In this document: positions 1 through 60,871 of the stretch, one piece after another
Numbering within the stretch: position 1 is the first letter of the stretch
How the letters are laid out: each line of letters opens with the position of its first letter
DNA from: an uncultured Methanosarcinales archaeon
GTDB taxonomy: Archaea; Nanobdellota; Nanobdellia; Woesearchaeales; GW2011-AR4
DNA: 60,871 nucleotides
Assembly: GCA_964611745.1 (NCBI GenBank)
Contig: CAZTBE010000002.1
Location: forward strand, 1 to 60,871
Direction: 5' to 3'
The notes under the pieces: model-generated
What the model saw: only the letters and a program-made list of their open reading frames with translations
Told to the model about the DNA's origin: nothing
Database searches by the model: none
Translations under genes and position numbers: made by a program

Positions 1-141
1 AAAGTGTTTCGTTTTCTATGCTTTGTTTTCATTTATTATTTAAACGTAATTCTGTATGTGAATTTTTACTAAAATCTAAGATATGGTGATTAAGGAAAAT
101 ATTAAAAATAAATTCATATTCTTAACATAAACTTAATTGAT

Positions 142-438
142 TTGGCCAAAATAATAAACAAAAGATTTAAAATAGTTATGGAATATGCGCATATAAATAA
201 GGTGACAAAAATTAAAAAACAATTTAGAATGATATTTGCTTCTTTCTTTGTATTAACTGTATTAGGTGAAGGAGTATTAGCCTACTTAGATCCAGGAACT
301 GGTTCGGCAATTGGAGGGGCTTTATGGCCTTTAATAATAGCTTTTTTCTCGGCTATATTCGCATTTATAGTTAAATATTTTTGGAATCCAATAAAAAAAG
401 TTTTTTCTAAGCTGAATGGCTTTGCAAAATCTAAGTGA
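142..438 (+). CDS. small membrane protein with Y-L-D-P-G-T-G-S motif
   Basis: 98-aa ORF with TTG at 142 and in-frame ATGs at 178 and 229. Hydrophobic stretches FASFFVLTVLG and LWPLIIAFFSAIFAFIV. Ends 7 nt before the next ORF. No family recognised. Confidence 0.5.
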   Translation: MAKIINKRFKIVMEYAHINKVTKIKKQFRMIFASFFVLTVLGEGVLAYLDPGTGSAIGGALWPLIIAFFSAIFAFIVKYFWNPIKKVFSKLNGFAKSK

Positions 439-445
439 ATAACAT

Positions 446-2215
446 ATGAAAAATAAAGTCCTAATTATTGGAATAGATGCTATGGATTCCAGAATAGTCG
501 ATGAACTAGAACTTCCAAATCTAAAAAGCCTAGAAACATACACCAAATTACAAACTACAATTCCACCTGAGACTCCAGTAGCATGGAGTGCGGCATCTAC
601 TGGAACAAATCCGGGAAAATATGGGATTTTTGATTTCATTAATCGAGATCTGCAAACATATATGCCAAGATTGAACTTAGCAATCGAAAAAAGAGGTATT
701 GTTAAGACAGAATTTTTTTCGCTTATGAAAGGTATACCTTTTTGGAGAATATTAAGTGAAAATAACATTCCCTCTACTATAATAAGATGGCCAGTTACAT
801 TTCCCCCGGAAAAGATAAATGGCAAAATGCTCTCAGGCCTAGGCACTGTCGATATAAAAGGTATGTTAAACAAATATTCTTTCTATACTGATGGTAATTT
901 TAATGGAGATGAAGAGAGCACTGGAAATATAATACCCATAGAAATACAAAATAATGTAATAGAGACATATATTTCTGGCCCTTTGATAAATAAGGGTGGT
1001 GAGCTTAAAGATGTAAAGAAACTTATTTCTATAATACTTAAAGAGGATAAATTAATTATAAAAATCGATAATAAAGATTATGAAATAGGATTAAAATGTT
1101 GGAGCGAGATGATCAAAACCAAATTCAAAGTATATTTTATGAGTGTATATGGCATATTTAAAATATACCTTGAATCTATAAAACCAACTTTCAAGATGTA
1201 TATGACTTCTGTACAGATAGATCCTGAAAACCAAATTTATGATATAACTTATCCTAAAGACTATGGCAAAGAACTTGAAGATAATATAGGATTATTTCAT
1301 ACATTAGGTATGCCCGAGGATACTAAAGCTGTTACTGAAAATAAAATTAGCGAGTCTGTTTTTATAGAACAAGTTAAGCAAATAGAAGAAGAGAGGAAAA
1401 AAATGTTCATATATGAATTCAAGAGATTTAATGAAGGTGCTTTAGCTTGCGTGTTTGATGCTGGCGATAGGCTTAAACATATATTTTGGAACAATAGATT
1501 AGATGATGATAGAGATGTAATAAAAAACTTATCGAAAGAGATAAAAGATTATTATGCTGAAAAAGACAAATTTATTGGGAACGTTATTTCTCAACTAGAT
1601 AAAAATACAAAATTCATAATATTTTCTGATCATGGTTTTAGTACATTCAAAAGGCAAGTAAATATCAATTCGTGGCTAGTAAAAGAAGGTTTTATGAAAT
1701 CTGATGGCAAGGGCATATTATTTGAATCTGTTGATTGGAATAGCACACAAGCATATTCTCTAGGTTTTACAAGTATATATTTGAATCTAAAAGGAAGAGA
1801 AAGAAAGGGTATTGTAAATTATGGAGAAAAAAATGATATAATAAACGAAATAATAAGGAAACTTAAAAATATTAAGGATGGAAGCAAAACAGTTCTTACT
1901 AATATATATAAAGGAAGTGAAATTTACCATGGTAAATATATAGATTTAGCTCCCGATATCGTTTTAGGATTTTCACCAGGTTACAGAATGTCTTGGAAGA
2001 ATGCAAGTGGAGGCATAGAAGACGAAATAATTTATGATAACACAGAAAAATGGAGAGGCGATCACTTAATAGATAGAACTCATGTTCCTGGTGTTTTATT
2101 CACAAACTTTAAAATAAAGAGAGATAATCCCGCTATACTTGACATTGCACCTACAGTACTTAAACTTTTAGATGTTAAAATTCCTGACTATATTGATGGA
2201 GATGTGTTAATATGA
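446..2215 (+). CDS. alkaline-phosphatase-superfamily enzyme, type I phosphodiesterase/nucleotide pyrophosphatase-like
   Basis: 589 aa. Motifs: LIIGIDAMD near the N-terminus, PPETPVAWSAASTG (Thr nucleophile context), FSDHGF and RGDH. Its stop overlaps the cysD start (ATGA at 2212-2215). Confidence 0.8.
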   Translation: MKNKVLIIGIDAMDSRIVDELELPNLKSLETYTKLQTTIPPETPVAWSAASTGTNPGKYGIFDFINRDLQTYMPRLNLAIEKRGIVKTEFFSLMKGIPFWRILSENNIPSTIIRWPVTFPPEKINGKMLSGLGTVDIKGMLNKYSFYTDGNFNGDEESTGNIIPIEIQNNVIETYISGPLINKGGELKDVKKLISIILKEDKLIIKIDNKDYEIGLKCWSEMIKTKFKVYFMSVYGIFKIYLESIKPTFKMYMTSVQIDPENQIYDITYPKDYGKELEDNIGLFHTLGMPEDTKAVTENKISESVFIEQVKQIEEERKKMFIYEFKRFNEGALACVFDAGDRLKHIFWNNRLDDDRDVIKNLSKEIKDYYAEKDKFIGNVISQLDKNTKFIIFSDHGFSTFKRQVNINSWLVKEGFMKSDGKGILFESVDWNSTQAYSLGFTSIYLNLKGRERKGIVNYGEKNDIINEIIRKLKNIKDGSKTVLTNIYKGSEIYHGKYIDLAPDIVLGFSPGYRMSWKNASGGIEDEIIYDNTEKWRGDHLIDRTHVPGVLFTNFKIKRDNPAILDIAPTVLKLLDVKIPDYIDGDVLI

Positions 2216-3015
2216 ATCATTTGGATGAATTAGAAAATAATAGCATCTATATCATCAGAGAGGCATATAAGCAATTTAAAAATATAGGTGTACTGTGGAG
2301 TATTGGAAAAGACTCTACTACATTAGTATGGCTTTGCAGAAAAGCTTTTTTTGGAAAGGTTCCATTCCCAGCAATCCATATAGATACAACTTATAAATTT
2401 CCAGAGATGTATAAATTTAGAGACTTTTTTGCAAAAGAATGGGAACTTAAATTGATGGTTGAAAAAAATCAAGAAGCTATTGATAAAGGAATAGGCTACG
2501 GAACTCACGATGCCTTTACTTGCTGCCATGAATTAAAAACAGTCGCTCTACAAAAATCGATTAAAAAACACAGCTTCAAGGCACTTCTTGTAGGAATAAG
2601 AAGAGACGAACATGGAATTCGTGCAAAAGAACGCTATTTCTCTCCAAGAGATATACAATTTAGGTGGGATTACAAAAACCAACCTGCTGAACTTTGGGAT
2701 CAATATAAAAGTAATGTCAAAGAAGATCAGCATATTAGAGTGCATCCTCTTCTTGGATGGACTGAGCTTGATGTGTGGGAATATATTAGAAGAGAAAATA
2801 TACCAATAAATGAGCTCTATTTCGCAAAAAACAGCAAGAGGTACAGAAGTCTTGGAGACATGCCAATTACTAAGCCTATAGAATCAAATGCAGACACTGT
2901 TGATAAGATAATAGAAGAATTGAAAATAACTAAAATTGCTGAAAGAAGCGGCAGATCTCAAGATAAAGAACAGGCTTATACAATGCAAAAATTAAGAAGT
3001 TTAGGTTATATGTGA
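2212..3015 (+). CDS. cysD: sulfate adenylyltransferase subunit 2 (PAPS-reductase/PP-loop fold)
   Basis: 267 aa with PP-loop motif SIGKDSTTLVWL. Length and order (directly upstream of a CysN-like GTPase) are typical of CysD. Confidence 0.9.
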   Translation: MNHLDELENNSIYIIREAYKQFKNIGVLWSIGKDSTTLVWLCRKAFFGKVPFPAIHIDTTYKFPEMYKFRDFFAKEWELKLMVEKNQEAIDKGIGYGTHDAFTCCHELKTVALQKSIKKHSFKALLVGIRRDEHGIRAKERYFSPRDIQFRWDYKNQPAELWDQYKSNVKEDQHIRVHPLLGWTELDVWEYIRRENIPINELYFAKNSKRYRSLGDMPITKPIESNADTVDKIIEELKITKIAERSGRSQDKEQAYTMQKLRSLGYM

Positions 3016-3018
3016 CAA

Positions 3019-4263
3019 ATGGAAAAAGAATGCATGAACATAGTAATCGTAGGCCACGTTGACCATGGTAAAAGTACGTTGATAGGCAGATTATTATACG
3101 ATACAAATTCGATTCCAGAAGGAATATTTGAGGAAGTTAAAAAAGTTTCTGAAGAATTAGGGAAAGAAACAGAATTTGCATATCTCCTTGATTCACTAGA
3201 GGAAGAAAGAAAGCTAAATATAACAATAGATACTACACAAATATTTTTCAAGAGCCCTAAAAAAGATTATGTAATAATAGATGCTCCAGGACATAAAGAA
3301 TTTCTAAAAAACATGATAACTGGGGCTTCATTAGCTAATGCTGCTATATTGATTATAGATTCAAATGACGGTATTCAGGAGCAGACTAAAAGACACGCTT
3401 ATATTTTAAGTATGCTTGGATTAAGACAAGTAATAGTTGTTGTTAATAAAATGGATATTACAGGTTATAATAGTGTCAAATTCAATAAAATAAAAGAAGA
3501 TATTTTAAAATTTCTTAGTAAATTAAACATAAGACCAAAATATATTATTCCTATTTCTGCTATAAAAGGAGACAATATTATTAAGAAATCTAAAAATATG
3601 CCTTGGTACAATAATTTAAGTGTATTGGAAGCTTTAGACAATTTAAATGCAAAACAAACTTTGTCAAATCAACCATTAAGGTTCCCTGTGCAGGACGTTT
3701 ATGAAATAAATAATAAAAGAATTTTAGTAGGAAAAATAGAATCAGGAAGATTAAAACAGCATGATGAGATTATCTTTCTTCCTTCAAATAAAAAATCTGA
3801 AATAAAATCAATAGAGGTTTGGAATAAAAATAAAACACATGCCGAATCTGGAGAATGTGTTGGAGTAACATTAAAAGAACCTTTGTGTATTGAGAGGGGG
3901 GAAGTGATCTGTTCAGAAGTTTCTCCAAGGATAACAAATAAATTTGAAGCAAATATTTTTTGGATGTCAAAAAACCCAACAAAAATTAATGAGAAATTAA
4001 TCTTGAAATGTGCAACCCAGGAAGTGAAATATATAATAGAGAAAATTAAGAAGAAAATCAATTCTTCTACTTTAGAGGGCATAGATGAGGACTGTGATGA
4101 ATTGAAAGAGACAGAAGTGGGGAATGTAATAATAAAGACTGAAAAACCAATTGTTATAGAAAATTTTAATTATATAGAGGGGTTAGGTAGATTTGTTCTT
4201 GTCAAAAATGACATTATTGTTTCAGGAGGAATTATACCTAATGAGGTTCTTAGATCATATTAA
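3019..4263 (+). CDS. cysN: sulfate adenylyltransferase subunit 1 (GTPase), no fused APS-kinase domain
   Basis: 414 aa. G1 [16 protein letters not shown]3 DAPGH, G4 NKMD. Too short to carry the C-terminal CysC domain. Confidence 0.9.
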
Positions 4264-6115
4264 ATTAGCAGGCTTTACTGGACTAACAGTAGGAATGCTG
4301 TTTGGGGTAATAGATTCTATGGTCAGAGTTATGGCCTGGAGTTTTGAATGGTTTGAATTATATCAAACATTACTGGTATCGGCTGTATTAGCCACTCTAG
4401 GATTTGTCATAGTGGGTATTTTTATAGAACTATTCGGAAAAGCTTTAAGGTTAAACTTTACGAAAAAAAACTTACTTGTTTTTTATGTTGTAAGTTCTAT
4501 ATTGGTTATGCTGCTTGTTTATGGAGAAATTTTTATCAATTTTAAATTGTTTGATGCTTTCACTAGATCCTATCAGCCAAGAATTGTAGTAAGCTTACTA
4601 TTCCCCTTAATCGTTGGTTTGATTTATATTGCATTATTAACCAAAGGAAAGGAGATTGTATTGTATATAGTGAATTACACTCAAAGAAAAAAATTAAAAG
4701 TGTTAGCTAAAAATTTTATTTTTGTAGTACTTATTTTTATCATAACTAGCTTTCTAGTGGATATATACTTCTTGAATTCTATACAAAATTATTCATATAA
4801 TAAAGAAACAAATGAAGTCCCAAATGTAGTCTTCATAACACTAGATACTGTAAGGGCAGATCACCTTTCTCTTTATGGCTACTATTTGAATACCAGCCCC
4901 AATATAGATAATCTTGCTAAAGATTCTGTTGTATTTGATAATGCTGTGTCTCCTTCACCATGGACGCTTCCAAGCCATGCATCATTTTTTTCAGGAAAAT
5001 ATTTGTTCAACCATAATGCTACAATAGCAAATCAGCATCTTGATAACACTGAAACAACTTTGGCGGAAATTTTAAGGGCAAAAGGTTATAATACTGCTGG
5101 ATTTGTAGGAGGCCCATACACAAAAAAAAAATATGGAATTGGACAGGGCTTTGAAACATATAAGGACAGAATTGATTTTTTTGAATATGTGCAGACCTTT
5201 AATAACTGGGGTATCACCTATATTATTACTGAATTCTTTCCAGGGGTTTATAAAATATTAGGTTCTGATGGTTTTAGATCTTCAGAAGATTTAAACAAAG
5301 ATATTTTTGCATGGCTTGATAAAAACAGCAAACAATCTTTTTTCATGTTTATAAATTATTTTGATGCTCATGATCCTTATAACTTAGGGAGCGAATTTAG
5401 AGACCAATTTGTAAATGAAACAAAAAAGTATCCAGATATTGATTTATGGAACTTTGAACGATATAAAAGTATTTCTGAAGACACTATCTACCACTTGAGT
5501 AGACTTTATGATACTGAGATATTCTTTCTTGACTATCATCTTGGAAAGTTTGTCAACAAGCTTGATGAATTAGGCATCAAAAATAATACCATTATAATTA
5601 TAACAGCGGACCATGGAGAAGAATTCTATGACCATGGTGGTTTCCTTCATACTCAAACACTTTATGAGGAAGTTATTCATGTCCCTTTGATTATTTATTA
5701 TCCAAAAGAGTTTAAGAGTAAAAGCATACATAACAGAGTAGAAGCAATGGCCATTTTTCCTACTATTTTGGATATCCTTGATGTAGAGATTCCCAGAGAT
5801 ATTGATGCAACTAGTCTTTTGCCGCTTATAAATAATGAACAGGGCTATAATAAGAAATATGCCTTCTCTGAATTATTCAGTAAACCAAGACGGAGTGATC
5901 AACCGATATCGGCAAATTTACAGTTTAAATCAATTTCCGATGATAACTGGAAAATTATAGAAGCAGAACCGAATATAGAGATTTTACCCCCTTCCCTTTT
6001 TAATTTAAAAACTGATCCAAGAGAACAAAAGAATTTTTATGATGTCTACCCTAATAAAAGAAAAGAGTTGCAGAAATTAATAGCCTCTTTAACAGAGGAC
6101 GACGAACAAAAGTAA
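4241..6115 (+). CDS. membrane-anchored sulfatase-fold (AP superfamily) protein with Thr/His in place of the Cys/Arg of the formylglycine motif
   Basis: The ORF opens at TTG 4193. ATG 4241 is preceded by AGGAGG (4223-4228). Several N-terminal TM helices are followed by [28 protein letters not shown] and [14 protein letters not shown]. Confidence 0.8.
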
Positions 6116-6299
6116 GTGTAAATAAAACCTGTATTAATTTATTCTATATTCATCCTTCTGAAAATTAGAAATAATAATATTATAAAGAACTAAAAACCTA
6201 ATTTGTAAAAAATCAGTAAACTTTTTAAACGGATAAGCATGAGCTAAAACCACTAAAATATAATAAAATCCTAGAGTTCAACTATTTGGGGGTAAAATA

Positions 6300-7502
6300 A
6301 TGGAAGATAATGTAGATGGTAAGTTTGATGTTGCCATAGTTGGAGGTTTAGGACATGTTGGGCTTCCATTGGGCATTGTTTTTGCAGATAAAGGGTTAAA
6401 TGTGTGTTTATGCGATATTGATAAGAAAAATGCACAACTTGTTGAAAAAGGAGTTATGCCCTTTATAGAATATGGTGCTGAACCCCTACTTAAAAAAGCA
6501 CTTGCAGATGGAAAACTAACGGTTTCCCTTGACAATGAAAGCGTTTCAAAAGCAAAATATGTTGTCATTGCTATTGGAACTCCCGTGGATGAATATTTGA
6601 ACCCTAAGACAAGACAATTTCTTGAATTTTTTATTAGTCTTAAGAAGCATCTCCATGAAGACCAGATAATCATCATCCGCAGTACAGTATATCCTCATAC
6701 ATGCCAGCAAATCGTAAATTTATTGGGTGATGGAGATTGGCATATTGCCTATTGTCCTGAGCGTATTGTGCAAGGCTATGCAGTAAAAGAATTAAAAGAA
6801 CTGCCCCAAATTGTTGCAGGCTTGAGTGAGAAAGCAATAGAAGAATCTTCTAAACTGTTCAATAAGATTTCTCCTAAGATTGTAAGAACTCCAATAGGGG
6901 AAGCAGAGATGATAAAGCTTTTTTCCAATGCATGGAGATACATCCAATTTGCTGTTGCAAACCAGTTCTATATGATTTCGCATAACTTTGGAGTTGATTA
7001 TGATAAAATTAGGTCTGCTATGAGGGAAGGATATGAAAGAGCGCATTCTTTACCTGGTGCTGGTTTCGCTGCAGGTCCATGTTTGCTTAAAGATACAATG
7101 CAATTGTCTGCTTTTAACAGCAATAACTTCCTGTTGGGCCATGCTGCAATGATGATAAATGAAGGGCTACCAAATTTCCTTGTAGAAAACTTAAGGAAAA
7201 AACACGATTTAAGTAAAAAAAAAGTGGGCATTTTAGGCATGGCATTTAAGTCGGATATAGATGATGTCAGAGATTCCCTTTCCTTTAAGCTTGGCAAAAT
7301 ACTGAGGTTCCACGGAGCTAAAGTTTACTATTCAGATGAGTATGCAAAAAACCAAGATTTTGTATCTAAAGAAGAATTAATAAAATCAAGTGATATTGTC
7401 ATTGTAGCAGTACCGCATTCTGCATATAAAAATTTGATTATACCTAAAAATATTGAAGTTGTCGATCTTTGGAATGTAACTGAGAAAAAACAACATAATT
7501 GA
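6300..7502 (+). CDS. nucleotide-sugar 6-dehydrogenase (UDP-glucose/GDP-mannose dehydrogenase family)
   Basis: 400 aa. Rossmann motif VAIVGGLGHVGLPLG, catalytic Cys context AAGPCLLKD, C-terminal UDP-binding-type domain (GMAFKSDIDDVRDS). GGGGT ribosome-binding site upstream. Confidence 0.85.
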   Translation: MEDNVDGKFDVAIVGGLGHVGLPLGIVFADKGLNVCLCDIDKKNAQLVEKGVMPFIEYGAEPLLKKALADGKLTVSLDNESVSKAKYVVIAIGTPVDEYLNPKTRQFLEFFISLKKHLHEDQIIIIRSTVYPHTCQQIVNLLGDGDWHIAYCPERIVQGYAVKELKELPQIVAGLSEKAIEESSKLFNKISPKIVRTPIGEAEMIKLFSNAWRYIQFAVANQFYMISHNFGVDYDKIRSAMREGYERAHSLPGAGFAAGPCLLKDTMQLSAFNSNNFLLGHAAMMINEGLPNFLVENLRKKHDLSKKKVGILGMAFKSDIDDVRDSLSFKLGKILRFHGAKVYYSDEYAKNQDFVSKEELIKSSDIVIVAVPHSAYKNLIIPKNIEVVDLWNVTEKKQHN

Positions 7503-7526
7503 TCATTTTTATTGATTCATATCTAC

Positions 7527-8294
7527 ATGGCATACAAAAACATACTTTTGACCGGCAGTTCAGGAGAACTTGGAAAAACTATAATTAAATTGAATTACTT
7601 TCCATCTTTATTAACACCTTCAAGCAAAGAATTAGATATAACAAAACCAGAATCCATCCAAAACTTCTTTGACAATAATAATTTTGACGGAGTAATTCAT
7701 TGCGCAGCATTGGCAAGGATGAAGGAATGCGAAGAAAATCCAGCAAAGGCAATAACTACAAATATAATTGGCACAGGCAATCTTGTTAAAGAGGTAATTA
7801 GAAAGGAAAAAGCATCAAGAAGAAAAATAAGATTTGTTCATATGTCTACTGATGGGGTTTATTCCGGAATTAAAGGAAATTATACTGAAAAAGACGAAAC
7901 ATCCCCTTATAATGTATATGGTTTGACAAAATTAGGAGCAGAATGCACAGTAAGAACACTTTCAAATTTCTGCATCATACGCACAAGTTTTTTTGATCCT
8001 GAAAACATAGAATTTGATACTGCTGCTGTGGATGCATACTCCTCAAAAGTCCCAATCAGTTATCTGGTTAAGGCTATTAAAATTATGTTCGATTATGATT
8101 TTGCAGGGGTTATTAATATCGGAAGAGAAAGGAGATCTGATTATGAACATTACAAAGAGTTCAAACCAGAAATTAAAAAATGCGGGCTTAAGGATATACT
8201 GAAGACAGTCCCTTTTGCCATGGCCAAAGACGCTTCAATGGATTGCAGTTTATGGGGGAAAATAGAGAAGGAAAATGGTACTATCAAGAAATAA
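7527..8294 (+). CDS. short RmlD-like NAD(P)-dependent sugar reductase
   Basis: LLTGSSGELGK glycine-rich motif, HCAALARMKECEEN, STDGVY, YGLTKLGAE (YxxxK). The ORF opens at TTG 7512; the first ATG is 7527. Paralogue of 14433..15155. Confidence 0.7.
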   Translation: MAYKNILLTGSSGELGKTIIKLNYFPSLLTPSSKELDITKPESIQNFFDNNNFDGVIHCAALARMKECEENPAKAITTNIIGTGNLVKEVIRKEKASRRKIRFVHMSTDGVYSGIKGNYTEKDETSPYNVYGLTKLGAECTVRTLSNFCIIRTSFFDPENIEFDTAAVDAYSSKVPISYLVKAIKIMFDYDFAGVINIGRERRSDYEHYKEFKPEIKKCGLKDILKTVPFAMAKDASMDCSLWGKIEKENGTIKK

Positions 8295-9054
8295 GATAAA
8301 ACTATCTGTTGTGGTTCCCGTGCTTAATGAGGGGGATAATCTTAAGGTATTGCTGCCAATACTGAAAGCTATGATAAATGTTCCTCACGAAATTTTGATT
8401 GTATATGATATTGTTAATGATGACAGCATTCCTGTTGTAAAGTCAATGCAAAAAAACTATACTAGATTGAGGCTGGTGCATAACAAACTTGGCAGGGGAG
8501 TAATAAATGCTATAAAATCCGGTGTAAATGAGTCCAGCGGAGAGTATGTACTTACCATTGCGGCAGACGATATAGGGCCGCCATTGGCTATCAATGATAT
8601 GATAATCTTGATGGATAAAGGATGTGAACTGGTTAATGGAACAAGATATAAATATGGCGGCAAGAATGCAGGAGGAGTCTTCATAAGCAGGCTGCTTTCC
8701 ACTACTGCAAACAACATCTTTCATGTATTATCCGGCTCTGCTTTAACAGATCCTACTTTTGGAGTAAAAATGTTTAAGCGCTCTAAATTCAATCAACTTA
8801 ATCTGGAATCGAACCCTATTGGGTGGGCAGTGTCTTTTGAGTTTGCAATCAAGGCTCAGGCAGCAGGATGGAAACTTGGAGAAGTTCCTTTAATCTCGCT
8901 AAACAGATTATACGGAAAAGGCAAATCTACCTTTAGGCTTAACTGGATCAAGGAATATATGAAATGGTTTTTATTTGGAACTAAGAGACTATTGTTAAGA
9001 AGAAGAAAAAACAGGGTCCTTGTTAGAATACCTGACAACTTAAAATCCGGTTAA
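8275..9054 (+). CDS. GT2 glycosyltransferase, dolichyl/polyprenyl-phosphate sugar synthase-like
   Basis: LSVVVPVLNEGDNL N-terminal GT-A motif and an AADD acidic motif. About 260 aa. Confidence 0.8.
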   Translation: MVLSRNKIKLSVVVPVLNEGDNLKVLLPILKAMINVPHEILIVYDIVNDDSIPVVKSMQKNYTRLRLVHNKLGRGVINAIKSGVNESSGEYVLTIAADDIGPPLAINDMIILMDKGCELVNGTRYKYGGKNAGGVFISRLLSTTANNIFHVLSGSALTDPTFGVKMFKRSKFNQLNLESNPIGWAVSFEFAIKAQAAGWKLGEVPLISLNRLYGKGKSTFRLNWIKEYMKWFLFGTKRLLLRRRKNRVLVRIPDNLKSG

Positions 9055-9055
9055 A

Positions 9056-10045
9056 ATGAAAGATAAAAAATATTTAGTAACAGGAGGAACAGGGTTTATT
9101 GGCAGTGCACTAGTTAAACGTTTAGTAAAAGAAGGATATTTTGTCAGGGTCATGGATAATGATATCAGGGGAACAGCAGAAAGGCTGAAAGAAATTGCTG
9201 ATAAAATTGAGCTTGTACAGGCAGATATAAGAAATGCTGGGGAAGTGCAGAAAGCATGCAAGGGAATGGATAGTGTGATACATCTTGCCTATATTAATGG
9301 CACTGAATATTTCTATAATATGCCTGAGCTTGTACTGGAAGTTGGAGTTAAAGGGATTATCAATGTTATAGATGGTTGTATCAAAGAAAATGTTAAAGAA
9401 CTGGTGTTGGCATCAAGCTCTGAAGTTTACCAAACACCAAAAAAGATTCCAACAGATGAGACTGCACCTTTGTCTATACCAGATCCACTGAATCCTAGAT
9501 ATTCTTATGGCGGTGGAAAGATAATTTCTGAGCTGCTTACAATAAATTATGGCAGGAAGCATTTTGACAGGGTTGTTATTTTCAGGCCACATAATGTTTA
9601 TGGCCCAGATATGGGGTGGGAGCATGTCATTCCACAATTTGTGCTTAGGATGAAAGATATCTGCAGCAAGAGTAAAGATAAAAAAGTTGAATTCCCAATT
9701 CAAGGTAGTGGCAAAGAAACGAGAGCTTTTGTTTATATAGATGATTTCATTGATGGTCTTATGTTAGTTTTGGAAAAAGGAGAGAATTTAGGAATATATC
9801 ATATTGGCACTATGGATGAAATTTCAATAAAAGATGTTGCAGCTGAAGTTGGAAAATATTTTGGAAAGGACGTTGAGATTGCTTCTGGTGAAGAAGCAAA
9901 AGGAGGCACACCACGAAGATGCCCGGACATTACAAAATTAAAAAAATTAGGGTATAAACCTAAAGTTCTTTTTAGCAAAGGCTTAAAAATTACAGCAAAA
10001 TGGTACGATGAAAATGCCGGTAAAATACAAAAAATACAAAAGTGA
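9056..10045 (+). CDS. extended SDR NAD-dependent sugar epimerase/dehydratase
   Basis: VTGGTGFIGSALV, SSSEVY, YSYGGGK (YxxxK), RRCPDITK tail. Paralogue of 15186..16238. Confidence 0.85.
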   Translation: MKDKKYLVTGGTGFIGSALVKRLVKEGYFVRVMDNDIRGTAERLKEIADKIELVQADIRNAGEVQKACKGMDSVIHLAYINGTEYFYNMPELVLEVGVKGIINVIDGCIKENVKELVLASSSEVYQTPKKIPTDETAPLSIPDPLNPRYSYGGGKIISELLTINYGRKHFDRVVIFRPHNVYGPDMGWEHVIPQFVLRMKDICSKSKDKKVEFPIQGSGKETRAFVYIDDFIDGLMLVLEKGENLGIYHIGTMDEISIKDVAAEVGKYFGKDVEIASGEEAKGGTPRRCPDITKLKKLGYKPKVLFSKGLKITAKWYDENAGKIQKIQK

Positions 10046-10051
10046 AATCAT

Positions 10052-11302
10052 ATGGGAGACATAACTAAATCCAGCAAAGTAGTAGAAAAATGCCAAATAT
10101 GTGATAATGCAGACCTTAAACCTATATTGTTTTTGGGATATTTGCCTCCGGTAAACCAGATGCATAATATTGGAAAAAAGCCGCATGAGCAGCCCAGCTA
10201 TCCTGCACAATTGTTGTATTGCGAAAAATGCCATTTGGTTCAGTTAGGATTGATTGTTGACCCAAAAATACTATTTCCTGCAGAGTATCCTTATACGAGC
10301 AGCACTACAAGAATATTAAGGGATAATTTTGCTGAACTCTATCAAGAATGCAAAACTCTCATTAATCTGGGCAAGGACGACCTTATTGTGGACATAGGTT
10401 CAAATGACGGCAATTTGTTGAGTAATTTTAAAGATAACCATAAAGTTCTCGGAATTACCCCAGAGAATATAGGTAAAATTGCAATAGAAAGAGGCATTCC
10501 AACTATTTTGGATTATTTTAAGAAAGATGTTGTTGAAAAAATAGAGAAAGAACATGGAAAAGTGAAAATAATAACTGCAACAAATGTGTTTGCACATATC
10601 GAAAATATTAATGAAATAGTAGATTTGATTTCTGGGCTGCTGGAAGAAAATGGGGTATTTATTTCAGAATCTCATTATCTGCTGCGGCTTATTGAGACAC
10701 TTCAGTATGATACTATATATCATGAACATCTGAGATACTATTCCTTGCACAGTCTTAAATACTTGTTGGAGAAACACGATTTTGAGATATTCCATGCTAA
10801 AGAAATACCGACTCATGGAGGGTCAATAAGAGTATATGCAGCAAGAAAAGGAAAATATCCGGTAAAAGAGACAGTCAAATCATTGCTTAATACTGAGAAA
10901 AAAACAATACTTGATCAAGAAAAACTTTTGGATTTTAAAGATAATGTTGTTGCATCAAAACTTAAGCTTTATTCTTTATTGCTTGATATAAAAAAGCAAG
11001 GTAAACGAATCTATGGCATAGGTGCCCCTTCAAGAGCAGGCACTCTAACAAATTATATAGGACTTGATGACGGCATTATAGATTATGTTGTGGAAATAAA
11101 AGGTTCCTATAAAATAGGAAAATATATGCCCGGAACGTTAATTCCAGTTGTGGAAGAATCAAAACTTTTTGAAGATCAACCAGAATATGCTATATTTCTT
11201 TCGTGGCATATTGCTGATGAGCTTGCTCCTAAGCTTAAAGATAAGGGCTTTAAGGGACAATTTATTGTACCATTGCCGAATCCTAAAATTCTTGATGTTT
11301 AA
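10052..11302 (+). CDS. NDP-hexose C-methyltransferase-like SAM enzyme (zinc-ribbon N-terminus)
   Basis: CQICDN...CEKCHLVQL four-Cys ribbon, SAM motif VDIGSNDG, NVFAHI, conserved HEHLRYYS. Layout resembles TylC3-type C-methyltransferases. Paralogue of 16700..17920. Confidence 0.8.
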   Translation: MGDITKSSKVVEKCQICDNADLKPILFLGYLPPVNQMHNIGKKPHEQPSYPAQLLYCEKCHLVQLGLIVDPKILFPAEYPYTSSTTRILRDNFAELYQECKTLINLGKDDLIVDIGSNDGNLLSNFKDNHKVLGITPENIGKIAIERGIPTILDYFKKDVVEKIEKEHGKVKIITATNVFAHIENINEIVDLISGLLEENGVFISESHYLLRLIETLQYDTIYHEHLRYYSLHSLKYLLEKHDFEIFHAKEIPTHGGSIRVYAARKGKYPVKETVKSLLNTEKKTILDQEKLLDFKDNVVASKLKLYSLLLDIKKQGKRIYGIGAPSRAGTLTNYIGLDDGIIDYVVEIKGSYKIGKYMPGTLIPVVEESKLFEDQPEYAIFLSWHIADELAPKLKDKGFKGQFIVPLPNPKILDV

Positions 11303-11345
11303 TCCGTTTGATTTCTTTTTTGTTTCTAATTCTTTAGCTATTATT

Positions 11346-12989
11346 TTAGTTAAGCATTACTTCATAAATATAAATATGGTCTTTTATTTCTGTTGTGGGA
11401 TATGTTTCTTCTATTATTGTTAATAATTTAAATTGTTCTGGATGGTCCCTTATATATTTAATGGCACCATAATTAAGAGTTCCTTCTTTATCCCCTTCTG
11501 AAAATGGCCTGTGATATTGCTCCCCATAAACCATGTAACTTACATCATATATGTCAATTAAGGAAAAATAATCTGCATTTACAGGCAATGCCATGATTCT
11601 TTTATCACTCTGATAGTCCAGTTCTATAACATAACCCATTTGAATCATAACACCATCTTTTGGTAATTTATTTATAAACTGGGCTGTTATTGGTATCTCA
11701 ACAATCTTTTCCTTTGAGAATATAAAATGATTATTATTAAGATAGTAGAAGGGTAGATACAAAACCAGAATTAAGATAATAGCAATGATACCAACCTTGT
11801 ATATCCTAAATATGTTATAAGTTTTTGCAAATTTAAAGAGTCCATAACTTGTCACTATAAACAAAAAAGGAATAGCAGTAACAGTGAATCTTGGAGATGT
11901 GTATATTTGTGTTAAAGGCAGAAGAAAGAGAAAGAACATTGTTAGGAAAAACAGCATTTCATTATTTTTTATTCCTTTTTTTAATGATAATTTAATTATC
12001 TTATATAAGCTATACATTGTCGCAATACCCAGTATGGGGTAAATAACTAATTGTAGGAAATTATCTGATGTAAGGAACATTGTTATGTTGCTAAATCTCA
12101 ATCCCATTGGCAATGGAGCAACCACCAATTTAAACATATTTGCTACATGATAAAAATAATGCGAAGGGTCAAGACTTAATCCAAATGGAAGAATGGATTC
12201 AACTTCTTTGAAATATTGTGGGCTTAGTAATTGCCTTAACCCCCAATCACCTGTTTTTACAATAGTTCCATTGACAACCGGATAAAATTCGTTAGTCATA
12301 TATGTGTACACCCTTACAAATATCCAAGAAGAATAAGAAAAAATAGCAGCAATTATTGGAATTGTTGCATGAAAAATTTTGGTTTTGTCTCTGAAAAAAA
12401 CATAGGTTATGATAAGACCAGGAATAAGTAATATTGCATGGTCTGTTGTTATGCCCAATAATAGTGCTGGAAGCGACGAGTATATGATATTTCTAGTTTT
12501 TCCTTCCTTTAAGAACCTGATGTAATAATAAATAGATAATAAAGTAAGCATCATTCCAAGAGGCGCTCTTTTTAAATTACCTATTGAAAGATTAATGAAA
12601 ACATTAGATAAGGATAGAAGTATTAAAGTTCCAAAAGCTATATAATAGTTATTACTTACAAGCATAACCAGTTTGTAAATAATGAAAAAGATTATAGCTA
12701 AGGATATTAATGAAACAAGCAGTCCTGCTATATGGTCTTCAAATAAAAAACTTACAAAATAAATGGCGTAAGGATATAATGGAGGATGTTCTATGTAGAG
12801 TTGATTGTTAAAGAGAGTGTTATAAGGAAAACTATCTGCAAGTGCAAGATATCTTGCAGTATCACCTCCTTGTATGAAATAGTATGGACTATCTGAAAAT
12901 ATTCTTAAGAATATAAATACAAAAAAAACTGCAATAAGCAATAGGTGTTCTCTCTTTAGATTAATTCTAGGTGTTTCTCTTATTTTCAT
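11346..12989 (-). CDS. GT-C fold polytopic membrane glycosyltransferase (PMT_2/ArnT-like)
   Basis: 547 aa, more than 10 hydrophobic segments. First-loop GGDTARYLALADSF followed by EHPPLY, then a C-terminal soluble tail. Confidence 0.7.
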   Translation of the reverse strand: MKIRETPRINLKREHLLLIAVFFVFIFLRIFSDSPYYFIQGGDTARYLALADSFPYNTLFNNQLYIEHPPLYPYAIYFVSFLFEDHIAGLLVSLISLAIIFFIIYKLVMLVSNNYYIAFGTLILLSLSNVFINLSIGNLKRAPLGMMLTLLSIYYYIRFLKEGKTRNIIYSSLPALLLGITTDHAILLIPGLIITYVFFRDKTKIFHATIPIIAAIFSYSSWIFVRVYTYMTNEFYPVVNGTIVKTGDWGLRQLLSPQYFKEVESILPFGLSLDPSHYFYHVANMFKLVVAPLPMGLRFSNITMFLTSDNFLQLVIYPILGIATMYSLYKIIKLSLKKGIKNNEMLFFLTMFFLFLLPLTQIYTSPRFTVTAIPFLFIVTSYGLFKFAKTYNIFRIYKVGIIAIILILVLYLPFYYLNNNHFIFSKEKIVEIPITAQFINKLPKDGVMIQMGYVIELDYQSDKRIMALPVNADYFSLIDIYDVSYMVYGEQYHRPFSEGDKEGTLNYGAIKYIRDHPEQFKLLTIIEETYPTTEIKDHIYIYEVMLN

Positions 12990-13085
12990 TTTACTTTAAT
13001 TTTTAGTAATAAGAATATATTTAAATAGGTTATCCTTTTCCGTAGCCATTCGTCAATGAACTCCAAAACTACCGCCTAATATATC

Positions 13086-13138
13086 ATTTCACGCAAATCC
13101 CTTTTGGACATTTTCCCTTCGGGAAAACGTCGTGAAAT
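13086..13138. repeat. GC-rich palindromic element A
   Basis: TTTTCCC (13111-13117) pairs with GGGAAAA (13121-13127) around a 3-nt loop. This is flanked by ATTTCACG (13086-13093) and CGTGAAAT (13131-13138). The element lies between outward-facing TATA-like boxes. Confidence 0.8.
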
Positions 13139-13185
13139 CGCATACAATTAAATTACATTAAAACCGAATCAGAGCCAAAACGAAA

Positions 13186-14337
13186 GTGAAGAAAAAGAAT
13201 TATAAAGCATATTCTGTAGCATTAATTATAGTTTTGCTGACTATGAGTTTTTTCTATGGAGTTCTAGTCGGGGCATATAAATATTGGCCTTATAAATTAT
13301 TGCAGACAAATCACCAAAAGTTTTTTTCGAATGAATATGACTTAATATACGAGAAAATAGACCCCTTATATGAAAAAACAGACGTTTCTTCTTTGATTAA
13401 TATAGAAAATGAAAATGACATTCTGAAAAAAAGAAATAGCCTTATCCGGTATATATGGAAAGGCAAAGGACTCCCTTACTCCAAGTTCCCTGAAACTGTT
13501 GAAATAGACATAAAAGATGCCAGATATTCTGATTTAAATAACCTTAAGAGAATCGATAAACTTGTTATTACTATGGACTATGGTTTTAATTCAATTGTTT
13601 ACTTTTTTCACCCGGTTAAGAATAATAATAACCTTGTGATTTACCACCAGGGCCATGAGGGTGATTTTATATTTGGAAAAAGGACTATACAATTCTTTTT
13701 GGATAATGGATATGATGTAATGGCCTTTTCTATGCCCTTGTTGGGGATGAACAACCAGCCAATTGCGGAGTTACCATCATTTGGAGTGATAAAATTAACA
13801 TCACATGATCGTTTAGAACTTCTAGAATCATATGACTTTTCTCCAATTAAGCTTTTTTTAGAGCCTGTTGCTGTTTCTTTAAATTACGCAGAAAATTTTG
13901 ATTTTGATTCTATATCGATGATAGGCCTTTCAGGGGGAGGCTGGACAACTACACTATATTCTGCTATTGACCCAAGAATTTCTAAAAGCTATCCTGTTGC
14001 CGGAACCTTGCCAACCTATTTACGCTCAAAACGTAATTTAGGAGATTATGAACAACACTTACCAGAACTTTACAAAATTGCTAATTACCTGGAGTTATAC
14101 ATTATTGGGTCTTATGGCAATAACCGAAAACAGATTCAAATATTGAATAAATATGATGATTGTTGCTTTGCAGGAATTAATTATAAGACATATGAAAAAG
14201 AAGTTGAGATTACATTGGCCGAACTAGGAAAAGGAACCTTTAAAATATATTCAGATGATACACATGCAGAACATAAAATATCAGATAATGCACTAAATAT
14301 AATAAAAGAAGACCTTGATGAGGTGGATGGGAGTTAA
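13186..14337 (+). CDS. membrane-anchored alpha/beta-hydrolase-like esterase
   Basis: GTG start giving MKKKNYK plus one TM helix. HQGHEG and nucleophile-elbow-like GLSGGGW. Confidence 0.6.
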   Translation: MKKKNYKAYSVALIIVLLTMSFFYGVLVGAYKYWPYKLLQTNHQKFFSNEYDLIYEKIDPLYEKTDVSSLINIENENDILKKRNSLIRYIWKGKGLPYSKFPETVEIDIKDARYSDLNNLKRIDKLVITMDYGFNSIVYFFHPVKNNNNLVIYHQGHEGDFIFGKRTIQFFLDNGYDVMAFSMPLLGMNNQPIAELPSFGVIKLTSHDRLELLESYDFSPIKLFLEPVAVSLNYAENFDFDSISMIGLSGGGWTTTLYSAIDPRISKSYPVAGTLPTYLRSKRNLGDYEQHLPELYKIANYLELYIIGSYGNNRKQIQILNKYDDCCFAGINYKTYEKEVEITLAELGKGTFKIYSDDTHAEHKISDNALNIIKEDLDEVDGS

Positions 14338-14400
14338 GAAGATGGCTTCCTGGGCGGAGGTAAAGGATTAAATTTTGCAGTTAAAATGATTTCTCATAAG

Positions 14401-14410
14401 TTTTAAATAG
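14401..14410 (+). promoter_or_regulatory. archaeal-type TATA-like box for a near-leaderless transcript
   Basis: TTTTAAATAG is centred about 28 nt upstream of ATG 14433, with no ribosome-binding site between. Confidence 0.35.
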
Positions 14411-14432
14411 TGTAATTGAGTTCTGACACTAT

Positions 14433-15155
14433 ATGAAAACATTGATAACAGGCGGTAGTGGAGCATTAGGCAAATCACTGCAGAAAATTTTTAAGAATGC
14501 ATACTGCCCAACACATGAAGAGATGGATATAACCAATCCAGAGGCTGTTAACAAGGTTATCTTGGATTACAAGCCAGACATTTTGATACATACAGCAGCA
14601 TTTGTTGATATAAGGGGATGTGAAGAAAATAGAAACAAAGCATGGTCAACTAATGTTAAAGGTACGCAAAATATAGTGAATGCAGTAAAAAAACTGGATA
14701 ATAACTGCTATCTTATCTATATTTCCACAGCATGTGTTTTTGCCGGAGAAAATGAGAAATACTATACAGAGGATGATGCTCCAAAGCCGAAGAATTATTA
14801 TTCTACTACCAAATTAGAAGGGGAGGGAATTGTCAAGGAATATGAAAATTATTGCATTATAAGAACTAATTTTGTGCCAAAAGAACAATGGAAGTATCCC
14901 AAGGCCTTTGTTGACAGGTTTGGGACATACCTGTTTACAGATAATGTGGCTCAAGGCATATATGATGTCTGCGAAAAGAAGGAGAAGGGAATAATACATA
15001 TTGCGGGGGATAGAAGGATGAGCATGTATGAGCTTGCATTGCTTGCAGGATCAAAGAATCTTGGCAAGATGACTCTGGATGAGTATGACGGGCCAAGTGT
15101 TACAGTAGACATGAGCCTTTCTACAAAGAGATGGAAAAAATATAAAATAGAGTGA
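14433..15155 (+). CDS. short RmlD-like NAD(P)-dependent sugar reductase
   Basis: ITGGSGALGKSL, HTAAFVDIRGCEEN, STACVF, YSTTKLEGE. TTTTAAATAG box at 14401-14410. Confidence 0.7.
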   Translation: MKTLITGGSGALGKSLQKIFKNAYCPTHEEMDITNPEAVNKVILDYKPDILIHTAAFVDIRGCEENRNKAWSTNVKGTQNIVNAVKKLDNNCYLIYISTACVFAGENEKYYTEDDAPKPKNYYSTTKLEGEGIVKEYENYCIIRTNFVPKEQWKYPKAFVDRFGTYLFTDNVAQGIYDVCEKKEKGIIHIAGDRRMSMYELALLAGSKNLGKMTLDEYDGPSVTVDMSLSTKRWKKYKIE

Positions 15156-15185
15156 TAAAAAAGCTTATTTTTCTGTTAGACGCAG

Positions 15186-16238
15186 TTAAGTTTGTGTTTC
15201 TTTTGCCCATTCTATAAATCTTTTTATTCCGGTTTTCAAGTCTACTTTGGCTGTGTAATTCAGCTTTTCCTTTATTTTTGTTAGGTCTGGGCATCTCCTT
15301 TTTGGGTCTGCATTGGTATATGCATCTGTAGGCCCTTCAACATTTTCTATTTCCGGATTATTACCAAGAATTTCAGCAACATTTTTTGCTAAAGTTGCCA
15401 TATTAATCTCATTATCCTCATTTCCTACATTGAACGCTTCTCCATTATAGTCTGAAAATAAGATTCTAAAAAAACCCACCAACGCGTCTGTCACATAACA
15501 AAAGGTTCTTGTATTATTCCCTGCTCCATAGACGGGAATGGGCTTTCCTTGAAATACATTTGAAACAAAGTTGGGTATTACCCTATAATCATCTAATCTC
15601 ATCCCAGGCCCATATACATTAAAAGGTCTTACTGTCTTGACTGGGATTTTGTGAACCTGATAATAACCTACACAGAGAGTCTCTCCAAGCCTCTTGGACT
15701 CATCATAATTTGATCTTGGACCTGTACAGGAAACGTTCCCAAAATAAGTTTCCGGCGTAGGGACAGATTGCGGATCTGGGTCGCCATAAACTTCACTTGA
15801 GCTAAAATATAACATGCTCTTCACATTTTTTTCCTTTGCCAATTCAAGCATATTTTTTGTTCCAAAAACCCCTACATCGATTGTCTCTATTATGAACTTA
15901 CGATAAAACTTTGGGGATGCAATTCCTGCTGCACTTATGATATAATCTACATTTTCATCTATCTTTAAGGGTTTGGTAACATCATGTTTTATTGCTTTGA
16001 AATTACGCCCTTCCTCAAGGAGATAGCTTGACCCTGTTATGAAATTGTCGACAGAAATTATGCGGCAGGGGTTTTCAAGAACATTCTTGTTCAATTCTGC
16101 AAGAGTCAAAAGAAAATATCTTCCTAAAAATCCGGCGCCTCCAGTAATAAGGACGGTTTTTCCACTTAATTTACCGGCTTCTTTACCTATGTTCTCTACA
16201 ATTGTCTTTATATCTTCTTTTAAAATCTTACTTTCCAT
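15186..16238 (-). CDS. extended SDR, UDP-glucuronate decarboxylase-like epimerase/dehydratase
   Basis: ITGGAGFLGRYF, SSSEVYGDP, YDESKRLGE, PKRRCPDLTK. Confidence 0.85.
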   Translation of the reverse strand: MESKILKEDIKTIVENIGKEAGKLSGKTVLITGGAGFLGRYFLLTLAELNKNVLENPCRIISVDNFITGSSYLLEEGRNFKAIKHDVTKPLKIDENVDYIISAAGIASPKFYRKFIIETIDVGVFGTKNMLELAKEKNVKSMLYFSSSEVYGDPDPQSVPTPETYFGNVSCTGPRSNYDESKRLGETLCVGYYQVHKIPVKTVRPFNVYGPGMRLDDYRVIPNFVSNVFQGKPIPVYGAGNNTRTFCYVTDALVGFFRILFSDYNGEAFNVGNEDNEINMATLAKNVAEILGNNPEIENVEGPTDAYTNADPKRRCPDLTKIKEKLNYTAKVDLKTGIKRFIEWAKETQT

Positions 16239-16244
16239 TTTATG

Positions 16245-16637
16245 TTAAACCAACTTGAATTTTTTTGTATGATCTGAAAAATTTTGCGTATCTCTTTGTC
16301 CCGTAGTTAGGTTGAGCATGACAGAATCTTCCAAAAATCTCATTGCATGGGCTATCATAGGTGGTGTTATAACTAAGTCTCCAGCATTAATAATCGTCTT
16401 CTCTATTTTTTCATCCTTATTGTTCAGGTTTTTGGTGGTGCTTTCATATTTGCCGCTAATCAGGTATTCATACTGTACTTGTTTAGGATGATAGTGATTT
16501 GCTCTGATAGAGCCTTTTTTTGAGGTGATGATTGCAATATGTGTTATTGGCTCTTCTAGAATATTTGCTATTACTCCCCTTTCATCCTCAAATGCAGGTT
16601 CAATTTTTATTACTTTTTCATTAGCCATCTGTTCCAC
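16245..16637 (-). CDS. small cupin, sugar-nucleotide keto-isomerase/epimerase-like (FdtA/WxcM-like)
   Basis: 130 aa. DERGVIANIL, HYHPKQ, AHAM cupin His pattern. GGGGGTGG ribosome-binding site upstream. Confidence 0.55.
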   Translation of the reverse strand: MEQMANEKVIKIEPAFEDERGVIANILEEPITHIAIITSKKGSIRANHYHPKQVQYEYLISGKYESTTKNLNNKDEKIEKTIINAGDLVITPPMIAHAMRFLEDSVMLNLTTGQRDTQNFSDHTKKFKLV

Positions 16638-16699
16638 CCCCGTCCAAATCCTAATTTTTGGTCAAATCTTTATATAATATTACAATTTTTTATTTAAAT

Positions 16700-17920
16700 C
16701 TATGCTATCTTGGGTTCTGGTAAAGGTATTATAAATTTTACTCCCTGATCAGCATATTTTCCTGTTTTTTTTAAAATTTCTTCGGCAAAATTCCATGCAA
16801 GAATTAAAATATAATCTGGTCTTTTCTTCTCTAACATGCTTGAGCTTACAACTGGAATATGCGTTCCTGGTGAATATAAACCTATCTTTAAAGGATTGTC
16901 ATCAACAATATAATCAATAAAATCCCTACCAATATTGCAGAAATTCAGCAATGTAGTTGATTTTGCAGGAGCGCCATACCCAGCAATTGACTTTTTCTGT
17001 GCTTTTATATCCCTGATGTAAGATACTAATCTCTCTTTTACATGATAAACCTTATTTGAGAAATTTTTATAAATTTCTATATCATTGATTCCAATGCCTT
17101 TCTCATATTCCAATGTCTCTTCAACCTCTTTATGAATCTCGTGGTTTCCTTCAGACTTTTTTATAAATACTCTTAAAGAACCCCCGTGGCTGTCTACTCT
17201 TTGAACATCAAATATCTCCATCCTGTGTTTTTTAAAGAAATAACTTAATGAAGTGAGAGTGTAATAAGAAAGATGCTCGTGATATACATTATCAAAAGTC
17301 ATTTTTTCCATAGTGTCTACTAAATACTGGACTTCAATAACAAATATACCATCTTCCTTAAGCAGAGTTTTTACATTGTCTGTAACATTATCAATATCAT
17401 CAATGTGGGCAAAGACGTTATTTGCAGTTACTACATCAGCATGCCCTTTTTTTCCTATAACCCTTTTTACCGCATCATTGTTGAAAAAACCATTTATAGT
17501 TTCAATGCCATCCTGCTCTGCAATTTTCACTAAATTTGCAGCAGGTTCAATACCCATCGTTTGGATTCCTAATTTCTGAAAATTTTTTAGTAAAAGCCCA
17601 TCATTACTTCCAATATCAACAACTAAAGAACCGTTATTTAAATTAAAACAATTGCATATGTCCCTAGCCATTTTAGAAAAATGAATCTTAAAAGTATTTG
17701 ACGTAGACGATACATATATATAATTTTTGAACATCAGTTCCGGAGGCACAACATAAGTCAATTGCACCAACTTGCAATTATCACAGAAAGCTAATTCTAA
17801 AGGATAGGTGTTCTCTTTATTTTCCAATTCTTCTTTTGAAAGAAAACTATTAGCTAAAGGACTTTTCCCCAATGAAAGAAATACCTTTATAGCCTCATTT
17901 CTACAAATTCTGCATATCAT
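16700..17920 (-). CDS. NDP-hexose C-methyltransferase-like SAM enzyme (zinc-ribbon N-terminus)
   Basis: CRICRN...CDNCKLVQL, VDIGSNDG, NVFAHI, HEHLSYYT. Collinear with 10052..11302. Confidence 0.8.
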   Translation of the reverse strand: MICRICRNEAIKVFLSLGKSPLANSFLSKEELENKENTYPLELAFCDNCKLVQLTYVVPPELMFKNYIYVSSTSNTFKIHFSKMARDICNCFNLNNGSLVVDIGSNDGLLLKNFQKLGIQTMGIEPAANLVKIAEQDGIETINGFFNNDAVKRVIGKKGHADVVTANNVFAHIDDIDNVTDNVKTLLKEDGIFVIEVQYLVDTMEKMTFDNVYHEHLSYYTLTSLSYFFKKHRMEIFDVQRVDSHGGSLRVFIKKSEGNHEIHKEVEETLEYEKGIGINDIEIYKNFSNKVYHVKERLVSYIRDIKAQKKSIAGYGAPAKSTTLLNFCNIGRDFIDYIVDDNPLKIGLYSPGTHIPVVSSSMLEKKRPDYILILAWNFAEEILKKTGKYADQGVKFIIPLPEPKIA

Positions 17921-18052
17921 CGTGATTGGTACAACTGTATAATTTATAAATCATTCGTTGAACAAACTTACAGTAACTATACTCGCAGACAAAAGTTTTT
18001 ATATAATAGTTGTCTACTCCTAATAAGCAAATGACATATTTACATATACAGT

Positions 18053-18110
18053 GGGAAAATCTGTGAAATGCGAGTGAGCTCGCGAACTCGCTCACAATTC
18101 ACGATTTTCC
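18053..18110. repeat. GC-rich palindromic element B, related to element A
   Basis: GGGAAAATCTGTGAAAT (18053-18069) is the near reverse complement of AATTCACGATTTTCC (18096-18110). The arms enclose a GC-rich inner hairpin, GTGAGC (18074-18079) with GCTCAC (18090-18095). Confidence 0.8.
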
Positions 18111-18180
18111 GAGGTTTACTTTCAGTAAACAATTTGTGTCATTTGCTATATTAAAAGCATTACTATTCCTCCTTAATAAG

Positions 18181-19194
18181 ATGGGAAAAATAAATATAGG
18201 CATTATAGGGCTGGGAAGATTTGGAAAAAATTATCTTAGAACGTTTAATGAACTAGATAATGCTCTTGTTACATGGGTCTGTGCAACAAAAGAAAGCACC
18301 ATAAAAGAAGCAATTTCGAAGATAAAAACAAAAGTACCTATAAAAACTACAACAAACTATGAGGATGTTTTTGGTGATAGTGAAGTGGATGCGGTGGCAA
18401 TAGTCACACCAGGATCTACACATTTTTCTCTGGCAAAAGAAGCTCTTAAATGCAATAAACACGTTATTGTGGAAAAACCTTTAACTTTATCCTCAGATGA
18501 TGCAAAAGAATTGGTAAAAATATCAAATGCTGCAAAAAAAATCTTGATGGTTGGCCACATTCATAGATTTAATCCAGCAATTAAAAAACTCAAAGAAGAT
18601 ATAAAAAGCGGAATATTTGGAAAAATCAATTATATCGAGTATACTCATTTGGGCAATGGCCCTGTAAGGAAAGATATTAATGCGCTATGGGACTTTTTTC
18701 CACATGTGCTGTCAATCCTGTTTTATCTTCTTGAAGATCTGCCCTTGAAAGTAAATGCAAATGGAGCCTCTTTTTTGCAGAAAGGCATAGAAGATGTTGT
18801 AACCATGGATCTTACATTTCCCAACAATATCTTTGCAACTGCGATTGGAAGCTGGCTATACCCAGTAAAAAAAATGGGCATTGTTATTGTCGGAGAAAAG
18901 CTTTATGCAACTTTTGATGACTATTTAACAGAAGAGAAACTAAAATATTATAGTAATAATTCCAAGCTTATTGATGGAAAATTAATAAAGGTGGATAAGA
19001 GATATAGTGTTCCATTTATTGAGAATGATAAACCTTTAACTGAACAATTAAAACATTTTTTAAATTGTATCAAATACAATAAGATTCCAGTAACAAATGG
19101 TAATGAAGGTTTAAAAGTAGTAAATGTTTTAGAAGCTGCCCAAGAATCCTTAAACAATAACGGTGCTCCAGTTAAAATTAATGCTTCTTTCTAG
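18181..19194 (+). CDS. Gfo/Idh/MocA family sugar oxidoreductase
   Basis: INIGIIGLGRFGKNY Rossmann motif and VEKPL motif. The ORF opens at GTG 18136, but ATG 18181 sits about 29 nt after a CTATATTAAAAG box. Confidence 0.8.
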   Translation: MGKINIGIIGLGRFGKNYLRTFNELDNALVTWVCATKESTIKEAISKIKTKVPIKTTTNYEDVFGDSEVDAVAIVTPGSTHFSLAKEALKCNKHVIVEKPLTLSSDDAKELVKISNAAKKILMVGHIHRFNPAIKKLKEDIKSGIFGKINYIEYTHLGNGPVRKDINALWDFFPHVLSILFYLLEDLPLKVNANGASFLQKGIEDVVTMDLTFPNNIFATAIGSWLYPVKKMGIVIVGEKLYATFDDYLTEEKLKYYSNNSKLIDGKLIKVDKRYSVPFIENDKPLTEQLKHFLNCIKYNKIPVTNGNEGLKVVNVLEAAQESLNNNGAPVKINASF

Positions 19195-19915
19195 AAAAAT
19201 TCATCCAAAACTTTATTATGTATGGAACCATCTTAATTTCTCTTTTAAAATTCAGCGCAGACTTTTCAGCTTCCTGCCAACATACTGGAATCTCCTTTAT
19301 TCTAATTTTGTGGCATCTCGCTCGAATAAGAAGTTCCGTATCCCAGAAAACACTCCTTGTTCTTGTTTTATCTTCTCCAGATTCTTTAACCAGTTTTAGA
19401 ATTATGCCTTTTTTAAAAGCCTTAAATCCGCAGATATTATCCCTTAATCCTGTTTGGAAGAGCAAACGAATCACAGCGTTGTATATTTTACTTATTATAT
19501 AACGTTTAGGGTGTCTTTTGGTGCGTGAGTCTTTATGGTACCTATTTGCGATAACTATAGGGAAACCTTTTTCTAGCCAATAAACCATCTCTTCTAAATG
19601 TTTTAAATCCATAGAAACATCCATATCAAGAAGCAATATATAATTCCCTTTTAGTAATTTAAATGATTTTGCAAGATTTTCCCTCCTGGATGGTCCATCT
19701 TTATAAGAAACGACCTTCAAATATGGGCGCTTTTTTTCTTTAATCAGTTTTTTTATTATATCAAGAGTTGCATCTTTTGATCCATCATTCACAACTAAAA
19801 TCTCAAAAGGCTGTTTCATGGATAAAAGTTTATTTTCTATAGCCTTAAGTGATCTGTACAGCACTTTTTCTTCATTATAAGCAGGAATAATTACGCTGAT
19901 TAGATCTTTTTTCAT
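19178..19915 (-). CDS. GT2 glycosyltransferase, polyprenyl-phosphate sugar synthase-like
   Basis: SVIIPAYNEE, VNDGSKD, LLLDMD. Its 3' end overlaps the convergent oxidoreductase gene by 17 nt. Confidence 0.8.
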   Translation of the reverse strand: MKKDLISVIIPAYNEEKVLYRSLKAIENKLLSMKQPFEILVVNDGSKDATLDIIKKLIKEKKRPYLKVVSYKDGPSRRENLAKSFKLLKGNYILLLDMDVSMDLKHLEEMVYWLEKGFPIVIANRYHKDSRTKRHPKRYIISKIYNAVIRLLFQTGLRDNICGFKAFKKGIILKLVKESGEDKTRTRSVFWDTELLIRARCHKIRIKEIPVCWQEAEKSALNFKREIKMVPYIIKFWMNFSRKKH

Positions 19916-19931
19916 CTTAACTCCATATTGA

Positions 19932-21419
19932 TTATCTTACCACTTTATAAATCGTTGTTCCAGTTTTATCATAGACCATTTTTAAATTATCACTATTATC
20001 TATACTACTCAATATTTCTTGATTCATGTGGTACTCAATACGCCATTCATTGTTAACCCAAATATAATCAACTTCGTTAAAATCAATTTTTGCAGGGGGA
20101 GAAACAACAAATCTGTCAATATTGTAATGTAAACATTGTCCATTTCCATAAAACAAATCATCCTTATTGGTGTTTGCTTTTACCCAATTAAAATCTTCTT
20201 CATATAACCCCCATTCGTTAGCTGCTATAGTAAGTTTGACCCCTTCTGAAAAAATAAACCCGCAACCAATGAGGATTATTAGAGGAAGATAAAATCTCTT
20301 TATTTTTATAGATACCATGCCCTTGGCCCACAGTATAGCCATAAAAGGCAATATTGGCAATAACAAGCGGCTACCAAACCATCCAACATTTGCAAGATAT
20401 ATGAAGAGCATGAATAAATATGATCCCAACAAGATCTTTATAGACATCATAAAATAGTTATTACCTTCTTTGGATTTATTTTGAAACAAGCCTTTTATGA
20501 AAGGATAAATAAAAATCATAGTTCCAATAACCCATAAGGAAAATAGGTAATATATAAACGGGCCATTATAGAAAGAAAGCGAATTTAAACCGCCATTGGG
20601 AAGACCAAAAAATTCTAAATACGGCCCTATGTAAGCATTAAGATTAAAGATGAAGCTGAAATCTATCTTATTAAATGATGCTCCGCGTGTAATTCCATCA
20701 AAGATTCCATTCAAAAATGGCCATATTGGGTTCTTCAGCAGTATCCAGTTTCTCAAAAACCATGCAGATGATATGATTAATGGAACAACTGCCATAATAA
20801 ACAGATTTTTTAATCTTTCATTCTTATCTTTAATTAACCTGTATGTCAGGTAAAGGAGCATAGGATACATAAAAATTCCATTATATTTTGCTATTATAGC
20901 TAGGCCCAACGAAACAGCAGAAAGAAGATGCTTATTCTTTAGGATTAAATAGACAGAGAGCACTGAGAAGAAAGTTGTAGTAGAATCCGTGTAACTGAAT
21001 ATGCTGTAATCAAGAAATAAAGGCACAAAATTAATAAAAATCATAGAAAAGAAAGCTATTCTCTCATCAAATAATCTTCTTGCTATAAAAAATAAGATTA
21101 TCACGCTTAGGGTTCCAAAAATCGGGGATGCTAATTTTAAGCTTAAGTCTGCTAGATTCATGCTGATTGGAGCGGTAAGTTTGTACAAGAATGCAGATGC
21201 AAAGTGAAATAATGGTGGAGGCCAAAAAGGTTGCATCCTGCCAATATTCTCAAATACAGGTATTTTATTTTCTGTAGCCATAAATTTAGCAGCGGATAGA
21301 TGCCAGCAAGCATCACCAGAAACTGCATATGTCAATGCGAATGCAAATCTTAAAATCGTAGCTAAAACAATAAGTATTACACTAAGTTTGATATATGTTT
21401 TTTTTTCCATGGTAGCCAA
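19932..21419 (-). CDS. GT-C fold polytopic membrane glycosyltransferase (PMT_2/ArnT-like)
   Basis: 495 aa, many TM segments. VSGDACWHLSAAKF loop and WPPPLFH motif. Confidence 0.7.
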   Translation of the reverse strand: MATMEKKTYIKLSVILIVLATILRFAFALTYAVSGDACWHLSAAKFMATENKIPVFENIGRMQPFWPPPLFHFASAFLYKLTAPISMNLADLSLKLASPIFGTLSVIILFFIARRLFDERIAFFSMIFINFVPLFLDYSIFSYTDSTTTFFSVLSVYLILKNKHLLSAVSLGLAIIAKYNGIFMYPMLLYLTYRLIKDKNERLKNLFIMAVVPLIISSAWFLRNWILLKNPIWPFLNGIFDGITRGASFNKIDFSFIFNLNAYIGPYLEFFGLPNGGLNSLSFYNGPFIYYLFSLWVIGTMIFIYPFIKGLFQNKSKEGNNYFMMSIKILLGSYLFMLFIYLANVGWFGSRLLLPILPFMAILWAKGMVSIKIKRFYLPLIILIGCGFIFSEGVKLTIAANEWGLYEEDFNWVKANTNKDDLFYGNGQCLHYNIDRFVVSPPAKIDFNEVDYIWVNNEWRIEYHMNQEILSSIDNSDNLKMVYDKTGTTIYKVVR

Positions 21420-21522
21420 TATAAAATTTACGAAATAATAATTTTTCTGCTATTATCAACTGAATTTCAGATGGAATATTAAGCTTAGTATTTATGGTTT
21501 ATGGAATATATTTATTGATTTT

Positions 21523-22785
21523 TTATGCTAGGTGATATGCTATGCTTATAATAGAAATAATATTTAGTACTACAAAAGATGCGATGTAGAAGTGCAGGAA
21601 TTTTTCCCTGTAGATCTTTTTGACAAAGTTGTAGAATCCAAGCGTGAAGAATATGGATATTGCTGCTATTGCAGGATAGAATAATTTGCCGTGTGGTTGG
21701 AAGTCTTGAAATAGATTGTAAGACAAAATTGAAGAACCTATAACAAAAATTTGAAAGATGAACAGTAAGAAGGCTTTTTTCTGGAAATCGTTTAGTATGC
21801 TCCTGTTTTTTAAATATCTCTTAAAGAGTCTGTAGAGTCCGAACAGGGAAATTATTGTTATTATCGCGAAGAATATAAACGTAGCCAAAAAAACTATAAT
21901 TCCAGATATAGAAGTGAGGTTTCCTATGAAAATCTGGTTATATACTCCAAAAGCAGCCCAGAAATTAAGGAAAGACCATCCTACGAGTCTAATAAAAAAT
22001 AATAAGCTAATTTGAGCCTCATAAGGTGTGTGGGCAATCCTTAGAGCATTTACTCCTAAAAAATCTCCATAAAGTATGAAATTTCTAATTAAATACCAAC
22101 CAGATAAAACCAGGACTATCAATGCAATAATTGTCATTGGCTTTATCATCTTTTTAATATTTGAATAGTATCTAATCAGAAATGCAAGGGGTATTGTAAG
22201 TATGGTAGAAAAAGTACTTATCCTTGTTAATAAGGATGCAGCTGTAATTATACCCAGTAGCATTAGGATTTTATTATTTTCCCCTCTTGATAAGATAATT
22301 AAGAGCAAATAGATGATTATAGTTGAGAACAAATGCGCAAGTGAAGCATTAGTTACTGAAGTGTTCCAATTAATAAACGTTGGAAGGAATGAAGCAAAAG
22401 TTACGACTCCGAGGACAAATGTTTTATCCTGGAAGAGCAGTGAAGCTATCTTGTAAACAAAATATAATGTGAACATACTGACAATTACAGATAAAAGCCT
22501 TATGGAGAACACCTGAACCTCAAGATTCTGAGAGAACATTTTAACTACTCCTAAGATTAAGGCAGCAAATGTGTGAAACAAGGGCGGATGAAATGCCTCC
22601 CCCCTTTCTCCTGGCTGCACAACATGCAGCTTTTTAGTATCATAAAGCAATTCTATATACTCAAAATGCTGCTTCTCATCAGGTTTTTCAAAAATAGGAA
22701 CAACTGCCGGAATTGAATATACTATCCTGAAAAAAAGCGCCAATATCAGGATCAATATCAAAACTTTTTTATGATTCATTTTCAA
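21523..22785 (-). CDS. GT-C-like polytopic membrane protein (DE..H loop type)
   Basis: 420 aa, almost entirely hydrophobic. EKPDEKQHFEY loop and FHPPLFH motif. Confidence 0.65.
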   Translation of the reverse strand: MKMNHKKVLILILILALFFRIVYSIPAVVPIFEKPDEKQHFEYIELLYDTKKLHVVQPGERGEAFHPPLFHTFAALILGVVKMFSQNLEVQVFSIRLLSVIVSMFTLYFVYKIASLLFQDKTFVLGVVTFASFLPTFINWNTSVTNASLAHLFSTIIIYLLLIILSRGENNKILMLLGIITAASLLTRISTFSTILTIPLAFLIRYYSNIKKMIKPMTIIALIVLVLSGWYLIRNFILYGDFLGVNALRIAHTPYEAQISLLFFIRLVGWSFLNFWAAFGVYNQIFIGNLTSISGIIVFLATFIFFAIITIISLFGLYRLFKRYLKNRSILNDFQKKAFLLFIFQIFVIGSSILSYNLFQDFQPHGKLFYPAIAAISIFFTLGFYNFVKKIYREKFLHFYIASFVVLNIISIISIAYHLA

Positions 22786-22936
22786 TTATGATAGAGTTTC
22801 CGAATTGTATATTTAAAATTATCTGAATATTTGAATTCTGCCGTTAAAGTGAATCTTCCATTCATAAAAACAACGCATATATAATTTAAAATTTTCAATC
22901 AAAAACCTTATATATCTTCCTTTTATACCTCGCTAT

Positions 22937-24439
22937 ATGAAGTTCCTATTTGTAATTAAGGATACCTTTGCGATTGAAAGAATCGGCTTGATGACACTAT
23001 CTTCAATTCTAAAGAAAGCAGGGCATGAAACTGATGTTGTCATGACAGAAAAAGAAGATATCTATAAGAGGATGGATGAATATAATCCTGATTTTCTTTG
23101 CTATACTATAACTACTGGAGAGCACCAATACTTCCTTGACTTAAATAGGGAATTAAAAAAGAAATATAAATTTTTAAGTCTTTTTGGTGGCATACATGCT
23201 ACATTTGTTCCAGAGACTATTGAAGAGGAAGGTGTAGACTGTATATGCCGGGGTGAAGGTGATGACGCAATCCTAGAGTATGTTAATGCTATCAGAGACG
23301 GGAAGCCTTATGACAATATCAAAAACTTATGGGTTAAAAGGCCTGATGGGAGCATAGCTAAAAATGAGATGAGAGATTTAATTTCTGATTTGGACAGGAT
23401 ACCTTTTCCGGATAGGGAGATACTTACAAAAAGAGATCCCACATTAAGAAACATTAAGACAAGAGTATTCTTTATGGGAAGAGGTTGCCCGTATAAATGC
23501 ACTTATTGTTTCAATACCGGATACAACAAATTGAGTGAAGGCAAAGGCAATATAGTCAGGATGAGGAGTGTTGATAATGTCATAAAAGAGATTAAAGAAG
23601 TTTATGAAAAAGAAAAAATAGAATGCGCGCATTTTTATGATGATACCTTTACGCTTGCTGGCAAACCCTGGTTAAGAGAATTTGCGAAAAGAATGAAAGA
23701 AGAAATAGGGATACCATTTGTATGCAATGTAAGGCCTAACACGATTGATGAAGAGATGGTGCAAATCCTAAAGAGCGGCGGATGTTATACTGCCTGGATG
23801 GGTGTTGAAACTGCCGATGATGAAGTAAGAAATGGATTATTAAAAAGAGAATTATCAAAAGAGGATATGTTAAATGCCTGCAGATTATTCAGAAAATATA
23901 AAATAAAAACCGTGCCGCAGATTATGCTTGGGCTTCCAACTAAAGACACATTCAAAAAGGATTTAGAGACATTAAGGTTTTGCATAAAGCTAAAACCTAC
24001 TTTTGTATGTTCGTCTATCTTTTATCCTTACCCATCAACAGAGCTTTATGATTATAGCATAAAAAATGGATATTTTGATCCGAATAACTTTACGCTTGAA
24101 AGCAATAAGATATCATCTCCCCTAAATTTTGATGAGAAGACCAAAAAAAAGATAGTGAATCTGCACAAATTATTTGGAGTTACTGTTGCATTTCCATTCT
24201 TATACCCTTTAACCAAGGTTTTAATTAAATTACCTTTTTATAAATTATATTCCTTAATATTTTTTGGGTGGTATGGATTTATGTATCATATTATACTAAG
24301 GCCAAATAAAATGAGTGTTGGTCAATTTAAAGACTTATTTAAAGCGTTTTTATCTCTTTTTGGTTCTTTAAAGGACCTCAATAAAACTGATAACAGGAGT
24401 ATTAAACCAGACAAAAAATCTAAAGTAGCAAGTAACTGA
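22937..24439 (+). CDS. B12-binding-domain radical SAM enzyme
   Basis: N-terminal flavodoxin-like B12-type domain (FLFVIKD...LMTLSSILKKAGHE). CxxxCxxC GRGCPYKCTYC. Hydrophobic C-terminal region. Confidence 0.85.
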   Translation: MKFLFVIKDTFAIERIGLMTLSSILKKAGHETDVVMTEKEDIYKRMDEYNPDFLCYTITTGEHQYFLDLNRELKKKYKFLSLFGGIHATFVPETIEEEGVDCICRGEGDDAILEYVNAIRDGKPYDNIKNLWVKRPDGSIAKNEMRDLISDLDRIPFPDREILTKRDPTLRNIKTRVFFMGRGCPYKCTYCFNTGYNKLSEGKGNIVRMRSVDNVIKEIKEVYEKEKIECAHFYDDTFTLAGKPWLREFAKRMKEEIGIPFVCNVRPNTIDEEMVQILKSGGCYTAWMGVETADDEVRNGLLKRELSKEDMLNACRLFRKYKIKTVPQIMLGLPTKDTFKKDLETLRFCIKLKPTFVCSSIFYPYPSTELYDYSIKNGYFDPNNFTLESNKISSPLNFDEKTKKKIVNLHKLFGVTVAFPFLYPLTKVLIKLPFYKLYSLIFFGWYGFMYHIILRPNKMSVGQFKDLFKAFLSLFGSLKDLNKTDNRSIKPDKKSKVASN

Positions 24440-24490
24440 CATAATAAAAATATTTTTAAATTCCATATTTCTGCTTTTCCCTATATAAAA

Positions 24491-25153
24491 ATGAATAACA
24501 AAATAAACAGTATTGCAGAGAAAACCATCTCCCTTTACTCTGGTTTAGGCTGGAAGCGCTTGTTTGCACAAATTCGTTTTTGGGATGCACCTTACAAACA
24601 AGTTGAGAAAATGATAACTGAGAAAGGGATAATAATTGACCTTGGTTGCGGAGAAGGTTTGTTCTCAAACTATTTGGCTCTAGGATCAAAAAAAAGAAAA
24701 ATTTTTGGCATAGAGATTGACAAAAACAGAATTAAATATGCAGATCGTGGTCTTCCCAACACTCATTTTATTTTTGGTGATGCCAACAAAGTTAGTATTC
24801 CAATAGCTGATGTAATTGTCCTTATGCATATACTTCATCATGTTGACTCCTTTAAAAAACAAAAAGAATTAATAAATCTATGCTGGTCTAGGTTACGTAA
24901 AGGAGGCAAATTGATAATTGTCGAGGTAGAACCAAAATTTTCTTTGAAGTATCTTATAGCTTTTTTAACTGACCATTTTCTAGTGGCCTGGATTTTTGAG
25001 AGAAAGATATACTCACCAATTCATTTTAGAAAAAAGAAAGATTGGCTAAATTTGTTGAGTCAAATAGGCTTTAAAGTGAATTCCTATCCTGCGCATAAAA
25101 ATAAGCCTTTTTCTCATATAATATTTGAATGTAACAAACTAGACAAAATTTAA
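24491..25153 (+). CDS. class I SAM-dependent methyltransferase
   Basis: Motif I IIDLGCGEGLFS and post-I acidic residue FGIEID. 220 aa. Confidence 0.8.
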   Translation: MNNKINSIAEKTISLYSGLGWKRLFAQIRFWDAPYKQVEKMITEKGIIIDLGCGEGLFSNYLALGSKKRKIFGIEIDKNRIKYADRGLPNTHFIFGDANKVSIPIADVIVLMHILHHVDSFKKQKELINLCWSRLRKGGKLIIVEVEPKFSLKYLIAFLTDHFLVAWIFERKIYSPIHFRKKKDWLNLLSQIGFKVNSYPAHKNKPFSHIIFECNKLDKI

Positions 25154-25220
25154 ATAGTCCTCACTTTTCGCTTGTTTAGTGTATTTTGTTCCTTATTTAT
25201 AGGATGATATTGTCTGAAAA

Positions 25221-26177
25221 ATGAAAGTTTCCATCATTATTGTCAATTATAATGGAAAAGAGCTTCTTAAAAAAATTCTTGCCTCGCTAAAAAGCTCAAA
25301 ATTTAAGGATTATGAGATAATAGTTTTGGATAATGCCTCTACCGATGACAGTAAAGGCTTTTTGAGGAAGAATTATCCAAGAATTACTGTTGTAGCAAAT
25401 AAGTCGAACCTGGGCTATTCTGGAATTAATAATGCTATTAAACACTGCAAGGGGAAATATATACTGTTCCTTAACAATGATATGGAAATTGATAAAAACT
25501 GTATTGGTAATTTGGTCAAAACTCTCGAATCTGATGATTCTATAGGAATGACGGTACCAAAATTGGTTAATTATTACAATAAGAATCTTGTTTCTGGCGG
25601 AACCTGGCTTTCACGGGCTTTCTATAATGGGCATATCAAAGAGGAGGATAAGCCAAAAAACAGGATTGTACCTTATTTGGGTGTGGGCTTGATAAGAAAA
25701 ACAATTGTAGACACTTATGGCTGCATCTTTGATCCTGATTACTTTATTTACGGAGAAGATGTTGATCTTGGATTAAGGATAAGGCTTTTAGGCAAAAAAA
25801 TAATTTTTGTTAGTGACGCAGTAAGCTATCATATGCACGGCTTAACTGCCCTGAATGGTTTTAAATCTTCAAAAATGACGTATCTTATGGAAAGGAATTT
25901 ATTGATATCTTTTTTTAAAAATATTCCACTGTCAAGAGTTTTTCTTTACCTGCCCTACGTGTTATTATTTAGGGTTGTGGCTATGGCCAAAGATATTGTT
26001 TCTTTGAATTTTACTGGTTTTTTTTCTCGGATTAAGGCACTTTTATGGGTAATAGTTCATTTTCATAAAATTCTTTTAAAAAGAAGAGATACCCAGAAAC
26101 ATAAAAAAGCATCCACAAAGTTTATTCTTGAAATATTTAGTGAAAAGAACCTTTATAAAAAGAAATTTATTGTTTGA
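25221..26177 (+). CDS. GT2 glycosyltransferase (rhamnosyltransferase-like, C-terminal hydrophobic tail)
   Basis: VSIIIVNYNG, LDNASTD, FLNNDME, GEDVDLGLR. Confidence 0.8.
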   Translation: MKVSIIIVNYNGKELLKKILASLKSSKFKDYEIIVLDNASTDDSKGFLRKNYPRITVVANKSNLGYSGINNAIKHCKGKYILFLNNDMEIDKNCIGNLVKTLESDDSIGMTVPKLVNYYNKNLVSGGTWLSRAFYNGHIKEEDKPKNRIVPYLGVGLIRKTIVDTYGCIFDPDYFIYGEDVDLGLRIRLLGKKIIFVSDAVSYHMHGLTALNGFKSSKMTYLMERNLLISFFKNIPLSRVFLYLPYVLLFRVVAMAKDIVSLNFTGFFSRIKALLWVIVHFHKILLKRRDTQKHKKASTKFILEIFSEKNLYKKKFIV

Positions 26178-26178
26178 T

Positions 26179-27189
26179 TCAATGCTTTCCTAAAAGTTTT
26201 ATTACTGATTCTGAAAATTCCTTTACATTGCCTTTTTCAGTTAGAATTCCTTTTTTTACAATTTCCTCATGCGCTCCTATCTTAAAGGCAACTACCGGCT
26301 TTCCACATGCCTGAGCCTCTACAGCAGGCAAATTAAAACCCTCCCATAATGATGCTGTAACATAAACATCGCATGCTGCATAATAATATGGCAAATTTTC
26401 ATCAGGAACAAAACCGGTAAAGATAACGTCTTTGTTTGCTGTCTTTTTTAGTTTCTTAAAATAATTATTAAATGTTGGTTTTCCAACAATTAGCAATTTT
26501 AGATTAGGAATTTGTTTTTTTACAATATTAAAAGATTTTAATAATAAATGGATGCCTTTATGCGGAGCAATCCTCCCCACATATTGAAGAACTTTATTAT
26601 TCTTTAAATTGTATTTTTTTTTTATTTTATTTCCTTTTATTTTTTTATTAAATCTTTTTTTGTCTATTTTGTTATATACAACTTTACTGTCCAAACCTGA
26701 GACTTTTTTTAAGTCATCTTTCAAATATTTACTGACTGAATATGCTTCATCAACATTCTTTAATGTGATATTGGTAAAGAAAGAAAATAATTTCATGTAG
26801 ATTCTCTGCCAGACATTGTTCAACAGACCGGTTATATTAATGCCATGGTTAAAATAAATATATTTGATATTGTATTTTCTTCTTGCCAGATATGCAATCC
26901 AGTTCATAGGATAGAAATGGCTTATTACCATATCATAATTCTTTAATTTTTTATAATATCCTAACCTTTTATTATCAATAAAGAAGAAGAGCCGATATAA
27001 TCTTTGTACAAAAGAAGTTTTAGGCATTCCGAGTTCTACAACATCATAATTATTTGGTTTTATTTTGGCTTCCAGTGCAATAACAGTAACCTTATGCCCT
27101 TTTTTAACATAGTCCTCTGCCTGTAATTGTACAACCCTGTCTATGCCGCTATGGTAATTAAATGTTGGAGTTAATATTGCTATTCTCAT
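26179..27189 (-). CDS. GT4 (GT-B, group 1) glycosyltransferase
   Basis: C-terminal EGFNLPAVEAQACGKPVV motif. 336 aa. Confidence 0.85.
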   Translation of the reverse strand: MRIAILTPTFNYHSGIDRVVQLQAEDYVKKGHKVTVIALEAKIKPNNYDVVELGMPKTSFVQRLYRLFFFIDNKRLGYYKKLKNYDMVISHFYPMNWIAYLARRKYNIKYIYFNHGINITGLLNNVWQRIYMKLFSFFTNITLKNVDEAYSVSKYLKDDLKKVSGLDSKVVYNKIDKKRFNKKIKGNKIKKKYNLKNNKVLQYVGRIAPHKGIHLLLKSFNIVKKQIPNLKLLIVGKPTFNNYFKKLKKTANKDVIFTGFVPDENLPYYYAACDVYVTASLWEGFNLPAVEAQACGKPVVAFKIGAHEEIVKKGILTEKGNVKEFSESVIKLLGKH

Positions 27190-27905
27190 TATATTTCACC
27201 AATTAATTTCAAGAATTTTAATTTTGTAACCATGAAATAACCAGATGCAAGTTGCTTAATTCCTAGCTTGGATTTACCTTTTGTTCTGTTTTTGAATGTT
27301 ATTGGGATTTCCTTGATTTTGAATTTGTTTAAGTGTGCTTTGAACAGAACTTCTTGTACAATAGAAGGCCCCTTGGATTTTAGCTTTTCTGGTCTTATTT
27401 TTTCCAATACTTTTCTTTTGAAGCATCTATAGCCGGAATTACAGTCTCTTACCTTTATTCCTAAAATGATGGTTATGTATGAGTTTGCAGCTATGGTTAT
27501 AAATCTCCTAAACCAGCTTCTTCCAATCTCTTTGCTGCCTTTAACTCTTCTTGATCCCAGAACAAGGTCTGCATTTCTTAGTTCCTTGATTAGTGATGGA
27601 ATGTATTTTGGGTTGTGAGACATATCAGCATCCATCTCAATGATTATATCTGCATTATTTTTTAAACAATAAATAAATCCGTCTTTTCCTGCTGAACCTC
27701 TGCCTCTACTCTTTGTTCTCAGCAATAAATGTACGTTTTTCTTTTTCTTTGAAATTTGTTGAACTATTCTCCATGTTCCATCAGGACTATTGTCATCAGC
27801 AACAACTATATGCAGGTTTTTTATTTTTAATTTTAGAATTTCATCTATTAAATTAGCAATGTTTTCTTTTTCATTGTATGTTGGAATCATTACAAAAAGT
27901 TTCAT
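27189..27905 (-). CDS. GT2, dolichyl-phosphate mannose/glucose synthase-like
   Basis: VMIPTYNEKENI, DDNSPDGT, MDADMSH. 238 aa. Confidence 0.85.
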   Translation of the reverse strand: MKLFVMIPTYNEKENIANLIDEILKLKIKNLHIVVADDNSPDGTWRIVQQISKKKKNVHLLLRTKSRGRGSAGKDGFIYCLKNNADIIIEMDADMSHNPKYIPSLIKELRNADLVLGSRRVKGSKEIGRSWFRRFITIAANSYITIILGIKVRDCNSGYRCFKRKVLEKIRPEKLKSKGPSIVQEVLFKAHLNKFKIKEIPITFKNRTKGKSKLGIKQLASGYFMVTKLKFLKLIGEI

Positions 27906-27907
27906 TT

Positions 27908-28906
27908 TTAAATCAGTTTCTTAACACTATCGACTATTTCATCAATATCCCATTCTGGCGGAATGTCACATTTTGACTTATAGCAGCATACACAACCTTT
28001 TTTTGGGATTATTTTTATTCCCCTGGAATATAATTCAATCTCGTTAGGACTTGTAGGGCAGAAAAACGCAATAATTTTCTTTTTCAATACAATTCCTATG
28101 TGCATTGCAAGGCTGTCTGATGTGATTAAAATATTGCATAGATTCACTAAAGAGGCAAATTCCATTAAGGAATTATCACAGCCAGCATCTATTATCTGTG
28201 TTTTTACTGAGCTTTTTATTTTATTGTTTCTTTCTTTTTCTTCTGGGCCGCCAAAAAGCAACAATTTAACATTTTTTATATTATTGTTTAATTTGTCTAT
28301 TAGCTCTGCAGTTTCTTCTATGCTTAATTTTTTGTCTTCCCAGCGCCCTCCTGCTCCAGTATTGATGCCAATGGCTAAATTCTCATTTTTTATGTTGTTT
28401 TTTTCAGCAAAATTCTTTCCAAATTTTATCTCATCATTATTTAAGATTAATAGGGGTTCCTGCTTTTTATATTGCAAATCAAGAATTTTGTAAATTATTT
28501 CCTGATAAGTCTTTTTATTTTGGGCCTTTAATTCATCTGCTCTTTGCTTTCCAAACTTTGAAATCAAACCTATGTCAAACCATAGTGATGAATTTTCAGT
28601 GTAAATCTTTTTTCCATCTTTTAAATATGCTCCAATAATCTCTTTATGTTTAATTTCAGCAGCAAGCTCGCATGCAATATCCTCATCATCCAGATTTATT
28701 ATTAGATCATACTCTTTGTTTTTTAATTCTTCATCAATTAAATAAATCTTATCAATTAGATTGTTGTTTTTTAGAATATCAAAGGACTCCTTTTTAGTAA
28801 TCCAATCTATTGTACAATTTTCATATTTGGATTTCAATCCATGAAGTATGGAAGTGGTTCTAATGACATCTCCAATTGCTCCAAGCTTTATTATGAGTAT
28901 ATTCAT
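27908..28906 (-). CDS. GT9 family glycosyltransferase (heptosyltransferase-like)
   Basis: ILIIKLGAIGDVIRTT N-terminal motif, SDSLAMHIG, C-terminal Cys cluster CVCCYKSKC. Confidence 0.8.
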   Translation of the reverse strand: MNILIIKLGAIGDVIRTTSILHGLKSKYENCTIDWITKKESFDILKNNNLIDKIYLIDEELKNKEYDLIINLDDEDIACELAAEIKHKEIIGAYLKDGKKIYTENSSLWFDIGLISKFGKQRADELKAQNKKTYQEIIYKILDLQYKKQEPLLILNNDEIKFGKNFAEKNNIKNENLAIGINTGAGGRWEDKKLSIEETAELIDKLNNNIKNVKLLLFGGPEEKERNNKIKSSVKTQIIDAGCDNSLMEFASLVNLCNILITSDSLAMHIGIVLKKKIIAFFCPTSPNEIELYSRGIKIIPKKGCVCCYKSKCDIPPEWDIDEIVDSVKKLI

Positions 28907-28977
28907 AGTCTGGAATAATCTATAGTATATTTTAAAGGTTTCTGCTTTGATGGAGGTTGGTGCGAAAATCTAATATT

Positions 28978-29083
28978 AAGCTAAGCTATGCCAGAGCGGA
29001 CTGAAGCCAAAATACTAATTTTAAGTTCATATTTGAGGTGATCCTGCCCACCCGCCACCCCTAAATTAGGCATAGCTTGGCTT
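28978..29083. repeat. 106-nt element bounded by a 15-bp inverted repeat (element C)
   Basis: AAGCTAAGCTATGCC (28978-28992) versus GGCATAGCTTGGCTT (29069-29083). There is one mismatch, which is a T-G wobble on the + strand. The interior is GC-rich (CCTGCCCACCCGCCACCCC). Confidence 0.75.
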
Positions 29084-29117
29084 TATTTATTCGACAAATG
29101 TTCTTCAATTACAACTA

Positions 29118-29130
29118 AATATTTATAAAT
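29118..29130 (+). promoter_or_regulatory. archaeal-type TATA-like box
   Basis: AATATTTATAAAT is centred about 22 nt upstream of ATG 29147. Confidence 0.3.
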
Positions 29131-29146
29131 CCGGTAAATTAGCCTA

Positions 29147-30859
29147 ATGTGTATGAGGATTAAAAGAAGTTATATTGAAGCAGGTATATTTATTGCAGTT
29201 TATTTATTTGCTATTTATGTATGGACATTGCCTTTCCAGGACAATAGAACTCCTTATGGAGAATGGGATGCTATATCGCATTGGGAACTAGGAGATTTTA
29301 TAGCCCAATATGACCAGACATTTGTATATTTACCTGGTTTCCTTGATTATTCTTATGGGGGAGATAACAATTATAAACCTCACACATTGTGGTATCATCC
29401 ACCTTTCCATACTGATTTTGCCATAATATCTGCATTTTCTAATGATAGGATGGTGCCTATATTCCTTACAAATGCAATATTTGCAAGCGCCATATTGATT
29501 TCGGTTTTTTTTGTCATAAACAGATTGTTTGGGTTTCTGCCAGCGATATTGTCGTCTTTTATGCTTACTTTTTCAATGAGGGATATACTGCCTTACCTGT
29601 GGGGGCAATGGCCTGAGAGGTTTGCCTATGCTTTCATTCCTTTAGTCTTATATTGTTTTTATATGTATTATATCAGTTATTCCAGAGAAAAAAACAAACC
29701 AATTTACTTGTACATAATGTCTCTGCTTCTTGCTATTAATGTGTTTATACATCCATTGGTTTTCTTCCATACTTTAATCGGTATTTTTGTACTGGGTGTA
29801 ACTTTAGCAATAAAACTGAGAAAAATGCCATTTAATCTAAAGCATATAAGCATTTTCTTACTACTTTTTCTGGTCTTGTTTGCAGTCTTCCCTTACCAAA
29901 CCGGCAATGTCATTGTTTCTTTTACCAAAAGCTCTACTCCGGAAGAAAGCAAATACCCATTAATCTCCAGATTACTGCAATGGGCTCCGAACCCCAGGGA
30001 TTTTGTTGGTTCAGTTCCAGGAACATACTTTTCTTTTGAGCAGATGATTGGCTATTGGGGATTTTTGGATGATAGCAAGTCACAAGGAATTAATTCAGAT
30101 TCGCCTTTTTTTAAGAAATTATCCGTAAATATAACAAACCTGCTTTTTATCTTTCTTGTTATCGGCATAGCAATCCTATTTTTAAGAAAAGAACAGAGAG
30201 ATATTTTTCTTTTGGCATGGCTAATTAGTTTATACCTTGTTTTACACAGAGATTTAATCGGAAAATTTACTTTCCTGCACAGATCTCTTTCTGCAACAGC
30301 GCATATATTTATACCAATAATTGTTATTGGAGCACTTTCTATATCTTCACTGATTAAAATACCAAAAATGTATAGATCTTTATTGAAGTATGTGATAGCT
30401 GTTTTAATTGTTGCATTTACACTTATGTATAATATGCCTTTTGCATTCTCTACGCTTGATAATGCTTATAATTCACCTTTAATAAGGCTTAATCCTGCAC
30501 AAATTGAGGTCAGCGAGTGGTTAAAGGATAATATTCCTGAAGACCGCAATGTTTCTATAATAGGAACACCAGAGCAATTAGATAAGAAAGTTTGGTGGAT
30601 GGCCTCTTATTCTCATCGTGTAAGCCATTATTTTGAAGGATTTTTTACATGGTCCTCTGAGGATGAGGAAACTAAACAGAGAATTGCCAGTGGCCACCTG
30701 TTAAGCGATTATGTGGTTTTTGATTACTCTGACATAGCCTTGTTAAGTGACAGGAGTTTTGTTGAACGATGGCTGGAATTTGAGCAACGAAACATGGCAA
30801 ATCATACATTATTGTATAATAAAGATAATATGAAGGTGTATAAATATGAATCTTCTTAA
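29147..30859 (+). CDS. GT-C-type polytopic membrane protein with C-terminal soluble domain (paralogue of 35125..36843)
   Basis: 570 aa. YGEWDAISH loop, WYHPPFH, LWGQWP. After the last TM: EWLKDNIPE...VWWMASYSH. Confidence 0.6.
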   Translation: MCMRIKRSYIEAGIFIAVYLFAIYVWTLPFQDNRTPYGEWDAISHWELGDFIAQYDQTFVYLPGFLDYSYGGDNNYKPHTLWYHPPFHTDFAIISAFSNDRMVPIFLTNAIFASAILISVFFVINRLFGFLPAILSSFMLTFSMRDILPYLWGQWPERFAYAFIPLVLYCFYMYYISYSREKNKPIYLYIMSLLLAINVFIHPLVFFHTLIGIFVLGVTLAIKLRKMPFNLKHISIFLLLFLVLFAVFPYQTGNVIVSFTKSSTPEESKYPLISRLLQWAPNPRDFVGSVPGTYFSFEQMIGYWGFLDDSKSQGINSDSPFFKKLSVNITNLLFIFLVIGIAILFLRKEQRDIFLLAWLISLYLVLHRDLIGKFTFLHRSLSATAHIFIPIIVIGALSISSLIKIPKMYRSLLKYVIAVLIVAFTLMYNMPFAFSTLDNAYNSPLIRLNPAQIEVSEWLKDNIPEDRNVSIIGTPEQLDKKVWWMASYSHRVSHYFEGFFTWSSEDEETKQRIASGHLLSDYVVFDYSDIALLSDRSFVERWLEFEQRNMANHTLLYNKDNMKVYKYESS

Positions 30860-31181
30860 AATTGAAAATCTTGGATTTATAGGAATTATTGCAGCTGTGG
30901 TGCTTGTTTTTTTCTATTTTATACTGGGTTTTTCAGGAATGATGGCAGTTTTAGGCATTATGCTTCTGTTTATTTTTCCGATTTATCTCATACTTGATAA
31001 CTTTGACTTAAAACAAGATGAGAAAATAGTATTTTCATTCTTTTTAGGCGTGGGAATTTTCCCGTCTTTGGTATATTGGCCAGCTACTGTTATATCCTTG
31101 AGGTTATCTATTGTTATTAGTTTTGTAATATTGGTTGTTGTGGCTTATTTGGTTAGGAAATTCTATAAGAAAAAATCTTAA
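30846..31181 (+). CDS. small polytopic membrane protein coupled to the preceding GT-C gene
   Basis: 111 aa, 3-4 TM segments. Overlaps the upstream stop by 14 nt. Weak collinear similarity to 34776..35165 (LFIFPIYL vs LFVLPGYF). Confidence 0.55.
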   Translation: MNLLKIENLGFIGIIAAVVLVFFYFILGFSGMMAVLGIMLLFIFPIYLILDNFDLKQDEKIVFSFFLGVGIFPSLVYWPATVISLRLSIVISFVILVVVAYLVRKFYKKKS

Positions 31182-31205
31182 TGGAAATAAAATCATATAA
31201 AAGAT

Positions 31206-31222
31206 AAATTTTAAATATGCAC
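31206..31222 (+). promoter_or_regulatory. TATA-like box plus conserved TGCAC (shared promoter 17-mer, copy 1)
   Basis: AAATTTTAAATATGCAC lies about 40-50 nt upstream of ATG 31261. It matches 45332-45348 at 16 of 17 positions. Confidence 0.4.
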
Positions 31223-31260
31223 GTTAATTTAACGGCGCAGATAGAAGTTCAAATAAAAAT

Positions 31261-31956
31261 ATGAAAAGACCAAAATCTTTGTCTATACTTATACCCTGCT
31301 ATAATGAAGAGGACAATATAAGGGAGTGTATAAAGAGAATACCTTCTATGAGATGGAAGACTGAGGTAATAGTTATAGATGATGGCAGCAGCGATAAAAC
31401 GACACAGTTTGCTAAAGGGGTAGGATACAGGGGCAGGCTGAAGACAATCCATTATAAACCTAATAGGGGCAAAGGGCATGCTGTCAGGAAAGGCCTGGAA
31501 GCTGCCAGGGGAGATGTTGCTATAATTCTTGATGCTGATATGTCATCCCCACCAGAGGAGATACCTTTAATTGTAAAGCCGATTTTTGAAGGCAAAGCTG
31601 ATTTTGTGAATGGAACCAGGTTAGTCTATCCGATGGATAAAGGAGCAATGAAATTAATCCATATACCAGGCAATAGGATATTTGCGTTGTTGGTGTCGAT
31701 GATTGTAGGGAAATACCTTACTGATTCTTTATGCGGATTTAAGGCTTTTAAAGTAAAACCATTTGCGAGAAAATTAAAAGAGGATAGTTGGCCTGATTTC
31801 GAGTTGCTTATAAAAGCAAAAAGAATGGGCATGAAAATAGTTGAAGTTCCTATACATTACAAGGTAAGAGTAGGAGGGGTTTCTAAGATGAAGACAATTA
31901 GGCATGGTTATAACATGCTGAATATGCTCCTAAGAAGCTTAAAGAAAGATTACTAA
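31261..31956 (+). CDS. GT2, polyprenyl-phosphate sugar synthase-like
   Basis: ILIPCYNEEDNI, IDDGSSD, LDADMS. 231 aa. Confidence 0.85.
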   Translation: MKRPKSLSILIPCYNEEDNIRECIKRIPSMRWKTEVIVIDDGSSDKTTQFAKGVGYRGRLKTIHYKPNRGKGHAVRKGLEAARGDVAIILDADMSSPPEEIPLIVKPIFEGKADFVNGTRLVYPMDKGAMKLIHIPGNRIFALLVSMIVGKYLTDSLCGFKAFKVKPFARKLKEDSWPDFELLIKAKRMGMKIVEVPIHYKVRVGGVSKMKTIRHGYNMLNMLLRSLKKDY

Positions 31957-31971
31957 ATATGAACTATGAAC

Positions 31972-33072
31972 TTATTTTTTACCTATTTTCTTAAAATAAT
32001 CCTTATTTTTTAAAGTTATATTTAATTTCAGTTCATTAATGTAAAATTCAATTATTTCGTTGAAAATATAATCAAGGTCTTTGGTTAGTTTCCATGAAGG
32101 ATAATCTTTCCTGAACTTAGACATATCTGAAATCCACCACATATGGTCTGACTCACGGTCTTGGGCTTCTTCATATTCAAGCTTCATAGAGGTTTTAGCT
32201 TCTATTGCATCAATGGTTTCAAATATTGATATTGAATTTTTTCTCTCGCCTCCTAAGTTATAAGGCTCCCCATAAAGCCCATTAGCATTAGGTTTTGGCT
32301 TTTTTATGAATTCATATATTACCGAGGCAACATCAGAGCTATGGATTTGATCCCTTACTCTATACCCTCCACCATAAATGAAATATTTCTTTTTGGTTAA
32401 TGCGCATTTGATTATATACGGCAGGTATCCATGCAGTTCCACTGCTCTTGAATTTTTTCCAGTTAGGCAACCGCCTCTAAAGGTTGCAGTCTTTAGGCCG
32501 TAATTAATACCATACTCCTGGGCATAGATATCCGCAGCAAGCTTTGATGCTCCAAAAGGAGTATGCCCGCACCTATCTACTGCCAACTCTTCGTTAAAAC
32601 TGTCGCATGCTGGATTTTCGTATCTTTTTCCTACAATCTTATACTTAAAATTATTGGGCTGGTCGCCGTAAACCTTATTTGTTGACATAAAAGCAAAAGG
32701 AATATCAGTGTTAAGCTGCCTTGTAAGCTCAAGAAGCTGTAATGTGCCAAAGGCATTTATCTGGAAATCTTCCATTGGAATTTCCATGCTTTTAGGATGA
32801 GATGGCTGGGCTGCAAGATGAACAACAGCATCAACTTTCTTGATAATTTTGGACATGACATCCTTGTCCCTTATATCAGCTTCTATCAACTCTAATTTAT
32901 CATTATTAGAAAGGTGGCTTTCCTCTATGTTGAGCTTATTATTTGCATCATTACCAAATAATTTTTGCCTTGTATTATTATCTACGCTGATTACTTCGTG
33001 GCCTTCTTTTAGGAATAATTCGCAACATGCGCTTCCAATAAGGCCTATTCCACCAGTAACTAAAATCTTCAT
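31972..33072 (-). CDS. extended SDR, CDP-paratose 2-epimerase-like
   Basis: VTGGIGLIGS, STNKVYGD...KY...RY, FGASKLAAD, VRDQIH. Resembles tyvelose/paratose epimerases as I recall them. Confidence 0.75.
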   Translation of the reverse strand: MKILVTGGIGLIGSACCELFLKEGHEVISVDNNTRQKLFGNDANNKLNIEESHLSNNDKLELIEADIRDKDVMSKIIKKVDAVVHLAAQPSHPKSMEIPMEDFQINAFGTLQLLELTRQLNTDIPFAFMSTNKVYGDQPNNFKYKIVGKRYENPACDSFNEELAVDRCGHTPFGASKLAADIYAQEYGINYGLKTATFRGGCLTGKNSRAVELHGYLPYIIKCALTKKKYFIYGGGYRVRDQIHSSDVASVIYEFIKKPKPNANGLYGEPYNLGGERKNSISIFETIDAIEAKTSMKLEYEEAQDRESDHMWWISDMSKFRKDYPSWKLTKDLDYIFNEIIEFYINELKLNITLKNKDYFKKIGKK

Positions 33073-33134
33073 TTTGATGCTATAAAGTTAAAGAATGTTA
33101 TTTAGAACACATTATAAACTTTTCTACAATTGTC

Positions 33135-34775
33135 TCAAGATGGTTTTTTTGTTCCTAAATTTTTTAAATATGGCTTCCAAATCATAAAAAGCAGTAAAAT
33201 CAAAACTGCCAATCCGATGAGGTTTAAAAATAATGAATTCCAGTCCATAACACCTGCCAGGGTATGCAAAAAATCCGATGAAGGTCCGTTGCTTAGGAAT
33301 TTAGATATTGCAACTAACTGTTCGTCGTTTAGTGCAGGTTGATCTAATGTATGAAGACCAGAGTATTGTGTAGATGTCCAATTTAAAAATAGGGATATGA
33401 TGCCAACAACAATGAATAATATCTTCATCTTATTTTTCTTTAGTAAATTATTATTAACAAAAATATATGGCGAAAAAATAAAAAGATAGGGGAGTATAGG
33501 TGTCATATGCCTATTAAATTCTGTTGCTATAGCTGAAGGATATGTAAATGTTAATATGGAAGCATACATGAATGTAAAGATGGCAAATATCGCTATAGCT
33601 AAAGCATCGCGGTAATAAACATCTTTTTTTATAAGTGCCCTATAGATACCATAAAATACCAAAAATATTATTGGAGAGTAAAGAAATGAATTTAACATGT
33701 AAACCAATGTATCCATACCAGGTAATTTTATATCAAAAATTCCTGATATTTTAGCGACACTTTCTGGTAAGACTGTGTAAGCATAAGATTGGGTAAATGG
33801 GTTGTCAAAGACAATGTAATAGTATGAAAATAATAGAAAAACAGGAATTGATGCACCAACAAAAAATGATAATAGCAGTGATAACTTTTGTTTATTTAAA
33901 TCAAAAATCCACAATCTTTTAAATCCTTTTGTCCTGATAGTTTTGCCCTTTATGTAGAAAGATAATAAATAAATAAACAATAATCCTGCGACAAACAGAT
34001 GAAAATAATCAAACCAAGCAGAAAGTCCTGCAAGTATGCCTGCGACAAATAATGTAGCTTTCTTTGACTTTAATTCTTTATGTCTTATCTTAAACAAAAT
34101 AATGAACGCAGCAAACATGAAGAAAATGGCTATTGGTCTTTCAAGAAATCCAGTAGCTAAAGAGAATCGTAATGTTCCAAAAGCAAAAAATAATGTTATA
34201 ACCATTCTTAACTTATCATTCTTAGTAAATCTTTTTAGAAACAGATATAGCAAAAGAACGGTTAATGCACTAAACAAAGAAGTGGTAAATAACGGAAGGA
34301 TGAATCCCGAAATAATGAGATATTCTAAAATTTGTCTTTTACTAAAACCTGGAAGGTAACTTGAAGGGATTCTTTTATTTCCGTCGTAGTCATCAGGCAG
34401 ACTAGCCCCATAGTTTTCAAGCTTTTCAAACAAAGAATTTATTATCTCTTTAGGCAAAAGATAAAAAATTGGTCTGCTTACTATATAAATAGGCACGGAA
34501 ATAAATGAAATTCCGGGGGCTTGGCCCGAGTAGTAATGATCATCATAGAATGCTATACCACCGCCAGCAACTCTATAGTATGTGTCTATCTCGAATCTGC
34601 CTTCGTTTACAATTGCGGCTGTAAGTGCAGATTGGCTATTGGCCATAGTACTTGATCCAAACATTTGCAGGTAAAAAATGTAGACAATCCAGACTGTTAA
34701 GAACAGCTTAAACTCTTTACTTCTAAAAAAATTTGATTTTATATCTAACATTTTTATTAATCTAATATTAAACAA
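33135..34775 (-). CDS. GT-C-like polytopic membrane protein
   Basis: 546 aa, mostly TM. First loop DDHYYSGQAPGISFISVP resembles the D..YS.KaPG loop of bacterial/archaeal GT-C families. Confidence 0.6.
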   Translation of the reverse strand: MFNIRLIKMLDIKSNFFRSKEFKLFLTVWIVYIFYLQMFGSSTMANSQSALTAAIVNEGRFEIDTYYRVAGGGIAFYDDHYYSGQAPGISFISVPIYIVSRPIFYLLPKEIINSLFEKLENYGASLPDDYDGNKRIPSSYLPGFSKRQILEYLIISGFILPLFTTSLFSALTVLLLYLFLKRFTKNDKLRMVITLFFAFGTLRFSLATGFLERPIAIFFMFAAFIILFKIRHKELKSKKATLFVAGILAGLSAWFDYFHLFVAGLLFIYLLSFYIKGKTIRTKGFKRLWIFDLNKQKLSLLLSFFVGASIPVFLLFSYYYIVFDNPFTQSYAYTVLPESVAKISGIFDIKLPGMDTLVYMLNSFLYSPIIFLVFYGIYRALIKKDVYYRDALAIAIFAIFTFMYASILTFTYPSAIATEFNRHMTPILPYLFIFSPYIFVNNNLLKKNKMKILFIVVGIISLFLNWTSTQYSGLHTLDQPALNDEQLVAISKFLSNGPSSDFLHTLAGVMDWNSLFLNLIGLAVLILLLFMIWKPYLKNLGTKKPS

Positions 34776-35165
34776 TTACTGGTCTTTTGTTAATCTGAAA
34801 TTGATTATGACCCCAAACAATATTAATATTAACGGAAGTACAATTGTATGGTACTTTATATTTAATCCGATTAATCCAAGATAATAGCTAAATATTCCAA
34901 TTATGGCCGCAGCTAAAGCAATACCAATTATGAACCTCTCTATAAATTCCAGCTTTTCTTTCCAGTAAAGCATTAAAAAATAACCAGGCAAAACAAACAG
35001 CCAAAATAATGATAGAGCATTTCTAAACAAAATAATTAAATTCTCTTTGAAAAATGCAATTTTAAATATAATCATGACTAATAAAAACAAAAGTCCAATA
35101 TATTTCAATTCTTTTAGTGCAGTGTTAAAAACTTCTTTCTTCAATGCAATCAGCCCCCACATCAC
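34776..35165 (-). CDS. small polytopic membrane protein coupled to the upstream GT-C gene
   Basis: 129 aa, 4 TM segments. Overlaps the 35125..36843 stop and abuts the next gene with no gap. Confidence 0.55.
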   Translation of the reverse strand: MMWGLIALKKEVFNTALKELKYIGLLFLLVMIIFKIAFFKENLIILFRNALSLFWLFVLPGYFLMLYWKEKLEFIERFIIGIALAAAIIGIFSYYLGLIGLNIKYHTIVLPLILILFGVIINFRLTKDQ

Positions 35166-36843
35166 TATTTTTCAATATGAATACGAATTGATTGTCAAAT
35201 ACAAGAGTAATAGATTCTTTTTTTAATAGTTCTTGTGCAATCAAAACATTATACTGTGCAAGAACCTCTTGCCTTGAAACTTTATCAAAAATTAAATAGT
35301 CAAATGTACAAATATCTCTAGGGCCATAAAAAAATTCCCCCGGTTTATCTTTAAAAGCATTTTCAAAATTAAAAAAACTGCTTCTTATTGGTGTTCCCCC
35401 TCCGGCATCTCCAGGAAACTCACTTATATAACTTCTTTTGATTTTTCTTTCCTGAAGAGCATTGATGAAATCACCAGGATCAACCTGGTGATGCACTCTT
35501 TTTGAGTTTCTTAGAAGCGCATCCTGATCATATATGTCCCCATAAAAAAAATAGATTATTGCATCAGGTTCAGCATTATCACTGATCCATGTTAAAGATT
35601 CCCAATGGTAAGGATCCATTATACCTTGGCTCGTTCTTGCATTGTTTTGTGGAAATGTTTTTAGAACAGATTTAAAAAGATCAGCGGAAAATGGCATGTT
35701 CTCAAGAGACATTTGCAAACTATTTTGGAACTTAACATTTTCTGGAACTATGCCTAGTATAAGAATGGTAAGGATAAGCAAGACCACTGGAGTGTAAACT
35801 GAATTCCATTTTTTTACTATAATTTTAAGAATGGCATAAATTCCAAACCCCGCAAATACTGAGAGATAGATTGGCCAGTAAAATCTTATCTGAAAAGATC
35901 TAAGTCCAAATCCTATATAGTTTAGAAAACCACTAATAAGCATTGCAAAAGCTAGAATTATAGAAGCATGTAAACTCTTTAATTTTGTCAGGGAAAAGAC
36001 AATTCCAATAATTATCGGTATTAATAATAAGCCAAACCCTATCAGGTAGAATCCCGGATTTCCATCCCATATAGGCTGAACTCCAAATTCATATGCCTGA
36101 CTTTTAGCCCATGAATTCTGAAAAATTACCAGATAATAAAACGAAATTACAAAGAAAACACCAAGGAATATTGCCGCATTTTTGATATCCTCCTTGTTAA
36201 ATTTTTTTACTAATATTTTTATACCAAAAAATAAAGCTAAGAATATCAAAGCAAATATGGCTTCCGATGTATGGGTTAATGCTATTGCTGAGAGCGATAA
36301 TGCTATGATAAGAAATGATTTATCCAGGTCTATCCTCATAATGCTCCAGGCAAATAATATAAGGAAGGATTGTGATAATACAGAGGGCCAGTGACCCCAT
36401 AAGAATCCCAATGAAAGCGGAAATGAAAAAATAAGTATTGATAAGGGGAGTGAGAGCAAAGCTACTGTTTTGTTAAAATTTCTTATTATGAGGTACATCA
36501 CAAAACTTGCAATTATTGAAAAGAATACAACTATGAAATATATTGAATCATAAACTTCTGTTCCGGATGCATATGAAAATATTGCAGCCAAATGATAAAC
36601 TACTGGAGGATAAACTCCAACAATATTTTCTACCCCTTTTTCTAGATATGGAGGCTCATACCTAAAATTTCCTATATCTTTAATAGATTCTGCCCTTATT
36701 TGATGCTGAAAAGCGTCAGATGCGCCATAAGCAAAAGGAAAGTCATGCTTAATCTTGTGGTCAAATAAAGCCCCAGGACCTGAAAAAAGTATCACTCCAA
36801 AAAAAATTATGAGTATTATTTTCTCCAGGTTTATTTTTGTCAT
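35125..36843 (-). CDS. GT-C-type polytopic membrane protein with C-terminal soluble domain (paralogue of 29147..30859)
   Basis: 572 aa. YGASDAFQH loop, VYPPVVYH, LWGHWP. C-terminal domain starts WISDNAEPD. Confidence 0.6.
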   Translation of the reverse strand: MTKINLEKIILIIFFGVILFSGPGALFDHKIKHDFPFAYGASDAFQHQIRAESIKDIGNFRYEPPYLEKGVENIVGVYPPVVYHLAAIFSYASGTEVYDSIYFIVVFFSIIASFVMYLIIRNFNKTVALLSLPLSILIFSFPLSLGFLWGHWPSVLSQSFLILFAWSIMRIDLDKSFLIIALSLSAIALTHTSEAIFALIFLALFFGIKILVKKFNKEDIKNAAIFLGVFFVISFYYLVIFQNSWAKSQAYEFGVQPIWDGNPGFYLIGFGLLLIPIIIGIVFSLTKLKSLHASIILAFAMLISGFLNYIGFGLRSFQIRFYWPIYLSVFAGFGIYAILKIIVKKWNSVYTPVVLLILTILILGIVPENVKFQNSLQMSLENMPFSADLFKSVLKTFPQNNARTSQGIMDPYHWESLTWISDNAEPDAIIYFFYGDIYDQDALLRNSKRVHHQVDPGDFINALQERKIKRSYISEFPGDAGGGTPIRSSFFNFENAFKDKPGEFFYGPRDICTFDYLIFDKVSRQEVLAQYNVLIAQELLKKESITLVFDNQFVFILKNSDVGADCIEERSF

Positions 36844-36852
36844 GCTTAAAAA

Positions 36853-39129
36853 TCACCTTTGTTGATTTTCAGGGTTCTTCATCTTTGAATAAGTAGCGTA
36901 AAATAAATATATTATCAAAACTAAAATAGTTAATAATGTTATTATTTTTCCTTTTCTAAAGGAATCTGGGTTGTACTTAAATATTAAATCTCCCACCTCT
37001 CCAGTTAAATAAACTGCGCTTATGGCACTGTCTGTTTTGTATAGTTTTAAAACACGTCCATTTATTGTTGTTTCCCATCCAGGGAAATGAGCAAATCTCT
37101 CGCTTAGGACAAGAAACCCTGTTTCCCCATCAAGAGCAATAGAAAATTCATTCACAGAAATTTCTCTTGATTTTAGCTCTTTATTGGTACTACTTGATTT
37201 AAGGATGTCTATAATTGATTCCTTTGAAATTGAGTTTTGCCCTTCAAGAAGGTTGGGCAGTATTTTTCCACCATTGTCCACATATTGCTGCAGCTTTGAA
37301 ATGTCACTTTGTGTTACAGAATCCTTTAGTAATATAACGCTATTGAAATTTTTTAATTCATCAATATCATGGTCCGCTATGGCGCTTTTTCCCTCTATTA
37401 ATGCGGTTGATAATGGATCTAGGTTTTCTAATATAAGACTATAAGAAAAATCTCTTTTATCATTATCATTACCCAGCACTAAAATGCTATTATTCACAAT
37501 AAAGGCTCTCGGGATTACATTCTTGTTTTCGTAAAGATATGGCCCAGATGGTTCTGTAGGAACACAATCTTCACATTTCTGGAACCTTTGTTTTAATGAA
37601 AGACCAGAATCATCGATTTCCCTATCAGATATAATATATTTGCCATTTAAGATTCCAAACATCTTTGAAGGAGCTGCTTGTTGCGCAATAGCCAGATACT
37701 GTACATAGTCATTTATCCAGATTCCACCACCACCTTTAATTGCAGGTATGCCAAGCTGTGAGTAATAATTATAACCAGATGCGCCTATAGGTGTTGATAA
37801 TGCATAAGTTGCGATTCTAAAATCACTTTGGTCTTTACTTATTTCATTTAGAGTTGGTACATCTTTTGGTTTTACAACCTCGACAGATGCTGGAAATTTG
37901 TATGATGATGCCAATTCAATGACTAAGATTGCTAATATAATTGAAAATATAAGCCCTTCTTTGATATTTTTTTTATATTTTTTTAGAATACTGACTAAAT
38001 TGCTGAATCCATAGGCAATTATAATTGGAGACGCAAAAACGAACATTACTAAAGCGCGTTCAATATGCCTCATCTGTCCAAAACCTGGAAGCTGATAGAA
38101 AAATTTTGTAACAAATGTTCCTGAAGCAAGCAATACGGACAGTACCATCAGAAGAATAGAGAACATAACAATTTTTTTTCTAAAAGACAGTAAACCAAAT
38201 AATAAGAGTATCAGGGAAGTAATGCCTATTGCTCCGGAAAATCCACTGCTGTCTGACAAATTGACCAGATGACCCCATAAGCTGCCTAAATTTATCGGAT
38301 ATCCGAGATATTCCTGGTAATTTACTCCAGAAGCCCTGCTGGACATTTTTGTGAATTCAAGAACAGGCAACAGCTTTAATGCAGACAAACCAACCAATAA
38401 AATGCCTATAACCAGGGAGACAAGTATTGCTTTTACAATCCTTTTTTTGAAGTTGTTTCCTATCAAATTCCAGGCAATATATAATCCAATTATTAATCCG
38501 GTATAAAGAAAGAATATCATCCCTCCAGCATAAATCATCATTGAAAAGAATAAAGCAGCGATTATGGAGTTATTCAGCCATGACTTTTTATTCAATGCCC
38601 TGTATGTGAAGAGGAAGACAAAAGGCATAAGGGAATAACTTTCTACAATATTAAGATGTCCTGCAAGAGCAAATTTTTGTATAACTCCATTGAACATGAA
38701 AATTAAGGATGCAATAAATGCAATGTTCTGTTTTCTTAATATTTCATAAATAAGAAGGTACATTCCTAATCCAGCAAGAAAAAAATAACTTATTACTGCA
38801 AGATTCATTGCAAGGAATATATTCTTGAATAATAAAATGTACAGAAAATTAAGATCAAATAAGTAATGTTCCGGAATTGCCATGAATGGCTCTCCGCTGT
38901 AGAAATAAGGAGTCCAGAGTGGAAATACTCCAAACTCATGCAGACTCTTCCTTATATTCTCTGACTGGAAGGTCATATCGTTTATGTAATGTATATTACC
39001 GAATATTCTTGAAGAACTTAATATGCTCGAAAAAAAAATCAGAGTTATAAGGAGCAACAAAAAAATATAAAAATGCTTTTTTACCAGATATTTTGATTTA
39101 GAGATAATCAATTCCTTTTTCATTGTCAC
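36853..39129 (-). CDS. large polytopic membrane protein, YfhO-like GT-C candidate
   Basis: 758 aa. N-terminal loop FPLWTPYFYSGEPFMAIPEH resembles YfhO family proteins. Large extracytoplasmic domain and a C-terminal TM anchor. Confidence 0.55.
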   Translation of the reverse strand: MTMKKELIISKSKYLVKKHFYIFLLLLITLIFFSSILSSSRIFGNIHYINDMTFQSENIRKSLHEFGVFPLWTPYFYSGEPFMAIPEHYLFDLNFLYILLFKNIFLAMNLAVISYFFLAGLGMYLLIYEILRKQNIAFIASLIFMFNGVIQKFALAGHLNIVESYSLMPFVFLFTYRALNKKSWLNNSIIAALFFSMMIYAGGMIFFLYTGLIIGLYIAWNLIGNNFKKRIVKAILVSLVIGILLVGLSALKLLPVLEFTKMSSRASGVNYQEYLGYPINLGSLWGHLVNLSDSSGFSGAIGITSLILLLFGLLSFRKKIVMFSILLMVLSVLLASGTFVTKFFYQLPGFGQMRHIERALVMFVFASPIIIAYGFSNLVSILKKYKKNIKEGLIFSIILAILVIELASSYKFPASVEVVKPKDVPTLNEISKDQSDFRIATYALSTPIGASGYNYYSQLGIPAIKGGGGIWINDYVQYLAIAQQAAPSKMFGILNGKYIISDREIDDSGLSLKQRFQKCEDCVPTEPSGPYLYENKNVIPRAFIVNNSILVLGNDNDKRDFSYSLILENLDPLSTALIEGKSAIADHDIDELKNFNSVILLKDSVTQSDISKLQQYVDNGGKILPNLLEGQNSISKESIIDILKSSSTNKELKSREISVNEFSIALDGETGFLVLSERFAHFPGWETTINGRVLKLYKTDSAISAVYLTGEVGDLIFKYNPDSFRKGKIITLLTILVLIIYLFYATYSKMKNPENQQR

Positions 39130-40552
39130 TCCATAACTTTAAGGTGTCATGAGCCCACTTGAAAGGTTTATCATTTTTTTCTATTAATTTTGAAACTACA
39201 GAAATAAGTTTTTTGCCTACATTGCTGCCATAGATCTTTTTTGAGGATTCCATCTGCTTTCTTAAGCCATCATTATTGATAATATGCTTTACCATATCAA
39301 CAATTATCTCTTTGCTTGCAGGAGGCACAATTATATTACTTCTTGCATCAAATACAGTTTCCGGACGGTCTGTTGTCAATCTGCATGTCATGCATGTTTT
39401 GCCAATAAGATTGAGCTCTTCCTGGACTCCACCAGAGTCTGTTAAAGCAGCAATGCATTTATCTGATTCAAAGAATTCAATTACATGCCCATATTCAGGC
39501 CATACACTTGTATAAAGAAAATTCTTCTTTTTCTTTAGCTTCTCAAGCTCTTTTCTTAAACCATAGAAATCAAGGGCCATTCTTGTCGCACTCATCTCTA
39601 TAAAATTGATGTTGTGCCCTTTTTTGACTAGCTCTTTTATTGCTTTGATTATTGATTTAAATCTTATTGGAGTGAGATTTTCTCTTCGGTGTATGTCTAC
39701 CCGTATCCAGTTATCTTTTTCAAGCTGAGGGTAAATGCTAAATATGCTCTTTTCCGGCTTTATTTTTCTTTTAAGCTCCAATGCATCAACAACAACACCG
39801 CCTATGACCCATATATTCTCTTCAGGGTAACCCTCTCTTAAAAGATGGTCTTTGTTGAGTTGGACAGGAGCGAAATGATATTGGGAACCGGCAGCAGAGG
39901 TGAAAGTGTCCCATTGCTCTGGGAATGGCTCATTCCTCATAAGTATCCATCTGCCATAGAACTGTTGATCAATGAATGTTTCTGTGTCTACTTTATTGTA
40001 TCTTTTCATCACTTCCGGAGTCATACTTCTCAAGCCAGCTTCATTCTGTATTGCCTTCTCGGACCTGGAAAACATCCAGGCAGCCGGAACAATGCTGGTC
40101 ATTATAGTATCTCCTAATACCACGGGAATTACAGTCACACCAGGCCAGTTTTTCTTCAAATGTTTTGCGAACCATGATATTTTTATCATCAACTCTGCTG
40201 ATTTCTGAGCTAAATCACCCCTTATGGATAAGTTGGATGCAATCTTGTTCTGAAAATTGAATTCTTTGATGCCATGAGTTAAGATATCATCATAATGCTG
40301 GTTTGAGTTGATAATAAAAAAAGGAATTTTAGATTTCGCTGCAGCTACTATGCTTCCATAAAATTTATAGAAACAGGGTTTTGTTCCAATCACAAAAGCA
40401 AGAACCCATTTTCGCTCTTTTTTTGCCTGCTCCATTACACCTTTAATCAATGGCTTGTTTAGAGTTAATGGCAGGATTGTAGGCATAAAATGGTCTGCTT
40501 CTGTAGCTGTTTCTGCTCCAAACATCGATTCGTATGCGTCTTTCATTACCAT
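39098..40552 (-). CDS. UDP-N-acetylglucosamine 2-epimerase-like (WecB-fold) enzyme with N-terminal extension
   Basis: 484 aa. TDSGGVQEE motif characteristic of the epimerase_2 family. Confidence 0.7.
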   Translation of the reverse strand: MVMKDAYESMFGAETATEADHFMPTILPLTLNKPLIKGVMEQAKKERKWVLAFVIGTKPCFYKFYGSIVAAAKSKIPFFIINSNQHYDDILTHGIKEFNFQNKIASNLSIRGDLAQKSAELMIKISWFAKHLKKNWPGVTVIPVVLGDTIMTSIVPAAWMFSRSEKAIQNEAGLRSMTPEVMKRYNKVDTETFIDQQFYGRWILMRNEPFPEQWDTFTSAAGSQYHFAPVQLNKDHLLREGYPEENIWVIGGVVVDALELKRKIKPEKSIFSIYPQLEKDNWIRVDIHRRENLTPIRFKSIIKAIKELVKKGHNINFIEMSATRMALDFYGLRKELEKLKKKKNFLYTSVWPEYGHVIEFFESDKCIAALTDSGGVQEELNLIGKTCMTCRLTTDRPETVFDARSNIIVPPASKEIIVDMVKHIINNDGLRKQMESSKKIYGSNVGKKLISVVSKLIEKNDKPFKWAHDTLKLWSDNEKGIDYL

Positions 40553-40572
40553 TTTACTAAATTATTTTTAAT

Positions 40573-41292
40573 TTATTTCTTAATTTGTTTTTTTAATGAT
40601 GCAACCTCTTTTATAATTTCTGCTATTACTCTGGCTTTGGGTATGCTAAATCCTTTTTGATTGAAAACCGAAACACCGCTATATCTCTTGAAATGGTGCA
40701 CGCCTACGTGCTTAATTTTATAACCACCCCTTCTGGCTCTTATCAATAATTCACTCGTACCAAGCCCTGTTTTGCATTGTAATTTAATTGTTTTAAAAAC
40801 CTTTTTCTTTACTAATCGGAATGCGCAATCAAAATCTCTGCCTTTAAGATTAAATATAATCTTTATTAGGATATTGTATATCCTGGATACCCATATCCTG
40901 GTTAATGGATCCTGCCTGTTTATCCTGTATCCGGCAACTATATCATAATGCTTTGTATAAGGCAGCAATAACTTGAATTCATTCAGGTCAAACTGGTTGT
41001 CTGAGTCAGCGTAAAATATAAGGTCATATTTTGCAGCATCAAAACCCATTTTAATGGCATAGCCGACTCCTTTAAGTTTTTTTGGCTGCATAACAAGCCT
41101 AAGACTCTTGTTTTTCTTCATCAACTCTTTAATTATATTTTTTGTGTTGTCAGTTGAGCCTTCATATAATACTATAATCATCTCATATTTGTTTGCATTC
41201 TCTTTAAGAACTCTCTCTGCATCTTTTACTAGTTTTTTTATATTTCCTTCCTCATTATAGGCAGGAAAGAACATTGTAATATCTTGTTGCAT
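40573..41292 (-). CDS. GT2, polyprenyl-phosphate sugar synthase-like
   Basis: MFFPAYNEEGNI and YADSDNQ. 239 aa. Confidence 0.85.
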   Translation of the reverse strand: MQQDITMFFPAYNEEGNIKKLVKDAERVLKENANKYEMIIVLYEGSTDNTKNIIKELMKKNKSLRLVMQPKKLKGVGYAIKMGFDAAKYDLIFYADSDNQFDLNEFKLLLPYTKHYDIVAGYRINRQDPLTRIWVSRIYNILIKIIFNLKGRDFDCAFRLVKKKVFKTIKLQCKTGLGTSELLIRARRGGYKIKHVGVHHFKRYSGVSVFNQKGFSIPKARVIAEIIKEVASLKKQIKK

Positions 41293-41359
41293 TTTAATAT
41301 CAACTTTGTATTTGTTTCTGGCAACACATGAAGATATTTAAACCTTTATACAAATTCCA

Positions 41360-41538
41360 ACTAGGAACGGCTGCGTTCAAAATCTCGCTACGCTTGGGTT
41401 GCCATCGGTTCGCATTTGATTTCATTAAGTTAAGGCTGCCACCCCCGTAAGGGACTTCCCCCCGGCAGCTTCATGTATCTTATTAAAGATGCTCACAAAT
41501 TGATGGCAACCTACATTTTGAACGCAGCCACTAAGAAC
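41360..41538. mobile_element. MITE-like rod-shaped palindromic element D with TSD-like flanks
   Basis: Perfect 15-bp terminal inverted repeat GGCTGCGTTCAAAAT (41369-41383) with ATTTTGAACGCAGCC (41515-41529). Second perfect 10-bp inverted repeat GGTTGCCATC (41397-41406) with GATGGCAACC (41502-41511). Flanking direct repeat ACTAGGAAC (41360-41368) and ACTAAGAAC (41530-41538). No transposase in the window. Confidence 0.4.
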
Positions 41539-41597
41539 AAAAACTATTTAAAACTAGGAAGATTCTTGGATTAATCCAGATTATAGCAGGGATTGGA

Positions 41598-43508
41598 ATG
41601 ATAGAAATCTTTTACTTTATTTTTGTTGTATTAGTTGCAGTTGCATTAGGGCAAAGAATTTTGAAGATAATTGGTGCAAAATTTGATTCTGATATTCTAA
41701 GATTTATATTCTCTTTTCCATTGGGATTGGCAGTTTTAGCCTACGCTGCTTTTTTTTTGGGGCTTGCAGGTCTGTTATATAAATCAATATTTATCTCAAT
41801 TTTATTACTTATACTTATTATTTTGATAAAAGATATCATAAAGATAATATCAACATTATTTGCTTTTGTTAAAAATATCAATCAAAAAAACGTTAGGAAG
41901 CGGAAGTTAGGATTTAATTTCTTCACTATTCTGCTTTTGTTTTTATTGTTATTTGTAGTACTTAATTTTATCATCAGTTTTTCTCCCCCATGGAATAATG
42001 ATGCATTAGCATATCATCTAGCTGTTCCAAAGATATATATTGAAAATCATAAGATTATAGACATACCACATATTTTTTACTCAAACTTTCCTTCGCTAAT
42101 TGATATGATAAGCATGATAGGACTTTTGCTTCACAGCGGCATTTTAAGCCATCTTTTTGCATATGCATTGGGTATTACATTGATACTGGCAATCTACTCT
42201 TTCTGCAAAAAATTCTTTAATCCAAGAGTTGCAATTTTAGCTTCTTTGATTTTCTATAGTTTTCCAATGGTTATTGAGTTTGTATCAACTACCTATATAG
42301 ATATTCAACTGGCATTATTTGTTTTTTTGTCAATCTATGGGCTGTTTATATATTTTACTTCAAAAAAGAATTCGTGGCTTTTCTTATCCGCAATCTTTAT
42401 AGGATTTGCAATTTCATCAAAAGTTTTTGGCATCATAGGTGCAATAGGCATTTTAATTTTATTAGCACATAACTTGTTTTTAAGGTTAGTAAAGAGTGAG
42501 ATTAATTATAAGGATGTATTTTTTAAAATATCAATTTTTTGTTTAATCGCATTTGTAATAACCATGCCCTGGTTAGCGAAGAGTTATTTCTTTACCGAGA
42601 ATCCTGTTTGGCCATTCTTCAATAGCTTTTTTGGTGGAAAATATTGGGATGAAGAACATCAAGAGTATCAAGAAAAGGATGTTTCTGGAAGAGAACTAAG
42701 CATCGTTAACTACATAAAGTTGCCCTGGGATTTGCATGTGCAAATAGTTGAGTGGGAGGATGAACTTGATATTAGAATGGATAGAAATCTTCAAGAAGGA
42801 GAGCATTTTGGACCATTTCTTATATTTTTACTTTTTTATTTTTTCTTCAGGAAAAAGAATAAAATTTTAAATACCCTCTTTTTTTTTATATTTGTTTATA
42901 TAACCTTGTGGTTTTTTATAGCCAATATCGGAAGGTATTTACTTTATCTTGCACCTTTGGTAGCAATAATCTCTTCTTATGTCATAATAGAATTATTCAA
43001 AAATAAGTATCTTTCAAAAGTCTTAAAGATTCTGCTAATATTCACTTTTAGCTTCAATCTTCTAATATGGGTTGGAGGAAATGCTAAAGATATGCTTGTA
43101 CCTCTTGGATTAGAATCAGAAGACAGTTTTTATGAAAGACAAGCCCCCATATATAAGCCATCTAAGTTTATTAACTCTAATCTTCCAGGGAACTCAAGAA
43201 TACTTCTTGTTAGAGAAGTAAAGGGGTTTTTCTTGGAAAGGGACTATGTTTGGGATAATCCATCAACACAGGTTTATATTAATCACTCTAAATTTAAAAA
43301 CGAAAAAGATTATTATGAAGAGCTAAAAAAATTAGGAATAACCCACATATTAGTCAATGATGGATCATTTGCTAAATATAGGGGTTTTACAGTTAAAGAA
43401 GAAACTTATCTTGCTGAAAAAGTTTTTAATATTACAAACAATTTATTGGAAAAATATACTACAAATCTTTATAACAAAGATAACTGGCTGGTCAATGAAA
43501 TAAAATGA
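41598..43508 (+). CDS. GT-C-like polytopic membrane protein with C-terminal soluble domain
   Basis: 636 aa. PPWNNDALAYHL first-loop motif, more than 10 TM segments, soluble C-terminal region of about 150 aa. Confidence 0.65.
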   Translation: MIEIFYFIFVVLVAVALGQRILKIIGAKFDSDILRFIFSFPLGLAVLAYAAFFLGLAGLLYKSIFISILLLILIILIKDIIKIISTLFAFVKNINQKNVRKRKLGFNFFTILLLFLLLFVVLNFIISFSPPWNNDALAYHLAVPKIYIENHKIIDIPHIFYSNFPSLIDMISMIGLLLHSGILSHLFAYALGITLILAIYSFCKKFFNPRVAILASLIFYSFPMVIEFVSTTYIDIQLALFVFLSIYGLFIYFTSKKNSWLFLSAIFIGFAISSKVFGIIGAIGILILLAHNLFLRLVKSEINYKDVFFKISIFCLIAFVITMPWLAKSYFFTENPVWPFFNSFFGGKYWDEEHQEYQEKDVSGRELSIVNYIKLPWDLHVQIVEWEDELDIRMDRNLQEGEHFGPFLIFLLFYFFFRKKNKILNTLFFFIFVYITLWFFIANIGRYLLYLAPLVAIISSYVIIELFKNKYLSKVLKILLIFTFSFNLLIWVGGNAKDMLVPLGLESEDSFYERQAPIYKPSKFINSNLPGNSRILLVREVKGFFLERDYVWDNPSTQVYINHSKFKNEKDYYEELKKLGITHILVNDGSFAKYRGFTVKEETYLAEKVFNITNNLLEKYTTNLYNKDNWLVNEIK

Positions 43509-43702
43509 AACGTAAAATTAAAAATAAATTAATAAGCATATTTATTTTGTTATTGATACTATTTTTGTACGTAGTGCATTATTATTTTGAAATAAAGCGG
43601 TATTTTGCTTATCTTCCAGGACGTTTTTTTTTATTTTAATAGACATAACTGGACTTTCAGAAAAGCAATAAATATTTAAATATTTTTTGTTTACTTCAGA
43701 AG

Positions 43703-45253
43703 ATGATAGATATAATACTTTTTCAGCCAAAATGCGGTGTTTGGGATATAATGGGTGCACGAGTACCTATTGGATTACTTTCTATAGGTGCTGTTCCTTG
43801 TAATAAAGGCTATAAGGTTGTCCTTATTGATCAGAGAATTGACTTCGATTGGCAAAGTAAAATTAAGAAATATATCAACCAAGGGGCTAAAATTGTATGT
43901 CTAACAACTATGGTTGGTGAACAAATATTGCATATGATGGAAGTATCCAAATTTATCAAATCAATTGATTCAAACATTCTTACTATACTAGGTGGATCGT
44001 GGCCGCAAACTCAGCCAGAAATGTGTATGCAAGACAAAAATATTGATGTAGTTTGTTATGGTGAGGGAGATTATCTACTTACAGAGCTTATGGCTTATTG
44101 TGAAGGCAAGAAAAAAATAAGTGATGTGCTGGGTATTATACACCGCACTAAGGAAGGGACAATAAAAAGAACTGCTCCAAGACAACCAGTTCAAAATCTT
44201 GATGAACTTCCTAAAATTCCCTATCGTCTTGTTAATCTTAGGGATTATACAGCAGTTGGATTTCGTCAAGGAAAACCTTCAATATCTGTTGTTACAAGCA
44301 GAGGTTGCCAGTTTAGGTGTACATTTTGCTCTATGGTCCCATTATATGGTCAATCATGGAGGGGATATTCTGTAGATAGGTTGATGGAAGACATTGCGGA
44401 ATTAGAGTCAAAGTATGGTATAAAAGACTTTTTCTTCAATGATGATTTAATTACTGGAGATTTTAAGCGTTTTACAGAATTTCTTGAAGCTCTTGCAAAA
44501 TCTGGCAGAGACTATAATTGGGGAACTCCAGGTATGCGAGGAGATGCAGTTTTGAGATTAACAAAAGATGAAAAAGCAATGGATAACCTGATAAAATCAG
44601 GATGTAAAAATCTGGATATAGGTGTCGAGTCCGGAAGTCCTAGAATATTAAAGCTTATAAAAAAAGATACAACCGTAGATGTTATTAGAAGAGTTAATCA
44701 GAAAATGAGTAAATATCCAGTTATCATGAAATATAATTTCATGGGAGGATTCCCAACAGAAACTGAAGGAGAATTTTTTGATACAATGAGGCTTAGGAGA
44801 ATATTACAAGAAGAAAATGAGTATGCTATTGCTCCGATTTACTTCTTTACACCGGTTCCAGAGACCCAGATATTTACATTGGCTATAGAGAATGGATTTC
44901 AACCTCCAACAAAATTGCAGGAATGGGCAGATTTTAATTATGATACTTGGTATAAAAAATATCCATCTTGGTTAACAAAAAGAATGATACACTTGATAGA
45001 TAACGCAGTGTTTTTATCATACTTCTCTAATAAAAAAATGAGTTATAAGTATCCCAATCCACTTTTGAATATATTGTTTAAATTATATTATCCCTTGGCA
45101 AAGCTAAGGAATGATAATGATTATTATGGATTCATGTTCGAAAAGTCGTTAGCAGAATTTATTGTAAAGATTGATGGTAAATTTAATTTATTTAATCGCA
45201 TCCAAAAAAAGTTTTTTTTTAAAAAAAGCGAAAGTCTCAATACCTATTCCTGA
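43703..45253 (+). CDS. B12-binding-domain radical SAM enzyme
   Basis: N-terminal B12-type domain (IILFQP...IGLLSIGAV). SRGCQFRCTFC cluster motif. Confidence 0.85.
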   Translation: MIDIILFQPKCGVWDIMGARVPIGLLSIGAVPCNKGYKVVLIDQRIDFDWQSKIKKYINQGAKIVCLTTMVGEQILHMMEVSKFIKSIDSNILTILGGSWPQTQPEMCMQDKNIDVVCYGEGDYLLTELMAYCEGKKKISDVLGIIHRTKEGTIKRTAPRQPVQNLDELPKIPYRLVNLRDYTAVGFRQGKPSISVVTSRGCQFRCTFCSMVPLYGQSWRGYSVDRLMEDIAELESKYGIKDFFFNDDLITGDFKRFTEFLEALAKSGRDYNWGTPGMRGDAVLRLTKDEKAMDNLIKSGCKNLDIGVESGSPRILKLIKKDTTVDVIRRVNQKMSKYPVIMKYNFMGGFPTETEGEFFDTMRLRRILQEENEYAIAPIYFFTPVPETQIFTLAIENGFQPPTKLQEWADFNYDTWYKKYPSWLTKRMIHLIDNAVFLSYFSNKKMSYKYPNPLLNILFKLYYPLAKLRNDNDYYGFMFEKSLAEFIVKIDGKFNLFNRIQKKFFFKKSESLNTYS

Positions 45254-45331
45254 GTCTTATTAGATATTATTCAATAAGCTTTTATAACAGAATCATATGC
45301 TCATTTCTCTAACAAATTATTACAAGTTAGG

Positions 45332-45348
45332 AAAATTTAAATATGCAC
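45332..45348 (+). promoter_or_regulatory. TATA-like box plus conserved TGCAC (shared promoter 17-mer, copy 2)
   Basis: AAAATTTAAATATGCAC lies about 35-45 nt upstream of ATG 45382. Confidence 0.4.
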
Positions 45349-45381
45349 ATATATTCTTAATCGAGATTTAGGTGAAAATTT

Positions 45382-46800
45382 ATGGATGAAAAAGGTATAA
45401 GGGTATGTTTAATCAATACACCGGAGTTACTAAGTGTGTATGGTAAAGTTCAGAAGTTTATCCCACCAACAGCACCACCTTTAGGTCTTCTCTATATTGC
45501 AGCGGTATTAGAACGGGAAAGTTTTCCTGTTAGGATTATAGATTCTTATGCAGAACATTATGATGTGTCTACAACAGTAAAAGAAGCACTAAAATTTAAT
45601 CCAGATATAGTTGGCATTACAGCTGTAACTCCAACATTTGGAAATGCCATTATGATTGCCAAAGCTTTGAAGAAGGCAAATCCAGATGTAACAATAGCTA
45701 TGGGAGGTCCCCATATAACACCAACTGGAGCATTGATATTGCAAAATCACAAATGTGTAGATATTTGCGTAAAGCATGAAGGAGAGTATGCTTTCCTAGA
45801 GTTAACTCAAAAAAAACCATTGAAAGATATTTTGGGCATTTTTTACAGAAACGATGCTGGTACTGTGATAACCAACCCTGACCGGCCTTTGTTGGAAAAC
45901 TTGGATGAACTTCCATTTCCTGCTAGGCATCTAATTGATTTATCTAAATACCATCATGTTCTTTATTCTTCTTATGGAGAACCCTTGACAGAAATGACCA
46001 CATCAAGAGGTTGTCCTTACAAATGTAGTTTTTGTGCATCTAAAATCACAAATGGTTCAAGGGTACGTTTCAGAAGTGTTGAAAATGTTATTGAGGAAGT
46101 AGACGAACTAATAAATAATTACGGAATAAAGGTGATTGAATTTAGAGATGATACACTTACATTAAATCCTCCTAGATTTAAGAGATTATGCGAGGAGTTA
46201 AAGAAACGTGATGTAGATTTTATAGGGAATGCGAAGGTGAATATGGTTGCACGTTTTCCTGAAATGGCCCAACAGGCTAAAGATGCAGGCTGTAAACTAT
46301 TCCTGTTTGGGTGTGAATCAGGCGACCAAAAAATTCTTGATTCATTCCTAAAATCACAAACTGTAGAAGACATCAAGCAAGCATTTAAGATTGTAAACCA
46401 TGTAGGATTGGACACCTTGGCTTGCTTTATATTAGGCTCTCCACTGGAAACTAGAGAAACTGCCAGAAAGACTATTGACTTATCAAAAGAAATTAGTCCA
46501 ACCTTTGTAGAGTACTTCCTATTAAATCCGCATCCAGGTACTGAGTCTGAGGAAGAAGCTAAACGTGTCGGTATGATGACAAATGTCAATTGGGAAGAAG
46601 TAAGTGCACCACAATGGTTTAATCCAACTATCCATCACCCTATATTTTCTGAAGAAGAATTAAAATCCATGCTTAGTAGTGCTTATCGTGAATTCTACTT
46701 TAGGCCAGGATATTTTATGAAGCTACTTTTAAAGATGAATTCTTTTAAAAAAATCCAACGCTATACAAACTTAGCCCGAGCTATGATACACATTGTTTAA
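45382..46800 (+). CDS. B12-binding-domain radical SAM enzyme
   Basis: VCLINTP...PLGLLYIAAVL B12-type domain and SRGCPYKCSFC. AGGTGA ribosome-binding site at 45369-45374. Confidence 0.85.
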   Translation: MDEKGIRVCLINTPELLSVYGKVQKFIPPTAPPLGLLYIAAVLERESFPVRIIDSYAEHYDVSTTVKEALKFNPDIVGITAVTPTFGNAIMIAKALKKANPDVTIAMGGPHITPTGALILQNHKCVDICVKHEGEYAFLELTQKKPLKDILGIFYRNDAGTVITNPDRPLLENLDELPFPARHLIDLSKYHHVLYSSYGEPLTEMTTSRGCPYKCSFCASKITNGSRVRFRSVENVIEEVDELINNYGIKVIEFRDDTLTLNPPRFKRLCEELKKRDVDFIGNAKVNMVARFPEMAQQAKDAGCKLFLFGCESGDQKILDSFLKSQTVEDIKQAFKIVNHVGLDTLACFILGSPLETRETARKTIDLSKEISPTFVEYFLLNPHPGTESEEEAKRVGMMTNVNWEEVSAPQWFNPTIHHPIFSEEELKSMLSSAYREFYFRPGYFMKLLLKMNSFKKIQRYTNLARAMIHIV

Positions 46801-46920
46801 GTCTTCAATTCTTCGTTCATTATGAATTAACAGAAATAGGGACCAGATTTAAAAAATAAGAATGTTCGATAAGTATATTTTACCTAATATTTTATAAATA
46901 CATCACCTTTAGCTTGACTT

Positions 46921-47781
46921 ATGGTTAGCATATCTCTTATTATCCCAGCATACAACGAGGAAAAAGCTATAAAAGATACTATTGATAATATAAAAAAGGC
47001 CATAAAAAATATAAAAAATAAAATTGATATAATAGTTGTTGACGATGGCAGTAAAGATAAAACAGCGGAAATACTTTCTAAAATTAAAGCTATAAAATTA
47101 ATAAGACATAGTATAAATAAGGGATATGGTGCCTCATTAAAAACAGCCATAAAAAATACAGCATCGGACTATATATTAATCATAGATGGTGATGGCACAT
47201 ACCCTGCTTCCTCAATACTCCCTTTAATAAATTATTCAAAAAAATGTGATATGGTAGTTGGTACAAGGACAGGAAGAATAGTTAAAATTCCTTTTTTGAG
47301 AAGACCAGCTAAATGGTTTCTTAAGCACTTTGCTCAGTACTTAACTAAAACAAAAATTCCTGACTTAAATTCAGGATTAAGGATTTTTAAAAGAGACATA
47401 GCATTGCGTTTTATGAGTCTATTTCCAGATGGTTTTTCTTTTACAACAACTTTAACTATCGCTTGTTTGACAAATGATTATAATGTTAAATATGTACCAA
47501 TAAACTATTACAAAAGAAAAGGTAAATCGGGGATACATCCAATTAAAGATTTCATAGGATTTACAAATTTGATTTTTAGGCTTACCATTTTTTTTAAACC
47601 TTTAAATGTTTTCATGCCAATAAGCGTATTTTTATTTATTCTTGGAGCTTTAAAGTTAATAAGAGACTTCATCTTAGAGTCCACATTTGGATTAGGTGGC
47701 GCAACGATAATTTTAGCATCTATACAAATTGCATTCTTAGGCATTTTAGCTGAACTTGTAATAAAGAGGACTAACCTATAA
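46921..47781 (+). CDS. GT2 with two C-terminal TM helices (GtrB/polyprenyl-phosphate glycosyltransferase-like)
   Basis: SLIIPAYNEE, VDDGSKD, IDGDGTY, then C-terminal hydrophobic helices (FMPISVFLFILGAL, ILASIQIAFLGILAEL). Confidence 0.85.
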   Translation: MVSISLIIPAYNEEKAIKDTIDNIKKAIKNIKNKIDIIVVDDGSKDKTAEILSKIKAIKLIRHSINKGYGASLKTAIKNTASDYILIIDGDGTYPASSILPLINYSKKCDMVVGTRTGRIVKIPFLRRPAKWFLKHFAQYLTKTKIPDLNSGLRIFKRDIALRFMSLFPDGFSFTTTLTIACLTNDYNVKYVPINYYKRKGKSGIHPIKDFIGFTNLIFRLTIFFKPLNVFMPISVFLFILGALKLIRDFILESTFGLGGATIILASIQIAFLGILAELVIKRTNL

Positions 47782-47782
47782 A

Positions 47783-49690
47783 ATGTGCGGGATTTGTGGC
47801 TTTAATTTTTCAGATAGAGCTCTTCTAAGAAGTATGAATGATTGTATATCGCATAGAGGTCCAAATTCTAAAGGATATTTTACTGATAAATATATTTCAT
47901 TAGGACATAGAAGGTTGAGCATAATAGATTTAACCAAATCAGGCAACCAGCCAATGTTCAATGAGGACAAATCCATAGTCCTTATTTACAATGGGGAGTT
48001 ATACAATTTTAAAGAAATAAAAAAATCATTACAGGAAAAAGGACATTCATTTTCCTCTAATACCGATACAGAGGTTGTTGTGCATGCGTATGAGGAGTAT
48101 GGGACAAACTGCTTAAATCATTTTAACGGATTTTTTAGCTTTGCATTATATGATTCAAAAAAGAAAATACTATTTCTAGCAAGGGATAGGATAGGAATAA
48201 AACCTTTGTATTATTACTATGATCAAAAAAAATTTATTTTTGCTTCAGAGATAAAGTGCATACTGGAAGATGAAACTGTTAAAAGGGATATTAATAAAAA
48301 TTCCTTAAATGAATATTTTATGTTCAGGTATGTGCACAGCAATGAAACCATATTGAAGAATATCTATAGGGTTAAGCCAGGATGTATGCTCCTGTTTAAT
48401 TGCAAAAATAATAAACTAGATATTAAAAAATATTGGGATGTTTCAATTGAGAATAAAAATTATGATGAAAATATTTGTGCCAAAAATATTTTTGAGCTAT
48501 TTAGGGATTCTGTGGAAAGAAGATTGATGAGTGATGTGCCTTTGGGTGTTTATCTTAGCGGAGGAATAGATTCCTCTTCGGTTGTAGCTATGATGAAACG
48601 GTTTGGTGTTAAGAATATAAATACTTACTCAGTAGGTTTTCAATATGATGTCTTAGGTAATGAGCTAGAATATGCCAAAAAAGTTTCTGATATTTTTGAA
48701 ACAAAGCACCATGAATTTATAATAAAGCCAGATATAATTAAGGAACTGCCAAAAATAGTGTGGCATCTGGATGAACCATTGGCAGATCCGGCTGTAGTTC
48801 CAATATACTTCCTATCAAAAGAAGCTGCAAAGAGTGTTACTGTCATTTTATCAGGGGATGGGGCAGATGAACTGTTTGCAGGCTATGATCAATACAAGTT
48901 TACAGCTTTAGGAAATAAGATAAGATTTTTGCCTAGAATGATTAGGAAAAATCTTATACCCCTGACTGTTAAAGCATTGCCTAAGCAATTACTGGATAAA
49001 ATCTATAAGTATTCTAGTACAACAGGCTCTAAAATCCATGAGAGGTTTGGAAAATTTATATCCAGTGTAAATGAGAATAAAGCAAAAGCATATCTTGAAG
49101 TAATTTCTGTATTTGATGAAGATGAAAAGAATAAACTTCTAAATGATTCTTATAAGTCTAAAAATCCTTATTTGCTTCTGAATAAGACATATTTTTCAAA
49201 TCATAAAGATTTCCTGAATCAACTGACCTACATGGACCTTAAGACTTATCTTCCCGAGGATTTACTCATGAAGCCAGATAAGATGTGCATGGCCTTCGGC
49301 ATAGAAGCGAGGGTTCCTTTTCTTGACCATAGGCTTGTAGAGTATGCATTTAATATGCCTTCTAGATTAAAATTAAAGGGCAATACCACAAAATACATAA
49401 TGAAAAAATCATTCAAAAATCTGTTGCCTTATGATATATTACACAGAAAAAAACAGCCTTTCCAAGTGCCATTGGATCAATGGATGTCAAAAGACCTGAA
49501 AGATTATTTTAGAAATTTAATAGAGGATAAGATTAATGATAAATTCTTTAACAAAAATTACATTAAAAAAATATTAGATAACTATAACCGCTCAAAATTG
49601 TTTTATGGAAGACAGATTTGGAGCTTAGGGATATTTAATATTTGGCACAAGATTTATGTTGAGGAAGAAAATATTTCTAATATCTTCTAA
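47783..49690 (+). CDS. asnB: asparagine synthase (glutamine-hydrolysing) family amidotransferase
   Basis: MCGICGF N-terminal nucleophile Cys and SGGIDSS PP-loop. 635 aa. The start lies 1 nt after the upstream stop. Confidence 0.9.
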   Translation: MCGICGFNFSDRALLRSMNDCISHRGPNSKGYFTDKYISLGHRRLSIIDLTKSGNQPMFNEDKSIVLIYNGELYNFKEIKKSLQEKGHSFSSNTDTEVVVHAYEEYGTNCLNHFNGFFSFALYDSKKKILFLARDRIGIKPLYYYYDQKKFIFASEIKCILEDETVKRDINKNSLNEYFMFRYVHSNETILKNIYRVKPGCMLLFNCKNNKLDIKKYWDVSIENKNYDENICAKNIFELFRDSVERRLMSDVPLGVYLSGGIDSSSVVAMMKRFGVKNINTYSVGFQYDVLGNELEYAKKVSDIFETKHHEFIIKPDIIKELPKIVWHLDEPLADPAVVPIYFLSKEAAKSVTVILSGDGADELFAGYDQYKFTALGNKIRFLPRMIRKNLIPLTVKALPKQLLDKIYKYSSTTGSKIHERFGKFISSVNENKAKAYLEVISVFDEDEKNKLLNDSYKSKNPYLLLNKTYFSNHKDFLNQLTYMDLKTYLPEDLLMKPDKMCMAFGIEARVPFLDHRLVEYAFNMPSRLKLKGNTTKYIMKKSFKNLLPYDILHRKKQPFQVPLDQWMSKDLKDYFRNLIEDKINDKFFNKNYIKKILDNYNRSKLFYGRQIWSLGIFNIWHKIYVEEENISNIF

Positions 49691-50655
49691 TTATTGTTAC
49701 TTGCTCTGTTTTTTACATACCACTGGCAGAATAATCTTATTCCTTCTTCTATTCCTACTTTTGGATTGTAATTGAGCAGCTCTTTTGCTGTTCTTATGTC
49801 AGCATAAGTTCGTTCCATGTCCCCAGGAATAGGTTCTCTTGCAATTATTTTTGCCTTTTTGTTCAAATTTTCTTCAATCAGACTAATGAGTTTCCTGAGT
49901 TCTATAGGATTACTGTTTCCTATGTTTATTATTTTGTATTCTGTCTTAAGATCCAAACTTTGTATTATGCCGTAAACTATGTCTGTTATGTAGGTGTAAT
50001 CCCTTTTGGATGTTCCATCACCATAGACCTCTATTTCCTGATTATTGAATATTCTCTCAGTAAATTTATAATGTGCCATGTCCGGCCTTCCATTAGGACC
50101 ATAAACTGTAAAGAATCTTAGGCAGACTATAGGCAATCTATAAATGTTATGATAAGCACTACACAACACCTCTGCAGCCTTTTTTGTTGCCCCATAGGGC
50201 GATATTGGGTTATCTGTGTTGTCTTCTTCAGAAAAAGGTATCTTTTTATTATTTCCGTATACACTTGAACTTGACCCAAAAATAAATTTTTTGCATTTAT
50301 GGTGGCTTGCGAGCTCAAGCAGATTTAAAGTGCCTTTGACATTTACGTCTTCATAAATTAAAGGATTGCTTATACTGTATCTTACACCTACCATAGAAGC
50401 CAGATGAATTATCTTGTCTATCTTGTTTTCCTGAAAAACTTGTTTAAGGCTATTTTTGTCTGTTATGTCGCATCTATAAAGTTTTATCTTCAAATCTTTG
50501 ATATTCTCTTCCTTGAATTTTGGATTGTAGTAGTCATTAAAGTTATCTATTCCTATAATGCTGCAGTTATCTTTTTTGAGAAGTTCTTTAGCTACGGAAC
50601 TGCCTATAAAACCAGCAATACCTGTGATTAATATATTCATTTTTGAAATGAACAC
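49687..50655 (-). CDS. extended SDR, UDP-glucuronate 4-epimerase-like
   Basis: ITGIAGFIGS, YGATKKAAE, RFFTVYGPNGRPDMA (matches the RFFTVYGPWGRPDMA signature I recall for GlcA 4-epimerases). GTG start. Confidence 0.8.
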   Translation of the reverse strand: MFISKMNILITGIAGFIGSSVAKELLKKDNCSIIGIDNFNDYYNPKFKEENIKDLKIKLYRCDITDKNSLKQVFQENKIDKIIHLASMVGVRYSISNPLIYEDVNVKGTLNLLELASHHKCKKFIFGSSSSVYGNNKKIPFSEEDNTDNPISPYGATKKAAEVLCSAYHNIYRLPIVCLRFFTVYGPNGRPDMAHYKFTERIFNNQEIEVYGDGTSKRDYTYITDIVYGIIQSLDLKTEYKIINIGNSNPIELRKLISLIEENLNKKAKIIAREPIPGDMERTYADIRTAKELLNYNPKVGIEEGIRLFCQWYVKNRASNNN

Positions 50656-50707
50656 CGCATGTTATTTAAAATTTATTGATATAAAGGAAGGATTAAGTTC
50701 TAAAAAC

Positions 50708-51403
50708 TTAGTCCATAATCCTATATTTTATTAGATAAAATACTGCTTTTATTCCGTCCTTCCATGTTATCTTTTTGCCTTCATTAAATTTTCTTCCTAC
50801 AAAATTAATCGGGATTTCTGTTATTTTATAGCCTTTCTTGAGAATTTTGGCTGTAATTTCCGGTTCAAAGTCAAAGCGTTTTGCTTTTAAATTCATATTT
50901 TCTATCACTTCTTTCCTGAATACTTTATACCCTGTTTCCATATCAGTTATTTTTGTTCCGTATAATATGTTTGTAACTGCTGTAAGAAGCATATTGCCTA
51001 AATAATGAAGCTTATACATGTTTTTTATGTTCTCTCTAATTGCTTCTATCCTGGAACCATAGACCACTTTTGTTCTATTTTCCATTATTGGTTTTAACAA
51101 TTTTGCATATTCTATTGGATTGTATTCCAAATCAGCATCCTGAATTAGGATTATATCTCCAGTTGCATGTTTTAAAGCAGTCCTTATCGCAGTTCCTTTT
51201 CCCCTATTTTTTTGGTGGAAAAATATCTTTAAGCTAGAGTCTTTTAATTCTGACAGGATTTTTTTTGTGTTATCTGTTGAAAAATCATCAACAATAACAA
51301 TCTCTTTTGTTATGTCTTTTAATTCAGTTCTTTTTACTTTGCTGATTACTTCTAAGATATTGTTTTCTTCGTTGTATACTGGGATTATTATTGATAATTT
51401 CAT
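50708..51403 (-). CDS. GT2, polyprenyl-phosphate sugar synthase-like
   Basis: IIIPVYNEENNI, VDDFSTD, QDADLE. 231 aa. Confidence 0.85.
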   Translation of the reverse strand: MKLSIIIPVYNEENNILEVISKVKRTELKDITKEIVIVDDFSTDNTKKILSELKDSSLKIFFHQKNRGKGTAIRTALKHATGDIILIQDADLEYNPIEYAKLLKPIMENRTKVVYGSRIEAIRENIKNMYKLHYLGNMLLTAVTNILYGTKITDMETGYKVFRKEVIENMNLKAKRFDFEPEITAKILKKGYKITEIPINFVGRKFNEGKKITWKDGIKAVFYLIKYRIMD

Positions 51404-51448
51404 CTATAGTGTAGAATAATAAGGTATTTTAAAAGTTATTGGTTAGAA

Positions 51449-51991
51449 TCAATTACCTTTATGCAACTCAATAATCTTTTTTATCAAATCAGTTGTGGAA
51501 TAGCCTTTAACCTCAGGTATTAAAATTATCTTGCCGTTATTTTTTTCTACAGTGTCTTTTTCAATTATTTGGTCCATCTTGTAGTCCCCGCCTTTGGCAT
51601 GAATATTTGGTTTTATTTCTTCAAGAAATTTTATTGGGTTGTTTTCACTGAATATTGTCACATAGTCAACACATTCTAACGAAGCAAGAGCTTCTGCTCT
51701 ATCATTTTCGTGGTTTAATGGCCTTTTTTGTCCTTTAATTTGTTTTGTTGATAAATTAGAGTTTATAGCTACAATTAAAACATCTCCTAGCTTTTTTGCT
51801 TCTTTTAAATATCTTATATGGCCGATATGCAGAATATCAAAGACACCATTTGTTGTTACAACTACCTTATTCTCTTTTTTTAGGTCTTCAACTATATTTT
51901 TTAGTTCACTCGAAAAAACAATCTTTTTTCGGTGTCCCGAAAAGCTTTGCTTTTCTAGGACGTCAATAGTTTTTATTTTTTGTTTTTCCAT
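51449..51991 (-). CDS. hldC: D-beta-D-heptose 1-phosphate adenylyltransferase (RfaE domain II-like cytidylyltransferase fold)
   Basis: TNGVFDILHIGHIRYL, GDVLIVAINS, KGGDY. Confidence 0.8.
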   Translation of the reverse strand: MEKQKIKTIDVLEKQSFSGHRKKIVFSSELKNIVEDLKKENKVVVTTNGVFDILHIGHIRYLKEAKKLGDVLIVAINSNLSTKQIKGQKRPLNHENDRAEALASLECVDYVTIFSENNPIKFLEEIKPNIHAKGGDYKMDQIIEKDTVEKNNGKIILIPEVKGYSTTDLIKKIIELHKGN

Positions 51992-52027
51992 TTTCTGCCA
52001 TTAATTTTTATCAAATCTATTATATTA

Positions 52028-52579
52028 TTATTGCTTTTTATTGTTCATAATAAAATCAGCAGCTTTGAAAAAATCTTCAGCAATAAAATCAGGCTTTAGA
52101 CCTTTTTTTCCCAGATTCTCAAAATGCTTTTTACCATGGCCAGTTAGCATATAGACATTTCTGCAATTAGCCTTCACTCCCATCTCAATATCATGCAGGT
52201 GATCTCCTATCACCCAGGAGTTTTTTATGTCTATGTCGAATTCCTTTGCTGCTTCCTCGATGTATTTTGTGCTTGGCTTTCTGCAGTCACAACTTTCCTC
52301 TTTTTTATGCGGACAATGATATATTTTTTTTATATCTATACTTCCTTTTTTCAACTCATCAATCAGTTTTTCATTGAATTTTCTCATATCTTCCTCTGTA
52401 TACATTCCTAATCCTATGCCGGATTGGTTTGTTATGATAACAAAAATAAATTCACCTGAAAGAGCTTTTAACCCTTCTATTACTCCTGGCAGCAGTTTGA
52501 AATCTTCCACTTTGTAGACATAATAATTTGGGTCCTCTACTAAAGTTCCATCCCTGTCCAGATAAATAGCTTTAACCAT
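52028..52579 (-). CDS. gmhB: D,D-heptose 1,7-bisphosphate phosphatase (HAD)
   Basis: YLDRDGTL HAD motif I and Zn-finger-like CPHKKEESCDCRKP. ATG 52579 overlaps the upstream stop (ATGGTTAA). The ORF track opens at TTG 52606. Confidence 0.8.
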   Translation of the reverse strand: MVKAIYLDRDGTLVEDPNYYVYKVEDFKLLPGVIEGLKALSGEFIFVIITNQSGIGLGMYTEEDMRKFNEKLIDELKKGSIDIKKIYHCPHKKEESCDCRKPSTKYIEEAAKEFDIDIKNSWVIGDHLHDIEMGVKANCRNVYMLTGHGKKHFENLGKKGLKPDFIAEDFFKAADFIMNNKKQ

Positions 52580-53543
52580 TTTCAATGCTCTTTTTAAGCT
52601 CTTCAATACTTACTGTAGATGTCCCTATCTTTCCTACTGTTATGCCTGCTGCATGATTAGCTATTATGGCGGCTTCTTCAAATGAAGCTCCTGATGCTAA
52701 AGCTAATGTTAGGGTAGCAACAGATGTATCTCCTGCACCAACAATATCATAGACCTCTTTGGCAAATGTTGGTATACTTGTGATTTTTCCATCTTTTTCA
52801 AACAGAGACATGCCTTTTTCCCCTTTTGTTATCAAAACATTGCTGTCTAGCTCTTTTAACAGTTCTTTTCCAATCTTTTCTGCATTAGCATCTGACTCTT
52901 CTTCAATACCAGCCATCTCATACGCCTCTTTATGGTTTGGTGATATCAGAGTAGCATTTTTATAGAACTCTTTGTGCTTTGGTTTCGGGTCAACTACAAT
53001 TATCTTATTTTTTTCCTTGCAAAGTCCTATTACCTTTTCCACCAGGTTTTTTGTTATTACACCTTTTGCATAATCTGAGATTATGATTGCATCAATTTCA
53101 TCTATTTTTTTGTAAATGAAGTCAAGAATATCATTTTCTGTTTTAACATCAACATAACCTTTCTTTTCATAATCAAATCTTAGCAATTGCTGATTTCTTC
53201 CAAAGACCCTGACTTTCTGTATGGTTCTTTCATTTCCATCTTCTATTAAACCACTTACATCTATACTTCTTTTTTTAAGCTCGTCTATTAATTTGTTTTT
53301 TGTTGAATCTTTTCCAACAACACCTATCATGAATGATTTTGCATTTAAAGCTGCTATATTATTTGCTACGTTTGCAGCGCCTCCTGGAGTATAGCTTTCT
53401 TTGATAACATTGACAACCTGGACAGGAGCTTCCGGGCTTATTCTTGAAACACTGCCCCAGATATATTTGTCCAGCATAACATCCCCTAAGACTATGATTT
53501 TTTTATTTTTGAATTGCTCAATAACTCTAATTAAATTATTCAT
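52572..53543 (-). CDS. hldA: D-beta-D-heptose 7-phosphate kinase (RfaE domain I, PfkB family)
   Basis: VLGDVMLDKYIWGSVSRISPEAPV, GGAANVANN, GAGDT. ATG 53543 overlaps the hldD stop (ATGAATAA). Confidence 0.8.
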   Translation of the reverse strand: MNNLIRVIEQFKNKKIIVLGDVMLDKYIWGSVSRISPEAPVQVVNVIKESYTPGGAANVANNIAALNAKSFMIGVVGKDSTKNKLIDELKKRSIDVSGLIEDGNERTIQKVRVFGRNQQLLRFDYEKKGYVDVKTENDILDFIYKKIDEIDAIIISDYAKGVITKNLVEKVIGLCKEKNKIIVVDPKPKHKEFYKNATLISPNHKEAYEMAGIEEESDANAEKIGKELLKELDSNVLITKGEKGMSLFEKDGKITSIPTFAKEVYDIVGAGDTSVATLTLALASGASFEEAAIIANHAAGITVGKIGTSTVSIEELKKSIENG

Positions 53544-54447
53544 TTTCCCACCCATTTTCATCTAACCAATTAAAATAATCTTTAATACTTTCTTTTAATG
53601 GCCATTTTGCCTTAAAGCCAAGAATATTTTCTGCTTTTGTTGTGTCTGCCTGTGTATCAGCTTGGTAAGTTTTAGGATCATAAGGCATGTCAAAATATTC
53701 TGTTTTGAGATTTTTTCCTAAAACATCATTTAAAACTTTAATTAAATCATTGAAGGTTGTTGCAATGCCTGTTCCTACATTATAAATTCCGCTTTTTGCA
53801 TTTACTGCTTTGATAGTAGCATTGACAGCATCTTTGACATAAATATTGTCGCGTTTTTGCTCGCCAAGTTTAAAAATTCTTGGATTTTTTCCAGCTTTAA
53901 TTTGTTTGCCTAAATGATATATCATAGATGCTGGACGTCCTTTATACGCTTCTCTAGGGCCGAAAACATTAAAGTATCTTAATCCTACAATGTGCATGTC
54001 GTCAAATAATTTTTCTGCCATATTATCCATTTCTAGTTTTGATTTTCCATAAGCACTTAGAATTTCTTTTTTCTGGCCTTCTTTCATTGGAACTTGCCCA
54101 TTACCATATAACCCTGCTGTTGATGCGTAAATTAATTTGGCATTGTTGTTTTTTGCAAGCTCTATTATATTTTTGAAACCTTGTATATTCTTATTGTAAG
54201 TTTCCTCATCATTTGGATATCTTGGATCAGTTATTGCAGCTTCATGGAAAATCACATCAAATTTTTCATTAAGCTCAAATGATTCTGAAACATCTAATTC
54301 AATAATTTTACCTTTAAAACCATTTAAATTATTTTTATTTCCAGAATTTAAATTGTCAACTATTGTGACTTCATGCCCTTGTTTTTCTAGTTCTAAAGCT
54401 AAATTAGAGCCTATAAAACCTGCACCACCTGTTACTAAGCATTTCAT
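53536..54447 (-). CDS. hldD: ADP-L-glycero-D-manno-heptose 6-epimerase-like SDR
   Basis: VTGGAGFIGSNL, HEAAITD, YGKSKLEMD. 303 aa. The start overlaps the cupin stop (ATGA). Confidence 0.75.
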   Translation of the reverse strand: MKCLVTGGAGFIGSNLALELEKQGHEVTIVDNLNSGNKNNLNGFKGKIIELDVSESFELNEKFDVIFHEAAITDPRYPNDEETYNKNIQGFKNIIELAKNNNAKLIYASTAGLYGNGQVPMKEGQKKEILSAYGKSKLEMDNMAEKLFDDMHIVGLRYFNVFGPREAYKGRPASMIYHLGKQIKAGKNPRIFKLGEQKRDNIYVKDAVNATIKAVNAKSGIYNVGTGIATTFNDLIKVLNDVLGKNLKTEYFDMPYDPKTYQADTQADTTKAENILGFKAKWPLKESIKDYFNWLDENGWENE

Positions 54448-54803
54448 TTTGGCAGCTCCAACTTGTCTAAATCAACTTTTCCTGATAATTCATCGCGGTA
54501 TGAATCAGAATCTTCATGATGTGTTGAGAATTCTATTATTTCACTGGGTTCTAAGCCTGTAAAGCGGTGTTTTGTATTTGGTGTTATAAGGATAGAATGC
54601 CCAGGAAGCATTATCTGTTTTTTATTGTCAGTTTCCATTAAGACCTTGCCTGCTAGTATATAGAATGTTTCATCCTTGTTTTTGTGGTAATGCATTGAGC
54701 ATCTGAAACCTTTATTTAGGATTAACTTTTTTCCGCAATAATTTCTATTGGCAATTATTTCTTCATGACCCCATACTTTCTTAACTATCTTATGTTCTGT
54801 CAT
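54444..54803 (-). CDS. cupin, phosphomannose-isomerase-type (candidate sedoheptulose-7-phosphate isomerase)
   Basis: 119 aa. WGHEE, SMHYHKNKDETFYILAG, TKHRF. First gene of the heptose operon. Confidence 0.6.
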   Translation of the reverse strand: MTEHKIVKKVWGHEEIIANRNYCGKKLILNKGFRCSMHYHKNKDETFYILAGKVLMETDNKKQIMLPGHSILITPNTKHRFTGLEPSEIIEFSTHHEDSDSYRDELSGKVDLDKLELPK

Positions 54804-54853
54804 ATTAGTATGAATAGTTCATACTTCTAGTATATAAATGTTTCGTTATTGTA

Positions 54854-54963
54854 CGTGCCCGTACAACAGCGTATTGGGGTGTCTCAGACACCCCGAGACC
54901 GCAACATCAGGAGCTGTCTCGGATCGTGCAGTGCGAAGCACTGTACACTAGTGTGCGGGTACG
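54854..54963 (+). ncRNA. candidate structured RNA or structured DNA element E (four-way junction)
   Basis: Closing stem 54854-54865 with 54952-54963 (12 bp, 2 G-U). Hairpin GGGGTGTC/GACACCCC (54876-54894). Hairpin GAGAC/GTCTC (54895-54920). Hairpin GTGCAGTGC/GCACTGTAC (54926-54946, 1 G-U). The wobble pairs work only on the + strand. No known RNA family recognised. Confidence 0.3.
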
Positions 54964-55014
54964 CATAAATAGAAAAATATATAAAGTATGAACTTATACT
55001 ACTATTTTATACCT

Positions 55015-55764
55015 ATGACTAAACCTAAAATCGCAATAAGTCTGGATAAAAGCCTGCTTAATCTTGTAGACAGCAAGGTGGACGGTTCTGTAATAAGGTC
55101 CAGAAGCCAGGCAATGGAGTTTTTTCTGAAAAAAGGTCTGCAGGAGCAGTCTATCAATACAGCTGTTTTACTGATAAAAGGAGAGCACCAGAAAAATTTG
55201 TTAAAGAAACTGAAAGGAAAATCATTATTAAAAAATCAATTAGAATTTTTTGTCAAAAATGGGATAAATAATGTATACATTGTTACGCAGCATACTAAAA
55301 ATATTAATTTGTTATTAAATGAAATTTCTGATGCGAAAATTAATGTTGAAGTAGTTGAGACAAATGCTAAGGGAAATGCAGAGGCCTTGCAATCTGTCAA
55401 AGAAAAAATAAAAAATAGCTTTATTGTAATGTCAGGAGACACGTATAATAATTTTGATCTGTTGAAGATGATAAAAAAGCATCTGGAATTGGATAAAATG
55501 ACTACAATGGGATTAATGACTAGGGAGAAAATCAGCGGCTATGGAACTGCAATCTTAGATGGGGATCTTATTGTTGATTTCCAGGAAAAACCAAAACAAA
55601 GCTCTACGAATATTGTCAATGCTGGGATTTATATCTTCAAACCAGAAGTTTTTGAGCTGTTTGAGAATGCCAATAGTTTAGAAAAAGATTTGTTTCCTAA
55701 ACTTGCAAGATTAAAGCAGCTTATTGGGTTTTTTACGTATGGAGAATATGAGCATTTAGAGTGA
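55015..55764 (+). CDS. ribbon-helix-helix (CopG-like) domain fused to a degenerate sugar nucleotidyltransferase-like domain
   Basis: The ORF opens at ATG 54988, but the TATA-like box at 54975-54986 favours ATG 55015. KIAISLDKSLLNLVD...RSRSQAMEFFLKKGL fits beta-alpha-alpha RHH. The NTP_transferase-like core keeps SGDTY, EKP and NAGIY but has LLIKGEHQKNL where GGxGTRL is expected. Confidence 0.65.
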   Translation: MTKPKIAISLDKSLLNLVDSKVDGSVIRSRSQAMEFFLKKGLQEQSINTAVLLIKGEHQKNLLKKLKGKSLLKNQLEFFVKNGINNVYIVTQHTKNINLLLNEISDAKINVEVVETNAKGNAEALQSVKEKIKNSFIVMSGDTYNNFDLLKMIKKHLELDKMTTMGLMTREKISGYGTAILDGDLIVDFQEKPKQSSTNIVNAGIYIFKPEVFELFENANSLEKDLFPKLARLKQLIGFFTYGEYEHLE

Positions 55765-56967
55765 TTACCTCTTTCTTTTTTTCATAACCTTATCAACCAA
55801 AGAAGTAACATCATCAACCTGTATCCTTTTTACACATGCATTTTCCATGCCGTGCTTACATTCACCAACTTCACCTTTATGGACATTTATGCATGCTTTT
55901 TGAAAAGCAAGCGGCACACTACGTGCGAGGTGGGATTTTTTGTAGATAGAATAATTATTTTTTCCGAATGGTGCAAATCTTACTGGCAGGTTGCATCCAA
56001 ATAAACCAATTGTTTTTACATTTTGAGCAGCTGCAACGTGCATTGGCCCTGAATCATTGCCAATAAATAATCTACATAAGGAAATCAGATAAAACATTTC
56101 TCTAACATTTATTTCTCCAGAAACATTAAAAGAATTATTTTTACCTACGGAGTTGGTACCGGATTTTGTCCGAGTATTTTCAATTAAATTTTGCAATTCG
56201 TCGATTAAATTTTTTTCTTTATCATTTCCAATTAAAAATATTTTTGCATTATACTTTTTTATTAAATTGTCTGCAAGTTTTGCAAACTTTTCTTTTGGCC
56301 ACATCCTTGATTTTGCACTTTCAGCAGCTCCAACACCAAAGCCAACAAGAAAATTTTTTTTCTCAATATTATATTTTTTTAATAAGCTATCGACATTTTT
56401 TTTATCGTTTTTTGAATAATTTAATTGAGATAATTTTTCAACTCTTTTTTTAATTCCTAATGGCTTTAATAAATCTAAAAATGTATAAACAACGTGCTGC
56501 CTATCATTATAATCAACTTTGTCAGTGTACAAATTTGACCTTATTCCATGAGAAAATCCAATTCTGCGCTTTCCTGTAAAAAATGCTATTATGGATGATA
56601 TGTTGAGGTATTCTTCCATGTCTATTGCAAGATCATATTTTTTGAAATTAAGTGACATAAAAAGTTTTATAGAAATTGGATTTAATTTCAGAACTTTTAC
56701 ATCATTAATATATTTATTCTTATAATAGACTTCCTTGTTTCTTCCAGTCACTAAAATATCTATATTGCTTTTTTTATACTGCTTTCTTAACACTTCTATT
56801 GCTGGGAGTGTTAATATTGTTTCGCCTATGCCCCATAACTGGATAATCAATATTTTATTATATTTATGGATTTTTTTATATCTGAGAAGCTTGTTTATTG
56901 ATAGAAATGAACATAATAAGGAACCAGCATATTTATCCAGAAATTTTATTAGATTAACGGATACCAT
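55765..56967 (-). CDS. GT9 family glycosyltransferase (heptosyltransferase-like)
   Basis: ILIIQLWGIGETILTLP, GNDSGPMHVAAA, C-terminal Cys cluster. Its stop codon abuts the stop of the convergent gene. Confidence 0.8.
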   Translation of the reverse strand: MVSVNLIKFLDKYAGSLLCSFLSINKLLRYKKIHKYNKILIIQLWGIGETILTLPAIEVLRKQYKKSNIDILVTGRNKEVYYKNKYINDVKVLKLNPISIKLFMSLNFKKYDLAIDMEEYLNISSIIAFFTGKRRIGFSHGIRSNLYTDKVDYNDRQHVVYTFLDLLKPLGIKKRVEKLSQLNYSKNDKKNVDSLLKKYNIEKKNFLVGFGVGAAESAKSRMWPKEKFAKLADNLIKKYNAKIFLIGNDKEKNLIDELQNLIENTRTKSGTNSVGKNNSFNVSGEINVREMFYLISLCRLFIGNDSGPMHVAAAQNVKTIGLFGCNLPVRFAPFGKNNYSIYKKSHLARSVPLAFQKACINVHKGEVGECKHGMENACVKRIQVDDVTSLVDKVMKKRKR

Positions 56968-57300
56968 TTACTTTCTTTTTAAAGCAACATTCCTGACTAC
57001 TTCTTCAAGCTTTCTTTGGTTTTTCTTGACTATAGTGTATGTATAGAAAATAATGAATATTAAGAAGAGAAATCCAGCAATTATAAAAAGATCCAATGCC
57101 CTTGCTATATTCAATGTTTTAAGAACAGGGTCAAGCATCTGCGGGAATAAGGTTAAAACTACAAAAACCCCCCAAAAGACGAACCAAAAACTATATTCCT
57201 TTATTGTAAATTCCTTTCTTTTATGCTGCAGGAATGTATAATACATCATAAAGAATCCAAATAAAATGCCTATAATCTGAATGCCCAGTATATTTGCCAT
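56968..57300 (-). CDS. small 4-TM membrane protein (DUF2304-like)
   Basis: 110 aa. Hydrophobic core and a basic/coiled C-terminal tail KKNQRKLEEVVRNVALKRK. Abuts the GT9 gene with no gap. Confidence 0.5.
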   Translation of the reverse strand: MANILGIQIIGILFGFFMMYYTFLQHKRKEFTIKEYSFWFVFWGVFVVLTLFPQMLDPVLKTLNIARALDLFIIAGFLFLIFIIFYTYTIVKKNQRKLEEVVRNVALKRK

Positions 57301-57392
57301 TTTTATCTTATGCGTTATTCACTATTTATTTATAAAATTAACTGAAAGAAGTGTTTATTGTCTTTTAATTAATTGCAAATGTCATATATAAT

Positions 57393-58292
57393 TCATTCGA
57401 AGAAACGGGATACAATATTGTCCAATACCTTAAAGATTTTAGGCTCATTCCTTAAGAAGAAATAACTGGCCTTGTTAAATATCCTAAAGATTTTAGGCTC
57501 ATTCCTTAAGAAGAAATAGACATCTTTATCTAATAAATTCATCCCTTCCTTAAAGAATGCATCTGTTTCGATTGCCAATATTTTGCCTTTGCCTAATTTA
57601 ACTTCTTTCAATAGCCCTTTTTCAAGTAAATGTTTTTCAAGCTCGAATAGCAAAGTAAAAAAAGTAATATACTTATAAGAAACAGTAATTTCATCTTCAT
57701 ACTCTTTGCCTTTATTTATTATTATGCCCCTATATTCTCTCATATATCGGTAGGGTATTTTATGCATTTGTTCAATGTAGTGGATATAGGTGCAAGATGA
57801 AAAAGGAGCACCAAAAAAGACAATTTTTCCACGCAGATGATGCAATTTTCCAAAGATAGAATCTTTGTTAAATGTATCTTTGCCTATCTGTAACAAATAG
57901 TCCTTGTGTTTTCCCCATATTGCTGCTGAATGATTTGGATGTGATGTTCTACTGACGTCTGGTCGTTTTCTGAAATATTCTGTAAGAACACCCACTTCTG
58001 ATTTAGTATTTTTTATATCATAAGGTTTTTTTTTCCAGAAACTATATGAAAATGCAGGCATTATTATTGTTCCCTGCGGTCCAACACTTTCTTTTAGAGC
58101 CTCAACCAAGGTTTGGAGAAGAGAATCATCATCAAAGATATATGGTTTTCCAAAAGAAGATACACTAGTATGGACAAAAATAGTGTCTCCTTTTCTGATA
58201 CCACTTTTCCTTAACGCATTGAGAAAATTAGAATAATATATCTGTTTTCCATTAACTTTATACAGGGGTTTGTTTAATATTTTCTTTGACAA
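57393..58292 (-). CDS. AAC(3)-family (aminoglycoside 3-N-acetyltransferase-like) acetyltransferase
   Basis: GDTIFVHTSVSSFG and TIIMPAFS resemble the Antibiotic_NAT family. The C-terminus carries an 18-aa tandem duplication. Confidence 0.65.
   Translation of the reverse strand: MSKKILNKPLYKVNGKQIYYSNFLNALRKSGIRKGDTIFVHTSVSSFGKPYIFDDDSLLQTLVEALKESVGPQGTIIMPAFSYSFWKKKPYDIKNTKSEVGVLTEYFRKRPDVSRTSHPNHSAAIWGKHKDYLLQIGKDTFNKDSIFGKLHHLRGKIVFFGAPFSSCTYIHYIEQMHKIPYRYMREYRGIIINKGKEYEDEITVSYKYITFFTLLFELEKHLLEKGLLKEVKLGKGKILAIETDAFFKEGMNLLDKDVYFFLRNEPKIFRIFNKASYFFLRNEPKIFKVLDNIVSRFFE
57431..57518. repeat. 54-bp-period tandem duplication inside the acetyltransferase gene
   Basis: TAAAGATTTTAGGCTCATTCCTTAAGAAGAAATA occurs at 57431-57464 and again at 57485-57518. 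It encodes YFFLRNEPKIF twice. Confidence 0.9.
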
Positions 58293-58526
58293 TTTATTAT
58301 TCCTAAGCTGTTCTTAGTATTTTATTTCTCTTTATTTAACTTATGATTTACTAATACTACGGTTTCACAAATTTCTTGCATTAAATTTATAAAATATCTG
58401 GAAATCATTAAAATATATAATAACAATGGTAATATCTTATTAAAATAATGATTAATTGAACAAAAGAGGACATATCTGAAATATGCAGTAAATGGCATTA
58501 AGCCAAGAAATTTCTATTATCTGTCT

Positions 58527-59459
58527 TTGCATACATTTAAGGATTTTCTGAATAAATGTTATCCTGCTTATCCGAATGAAGTGCATATCAAGGCAGCAAT
58601 GAAATGGCTTAGCCTTGCCCAAAAACAAAACAATGACGGCGGTGTAAGCGCATTGTATTCATTGTTTGAAGGCTGGGCTTCCTCATACGTTGAAACTACG
58701 GGTTATATCATTCCTACGTTTTTTAATTATGCGGAGTTTTCAAAAGAACCTGCTTATAGAAAAGGAGCTATAGAAATGGCAGATTTTGAATTAAGAAATC
58801 AGCTTCAGTCAGGAGCATTTCCTGGCGGCGGAAAAAAAGATATGCCAATAGTGTTTAACACCGGGCAGGTTATTTTTGGGTTGTGCAGAGCATATCAAGA
58901 AACAAAAAAAGAAAAATACAGGAAAGCAGCAGAGAGAGCAGCAGATTGGTTGGTCTCTGTCATGGACAATGACGGCTGCTGGAGAAGACATCTGTACCAA
59001 AATCATGTACATACATACAATACAAGGGCAGCATGGTCTTTGCTATATTTTCATAAAATTAGTAAAAAGAACAAATACAAAATCGCTGCTGAAAAGAACA
59101 TCAAATGGGCTTTGACCCAGCAATTAGAAAACGGCTGGTTTCAGAATAATGGATTTTATCCTGAGCAAGAACCGCTAGTACATACAATAGCATATTCTAT
59201 CAGAGGAATTTTAGAAGCGGGACTTTACTTAAGGAAAAATGAGTATTTGGAAGCAGCAATCAAGGCAGCAACCAAGCTGCTAGACGCTCAAAGAAAGGGT
59301 GGCTCACTTCCAGGAAGCTTCAATGAAAGATGGAAAAGCAGTGTAGCATGGTCTTGTTTAACAGGCAATTCGCAGATGTCAATAATCTGGCAGAAGATAT
59401 ACCTAGAGACCAAAGATAAAAAATTTATAAATGCTGCAAAAAAAGTAATATATACATGA
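58527..59459 (+). CDS. alpha/alpha-toroid (prenyltransferase/squalene-cyclase-repeat-like) protein, apparently truncated by a frameshift
   Basis: Repeated DGG/GW motifs (NDGGVSALY, DNDGCWRR, ENGWFQNNG, KGGSLPGSF). TTG start at 58527; the first ATG is 58599. The reading frame appears to continue in the -1 frame to 59632. Confidence 0.6.
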   Translation: MHTFKDFLNKCYPAYPNEVHIKAAMKWLSLAQKQNNDGGVSALYSLFEGWASSYVETTGYIIPTFFNYAEFSKEPAYRKGAIEMADFELRNQLQSGAFPGGGKKDMPIVFNTGQVIFGLCRAYQETKKEKYRKAAERAADWLVSVMDNDGCWRRHLYQNHVHTYNTRAAWSLLYFHKISKKNKYKIAAEKNIKWALTQQLENGWFQNNGFYPEQEPLVHTIAYSIRGILEAGLYLRKNEYLEAAIKAATKLLDAQRKGGSLPGSFNERWKSSVAWSCLTGNSQMSIIWQKIYLETKDKKFINAAKKVIYT

Positions 59460-59648
59460 AAAAAGTGCAGAATCTTACTTCTTCCAATATTGGAATAAGA
59501 GGAGGGATTCAAGGAGCATTTCCGATTTATGGATGGTATGCACCCTTCTGTGTAATTAATTGGGCAACCAAATTCTTTGCAGACGCATTACTGCTTGAGT
59601 TGTATCCGGAGATTCATATAAAAATTGTTTAAAGCAATATCAAGAAGT

Positions 59649-60311
59649 CTATATGTTATTCAATTTCCACAGTAGAAGATCAAATACAATTTTTATCCCA
59701 TCAAGAATTGTTGTGCCTTTATATTTATCTGAATAAATTGTCTCTATTGGAATCTCTTGGTAAGATAATTTATATTTGCCTATCTTGGCTATCATCTCAC
59801 TTTCCATGCTATAATCGGATGCTTTCCACCTTAACTTTTTATAGGCTTTTGTGGTAAAAGCACGATATCCGCATTGGCTGTCTTTGATTTTTATGTCATA
59901 CAAAAACTTTATTGTTTTGTTAATAAACCAGTTACCAAACTTTAATATCAAAGGCATATCTTTATTTGTTTTTCTGTATGCAAGCACGACATCACAATTT
60001 TTTATGTTTTCCAGAAATTTTGGAATTTCTTTTGGATTGTGCTGTGCGTCAGCATCTATGGCAATAATAATGTCTGCATTTTTTTTTACAGCATAATCGC
60101 AACCTGTTTTTAATGCAGCACCCTTTCCTAAGTTTACTAAATGTCTTAAGACAATAGCTTTGCTTTTTTTTGCAGATTCTTTTGTTTTATCTTTACTGCC
60201 ATCATCAACAACTATAATATTATCAACATATTTTTTTGTTTCCTTAATTACTTTGTTAATGTGCTTCTCTTCGTTATATGCAGGTATTACAGCAAATATT
60301 TTCTTTTTCAT
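59649..60311 (-). CDS. GT2, polyprenyl-phosphate sugar synthase-like
   Basis: AVIPAYNEEKHI, VDDGSKD, IDADAQH. 220 aa. Confidence 0.85.
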   Translation of the reverse strand: MKKKIFAVIPAYNEEKHINKVIKETKKYVDNIIVVDDGSKDKTKESAKKSKAIVLRHLVNLGKGAALKTGCDYAVKKNADIIIAIDADAQHNPKEIPKFLENIKNCDVVLAYRKTNKDMPLILKFGNWFINKTIKFLYDIKIKDSQCGYRAFTTKAYKKLRWKASDYSMESEMIAKIGKYKLSYQEIPIETIYSDKYKGTTILDGIKIVFDLLLWKLNNI

Positions 60312-60344
60312 GAGTAAAAAAGGTAAATTTAGAGCATTTAAAAA

Positions 60345-60871
60345 TTATTGGGTATTATTAGAACTCTCTGATTCTGAGGTGTTTGTTTCATTTATTGACT
60401 CTTCAATTTCTGTTTCATTGGTTTCTGTCTTGACCTCAATTTCTTCTTCTTTTTGTTCTGGTTCTGGTACTGCTATTGTGTTCGTTTCTTTACCCTCCCA
60501 GTCAACTTTCCATACTATTATCCTGTCTCCAAAAACGCTGCTTTCATCACTGAATTTTTTGAAGTGCTTTAGCCCAACGCCATCCAACATAAACAACCGA
60601 TTAAACATGGATACGCTCATTACTGGCTGAAATATCATAGATCTATAACTGCCTGTGCTTGTTTCCAATAAAACATCTAGATTAAGGTTGCTACTCTCTA
60701 TTTTTGTTTTACTTACACCAGCTCGGTTTGATATAACTAACGCGTTAGGCGTCGATGCACTGTCTCCTACTCTGGCACCAGATCTTTTATCATAATAACC
60801 AATTATCACATAAGTGTCTGCGATATTATTCTCATCTATAAAAGATGATTCTAAGATTATATCTTGATTAT
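60345..60871 (-). CDS. partial CDS (N-terminus outside the window) with acidic, Thr/Ser/Asn-rich C-terminal tail
   Basis: The frame stays open from the GTG at 60809 to the window edge with no stop. The C-terminal 40 aa are PEPEQKEEEIEVKTETNETEIEESINETNTSESESSNNTQ. Confidence 0.55.
   Translation of the reverse strand, partial: NQDIILESSFIDENNIADTYVIIGYYDKRSGARVGDSASTPNALVISNRAGVSKTKIESSNLNLDVLLETSTGSYRSMIFQPVMSVSMFNRLFMLDGVGLKHFKKFSDESSVFGDRIIVWKVDWEGKETNTIAVPEPEQKEEEIEVKTETNETEIEESINETNTSESESSNNTQ

Follow-up and report, generated by a model that had tools for sequence, protein, structure and literature searches.

Does an archaeal locus that encodes a sulfate adenylyltransferase between two alkaline phosphatase (AP)-superfamily enzymes serve to sulfate cell-surface glycans and, if so, from which donor? 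The locus in question lies in the genome of a marine Woesearchaeota archaeon (DPANN) and was analysed within a window of 60.9 kb (the whole stretch of DNA, 60,871 nucleotides). The data support an operon of five same-strand genes (178-6115) within a 60-kb glycan biosynthesis island, in which a Pfam scan of all ORFs of 110 aa or more identified many GT2 genes together with GT4, GT9 and PMT_2-type membrane glycosyltransferases, NDP-sugar enzymes and B12-radical-SAM genes. The genes of the operon are as follows:

178..438, + strand: small membrane protein (sTM), 86 aa; gene-caller start at ATG 178
446..2215, + strand: NPP-like enzyme (NPP-clade alkaline-phosphatase superfamily), 589 aa; PF01663
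2212..3015, + strand: CysD, sulfate adenylyltransferase catalytic subunit, short 267-aa form; NF003587
3019..4263, + strand: CysN, GTPase subunit, 414 aa; TIGR02034
4241..6115, + strand: SulfTM, membrane-anchored sulfatase-fold protein, 624 aa; PF00884 and SGSH_C

The initial annotation had described five tightly coupled ORFs on one strand in the order small TM protein, NPP-like enzyme, CysD, CysN and TM-anchored sulfatase-fold protein. All five are present, and their order is borne out by the ORFs together with profile matches (PF01663 for the NPP-like enzyme, NF003587 for CysD, GTP_EFTU for CysN and PF00884 for SulfTM). The junctions were re-read in the sequence: a 7-nt gap (439-445) separates sTM from the NPP-like gene, which overlaps cysD by ATGA (2212-2215); a 3-nt gap (3016-3018) lies between cysD and cysN; and the start codon of SulfTM (ORF 4193/4241-6115), read as ATG 4241, gives a 23-nt overlap with cysN and has an SD-like GGAGG 11 nt on its 5' side. 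For sTM, a longer ORF (142-438, 98 aa) begins at a TTG start. The operon is bordered by AT-rich spacers (approximately 177 nt upstream and 185 nt downstream) and is followed by an NDP-sugar dehydrogenase gene; a C5-epimerase-like ORF is also present in the window.

We read this operon as a self-contained module for the sulfation of cell-surface glycans, in which a dedicated ATP sulfurylase would work with AP-superfamily sulfuryl transferases in place of APS kinase and PAPS-dependent sulfotransferases, and we give this reading an even chance of being correct. The initial annotation had made its interpretation depend on conservation of the gene linkage, which was surveyed in 80 metagenomic loci with an NPP-like protein by counting neighbours within 6 kb. 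CysD is found at this distance in 42 of the 80 loci, a sulfatase-fold gene in 36 and CysN in 20. When the count is restricted to the 31 independent loci whose flanks extend 4 kb or more in both directions, 16 have CysD within this distance, far beyond the chance expectation, which we take to be approximately 1% for a single-copy gene in a genome of about 1 Mb. Linked genes almost always share a strand, often with a spacing of 0-30 nt, gene order varies between loci, and GC content ranges from 21 to 70%. All four genes occur together, in different orders (for example L092, L094, L097, L098, L102, L144, L145, L152 and L156), in glycan biosynthesis loci of DPANN archaea, CPR bacteria and other bacteria, and a search that starts from CysD leads to these partners again in Gracilibacteria, Patescibacteria, a deltaproteobacterial MAG and Micrarchaeota. 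The linkage is thus strongly kept across DPANN archaea, CPR bacteria and other bacteria, and the NPP-like enzyme and CysD form the conserved core of the module.

Other features of these loci bear on function. A C-terminal tail, L-[KRQ]-x-L-G-Y-x, is shared by CysD, many Thr-type sulfatase-fold proteins, a few PF01663 proteins and a small protein encoded beside cysD (127 of 21,145 ORF segments, versus approximately 1 expected). A TauE/SafE-type anion permease is a frequent companion of the module, its gene being placed next to cysD and cysN or between them in at least seven loci, and an ASST-like arylsulfotransferase adjoins cysD in three. No Sulfotransfer_* family occurs among the Pfam-scanned neighbour families present in at least three loci, all of which are glycan-related or generic (the lineage-specific clusters c7-c9, c11, c12, c14-c17, c20-c23 and c32 were left out of the scan, and c6 and c34 gave zero matches).

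CysD scores 365 bits against NF003587 (cutoff 195) and aligns to 1ZUN chain A at 3e-68, with the PP-loop SIGKDS and RRDE motifs kept and a deletion of approximately 30 aa. It ends in ...MQKLRSLGYM and has homologues with 70-84% identity in DPANN archaea and CPR bacteria. CysN (TIGR02034, 346.6 bits; cutoff 336.1) consists of a GTP_EFTU domain and two beta-barrel domains (D2 and eEF1A_C), and its translation shows G1, G3 (DAPGH) and G4 (NKMD) motifs. The length of 414 aa first given for CysN is right, as is the lack of a fused CysC: a Pfam/NCBIfam scan found no PF01583 (APS kinase) domain in the protein. Judged by their sequences, CysD and CysN bear all the hallmarks of a GTP-driven sulfate adenylyltransferase and so should make APS; CysDN looks functional and kinase-less. 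A CysD/CysN paralogue dedicated to glycan or lipid sulfation rather than to cysteine synthesis is known from NodPQ and mycobacterial CysDNC, which are likewise placed in glycoconjugate modification loci. In those systems, an APS kinase is fused to NodQ and to mycobacterial CysN, and the PAPS-dependent sulfotransferases NodH and Stf act on the acceptors, whereas the operon in the window has no kinase domain or such sulfotransferase and encodes AP-fold enzymes instead.

The first of these AP-fold enzymes, the NPP-like protein, matches PF01663 at 102 bits (cutoff 23; 5e-29), has no TM segment or signal peptide, and belongs to a family of 1,534 clusters (50% identity) at E<=1e-30. Its predicted nucleophile, Thr43 in PPETPVAW, is aligned to the catalytic Thr of ENPP1 in a profile alignment, where the ENPP1 T238A mutant chain puts Ala opposite T43. 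Six of six metal-ligand positions are present, and D11, D341, H345, D395, H396, D539 and H540 are invariant in alignment A2. The AlphaFold model (pLDDT 91) has Xac NPP and ENPP5/4/1 as top Foldseek matches (E 2e-11), with which it has in common the Thr nucleophile and the six Zn-ligand positions. It differs from these enzymes in sharing only 10-12% identity with them, in a beta-rich insertion of approximately 125 aa, in an invariant Pro that replaces the base-stacking Phe after the nucleophile, and in its genetic coupling to CysD and to a membrane anchor with a DPGTG motif. NPPs cleave AMP-X anhydrides and have promiscuous sulfatase activity; the nucleotide-holding residues of true NPPs are not conserved here, so binding of AMP or APS is only putative. 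The anchor, sTM, has zero Pfam or NCBIfam matches and consists of a basic N-terminus, a hydrophobic segment, a conserved Y-L-D-P-G-T-G-S loop, a TM helix and a basic C-tail. Fused NPP-like homologues in alignment A2 carry YIDPGTGG and TM extensions (28 two-TM forms), and sTM is homologous to this N-terminal anchor of other lineages. A standalone sTM ORF precedes the NPP-like gene in 34 loci, and in L007 and L008 it adjoins the sulfatase-fold gene on its upstream side.

At its N-terminus, SulfTM carries 5-6 bundled TM helices (residues 3-179), which precede an S1-sulfatase-like domain (PF00884, 175 bits, 2e-51, plus SGSH_C). In alignments with PDB chains, the Thr of W-T-L-P-S-H falls on the Cys/Ser of the sulfatase motif C/S-x-P-x-R; in alignment A1, the metal-binding residues D202, D457 and H458 do not vary, and the nucleophile is T or S. 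Because T-L-P-S-H replaces this maturation motif, by which SulfTM differs from S1 sulfatases, identity as a formylglycine sulfatase was ruled out. Among 46 scored linked sulfatase-fold ORFs (from the NPP-like loci, with three added from L091, L172 and L174), the formylglycine position is Thr in 45, Ser in one and Cys in none. The prediction of two Thr-nucleophile AP-superfamily enzymes flanking CysDN therefore stands: both keep all metal ligands and align a Thr to the nucleophile, and their models match the NPP and S1-sulfatase folds, respectively.

The comparison with LtaS and EptA made in the initial annotation holds in part. SulfTM resembles LtaS, EptA (MCR) and OpgB in having several N-terminal membrane helices ahead of a PF00884 domain that is predicted to face outward, in its Thr nucleophile and in metal-dependent double-displacement chemistry. 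The catalytic domain, however, is a relative of S1 sulfatases: these and phosphonate monoester hydrolases are its best sequence and structure matches and make up all of the Foldseek top 50 for the SulfTM model (pLDDT 87), with BT1596 among them and LtaS, EptA and OpgB absent, and SulfTM scores far under the LtaS and EptA HMM cutoffs (EptA: 38 bits versus 561). LtaS, EptA and OpgB move phosphoglycerol or phosphoethanolamine from membrane lipids, and a Thr/Ser nucleophile in the sulfatase fold is classically tied to phosphoryl rather than sulfuryl transfer (LtaS, EptA).

A precedent for sulfuryl transfer is provided by Halobacterium salinarum Agl30 (VNG1056C) and Agl31 (VNG1057C), described in 2025 as sulfatase-fold N-glycan sulfotransferases: genetics and heterologous expression show that they sulfate the uronic acids of a glycan carried on dolichol phosphate and, in Haloferax, a foreign glycan (PMC11980604). 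One is membrane-associated and the other soluble, and BT1596, also among the matches of the SulfTM model, is the reported best structural neighbour of Agl30 (PMC11980604). Compared by description, SulfTM is likewise an S1-sulfatase-like protein with an alkaline-phosphatase core in an archaeal glycosylation cluster, and has a 5-6-helix membrane domain versus a single TM; a C5-epimerase adjoins Agl30/Agl31 (PMC12624080), as a C5-epimerase-like ORF accompanies SulfTM in the window. The published accounts describe neither CysDN nor an NPP-like partner or small TM protein as linked to them, and state neither sulfate donor nor nucleophile (PMC11980604, PMC12624080). The closest SulfTM homologues (58% and 49% identity) are both encoded in glycan islands; cysDN and the NPP-like gene are missing from approximately 2 kb upstream and 10 kb downstream of the former and from 10 kb on either side of the latter, and these neighbourhoods count against the module reading.

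If the AP-fold pair instead acted on lipid-linked glycans as phospho-group transferases or phosphodiesterases (like LtaS, EptA, OpgB and PIG-N), it would have no part in sulfate chemistry, and CysDN would lie beside it only because another, unrecognised enzyme also sulfates that glycan. The Thr nucleophile and TM-anchored outward AP-fold domain are the architecture of phosphoglycerol/phosphoethanolamine transferases, PF01663 also covers GPI phosphoethanolamine transferases, and EptA/CptA HMMs give weak matches. We find this decidedly unlikely, since it accounts neither for the shared C-terminal tail nor for the finding that CysD, and not some glycan gene, is the neighbour kept most constantly in different domains of life, often with translational coupling. 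Furthermore, the S1-sulfatase affinity of SulfTM argues against it, no other sulfotransferase candidate recurs except the ASST-like genes, and Agl30/31 show that a sulfatase fold can sulfate glycans.

Within the sulfation reading, the donor might still be PAPS, made by an unlinked APS kinase and used by the AP-fold enzymes or by an unlinked canonical sulfotransferase. To our knowledge, all known glycan sulfotransferases use PAPS; as a small gene, cysC may well lie apart from the module, and the donor for Agl30/31 is left unstated. In 2.5 Mb searched, APS kinase was found near the module in one locus alone (L127, 1.8 kb from the NPP-like gene), and the L173 cluster holds a 39-aa APS_kinase remnant; some lineages, at least, may thus use PAPS as the actual donor. 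As an explanation of the module we nevertheless think it unlikely. The window had been described as free of APS kinase, PAPS reductase and sulfotransferase genes, and Pfam (ORFs of at least 110 aa) indeed finds no APS kinase, CysH-type reductase or Sulfotransfer_* domain in it; tblastn with an APS kinase probe (an E. coli CysC sequence, checked as PF01583 at 237 bits) gives zero matches in the 60.9 kb. APS kinase is also absent from the 10-kb upstream flank on a matching 91-kb contig (L001) and from 78 of the 80 NPP-like loci, and none of the module loci inspected encodes a CysN-CysC fusion of the kind known from NodQ and mycobacterial CysNC. DPANN and CPR genomes are minimal, and the module appears self-contained. 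The dedicated glycan sulfation module is probably independent of PAPS.

By hydropathy and the positive-inside rule, the catalytic domain is predicted to lie outside the membrane in SulfTM, in most single-TM sulfatase-fold homologues and in approximately 57% of NPP-like homologues, and CysD linkage persists for outward-facing forms as well. Cytosolic APS could not reach such domains directly, and the predicted orientation of many homologues would not fit its direct use. It would suit sulfur or phosphorus scavenging and assimilation, in which outward AP-fold hydrolases free sulfate (or phosphate/nucleotides) from organic compounds of the host or the environment, a permease imports sulfate and CysDN activates it: many AP-fold homologues have signal or anchor segments, several loci have a TauE-type permease, and this is how metagenomic papers interpret DPANN 'sulfate adenylyltransferase' and 'arylsulfatase' genes (PMC8091004). 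Scavenging is nonetheless highly improbable in our view, as the modules lie within glycan biosynthesis clusters rather than nutrient uptake clusters, the locus tables inspected contain no cysH, sir or cysK-type genes, and soluble, evidently cytoplasmic AP-fold versions occur in Gracilibacteria and Micrarchaeota. The Thr in place of formylglycine in nearly all scored sulfatase-fold ORFs also argues against hydrolysis; Ser substitution in sulfatases traps the sulfo-enzyme without turnover.

Under the sulfation reading, sulfate would enter the cell, via a TauE-type permease where present, and be turned into APS by CysDN. One or both AP-fold enzymes would then take the sulfuryl group on Thr, forming a covalent sulfo-enzyme by AP-superfamily double displacement, and hand it to a hydroxyl group on a sugar of a surface glycan or a lipid-linked one. 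The NPP-like enzyme, which would be tethered to the membrane through sTM, is the best candidate for the APS-consuming step because no other partner is coupled to CysD so tightly, often with overlapping start and stop codons; for the final glycan sulfotransferase, the analogy with Halobacterium Agl30/Agl31 makes SulfTM the best candidate. The acceptor probably contains uronic acid, given the NDP-sugar dehydrogenase gene and the C5-epimerase-like gene. What the initial annotation proposed is favoured as far as sulfation is concerned by the operon's place in a glycan island, the kinase-less CysDN, the Thr AP-fold enzymes, the conserved linkage and the sulfatase-fold precedent (PMC11980604); APS as the direct donor is a step that we only infer, and we found no literature precedent for an AP-fold enzyme that takes its sulfuryl group from APS. 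Since many archaea and bacteria with minimal genomes have this gene set, it probably represents an undescribed way of sulfating cell-surface sugars.

The window, which is 60,871 bp in length with a GC content of approximately 32%, opens with five same-strand ORFs encoding a small transmembrane (TM) protein (sTM), an NPP-like enzyme, CysD, CysN and a membrane-anchored sulfatase-fold protein (SulfTM). The NPP-like and SulfTM proteins are both of the alkaline phosphatase (AP) superfamily.

Operon genes and two further ORFs of the window
142/178-438, + strand: sTM, 98/86 aa, no Pfam or NCBIfam match
446-2215, + strand: NPP-like enzyme, 589 aa, PF01663
2212-3015, + strand: CysD, 267 aa, NF003587 above cutoff
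3019-4263, + strand: CysN, 414 aa, TIGR02034 above cutoff, APS-kinase domain absent
4193/4241-6115, + strand: SulfTM, 640/624 aa, hydrophobic N-terminus followed by PF00884 and SGSH_C
6300-7502, + strand: NDP-sugar dehydrogenase, directly following the operon
58527-59459, + strand: 310-aa ORF, D-glucuronyl C5-epimerase C-terminal domain (PF06662, 1.9e-10) among several alpha/alpha-toroid families

The junctions, as read on the sequence in gene order, are a 7-nt gap, an ATGA overlap, a 3-nt gap and a 23-nt overlap. The SulfTM ATG at 4241 has GGAGG upstream, and AT-rich spacers of approximately 177 and 185 nt flank the operon. ORF calls and junctions thus confirm the tight coupling of five same-strand genes described in the initial annotation. 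Its statement that the window lacks APS kinase, PAPS reductase and Sulfotransfer proteins also agrees with our Pfam scans: no APS kinase, CysH or Sulfotransfer domain was found among window ORFs of at least 110 aa, and a tblastn search of the window with an APS-kinase probe (an E. coli CysC sequence verified as PF01583 at 237 bits) gave no match. The window CysD sequence occurs on 21 contigs, six of which were retrieved, and the operon is present on each of these six. A protein 100% identical to SulfTM is encoded by a marine 'Candidatus Woesearchaeota archaeon' MAG.

The remainder of the window is an unbroken glycan-biosynthesis island, as determined by Pfam annotation of all remaining ORFs of 110 aa or longer, and one of the six retrieved contigs (91 kb) prolongs this island upstream. 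It encodes sugar enzymes (the NDP-sugar dehydrogenase, RmlD-type and epimerase-type enzymes, and an ADP-heptose-like set), glycosyltransferases (approximately ten GT2, GT4, two GT9, and six PMT_2/GT-C-like membrane proteins), C-methyltransferases, an asparagine-synthase homologue and three B12-binding radical-SAM enzymes (22937-24439, 43703-45253 and 45382-46800, all on the + strand). The last of these, which are also present in related loci (e.g. L087, L089 and L121), may C-methylate sugars or tailor them in other unusual ways. Two large ORFs, at 11346-12989 (- strand, 547 aa) and 13186-14337 (+ strand, 383 aa), have no Pfam match at E≤0.01 except for one that is spurious; the former is kept in the two strain contigs, L001 and L002. 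Scans for tRNAs and Rfam families identified no features in the window.

Linkage of cysDN to the AP-fold genes, on which the proposal of a dedicated sulfation operon in the initial annotation depended, is clearly conserved when viewed from the NPP-like and CysD sides and mixed when viewed from the sulfatase-fold side. A metagenome scan with the NPP-like enzyme collected 80 loci (35-67% identity), 31 of which have at least 4 kb on both sides of the NPP-like gene (full-flank loci).

Genes accompanying the NPP-like gene in the metagenome loci
CysD within 6 kb: 42 of 80 loci; 16 of 31 full-flank loci
Sulfatase-fold gene within 6 kb: 36 of 80 loci; 20 of 31 full-flank loci
CysN within 6 kb: 20 of 80 loci; 9 of 31 full-flank loci
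CysD or sulfatase-fold gene at any distance in the locus: 25 of 31 full-flank loci

The cysD gene is almost always on the same strand as the NPP-like gene, often 0-30 nt downstream of it. The order of the four genes varies (e.g. CysD-CysN-Sulf-NPP and Sulf-NPP-CysD-CysN) and the GC content of the module loci ranges from 21 to 70%, which favours selection for co-location over inherited synteny. Neighbourhoods collected with CysD contain PF01663 and PF00884 genes amid glycosyltransferases and Wzm/Wzt exporters in Gracilibacteria, Patescibacteria, a deltaproteobacterial MAG and Micrarchaeota; in one Peregrinibacteria locus, CysDN lies beside Wzt only. These comparative data refute the possibility that the genes are together by chance within a large glycan island. 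From the sulfatase-fold side, a homologue 49% identical to SulfTM is in the order sTM, NPP-like, CysD, SulfTM without CysN (L089/L090), two others, 58% and 49% identical (the latter being P0013), are alone in glycan islands within the reach of their contigs, and two 41%-identical Woesearchaeota homologues have only a small TM gene in front. A scan of GTDB genomes with the sulfatase-fold alignment was dominated by the generic sulfatase motif T-I-I-I-T-A-DHG and returned only two true Woesearchaeota orthologues.

All ORFs of the collected loci were clustered, and most clusters present in at least three loci were annotated using Pfam (leaving out the lineage-specific clusters c7-c9, c11, c12, c14-c17, c20-c23 and c32). 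No canonical sulfotransferase family recurs among these annotated neighbour clusters, of which c6 and c34 had no Pfam match. APS kinase was found in 3/171 loci (2.5 Mb searched), only one of which, L127, is a module with CysD; L173 has a 39-aa APS-kinase remnant. A TauE/SafE-type anion permease is encoded between or beside cysD and cysN in at least seven loci (L094, L097, L101, L121, L133, L163 and L175). An ASST-like arylsulfotransferase, a member of a PAPS-independent family, is found beside a 280-aa CysN-less CysD variant in three (L127, L128 and L133). Genes for GT2, PMT_2, Wzt, methyltransferases and radical-SAM enzymes are further repeated neighbours. Directly upstream of cysD, at least 14 DPANN and CPR loci encode a small protein of 70-88 aa that is absent from the window, for example:

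L109, 11880-12092: 70-88-aa small protein
L173, 9689-9913: 70-88-aa small protein
L175, 9766-9987: 70-88-aa small protein
L094, 13521-13766: 70-88-aa small protein

This protein has no Pfam match. It has an N-terminus that appears ribbon-helix-helix (RHH)-like when read by eye, an acidic linker and an LGY tail, and may regulate the sulfate-activating complex or act as its adaptor.

Both subunits of that complex look functional in the window, judging from their motifs and database matches. CysD scores 365 bits against NF003587 (cutoff 195) and matches 1ZUN_A at 3e-68, with the PP-loop SIGKDS and the RRDE motif aligned and one segment of approximately 30 residues deleted; because of this deletion, its score is below the stricter TIGR02039 and NF009214 cutoffs. 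CysN, whose gene is 3 nt downstream of cysD, scores 346.6 bits against TIGR02034 (cutoff 336.1) and 375 bits against the EF-1alpha model, under that model's cutoff of 502. Its translation contains the G1, G3 and G4 GTPase motifs (a 14-residue stretch, not reproduced here, and NKMD). Homologues of the short 267-aa CysD, 70-84% identical, carry the names of Woese-, Nano- and Micrarchaeota, Altiarchaeales, several CPR phyla and, in a few cases, other bacterial MAGs. Some modules with CysN not in view encode a second CysD flavour, which is approximately 280 aa long and shares 49-57% identity with that of the window (L127:12253-13257, L128:13112-13942, L133:5569-6444, L089, L101, L104, L125, L131, L132 and L139); both flavours are present in L133. 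One DPANN lineage has a LAGLIDADG intein (PF14528 and PF14890) inserted in frame within its CysD, producing a 676-aa reading frame (L108:5981-8011 and L110:12093-14123). Inteins are usually found in conserved, functionally important sites.

The NPP-like enzyme has the core features of the NPP/ENPP clade: a PF01663 domain, a Thr nucleophile and six Zn-ligand residues. Its predicted structure (pLDDT 91) has a Xanthomonas NPP and ENPP5/4/1 as best structural neighbours (E 2e-11, 10-12% identity). In a profile alignment, Thr43 of the invariant PPETPVAW aligns on the ENPP1 catalytic Thr (Ala in the T238A mutant chain), and all six Zn-ligand equivalents are invariant across the 21 homologues of the family alignment. 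The residues with which NPPs hold the nucleotide are not obviously kept, as far as the alignment indicates: T-F-P-N-H of NPPs corresponds to T-P-V-A-W here, with P44, A46 and W47 invariant, and the Asn region is gapped. The family comprises approximately 1,500 clusters at 50% identity, and the best 120 matches to the window enzyme in DPANN archaea are 46-67% identical.

Many homologues in the same alignment are 640-716 aa in length and have an N-terminal extension in which Y-I-D-P-G-T-G-G is followed by two TM helices separated by a basic loop. The initial portion of this extension is homologous to the separate sTM of the window, a copy of which precedes the NPP-like gene in 34 loci, and the 115 NPP-like homologues examined for TM content divide into 49 that are soluble, 34 with one TM helix and 32 with two or three. 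Based on this homology and distribution, sTM is predicted to be the split-off membrane anchor of the NPP-like enzyme. In two other Woesearchaeota, a DPGTG-motif sTM is found directly before a SulfTM homologue (L007:3574-3789 and L008:9767-9982), and neither an NPP-like gene nor cysDN was found within the available reach of these loci, so the anchor protein may serve both AP-fold enzymes.

SulfTM has an S1-sulfatase fold, with a PF00884 score of 175 bits and metal ligands D202, D457 and H458 that are invariant in the family alignment. In its model (pLDDT 87), the catalytic domain comes after six long helices (residues 3-179), and S1 sulfatases and phosphonate monoester hydrolases account for all of the top 50 Foldseek matches. 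The formylglycine motif C/S-x-P-x-R is absent: W-T-L-P-S-H aligns there (5G2V, 4UPI and 3ED4). The formylglycine position is T or S in the family alignment. Among 46 sulfatase-fold ORFs scored (43 from module loci plus three added from L091, L172 and L174), it is Thr in 45, Ser in one and Cys in none. Because Thr replaces the motif Cys/Ser, SulfTM cannot be a formylglycine sulfatase. Radical-SAM/SPASM gene pairs adjoin Thr-type sulfatase-fold genes in three lineages (L089:11168-13323, L096 and L128; cluster c28), and none are present in the window. Their domains, Fer4_12, Radical_SAM and SPASM, are the set found in anaerobic sulfatase-maturating enzymes.

A short C-terminal tail is common to several of these protein families. 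The window CysD ends in MQKLRSLGYM (2986-3015), and 127 of the 21,145 ORF segments from the loci collected finish with the pattern L-[KRQ]-x-L-G-[YF] and 0-2 further residues, where approximately one would be expected by chance according to our own estimate from residue frequencies. The bearers are 47 CysD, 60 sulfatase-fold proteins (from 45 loci, distant bacterial ones included), 14 of the small cysD-adjacent proteins, three short, TM-anchored PF01663 proteins, and three that are unassigned; the loci include L100, L101, L102, L125, L165-L167, L172, L174, L021, L035 and L065. The tail is not present in the NPP-like and SulfTM proteins of the window. It provides independent evidence that otherwise unrelated proteins form one system, and it may be a common docking peptide. 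CysN would be the obvious candidate partner, since its contacts with CysD resemble those of EF-Tu with aminoacyl-tRNA: in the 1ZUN CysDN structure, CysN contact sites resemble the EF-Tu aa-tRNA sites (PMC5770160). Beyond these contact sites, papers on 1ZUN give no role for the CysD tail.

The side of the membrane on which catalysis takes place would matter for this system, since cytosolic APS could serve inward-facing enzymes only. From hydropathy and the positive-inside rule, with basic loops taken as cytoplasmic, TM-anchored NPP-like enzymes, SulfTM and most single-TM sulfatase-fold domains are predicted to face outward; for SulfTM, this outside placement comes from the basic loops that follow TM2 and TM4, as interpreted by hand. 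The fused form in L174, an anchor without the second TM helix, is predicted to place its domain inside. NPP-like enzymes in the family occur in soluble (including those of the window, Gracilibacteria and Micrarchaeota), one-TM, two-TM and three-TM forms, and CysD linkage is seen for 15/25 soluble, 9/29 one-TM and 10/17 enzymes with two or more TM helices.

Glycan sulfotransferases with a sulfatase fold are already an established kind. In Halobacterium salinarum, the membrane protein Agl30 (VNG1056C) and the soluble Agl31 (VNG1057C) are sulfatase-like proteins with an AP core, the best structural neighbours of which are BT1596 and an S1_7 sulfatase. Both are required to sulfate the iduronic and glucuronic acids of a DolP-linked N-glycan, and their expression in Haloferax leads to sulfation of the Haloferax glycan (PMC11980604, mBio 2025). 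Neither that paper nor the follow-up on the neighbouring C5-epimerase, Agl32, contains the words PAPS, APS, donor, nucleophile or formylglycine. SulfTM shares with Agl30/Agl31, as described in the paper, an AP-core S1-sulfatase-like fold and a location within a glycosylation cluster. As Agl32 adjoins the Halobacterium sulfotransferases, and the window has a C5-epimerase-like ORF and an NDP-sugar dehydrogenase, it is conceivable by analogy that the glycan here contains sulfated uronic or iduronic acid. SulfTM also has the architecture of LtaS and EptA (N-terminal multi-TM region, predicted extracytoplasmic PF00884 domain and Thr nucleophile), but does not belong to that family: it scores 20-38 bits against the EptA, CptA, MCR and YejM models (cutoffs 400-1250), and neither LtaS nor EptA is among its top 50 structural matches. 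Haloferax Agl7 (HVO_2046), which is needed for DolP-hexose sulfation, was dropped as a possible relative, as the main text of its paper names no family. Our literature searches found nothing relevant on an APS-dependent or AP-superfamily sulfotransferase or on cysC in Woesearchaeota. We likewise found no description of such sulfotransferases being genetically coupled to a kinase-less CysD(N), an NPP-clade partner with a DPGTG anchor and a TauE permease, or of the Thr signature, of the shared tail or of the DPANN/CPR spread.

The comparative evidence summarized here makes a dedicated glycan-sulfation module the well-supported reading of the locus. The interpretation in the initial annotation is therefore partly supported. 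It had gone further, proposing that the locus may use an APS-derived route that bypasses PAPS-dependent sulfotransferases; for this part we can only infer that APS itself would be the donor, that the NPP-like enzyme would be the APS-consuming step, and on which side of the membrane the chemistry would occur. The reverse direction, in which energy would be conserved by converting sulfate esters and AMP to APS and then ATP, was rejected on thermodynamic grounds, since a sugar sulfate ester is much lower in energy than the phosphosulfate anhydride. For the module acting in glycan sulfation, one complete scheme can be drawn, which we consider improbable as a whole. CysD(N) would make APS in the cytoplasm, and the membrane-tethered NPP-like enzyme would move the sulfuryl group to a membrane carrier (for example polyprenyl-phosphosulfate, a lipid analogue of APS) or to a small sulfo-donor exported by the TauE-type permease. 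Outward-facing Thr-type sulfatase-fold enzymes would then sulfate surface glycans from that donor, in parallel to Dol-P-sugar/GT-C and PE/EptA chemistry. The L-K/R-x-L-G-Y tail would serve to dock CysD, the RHH-like small protein and the AP-fold enzymes onto one shared partner, for instance CysN, which is EF-1alpha-like. If true, the activated-sulfate carrier would be of a new class, and the pathway would be the first in prokaryotes to carry out sulfation outside the cytoplasm.

The Halobacterium sulfatase-fold N-glycan sulfotransferases were shown only in 2025, and their donor and mechanism were not addressed there. The module described here ties such enzymes to a kinase-less CysDN, a second uncharacterised AP-fold family and an anion permease, providing a concrete, testable donor hypothesis and a minimal gene set for reconstitution. 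Should the pathway be PAPS-independent, it would be useful for biocatalysis, as the cost of PAPS limits enzymatic sulfation; its interest extends from archaeal glycobiology and the biology of ultra-small symbionts to PAPS-free biocatalytic sulfation. In surveys, DPANN 'sulfate adenylyltransferase' and 'arylsulfatase' genes have been read as sulfur catabolism or assimilation (PMC8091004, PMC12153355). If our reading is true, the DPANN/CPR genes that surveys assign to sulfur cycling or assimilation would in fact serve to decorate the cell surface, the interface by which these episymbionts attach to their hosts.

Follow-up and report, generated by a model that had tools for sequence, protein, structure and literature searches.

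REP sequences, which like RAYTs are known from Bacteria, share a conserved GT[AG]G head and depend on RAYT Y1 transposases for their mobility. Pneumococcal BOX and neisserial Correia (NEMIS) elements are built from reusable hairpin modules in varying number, lie near promoters, and have documented effects on promoters or RNA processing. In AT-rich archaeal genomes, GC-rich islands are a classic signature of RNA genes. Prokaryotic MITEs are small (under about 500 bp), non-coding, multi-copy and mostly intergenic, have terminal inverted repeats (TIRs) and target-site duplications (TSDs) of fixed length, and vary in presence between strains. In a census of archaeal MITEs, about 89% lay in intergenic DNA and a Woesearchaeal genome, with about 105 MITEs per Mb, was among the richest (PMC11602168). 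IS903B, whose inverted repeat sequence is given in PMC10569121, generates 9-bp direct repeats (PMC10569121, PMC9769513).

The window analysed here (the whole 60,871-nt stretch of DNA) comes from a marine Woesearchaeota-like (DPANN) archaeon: homologues of one flanking protein are named Woesearchaeota or Nanoarchaeota, and the window was found in marine metagenomes. The host genome has a GC content of 32.5%. The gene map of the window contains exactly seven divergent spacers, with the same coordinates as in an earlier note on this DNA, and five of them hold a GC-rich self-complementary island between the two TATA-like boxes. The 50-nt GC maximum is 0.48 for island 1 (12990-13185, a marginal case), 0.52 for island 2 (17921-18135), 0.56 for island 3 (28907-29146), 0.60 for island 4 (41293-41597) and 0.62 for island 5 (54804-54987); the two island-free divergent spacers (22786-22936 and 58293-58526) peak at 0.32 and 0.36. 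All remaining spacers in the window peak at 0.40 or below save 59460-59648, at 0.48, and that peak is coding: it belongs to a 58-aa ORF (59456-59632) with an ATGA overlap with the upstream stop. Gene map and GC scan together confirm the earlier note's count, with islands in five of seven divergent spacers and in no other spacer class of the window. The TATA-like boxes, read from the sequence, do lie outside the inserted segments at every island.

The claim that all five islands are self-complementary fared less evenly. For islands 2, 4 and 5 the fold is much more stable than in shuffled sequence (z of -5.6/-6.3, -7.5/-4.2 and -5.4/-4.8, respectively), whereas island 1 is marginal (-1.5/-1.8) and island 3 has an 18-bp stem yet a weak overall z (-1.0/-2.3). 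Intragenic GC peaks and both island-free divergent spacers showed no structure (z of -0.5 to +1.3). A Fisher test of 5/7 occupied divergent spacers versus 0/7-8 among the others (90 nt or longer) yields p ~0.007-0.01, and placement proportional to spacer length gives p ~0.005, both for a pattern that was spotted and tested post hoc. The inserted segments are shorter than whole spacers (88-161 nt: 18043-18130, 28952-29110, 41369-41529 and 54849-54964), and the density of islands is 5 elements in 60.9 kb, or ~82 per Mb.

With a probability of roughly 80%, we take these islands to be insertions of non-autonomous, non-coding, GC-rich hairpin-forming repeats, members of a nested "mobilome" common to Woesearchaeota-like DPANN archaea. 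That they are small mobile palindromes had been proposed from the sequence, and three kinds of observation now back the proposal: insertion polymorphism (islands 2, 3 and 5), multiple copies with exact ends and varied flanks (island 2, the interior of island 3, and island 4), and TIRs with a 9-bp TSD (island-4 family). The comparison with related genomes suggested in the earlier note finds islands 2, 3 and 5 absent from close relatives in metagenomes. As far as we found, these repeat families have not been individually described in the literature.

Island 4 (41369-41529, + strand) is a 161-nt MITE with 15/15-bp TIRs (41369-41383 and 41515-41529, GGCTGCGTTCAAAAT), flanked by the duplication ACTAGGAAC at 41360-41368 and ACTAAGAAC at 41530-41538, an 8/9 match. 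In metagenomes its arms reach 5-10 times the depth of the flanks, with loose ends precisely at 41368 and 41529; no empty allele of the locus was seen in these data. Here as elsewhere, excess depth counts copies in the element's own genome and in other community members indistinguishably. Its termini have 21 exact matches among species genomes, 15 of them in Woesearchaeota/Nanoarchaeia MAGs. The family to which it belongs is multi-copy within single genomes of Woesearchaeota/Nanoarchaeia MAGs, marine ones and others (on multiple contigs in several of them), and its members are 161-331 nt long, with 15-bp TIRs, 9-bp TSDs and no ORF; 12 full copies were found at first and 15 following a profile search. 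The duplications are perfect at loci L024 (two copies), L034 and L040 and near-perfect in the window and at L028, L029, L030 and L036. The family termini (GGC...) share 12-13 of 18 positions with the IS903B inverted repeat, a similarity of short sequences only (the L051 terminus, GGCAGTGTTGAAAATCTC, has 13/18 in common with GGCTTTGTTGAATAAATC), and the 9-bp TSD is common to both. In all these respects, and in its mostly intergenic location, the family resembles prokaryotic MITEs and in particular those of the IS5/IS903 type. Unlike MITEs, it carries other hairpin modules nested in its loops, and its interior, which in island 4 itself contains a further covarying helix and, at the centre, a hairpin tipped by CCC-GUAA-GGG, is asymmetric, conserved and covarying.

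Island 3 (28952-29110) is composite: an outer element whose left terminus (GGAGGTTGGTGCGAAAATCTAAT) is intact and whose right terminus is degenerate holds a different module within. The island is absent from a ~88% identical strain, where the empty-site joint runs from 28951 to 29111 with one base between. Its left terminus matches, at 23/24 positions, the left end of an element at L016:4956-5102 that has 13-bp terminal repeats (GGTTGGTGCGAAA) and an 8-bp duplication (GGTATTTT) and is missing in L019; the TSD of island 3 itself is weak (5/8). The L016 element lies in a co-directional spacer, where it provides the stop codon of STT3. The terminus shared by these two (GGTTGGTGCGAAAA) is identical to an IS5-type terminus (GGAAGGTGCGAACA) at 11/14 positions, and family members link the outer end of island 3 and island 4 into one common terminal-repeat type. 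The inner module (28975-29086) has an 18-bp stem (inverted repeat I23, 28975-28992 with 29069-29086), and its core, 28985-29067, is a high-copy repeat (depth 100-320 vs 6-21), the loose ends of which lie at 28984/5 and 29067/72. Sequences related to this interior are found at L083:4448-4512 and L024:3039-3084.

Both island 4 and island 3's outer shell would be classical MITEs, with TIRs and TSDs of 9 or 8 bp. From their IS5-family-like termini (IS903-like for island 4), we infer that a DDE transposase with its gene at another locus most likely mobilises them in trans. An IS903-type tblastn search of ~0.6 Mb of loci (each of at most 20 kb) gave no match, a further difference from MITEs with a cognate transposase; no autonomous IS or transposase with matching ends was found in these loci, and the neighbouring genes are ordinary.

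Island 2 (18043-18130) consists of a palindromic element (18053-18110) and a small second hairpin (18113-18130). Close relatives do not have it; at that position they carry TGTACA or 15 nt of AT-rich sequence (joints 18042->18131 and 18036->18131, in metagenome contigs with near-identical flanks). It has no TSD, and the inserted segment replaces sequence of the empty allele; for islands 2 and 5 the replaced stretch is 6-26 nt, which is no textbook cut-and-paste footprint. Its core hairpin module (18063-18102, GTGAAATGCGAGTGAGC-TCGCGA-ACTCGCTCACAATTCAC) is near-invariant and high-copy: 40 nt in the window and ~42 nt in most copies, it reaches a depth of 220-414 vs 14-20 in the flanks, has loose ends into many differing flanks, and is matched through the 20-mer of its right half at 52 metagenomic loci. 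As a ~40-nt GC-rich imperfect palindrome that is high-copy, intergenic, near-invariant and also found in composite arrangements, this core resembles REP, BIME and REPIN sequences, and its 5′ head, GTGAG or GTGAA, is reminiscent of the REP head. Unlike REPs, for which no such property is described, it is found nested in loops, both those of other families and its own. The unit adjoins housekeeping genes; among the seven recurrent neighbour proteins tested, none is RAYT-like or IS200/IS605-like, all being either ordinary (LeuRS, SepF, a CBS-domain protein, a transporter) or without a confident Pfam match.

Island 5 (54849-54964, + strand) is a 116-nt segment with three hairpins inside a 12-bp closing stem (54854-54865 pairing to 54952-54963; two of the pairs are G.U on the + strand). 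It is identical across 10 independent public contigs and differs by 2 substitutions in an 11th. In relatives with 87-90% identity in the flanking protein, 24-26 nt of AT-rich sequence stand there instead (joints 54848->54965/54967), and no TSD is present. Only modules of this island, never the whole, recur elsewhere: 54865-54899 and 54907-54969 are found in other contigs, and a further match lies at L086:2889-2942. The island 2 core, island 3's interior and island 5's hairpins would be reusable modules, found nested in each other as well as elsewhere, as a rule at the apex of a hairpin that was already there. Parallels are BOX and NEMIS, with one to three hairpins for island 5 and a shell plus an interior for island 3, and a location near promoters in both cases; sequences and hosts are unrelated.

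Island 1 (13086-13138) is a weak, single-copy nested hairpin, ATTTCACG ... TTTTCCC-TTCG-GGGAAAA ... CGTGAAAT. Its arms and those of island 2, read from the sequence, have the motifs GGGAAAA and GTGAAAT in common, 3-4 nt apart and in swapped order; an 18-mer search matched island 1 only and missed island 2, in which the motif spacing is 1 nt shorter. Four metagenomes show flat depth, zero joints and zero further copies for island 1, which is probably a decayed relative of island 2. The five islands had been assigned to at least four unrelated types. Within the window they indeed have no direct mutual similarity, but the terminal-repeat type shared by island 4 and the outer end of island 3, and the arm motifs shared by islands 1 and 2, leave the count of unrelated types unconfirmed.

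The inference that divergent spacers may be the only tolerated landing sites is not supported by the relatives, which carry the elements in co-directional and convergent spacers too, roughly in proportion to the space available. Sites of the island 2 module are 18 co-directional, 8 divergent and 3 convergent (baseline spacers 133/46/15), and island-4 family members are co-directional at L023, L030 and L040 and convergent at L024 and L034. Since the AT-rich DNA between outward-facing TATA boxes could be extended and still leave every gene, promoter and operon intact, insertions there would be tolerated by selection and presumably neutral; this would explain why the islands of the window lie where they do. 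The enrichment in divergent spacers inside the window is nominally significant, which counts against this account.

Some of these observations could also be accommodated if the islands (the island-4 family and the island 2 module at the least) were structured small RNA genes or folded single strands whose fold is selected and which are only incidentally mobile. We consider this unlikely. Covariation in the island-4 family speaks for it: across 13 copies, 92% of cells are paired and 14/32 pairs have changed on both sides, the central hairpin included although it is no terminal repeat; 0/500 shuffles match the real value and slid controls reach 28-46%. The alignment rows are related, so the cells are not independent, and a DNA inverted repeat yields an identical signal: both ends of a palindrome may co-evolve with one transposase, or be matched by hairpin repair. 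The tip is GNRA-like (GUAA or GUGA), MAGs from a number of unrelated sampling projects keep the asymmetric interior, and at L086:2889-2942 two compensatory changes are seen in hairpin 1 of island 5. The excess of G.U over A.C cells on one strand (37 to 15) is only suggestive. A conserved, covarying interior is not needed by a transposase that uses the termini alone, and to that extent counts against a pure MITE reading. As strongly folding GC-rich islands in a 32.5% GC genome, these elements do look like the non-coding RNA islands of other AT-rich archaea, but they differ from them in having no conserved synteny and no Rfam match: no covariance model came at or near its gathering score, and hits were at chance level. 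Islands 4 and 5 are found in no RNA run, and the island 2 unit is randomly oriented relative to flanking genes at co-directional sites (10 same, 8 opposite). TSDs, variable presence and multiple copies point to transposition of DNA rather than to fixed RNA genes.

Still less probable, in our judgement, is a regulatory role for the islands as operators, insulators or roadblocks that coordinate or separate divergent glycosylation blocks; insulators and operators, along with small RNAs, were the alternative offered in the earlier note. Speaking for such a role are their location precisely between two TATA-like boxes, where glycosylation gene blocks border, and the occupancy of 5/7 divergent spacers. 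However, the orthologous promoters of relatives (L016-L022) do without island 5 in a spacer of 89-92 nt with both halves conserved, and islands 2 and 3 likewise have empty alleles. The modules also flank unrelated genes, among them those for LeuRS, SepF, the CBS-domain protein and the transporter; relatives' copies occupy co-directional and convergent spacers; and the five islands have no common motif for a single regulator to recognise.

That the whole pattern is due to chance, or to composition or assembly, we regard as barely credible: there are only five events, noticed post hoc and with island 1 marginal, and relatives show no preference for divergent spacers, but the fold energies of islands 2, 4 and 5 lie far beyond shuffles, the within-window association has p ~0.01, and an assembly artefact, which the earlier note had named as a possible undoing of the pattern, is largely refuted because the islands recur in independent contigs (individual metagenome contigs run across islands 1 and 2, others across islands 3 and 5).

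Nested mobile hairpin repeats, an ordinary kind of selfish DNA, remain the best account of these islands; their confinement to divergent spacers in this window is probably a local outcome of tolerance and small numbers and reflects no targeting rule.

The window carries five GC-rich folded islands, each within a divergent spacer: island 1 (13086-13138), island 2 (inserted segment 18043-18130), island 3 (28952-29110), island 4 (41369-41529) and island 5 (54849-54964). In agreement with the earlier note, a mechanical gene map exactly reproduced the seven divergent spacers that it listed, the five that it named as island-bearing reach a maximum GC content of 0.48-0.62 per 50-nt window, and, by reading of the sequence, the TATA-like boxes of both neighbouring genes lie outside every inserted segment. 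The two divergent spacers that it described as empty are unstructured, with maxima of 0.32 and 0.36, and all remaining spacers stay at or below 0.40, the sole exception (59460-59648, at 0.48) being coding. A 58-aa ORF there (59456-59632, MKKVQNLTSSNIGIRGGIQGAFPIYGWYAPFCVINWATKFFADALLLELYPEIHIKIV) overlaps, as ATGA, the stop codon of gene 58527-59459, which is (alpha/alpha)6-barrel / C5-epimerase-like; it looks like the detached C-terminus of that upstream protein, and the pair may represent a split or frameshifted gene. The same ORF fills most of the sole long convergent spacer. At the other end of the window, a GC-rich peak at 280-329 is explained by a small 98-aa ORF (142-438), hydrophobic and membrane-like, upstream of a phosphodiesterase gene.

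Compared with shuffled sequences, the fold z-scores are -5.6/-6.3 for island 2, -7.5/-4.2 for island 4 and -5.4/-4.8 for island 5; island 3 has an 18-bp outer stem with a weak overall z, and island 1 is marginal (-1.5/-1.8). The controls, namely intragenic GC peaks and the two empty divergent spacers, were unstructured. For a pattern that was noticed post hoc, islands in 5 of 7 divergent spacers versus none of the 7-8 others of at least 90 nt correspond to a Fisher p of ~0.007-0.01, and a length-proportional placement model, with the same post hoc caveat, to p ~0.005. The islands are not assembly artefacts: single metagenome contigs run across islands 1 and 2, across island 3 and across island 5, and the last is identical in 10 independent public contigs, with two substitutions in an 11th. 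BLAST among the five islands within the window found no direct similarity, the links between them being visible only through other members of their families.

The surrounding 60.9 kb (32.5% GC) is a dense surface-glycosylation gene cluster encoding GT2, GT9 and PMT_2 glycosyltransferases, sulfatases, B12-radical-SAM enzymes, an NDP-sugar pyrophosphorylase, a cupin, an epimerase and an asparagine synthase; no tRNAs were found in it. The window occurs near-verbatim in ~20 metagenome runs (marine, seawater and hydrothermal-vent), the identical locus is present in MAG GCA_030751015.1, and homologues of one flanking protein have names such as 'Candidatus Woesearchaeota archaeon' or 'Nanoarchaeota archaeon'; the source is therefore a marine DPANN archaeon and not a thermophile. 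An initial assignment to Sulfolobales or Thaumarchaeota, prompted by GC content, TATA-box layout and leaderless-looking promoters, was rejected on these protein names and on the genomes matched by the island-4 termini. Between 40000 and 56000, some metagenome contigs leave out blocks and others bring together parts of the cluster that lie far apart in the window (53892 is joined to 42835, for instance, through 33 other bases), and the spacer edges are the end points of many of them. Co-occurring strains evidently differ in their arrangement of gene blocks in this glycosylation region.

When metagenome contigs were aligned to each spacer, islands 2, 3 and 5 proved to be insertions. Strains with near-identical flanks skip 18043-18130 and have either TGTACA or 15 AT-rich bases in place of island 2, and a ~88% identical strain skips 28952-29110, with one base between the two flanks of island 3. 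At island 5, in the divergent spacer between the cupin and NTP-transferase genes, relatives skip 54849-54964 and carry 24-26 AT-rich bases there; where the NTP-transferase on a contig is 87-90% identical, the island is lacking and an orthologous spacer of 89-92 nt keeps both promoter halves almost base for base. The start of this NTP-transferase varies by public record, at 54988 (258 aa) or 55015 (249 aa), and a different TATA-like box therefore serves the gene depending on the choice. Among these contigs, island 1 showed flat depth and no variant, and no empty allele of island 4 was seen at this locus. Relatives that lack islands 2 and 5 have, in their place, short AT-rich stretches that are small palindromes in their own right (TGTACA; TATATACTATAGTATATA), which fits a habit, as yet unproven, of insertion at the centre of pre-existing palindromes.

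Island 4 belongs to a family of MITE-like elements. Its arms are present at 5-10 times the depth of the flanks, and contigs diverge into varied AT-rich sequence precisely at 41368 and 41529. A scan for its two termini in one genome per species found 21 loci, 15 of them in MAGs of Woesearchaeota/Nanoarchaeia, obtained by several unrelated sampling projects (with up to five contigs of one MAG matched), and 6 in bacteria, versus ~9 expected by chance. The copies are non-coding, 161-331 nt long, begin with GGCTGCGTTCAAAAT and end with ATTTTGAACGCAGCC, and are flanked by 9-bp direct repeats. These repeats are perfect at four copies (CATTATTAT, AATAATTGC, TACTCTTTA and TTTAAAAAC) and near-perfect at several others, including the one in the window (ACTAGGAAC/ACTAAGAAC). 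A profile search added three further marine copies, with differing yet complementary termini (GGCAGTGTTGAAAAT, GGGTTGTTGCGAAAT). In viral contigs the island-2 unit described below was absent, and the single match to an island-4 terminus was a bacterial chance match, the one also represented by locus L033.

Island 3 leads to the same superfamily through its left end, GGAGGTTGGTGCGAAAATCTAAT, which matches at 23 of 24 positions the left terminus of a ~145-nt element on a related marine contig (L016:4956-5102). Bounded by 13-bp terminal repeats and an 8-bp GGTATTTT duplication, this MITE-like element is missing from the corresponding spacer of locus L019. Of 17 positions in the terminus shared by island 3 and L016, 16 are the same in the L083 variant of the island-4 family, which places island 4 and the outer shell of island 3 in one superfamily. 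The L016 element is inserted at the extreme end of the STT3/AglB oligosaccharyltransferase gene, to which its right end supplies the stop codon; the protein is one residue shorter than in the reconstructed empty site (...QNTQ* becoming ...QNT*). The interior of island 3 (28985-67) is high-copy on its own, and related interiors occur within an element with island-4-type termini. That element (L024:2915-3096) is the second of two lying ~120 nt apart in L024:2578-3096 and is a chimera of families: its termini are of island-4 type and its interior is like the inner module of island 3.

A further high-copy module is the ~40-nt core of island 2 (18063-18102), at a depth of 220-414 versus 14-20 in the flanks. 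Across many metagenome projects, TARA-type marine records among them, the 20-mer of its right half occurs at 52 loci, and the unit's commonest form, GTGAGATGCGAGTGAGCTCGTTGCGAACTCGCTCACAATTCAC, is almost invariant. Among the related loci, L051, L083 and L085 have this unit in the central hairpin of the island-4 family, at its GUAA tip; in L048/L084 and L065 it adjoins a right terminus of the L016-type family; L083 has it within an island-3-type interior; and in L063, L080 and L095 it is nested in the loop of another copy. In the last three loci, a second GC-rich hairpin, sometimes unit-like, sits in the unit's own loop, a self-nesting at the hairpin tip. In L083:4035-5131, an archaeal RNase P RNA gene (Rfam, 132 bits) directly adjoins two nested elements, the first an island-3-type interior with the unit and the second an island-4-family copy with the unit in its central hairpin. 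Outside the unit, the stem gave 7.0 pairs per 10 versus 6.4 in controls in a test of copy specificity, a comparison made uninformative by the GAAAAT/ATTTTC motif common to most copies. Island 1 carries the arm motifs of island 2, GGGAAAA and GTGAAAT, as an inverted pair that lacks the core and is spaced by 4 nt rather than the 3 nt of island 2, and we infer that it is a decayed relative. Island 5 is low-copy; its modules 54865-54899 and 54907-54969 match other contigs with other flanks, and in L086:2889-2942 there is a version with a single hairpin, hairpin 1 showing two compensatory changes. The idea that the modules are tRNA introns was rejected, as tRNAs with long introns in L037 and L085 lack them. 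Rfam tRNA matches of 107-153 nt at L037:6656-7004 and L085:9156-9262, not called by ARAGORN, are probably intron-bearing tRNA genes whose introns are unrelated to the repeat modules.

Among relatives, the confinement to divergent spacers does not hold: the island-4 family, the L016 element and the island-2 unit all occur in other spacer classes. With flanking ORFs scored by codon usage, the island-4 family lies at six divergent sites (the window, L028, L029, L036, L037, L038), three co-directional (L023, L030, L040) and two convergent (L024, with two tandem copies, and L034). The L016 element is in a co-directional spacer by the database's own gene calls. Sites of the island-2 unit are co-directional in 18 cases, divergent in 8 and convergent in 3, against a baseline in the same loci of 133/46/15 spacers (64/27/9% by length), and in the co-directional sites its orientation relative to the flanking genes is random (10 same, 8 opposite). 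A family-blind screen of the other spacers in the related loci (GC peak plus 120-nt fold) found GC-rich islands in all three classes, as a coarse survey that truncates long elements and uses rough gene calls: a known L016 gene was missed, and tRNAs or missed genes account for some hits. Any divergent-spacer excess is thus at most mild and limited to one family, and the clean pattern in the window is a local outcome. A tolerance argument is nonetheless reasonable: a stretch flanked by two outward-facing TATA boxes is presumably not transcribed and can be lengthened without necessarily disturbing either promoter; insertions in genes or tight operon junctions would be purged.

As for the mover, the inverted repeat of IS903B, an IS5-family element with 9-bp direct repeats (GGCTTTGTTGAATAAATC; PMC10569121, PMC9769513), agrees with the terminus of the marine island-4 subfamily, GGCAGTGTTGAAAATCTC, at 13 of 18 positions and with that of island 4 itself at 12 of 18, and the IS5-type sequence GGAAGGTGCGAACA agrees with the island-3/L016 terminus GGTTGGTGCGAAAA at 11 of 14. 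This likeness, together with the 9-bp duplication, favours an IS5-family DDE transposase acting in trans as the most likely mover; the terminus types relevant to such a partner would be the GGCTGCGTTCAAAAT and GGTTGGTGCGAAA types. A tblastn search of all related loci (~0.6 Mb) with an IS903-type protein from E. coli found no transposase gene, and the elements' neighbours are ordinary genes. The proteins that recur beside the island-2 unit were considered as mobility genes and rejected, being syntenic housekeeping genes. Islands 2 and 5 lack duplications, each replacing a few bases of the empty allele, and the recurrent hairpin-tip placement is the sole clue to how they insert.

We regard as possible, albeit improbable, a reading in which the single-stranded fold of the island-4 family and the ~40-nt module is their selected, functional part, either as a MITE-borne structured RNA or in a hairpin-tip-targeting system moving as folded single-stranded DNA, which would resemble a REP/RAYT-like or IS200/IS605-like mechanism of a kind so far undescribed in DPANN archaea. 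It would account for the GNRA-like tip, for a module that hardly varies across 52 loci and many metagenome projects, for the nesting of modules in one another's loops and for the covariation of non-terminal helices. In the island-4 family, pairing reaches 92%, with 14 of 32 pairs changed on both sides, a level reached by none of 500 shuffles (slid controls, 28-46%); the covariation extends beyond the terminal repeats to the central hairpin, and on one strand there are 37 G.U versus 15 A.C cells. However, the same covariation is expected from a DNA inverted repeat, and the aligned rows are related. Rfam searches (the window at gathering score, islands 2, 4 and 5 at E<=10, and ten related loci) gave no match overlapping the elements, none of the RNA runs searched for islands 4 and 5 contains either, and the context and orientation of the elements are not conserved. 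The suggestion that the islands are operators or insulators of the flanking promoters is not supported, as they are absent from close relatives' orthologous promoters and the same modules adjoin unrelated genes (LeuRS, SepF, transporters).

The mobile palindromes that the earlier note had offered in its first reading are borne out, by insertion polymorphism, exact ends in multiple copies and target-site duplications. Elements of this kind are already known: in a census of prokaryotic MITEs, they are present in 20% of archaeal genomes, ~89% of those MITEs are intergenic, and a Woesearchaeal genome is among the densest at ~105 per Mb (PMC11602168), in line with the five elements in 60.9 kb of the window (~82 per Mb). 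No individual description appears to exist of these families, of their modular nesting or of their spread in marine and other Woesearchaeota. In annotation, the islands are to be masked or labelled as repeats rather than as sRNA genes or regulatory sites, and they explain why assembly of these DPANN populations is interrupted at the promoter gaps of the glycosylation region, where many contigs stop at island edges. What emerges is that very small archaeal genomes house non-coding elements as an active, modular mobilome, its families common to marine and other Woesearchaeota/Nanoarchaeia MAGs and metagenomes, and that its insertions extend the divergent promoter regions of a hypervariable surface-glycosylation cluster; if the fold were functional, DPANN archaea would have in these families new structured mobile RNAs or DNAs.

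Follow-up and report, generated by a model that had tools for sequence, protein, structure and literature searches.

Paired genes for a GT-C-like glycosyltransferase and a small membrane protein, present as two ancient paralogous modules in a marine Woesearchaeota glycan island

Genes at the locus

The stretch of DNA analyzed here (60,871 nucleotides, referred to as the window) carries a gene island for sugar decoration from a marine Woesearchaeota (a DPANN archaeon), in which two large glycosyltransferase genes are each paired with a gene for a small protein. We named the large genes A1 (29147..30859) and A2 (35125..36843) and the small ones S1 (30846..31181) and S2 (34776..35165), all four open reading frames being found where an initial annotation of the sequence had placed them. 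The A1-S1 module lies on the + strand and faces the A2-S2 module on the - strand. From the ORF list, homologs, Pfam, AF2 and Foldseek, A1 (a 570-aa ORF, or 568 aa from its likely start, an ATG at 29153) is assigned as a membrane glycosyltransferase of predicted GT-C fold, and hhalign, Pfam and the number of TM helices identify A2 (572 aa) as its distant paralog. S1 encodes a 111-aa four-TM membrane protein with 45 orthologs, and S2 a four-TM membrane protein (longest ORF, 129 aa) documented by the ORF list, an AF2 model and 357 family representatives.

The modules had been described as facing each other across a GT2 and an SDR gene; both are present, but a third gene between them had been missed. 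The first is a GT2 gene of the AglJ/DPM1/ArnC type (31261..31956, + strand; Pfam Glycos_transf_2, 1e-29), whose best NCBIfam matches (AglJ, dolichyl-phosphate hexose transferase and ArnC) all fall below equivalog cut-offs; it could encode a polyprenyl-phosphate-sugar synthase, with a lipid-linked donor as its possible product. The second (31972..33072, - strand; Pfam Epimerase, 3e-41) encodes an SDR-family NAD-dependent sugar-nucleotide epimerase/dehydratase, RmlB/GalE-like in NCBIfam below cut-offs. The third, directly downstream of S2, is a 546-aa ORF for another GT-C-like membrane protein (33135..34775, - strand; NCBIfam LA_3751/LA_3752, 8e-18) with a weak Pfam PMT match and about 9 TM helices; its real start is probably an ATG near 34751, and it is found at the same position in 7 related loci. 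On the other side of A2, a 758-aa GT-C-like membrane protein of the YfhO/PTPS_related type (36853..39129, - strand; Pfam PTPS_related, 1e-12), a remote relative of A1 and A2 by hhalign (Prob 84-88%), opens a conserved block that continues with A2 and S2; about 35 loci have its ortholog upstream of A2. The 60-kb island contains about 8 GT-C-like genes, of which only 2 have an S and the 6 others do not. A separate DUF2304 gene lies at 56968..57300 in the window.

Relationships of the large and small proteins

The A1 protein has about 11 TM helices followed by a C-terminal extracytoplasmic alpha/beta domain, and its first external loop (EL1) carries an invariant, acidic PYGE-DA-SH motif. More than 270 homologs, some of them named GT39 or DUF6541 and some labeled PMT_2/GT39, were found in Woesearchaeota/Nanoarchaeota, and homologs also match the PMT_2 profile. 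A1 itself matches Pfam DUF6541 at 28.5 bits over profile positions 99-544, and A2 at 22.6 bits over positions 151-336, both below the Pfam threshold. No sequence-level match was detected between A1 and any solved GT-C enzyme. The best 22 Foldseek matches of its AF2 model, which is of moderate confidence only (pLDDT 66, pTM 0.68), are all GT-C enzymes (E 1e-8 to 5e-3, probability 1.0; TM-scores about 0.4), including STT3/AglB, DPY19, PglB, ArnT, AftA and Pmt4, and structures of oligosaccharyltransferase (OST) and GPI-mannosyltransferase I appear among the matches. Together with the acidic EL1 motif, the LWGxWP motif, the topology and the homology of A2, these matches support the GT-C identity proposed in the initial annotation.

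A2 shares this architecture, with TM1, a YGASDAFQH loop, LWGHWP, about 10-11 TM helices in all and a soluble domain at the C-terminus, and has orthologs with 48-51% identity in other loci. Pairwise BLASTP between A1 and A2 was marginal (E 8e-4 over 103 aa), whereas family profiles, built from 39-49 orthologs, aligned clearly by hhalign (Prob 98.4%, E 4e-15, 459 collinear columns), so that the two are distant paralogs. All the collinear motifs noted previously, including W(L/I).DN..(E/P)D, line up in this alignment: YGEWDAISH with YGASDAFQH, WYHPPFH with VYPPVVYH, LWGQWPE with LWGHWPS, and WLKDNIPED with WISDNAEPD. The earlier suggestion of a relationship to the WWDYG motif of STT3 is not supported, and the WWMAS string of A1 has no counterpart in A2.

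The S proteins are four-helix membrane proteins of about 110-125 aa. S1 is characterized by P-x-Y in TM2 and E-K before TM3, and S2 by FWLFxLPGY in TM2, E-R before TM3 and SYYxG; the AF2 model of S2 (pLDDT 84) has 4 helices. The weak similarity formerly noticed between them is not significant by pairwise BLASTP, whereas their family profiles align over the full length (Prob 95.3-95.5%, E about 2e-8, 110-111 columns). In reciprocal HMM searches against 2746 ORFs the other S family was the only match, and control comparisons of the S profiles with the A1, A2, 758-aa and 546-aa membrane families all gave Prob <5%. S1 and S2 are therefore paralogs. S1 belongs to no Pfam or NCBIfam family, and for S in general there is neither a Pfam family nor a PDB relative by sequence or fold: the S2 model retrieved six PDB matches, the best with an E of 8.6, with no structural neighbor and no EmrE-type protein among them. 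There is no similarity between S and known flippase families, as no match to GtrA, SMR/EamA or DUF2304 was found in 234 S-family sequences (45 S1, 39 S2 and the best 150 of the 357 S2-family representatives, the latter defined at 50% identity).

Coupling and conservation of the gene pairs

In each module the small gene overlaps the end of the large one, as noted in the initial annotation. The overlap between the A1 stop and the S1 start is 14 nt, and a Shine-Dalgarno-like GAAGGTG is found about 7 nt 5' of the S1 ATG, inside A1. For A2/S2 the overlap depends on the start codon. A GTG start at 35165 would give 41 nt and an ATG start at 35162 would give 38 nt. The probable start is the TTG at 35144 (122 aa, MKKEVF...), which agrees with the consensus of the homologs, MKKEVF, and makes the overlap 20 nt.

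Orthologs of both modules are present in about 45 Woesearchaeota/Nanoarchaeota genomes. S1 directly follows A1 in 45/47 non-redundant loci, the exceptions being one contig end and locus L053, with an overlap of 4-22 nt in 43 of the 45, and S2 directly follows A2, with an overlap of 8-38 nt, in all 38 loci. The pairing is also found in distant lineages with 44% and 60% GC, and across lineages of 32-60% GC the adjacency and the overlap are kept while the neighboring genes vary. Co-occurrence of the two families in archaeal and CPR genomes had been proposed as a check. Outside this genome it is overwhelming, and the genomes recovered with the modules were archaeal only, labeled Woesearchaeota/Nanoarchaeota; 'uncultured Methanosarcinales', which names a few of them, is likely a binning label. 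The arrangement had also been read as an inverted duplication. The paralogy holds, but not a local event: no inverted repeat exists between the modules at the DNA level, which together with the orthologous conservation indicates an ancient duplication, visible only at the deep protein level. A1-S1 and A2-S2 are thus ancient paralogous two-gene modules that form a conserved convergent pair. Since S1 and S2 are themselves paralogs, S was duplicated together with A, each S remaining with its own A.

Role of S and comparison with known systems

The pairing, kept in all but one of the related genomes examined, points to a hitherto undescribed small partner subunit for an enzyme class of the GT-C type. 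The explanation that we favor, with moderate confidence, is that S serves as a membrane subunit dedicated to A, its translation being coupled to that of A. Each A would be a GT-C-fold integral-membrane glycosyltransferase that, like other GT-C enzymes, moves a sugar from a dolichyl- or polyprenyl-phosphate-linked donor to an acceptor at the outer membrane face, with the conserved Asp of the first external loop (PYGE-D-A/YGAS-D-A) as the catalytic base. S, translated from a start codon within the 3' end of its A gene, would form a heteromeric enzyme with the A of its own module, contributing either to its stability or to building the lipid-donor site. The donors plausibly come from GT2 enzymes of AglJ/DPM1-like type, whose genes are dispersed over the glycan island, and the acceptor is probably a cell-surface glycan or glycoprotein; these steps, like the physical A-S complex itself, are inferred. 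A dedicated partner is argued for by the adjacency and overlaps, their persistence in the 44% and 60% GC lineages, the co-duplication, the profile controls and the Shine-Dalgarno-like sequence inside A1. Further, S2-type proteins weakly match the N-terminus of DUF6541 (27 of the best 150 of the 357 representatives and 8/39 locus members; positions 3-73 in 5/5 inspected cases; best E 3.3e-5), upstream of the profile regions covered by A1 and A2. A and S thus tile onto one Pfam architecture, which suggests that together they correspond to what is elsewhere one polypeptide, S being possibly the separate counterpart of the TM module at the N-terminus of full-length DUF6541-type proteins. Against the subunit reading we counted that the gene order is A then S but the order in the profile S then A, that S1-type proteins have no DUF6541 match, that all S matches to DUF6541, DUF1616 and DUF6077 are below Pfam gathering thresholds and could be partly due to TM composition, that the best 150 of the 357 S2-family representatives are all stand-alone (81-190 aa), and that the A1 model has modest scores.

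The initial annotation had considered S a dedicated partner that might be carrier- or flippase-like, and although the dedication is borne out, we regard the second part as possible but rather unlikely. S would then act in the manner of GtrA, ArnE/ArnF or Rv3789, as a small flippase for lipid-linked sugars that delivers a dolichyl-phosphate-sugar across the membrane to the cognate GT-C enzyme, with the neighboring GT2 synthase as the third component. Its size (about 110-130 aa) and four-TM topology match those of small flippases proposed in GT-C operons (PMC11127046), its conserved charged residues (E-K/R) lie at the membrane boundary, and AglJ/DPM1/ArnC-like GT2 genes flank the modules. The multi-TM proteins of the 60-kb island, with its many GT-C-like genes, include no recognizable flippase (Wzx, MATE or GtrA candidates), leaving a vacancy that S could fill, a point that also counts against a subunit. 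However, neither GtrA, EamA/SMR nor any other transporter family recurs among the Pfam matches of the same S sequences, and the S2 model has no transporter-like neighbor in the PDB. Moreover, the gene to which S is coupled, and with which it was duplicated, is that of the GT-C enzyme and not that of the donor synthase, and S is absent from the other six GT-C-like genes of the island; these facts and the DUF6541 tiling favor a subunit over a transporter.

That A1 and A2 are divergent AglB/STT3-like oligosaccharyltransferases for N-glycosylation, with S as the archaeal counterpart of small OST subunits, seems very unlikely. STT3 and A. fulgidus AglB are the best Foldseek matches of the A1 model (E 1e-8 to 1e-7), and WWMAS lies in its C-terminal domain; yet the TM-scores are only about 0.42, with ArnT, DPY19, AftA and Pmt4 similar, and neither A1 nor A2 matches Pfam STT3, even at E<1. 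WWDYG is absent, WWMAS lacking the Asp and the aligned A2 segment being unrelated, the A homologs carry PMT_2/GT39 labels, and the S2 model matches no small OST subunit. In one related lineage, A2-S2 adjoins two bona fide STT3 genes, so A is no replacement for AglB there. Highly improbable, finally, is that S is a generic small membrane protein functionally unrelated to A, adjacent to it through operon compaction in a streamlined DPANN genome. Such genomes are compact and rich in overlapping genes, but against this reading stand an adjacency and overlap kept in about 45 species-level genomes and across lineages of 32-60% GC with varying surroundings, the co-duplication in which each S stays with its own A, and the tiling on DUF6541.

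In agreement with the initial annotation, searches of Pfam, NCBIfam, the PDB and the literature turned up no characterized example of the A-S pair; we know of no overlapping small four-TM partner gene in characterized GT-C families, nor of a small dedicated subunit described for prokaryotic GT-C enzymes. A1 resembles the GT-C_A class (ArnT, PMT, STT3-AglB, DPY19) in its multi-TM N-terminal domain, the acidic EL1 residue and the C-terminal extracytoplasmic domain, and its family ties are the weak match to DUF6541 (PF20176) and that of its homologs to PMT_2 (PF13231). AglB/STT3 proteins are longer than the window proteins (about 540-570 aa, about 11 TM), which lack WWDYG. Small dedicated membrane subunits occur in eukaryotic enzymes, as in OST (Ost2/DAD1, Ost4, Ost5) and in GPI-mannosyltransferase I (PIG-M with PIG-X), but neither the sequence nor the fold of S resembles any small-subunit chain of the PDB. 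S2-type proteins weakly match the first 90-120 profile positions of DUF1616 (PF07760; 23/39 locus members and 22 of the best 150 of the 357 representatives) and DUF6077 (PF19554; one match, E 1.8e-5), archaeal or uncharacterized membrane families with an extra 200-250 residues absent from S; the DUF1616 protein HVO_2173 is known only to be a membrane protein that is N-glycosylated (PMC8241124).

The flippase of Gtr-type systems goes together with the synthase and is common to several GT-C enzymes. The GtrA/GtrB/Gtr*, CsbB/GtcA/YfhO, ArnC/ArnE-F/ArnT and Rv3806c/Rv3789/Aft-Emb systems combine, like the window, a GT2, a protein of about 110-130 aa and a GT-C enzyme; S differs in having no detectable relation to GtrA or SMR/EamA and in that its translation is coupled to that of the GT-C gene, with which it was also duplicated. 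[quoted passage not shown] GacJ, a DUF2304 protein, is a small multi-TM partner, encoded beside the GT2 enzyme GacI, that stimulates this enzyme in a complex and is fused to it in some lineages (10.1101/180810). Although in GacI-GacJ and PpgS-Rv3632 the partner serves a cytoplasmic GT2 donor synthase, not a GT-C enzyme, and S is no DUF2304 protein, these pairs follow the same logic as that proposed here for S and A.

Arrangement and conservation of the two modules

In the ORF listing of the 24-42 kb region, the gene for the large multi-TM protein A1 (29147..30859, + strand, 570 aa) is followed on the same strand by that of the small four-TM protein S1 (30846..31181, 111 aa) and by a GT2 gene (31261..31956). 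On the opposite strand lie an SDR epimerase/dehydratase gene (31972..33072), a 546-aa multi-TM GT-C-like ORF (33135..34775) matching the NCBIfam LA_3751/LA_3752 putative glycosyltransferase family (8e-18) and, weakly, PMT, the small protein S2 (34776..35165, longest ORF 129 aa), its large companion A2 (35125..36843, 572 aa) and a 758-aa multi-TM ORF (36853..39129). The initial annotation described the two modules, A1-S1 and A2-S2, as facing each other across a GT2 and an SDR gene; both genes are present, but the third intervening gene, at 33135..34775, had been overlooked. It lies directly 3' of S2, with abutting stop and start codons, and adjoins the modules in seven related loci too. The start of the 758-aa GT-C-like gene is overlapped by about 30 nt by a gene (39098..40552, - strand) for a WecB-like UDP-GlcNAc 2-epimerase, in which the family match is confined to residues 206-452 and an N-terminal extension of about 200 aa has no family match. 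The GC content of the window is 29-37%, tRNA and Rfam scans gave no match in it, and identical copies of its proteins are annotated as "hypothetical proteins" in marine (Tara) Woesearchaeota assemblies.

The two genes of each module overlap. A1 and S1 share 14 nt in the window, and a Shine-Dalgarno-like element (GAAGGTG) is found inside A1, just 5' of the S1 ATG. The start of S2 is ambiguous: its longest ORF opens with a GTG at 35165, and public gene calls begin either at an ATG at 35162 (128 aa) or at a TTG at 35144 (122 aa). The consensus start of the homologs (MKKEVF) corresponds to the TTG, which leaves an S2/A2 overlap of 20 nt, identical to that in many related loci; on the basis of this consensus and of an upstream G-rich GTGGGGG, we favour the TTG as the probable start.

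The arrangement was followed across 47 species-level genome loci encoding A1 relatives, from which every ORF was extracted. S1 is located directly 3' of A1 in 45 of these 47 non-redundant loci (window counted), with an overlap of 4-22 nt in 43 of the 45. One exception is a contig that stops 200 nt past A1, and the other, L053, is a locus from a 53%-GC Woesearchaeota genome whose A1 homolog (4772..6310, 35% identity) is the most divergent and which is truly devoid of S1, none being present in the 2.9 kb of contig 3' of it; this locus could serve as a natural test of S-independence or of a relocated S. S2 is directly 3' of A2, and overlaps it, in 38 of 38 loci (8-38 nt, after correction of over-long ORF calls). 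The modules are convergent (tail to tail) in most loci, and no more than about 50 nt lies between the stop of S1 and that of S2, so the 3.6-kb insert between them in the window (the GT2, SDR and 546-aa genes) is a local variant. In about 35 loci, A2 has an ortholog of the 758-aa gene on its 5' side. The co-occurrence outside this genome that the initial annotation anticipated was recovered both in related loci and in distant members: L056 (44% GC) and L059 carry an A2-like gene then S2, facing A1 then S1, and L057 and L058 (60% GC lineage) carry an A2-like gene then S2. A profile search of 1.84 billion representatives extended the S2 family to 357 clusters at 50% identity, of which 250 have E<=1e-10; the best 150 of these 357 representatives are all stand-alone proteins of 81-190 aa, with no fused S-A protein among them. 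A tblastn search of A2 against plasmids, seeking annotated DUF6541-type genes, gave no match. The A-S pairing is real and widespread in DPANN archaea.

Paralogy of the large and small proteins

Pairwise BLASTP detected a marginal similarity between A1 and A2 (E 8e-4, 26% identity over 103 aa around LWGxWP) and no significant one between S1 and S2, and was thus too weak for this comparison, which required family profiles. Families set by single-sequence phmmer contained 49 (A1), 45 (S1), 39 (A2) and 39 (S2) non-identical sequences. Profile-profile alignment of the A1 and A2 families gave a Prob of 98.4% (E 4e-15) over 459 collinear columns, in which every motif previously called collinear falls in register. 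The similarity proposed for the small proteins was likewise upheld at the family level, with a Prob of 95.3-95.5% (E 1.5-2.1e-8) over 110-111 columns, essentially the full length, and with FPIY opposite LPGY and E-K opposite E-R. When searched against 2746 ORFs, each HMM recovered members of the other S family alone, nine of S2 with the S1 HMM (best 5e-8) and eleven of S1 with the S2 HMM. As a control for membrane composition, the S1 and S2 profiles were compared by hhalign with the A1, A2, 758-aa and 546-aa families; all values were below a Prob of 5%, which also rules out that S is an internal repeat or fragment of a neighbouring GT-C protein. Profile alignments, reciprocal HMM searches and composition control together indicate that the large proteins are true, very old paralogs, and the small proteins likewise.

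A recent inverted duplication was rejected, as only short AT-rich chance inverted matches exist at the DNA level and separate orthologs of both modules are found in other genomes. The duplication originally described therefore survives as a deep protein-level paralogy of both pairs, but not as an inverted repeat in the DNA.

Identity of the encoded proteins

The AF2 model of A1, obtained from 13 sequences with moderate confidence (pLDDT 66, pTM 0.68), contains TM1 (helix 7-26), a long and poorly modelled first loop, about ten more TM helices and a C-terminal alpha/beta domain. In a Foldseek search of this model against the PDB the top 22 matches were all GT-C enzymes (STT3, A. fulgidus AglB, DPY19, PglB, ArnT, AftA, Pmt4 and ALG9), with a probability of 1.0, E values from 1e-8 to 5e-3 and TM about 0.4. 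A1 is predicted from this model to adopt the GT-C fold, and A2 would share it by homology over the 459 columns aligned with A1. Residues D41 and E39 of A1, in the loop that follows TM1, are invariant across 13 diverse A1 homologs, and in the A2 family the position of D41 is taken by the Asp of YGASDAFQH; the invariant motif PYGE-DA-SH, which comes after TM1, would provide the acidic residue in the first extracytoplasmic loop that is typical of GT-C catalysis. Against Pfam DUF6541 (PF20176, gathering threshold 29 bits), A1 scored 28.5 bits (profile positions 99-544) and A2 22.6 bits (positions 151-336). Most A1 orthologs carry a precomputed PF20176 match, and NCBI calls one of them "DUF6541 family protein"; A1 orthologs are labelled hypothetical, "DUF6541 family" or "GT39 family", with additional matches to PMT_2 (PF13231) in many. 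The A1 and A2 of the window gave no Pfam match at E<1 either to PMT_2, ArnT and Pmt4 being among the fold matches of A1, or to STT3, and the A1 profile found no sequence match in the PDB.

The segment VWWMASYSH had been likened to the WWDYG of STT3/AglB proteins. A1 has KVWWMASYSH, in which W484, A486 and S489 are invariant and the Asp of WWDYG is missing, and the A2 segment aligned to WWMAS is unrelated; with no Asp in A1, nothing comparable in A2 and no STT3 match, the likeness does not hold, and by the usual STT3/WWDYG test A1 and A2 do not appear to be oligosaccharyltransferases. The large proteins are new members of the known GT-C superfamily.

For S2, the AF2 model (28 sequences, pLDDT 84) consists of four helices (2-37, 43-68, 74-99 and 106-127), and S1 ends in a strongly basic stretch (RKFYKKKS), which points to an N-in/C-in topology. 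S1 and S2 have in common a P-x-Y early in TM2, an E-[KR] before TM3 and a Y-x-x-G at the end of TM3. No family for them exists in NCBIfam (window S1 and S2) or Pfam. When 45 S1, 39 S2 and 150 S2-family sequences were scanned at E up to 0.1-1, GtrA (PF04138) was not among the recurring families, SMR/EamA (ArnE/ArnF, EmrE-like) had no Pfam match, and DUF2304 (PF10066) was matched by none of them; the DUF2304 model does detect a true member, another protein of the window, at 1.4e-22. The S profile has no sequence relative in the PDB, and the S2 model no fold neighbour there better than E 8.6. The flippase-like character once suggested for the small protein thus found no backing in GtrA or SMR/EamA matches or in PDB folds. 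Literature on DUF6541, on GT-C with Woesearchaeota and on GT-C with DPANN contained no description of the module. Judged by Pfam, NCBIfam, the PDB and such literature as could be searched, this conserved, co-duplicated small partner is undescribed.

Among Pfam families, only DUF6541 and DUF1616 recur as weak matches of S2-type proteins. DUF6541 is matched by 27 of 150 representatives and 8 of 39 locus members (best E 3.3e-5, all sub-threshold), and DUF1616 by 22 of the 150 and 23 of the 39, also sub-threshold; DUF6077 gave a single sub-threshold match (E 1.8e-5). S1-type proteins gave no DUF6541 match. In the five DUF6541 cases inspected, TM2-TM4 of S fall on profile positions 3-73 (3-64 in one). 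As S2-type proteins align to positions 3-73 and A from position 99 onwards, S and A would tile one Pfam architecture, the simplest reading being that an S-like module is N-terminal in "full-length" DUF6541 proteins and a separate polypeptide in Woesearchaeota. Sub-threshold as the matches are, this tiling suggests physical association by an argument of the Rosetta-stone type.

The glycan island and the role of the small partner

The whole window (1..60871) is one glycan-biosynthesis island. About eight multi-TM GT-C-like genes (11346..12989, 19932..21419, 21523..22785, A1, 33135..34775, A2, 36853..39129 and 41598..43508) are accompanied by at least five short DPM1/AglJ-type GT2 genes, GT4, GT9 and many sugar-nucleotide enzymes. 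The island also encodes three B12-binding radical SAM enzymes, at 22937..24439, 43703..45253 and 45382..46800 (+), and two C-methyltransferases (10052..11302 and 16700..17920), which suggest unusual methylated or otherwise modified sugars. A 640-aa protein (4193..6115, + strand) combines about four N-terminal TM helices with a sulfatase/phosphodiesterase domain, an LtaS- or phosphoethanolamine-transferase-like architecture, here in an archaeon. A 110-aa DUF2304 (GacJ-family) small membrane protein (56968..57300, - strand; E 1.4e-22) is encoded between GT9 (55765..56967) and an aminoglycoside-N-acetyltransferase-like gene (57393..58292), whereas in characterised GacI/GacJ pairs the DUF2304 gene adjoins a GT2. 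In L058, of the 60%-GC lineage with A2-S2, two adjacent giant STT3 (AglB) genes (12457..15846 and 15874..17692) encode proteins of 1129 and 1042 aa with FKBP_C peptidyl-prolyl isomerase domains, an unusual OST-chaperone fusion.

We infer the function of S and A from context and weak profile matches, and lean, by a modest degree, towards each S being a membrane subunit dedicated to its GT-C enzyme and produced in fixed proportion to it by translational coupling; S would be needed for the stability of A or for forming the lipid-donor site. The adjacent AglJ/DPM1/ArnC-like GT2 genes are circumstantial evidence that A1 and A2 use a polyprenyl-phosphate-linked donor on the outer membrane face, and these neighbours could make Dol-P-sugar donors. 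The main rival explanation, distinctly less probable, takes S as a small Dol-P-sugar flippase, as proposed for GtrA and the SMR-like Rv3789 in three-component systems (PMC11127046). Despite all its GT-C-like and short GT2 genes, the 60-kb window has no recognisable flippase of the Wzx, MATE or GtrA type, which speaks for such a role; S, however, was linked to no transporter family by its recurring Pfam matches, is coupled to a GT-C gene and not to a synthase, accompanies only two of the GT-C genes of the island and would tile with A along the DUF6541 profile. An OST-like role of A is unlikely: L058 has two bona fide STT3 genes at a distance of 3 kb from A2-S2, so A2-S2 is no stand-in for AglB there, and A1 and A2 have neither an STT3 Pfam match nor WWDYG. 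Equally unlikely, if not slightly more so, is that S sits beside A by mere operon compaction.

Every domain of life uses GT-C enzymes to build the glycans of the cell surface; outside eukaryotes these enzymes are, to our knowledge, generally treated as single-subunit. A co-duplicated, translationally coupled four-helix partner under strict conservation would add a component to archaeal surface glycosylation, and the subunit reading would assign a role to a large orphan family of proteins without a Pfam model and explain a possible failure of such GT-C genes when expressed alone in heterologous hosts. Should S act on the lipid-linked donor, it would also be relevant to the route by which Dol-P-sugars arrive at the outer leaflet. 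The episymbiotic lifestyle of DPANN archaea depends on the cell surface, and in them a core formed by the 758-aa GT-C-like gene, A2 and S2 facing S1 and A1 is conserved within an otherwise variable glycan island. A broader proposal, which is plausible but for which our confidence is somewhat short of even, is that S constitutes a new widespread family, numbering at least 357 clusters at 50% identity, whose members serve archaeal GT-C enzymes as small, obligate membrane subunits, perhaps capturing or even translocating the Dol-P-sugar donor, in which case S would give access to the step in which Dol-P-sugars are flipped. S-A would be, as far as we know, the first prokaryotic GT-C heteromers with a dedicated non-catalytic TM subunit.

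The pairing of an enzyme with a small membrane partner has a precedent in GacI/GacJ: the GT2 enzyme GacI is in a complex with GacJ (DUF2304), a small three-TM protein, and some lineages encode the two partners as a fusion (10.1101/180810).
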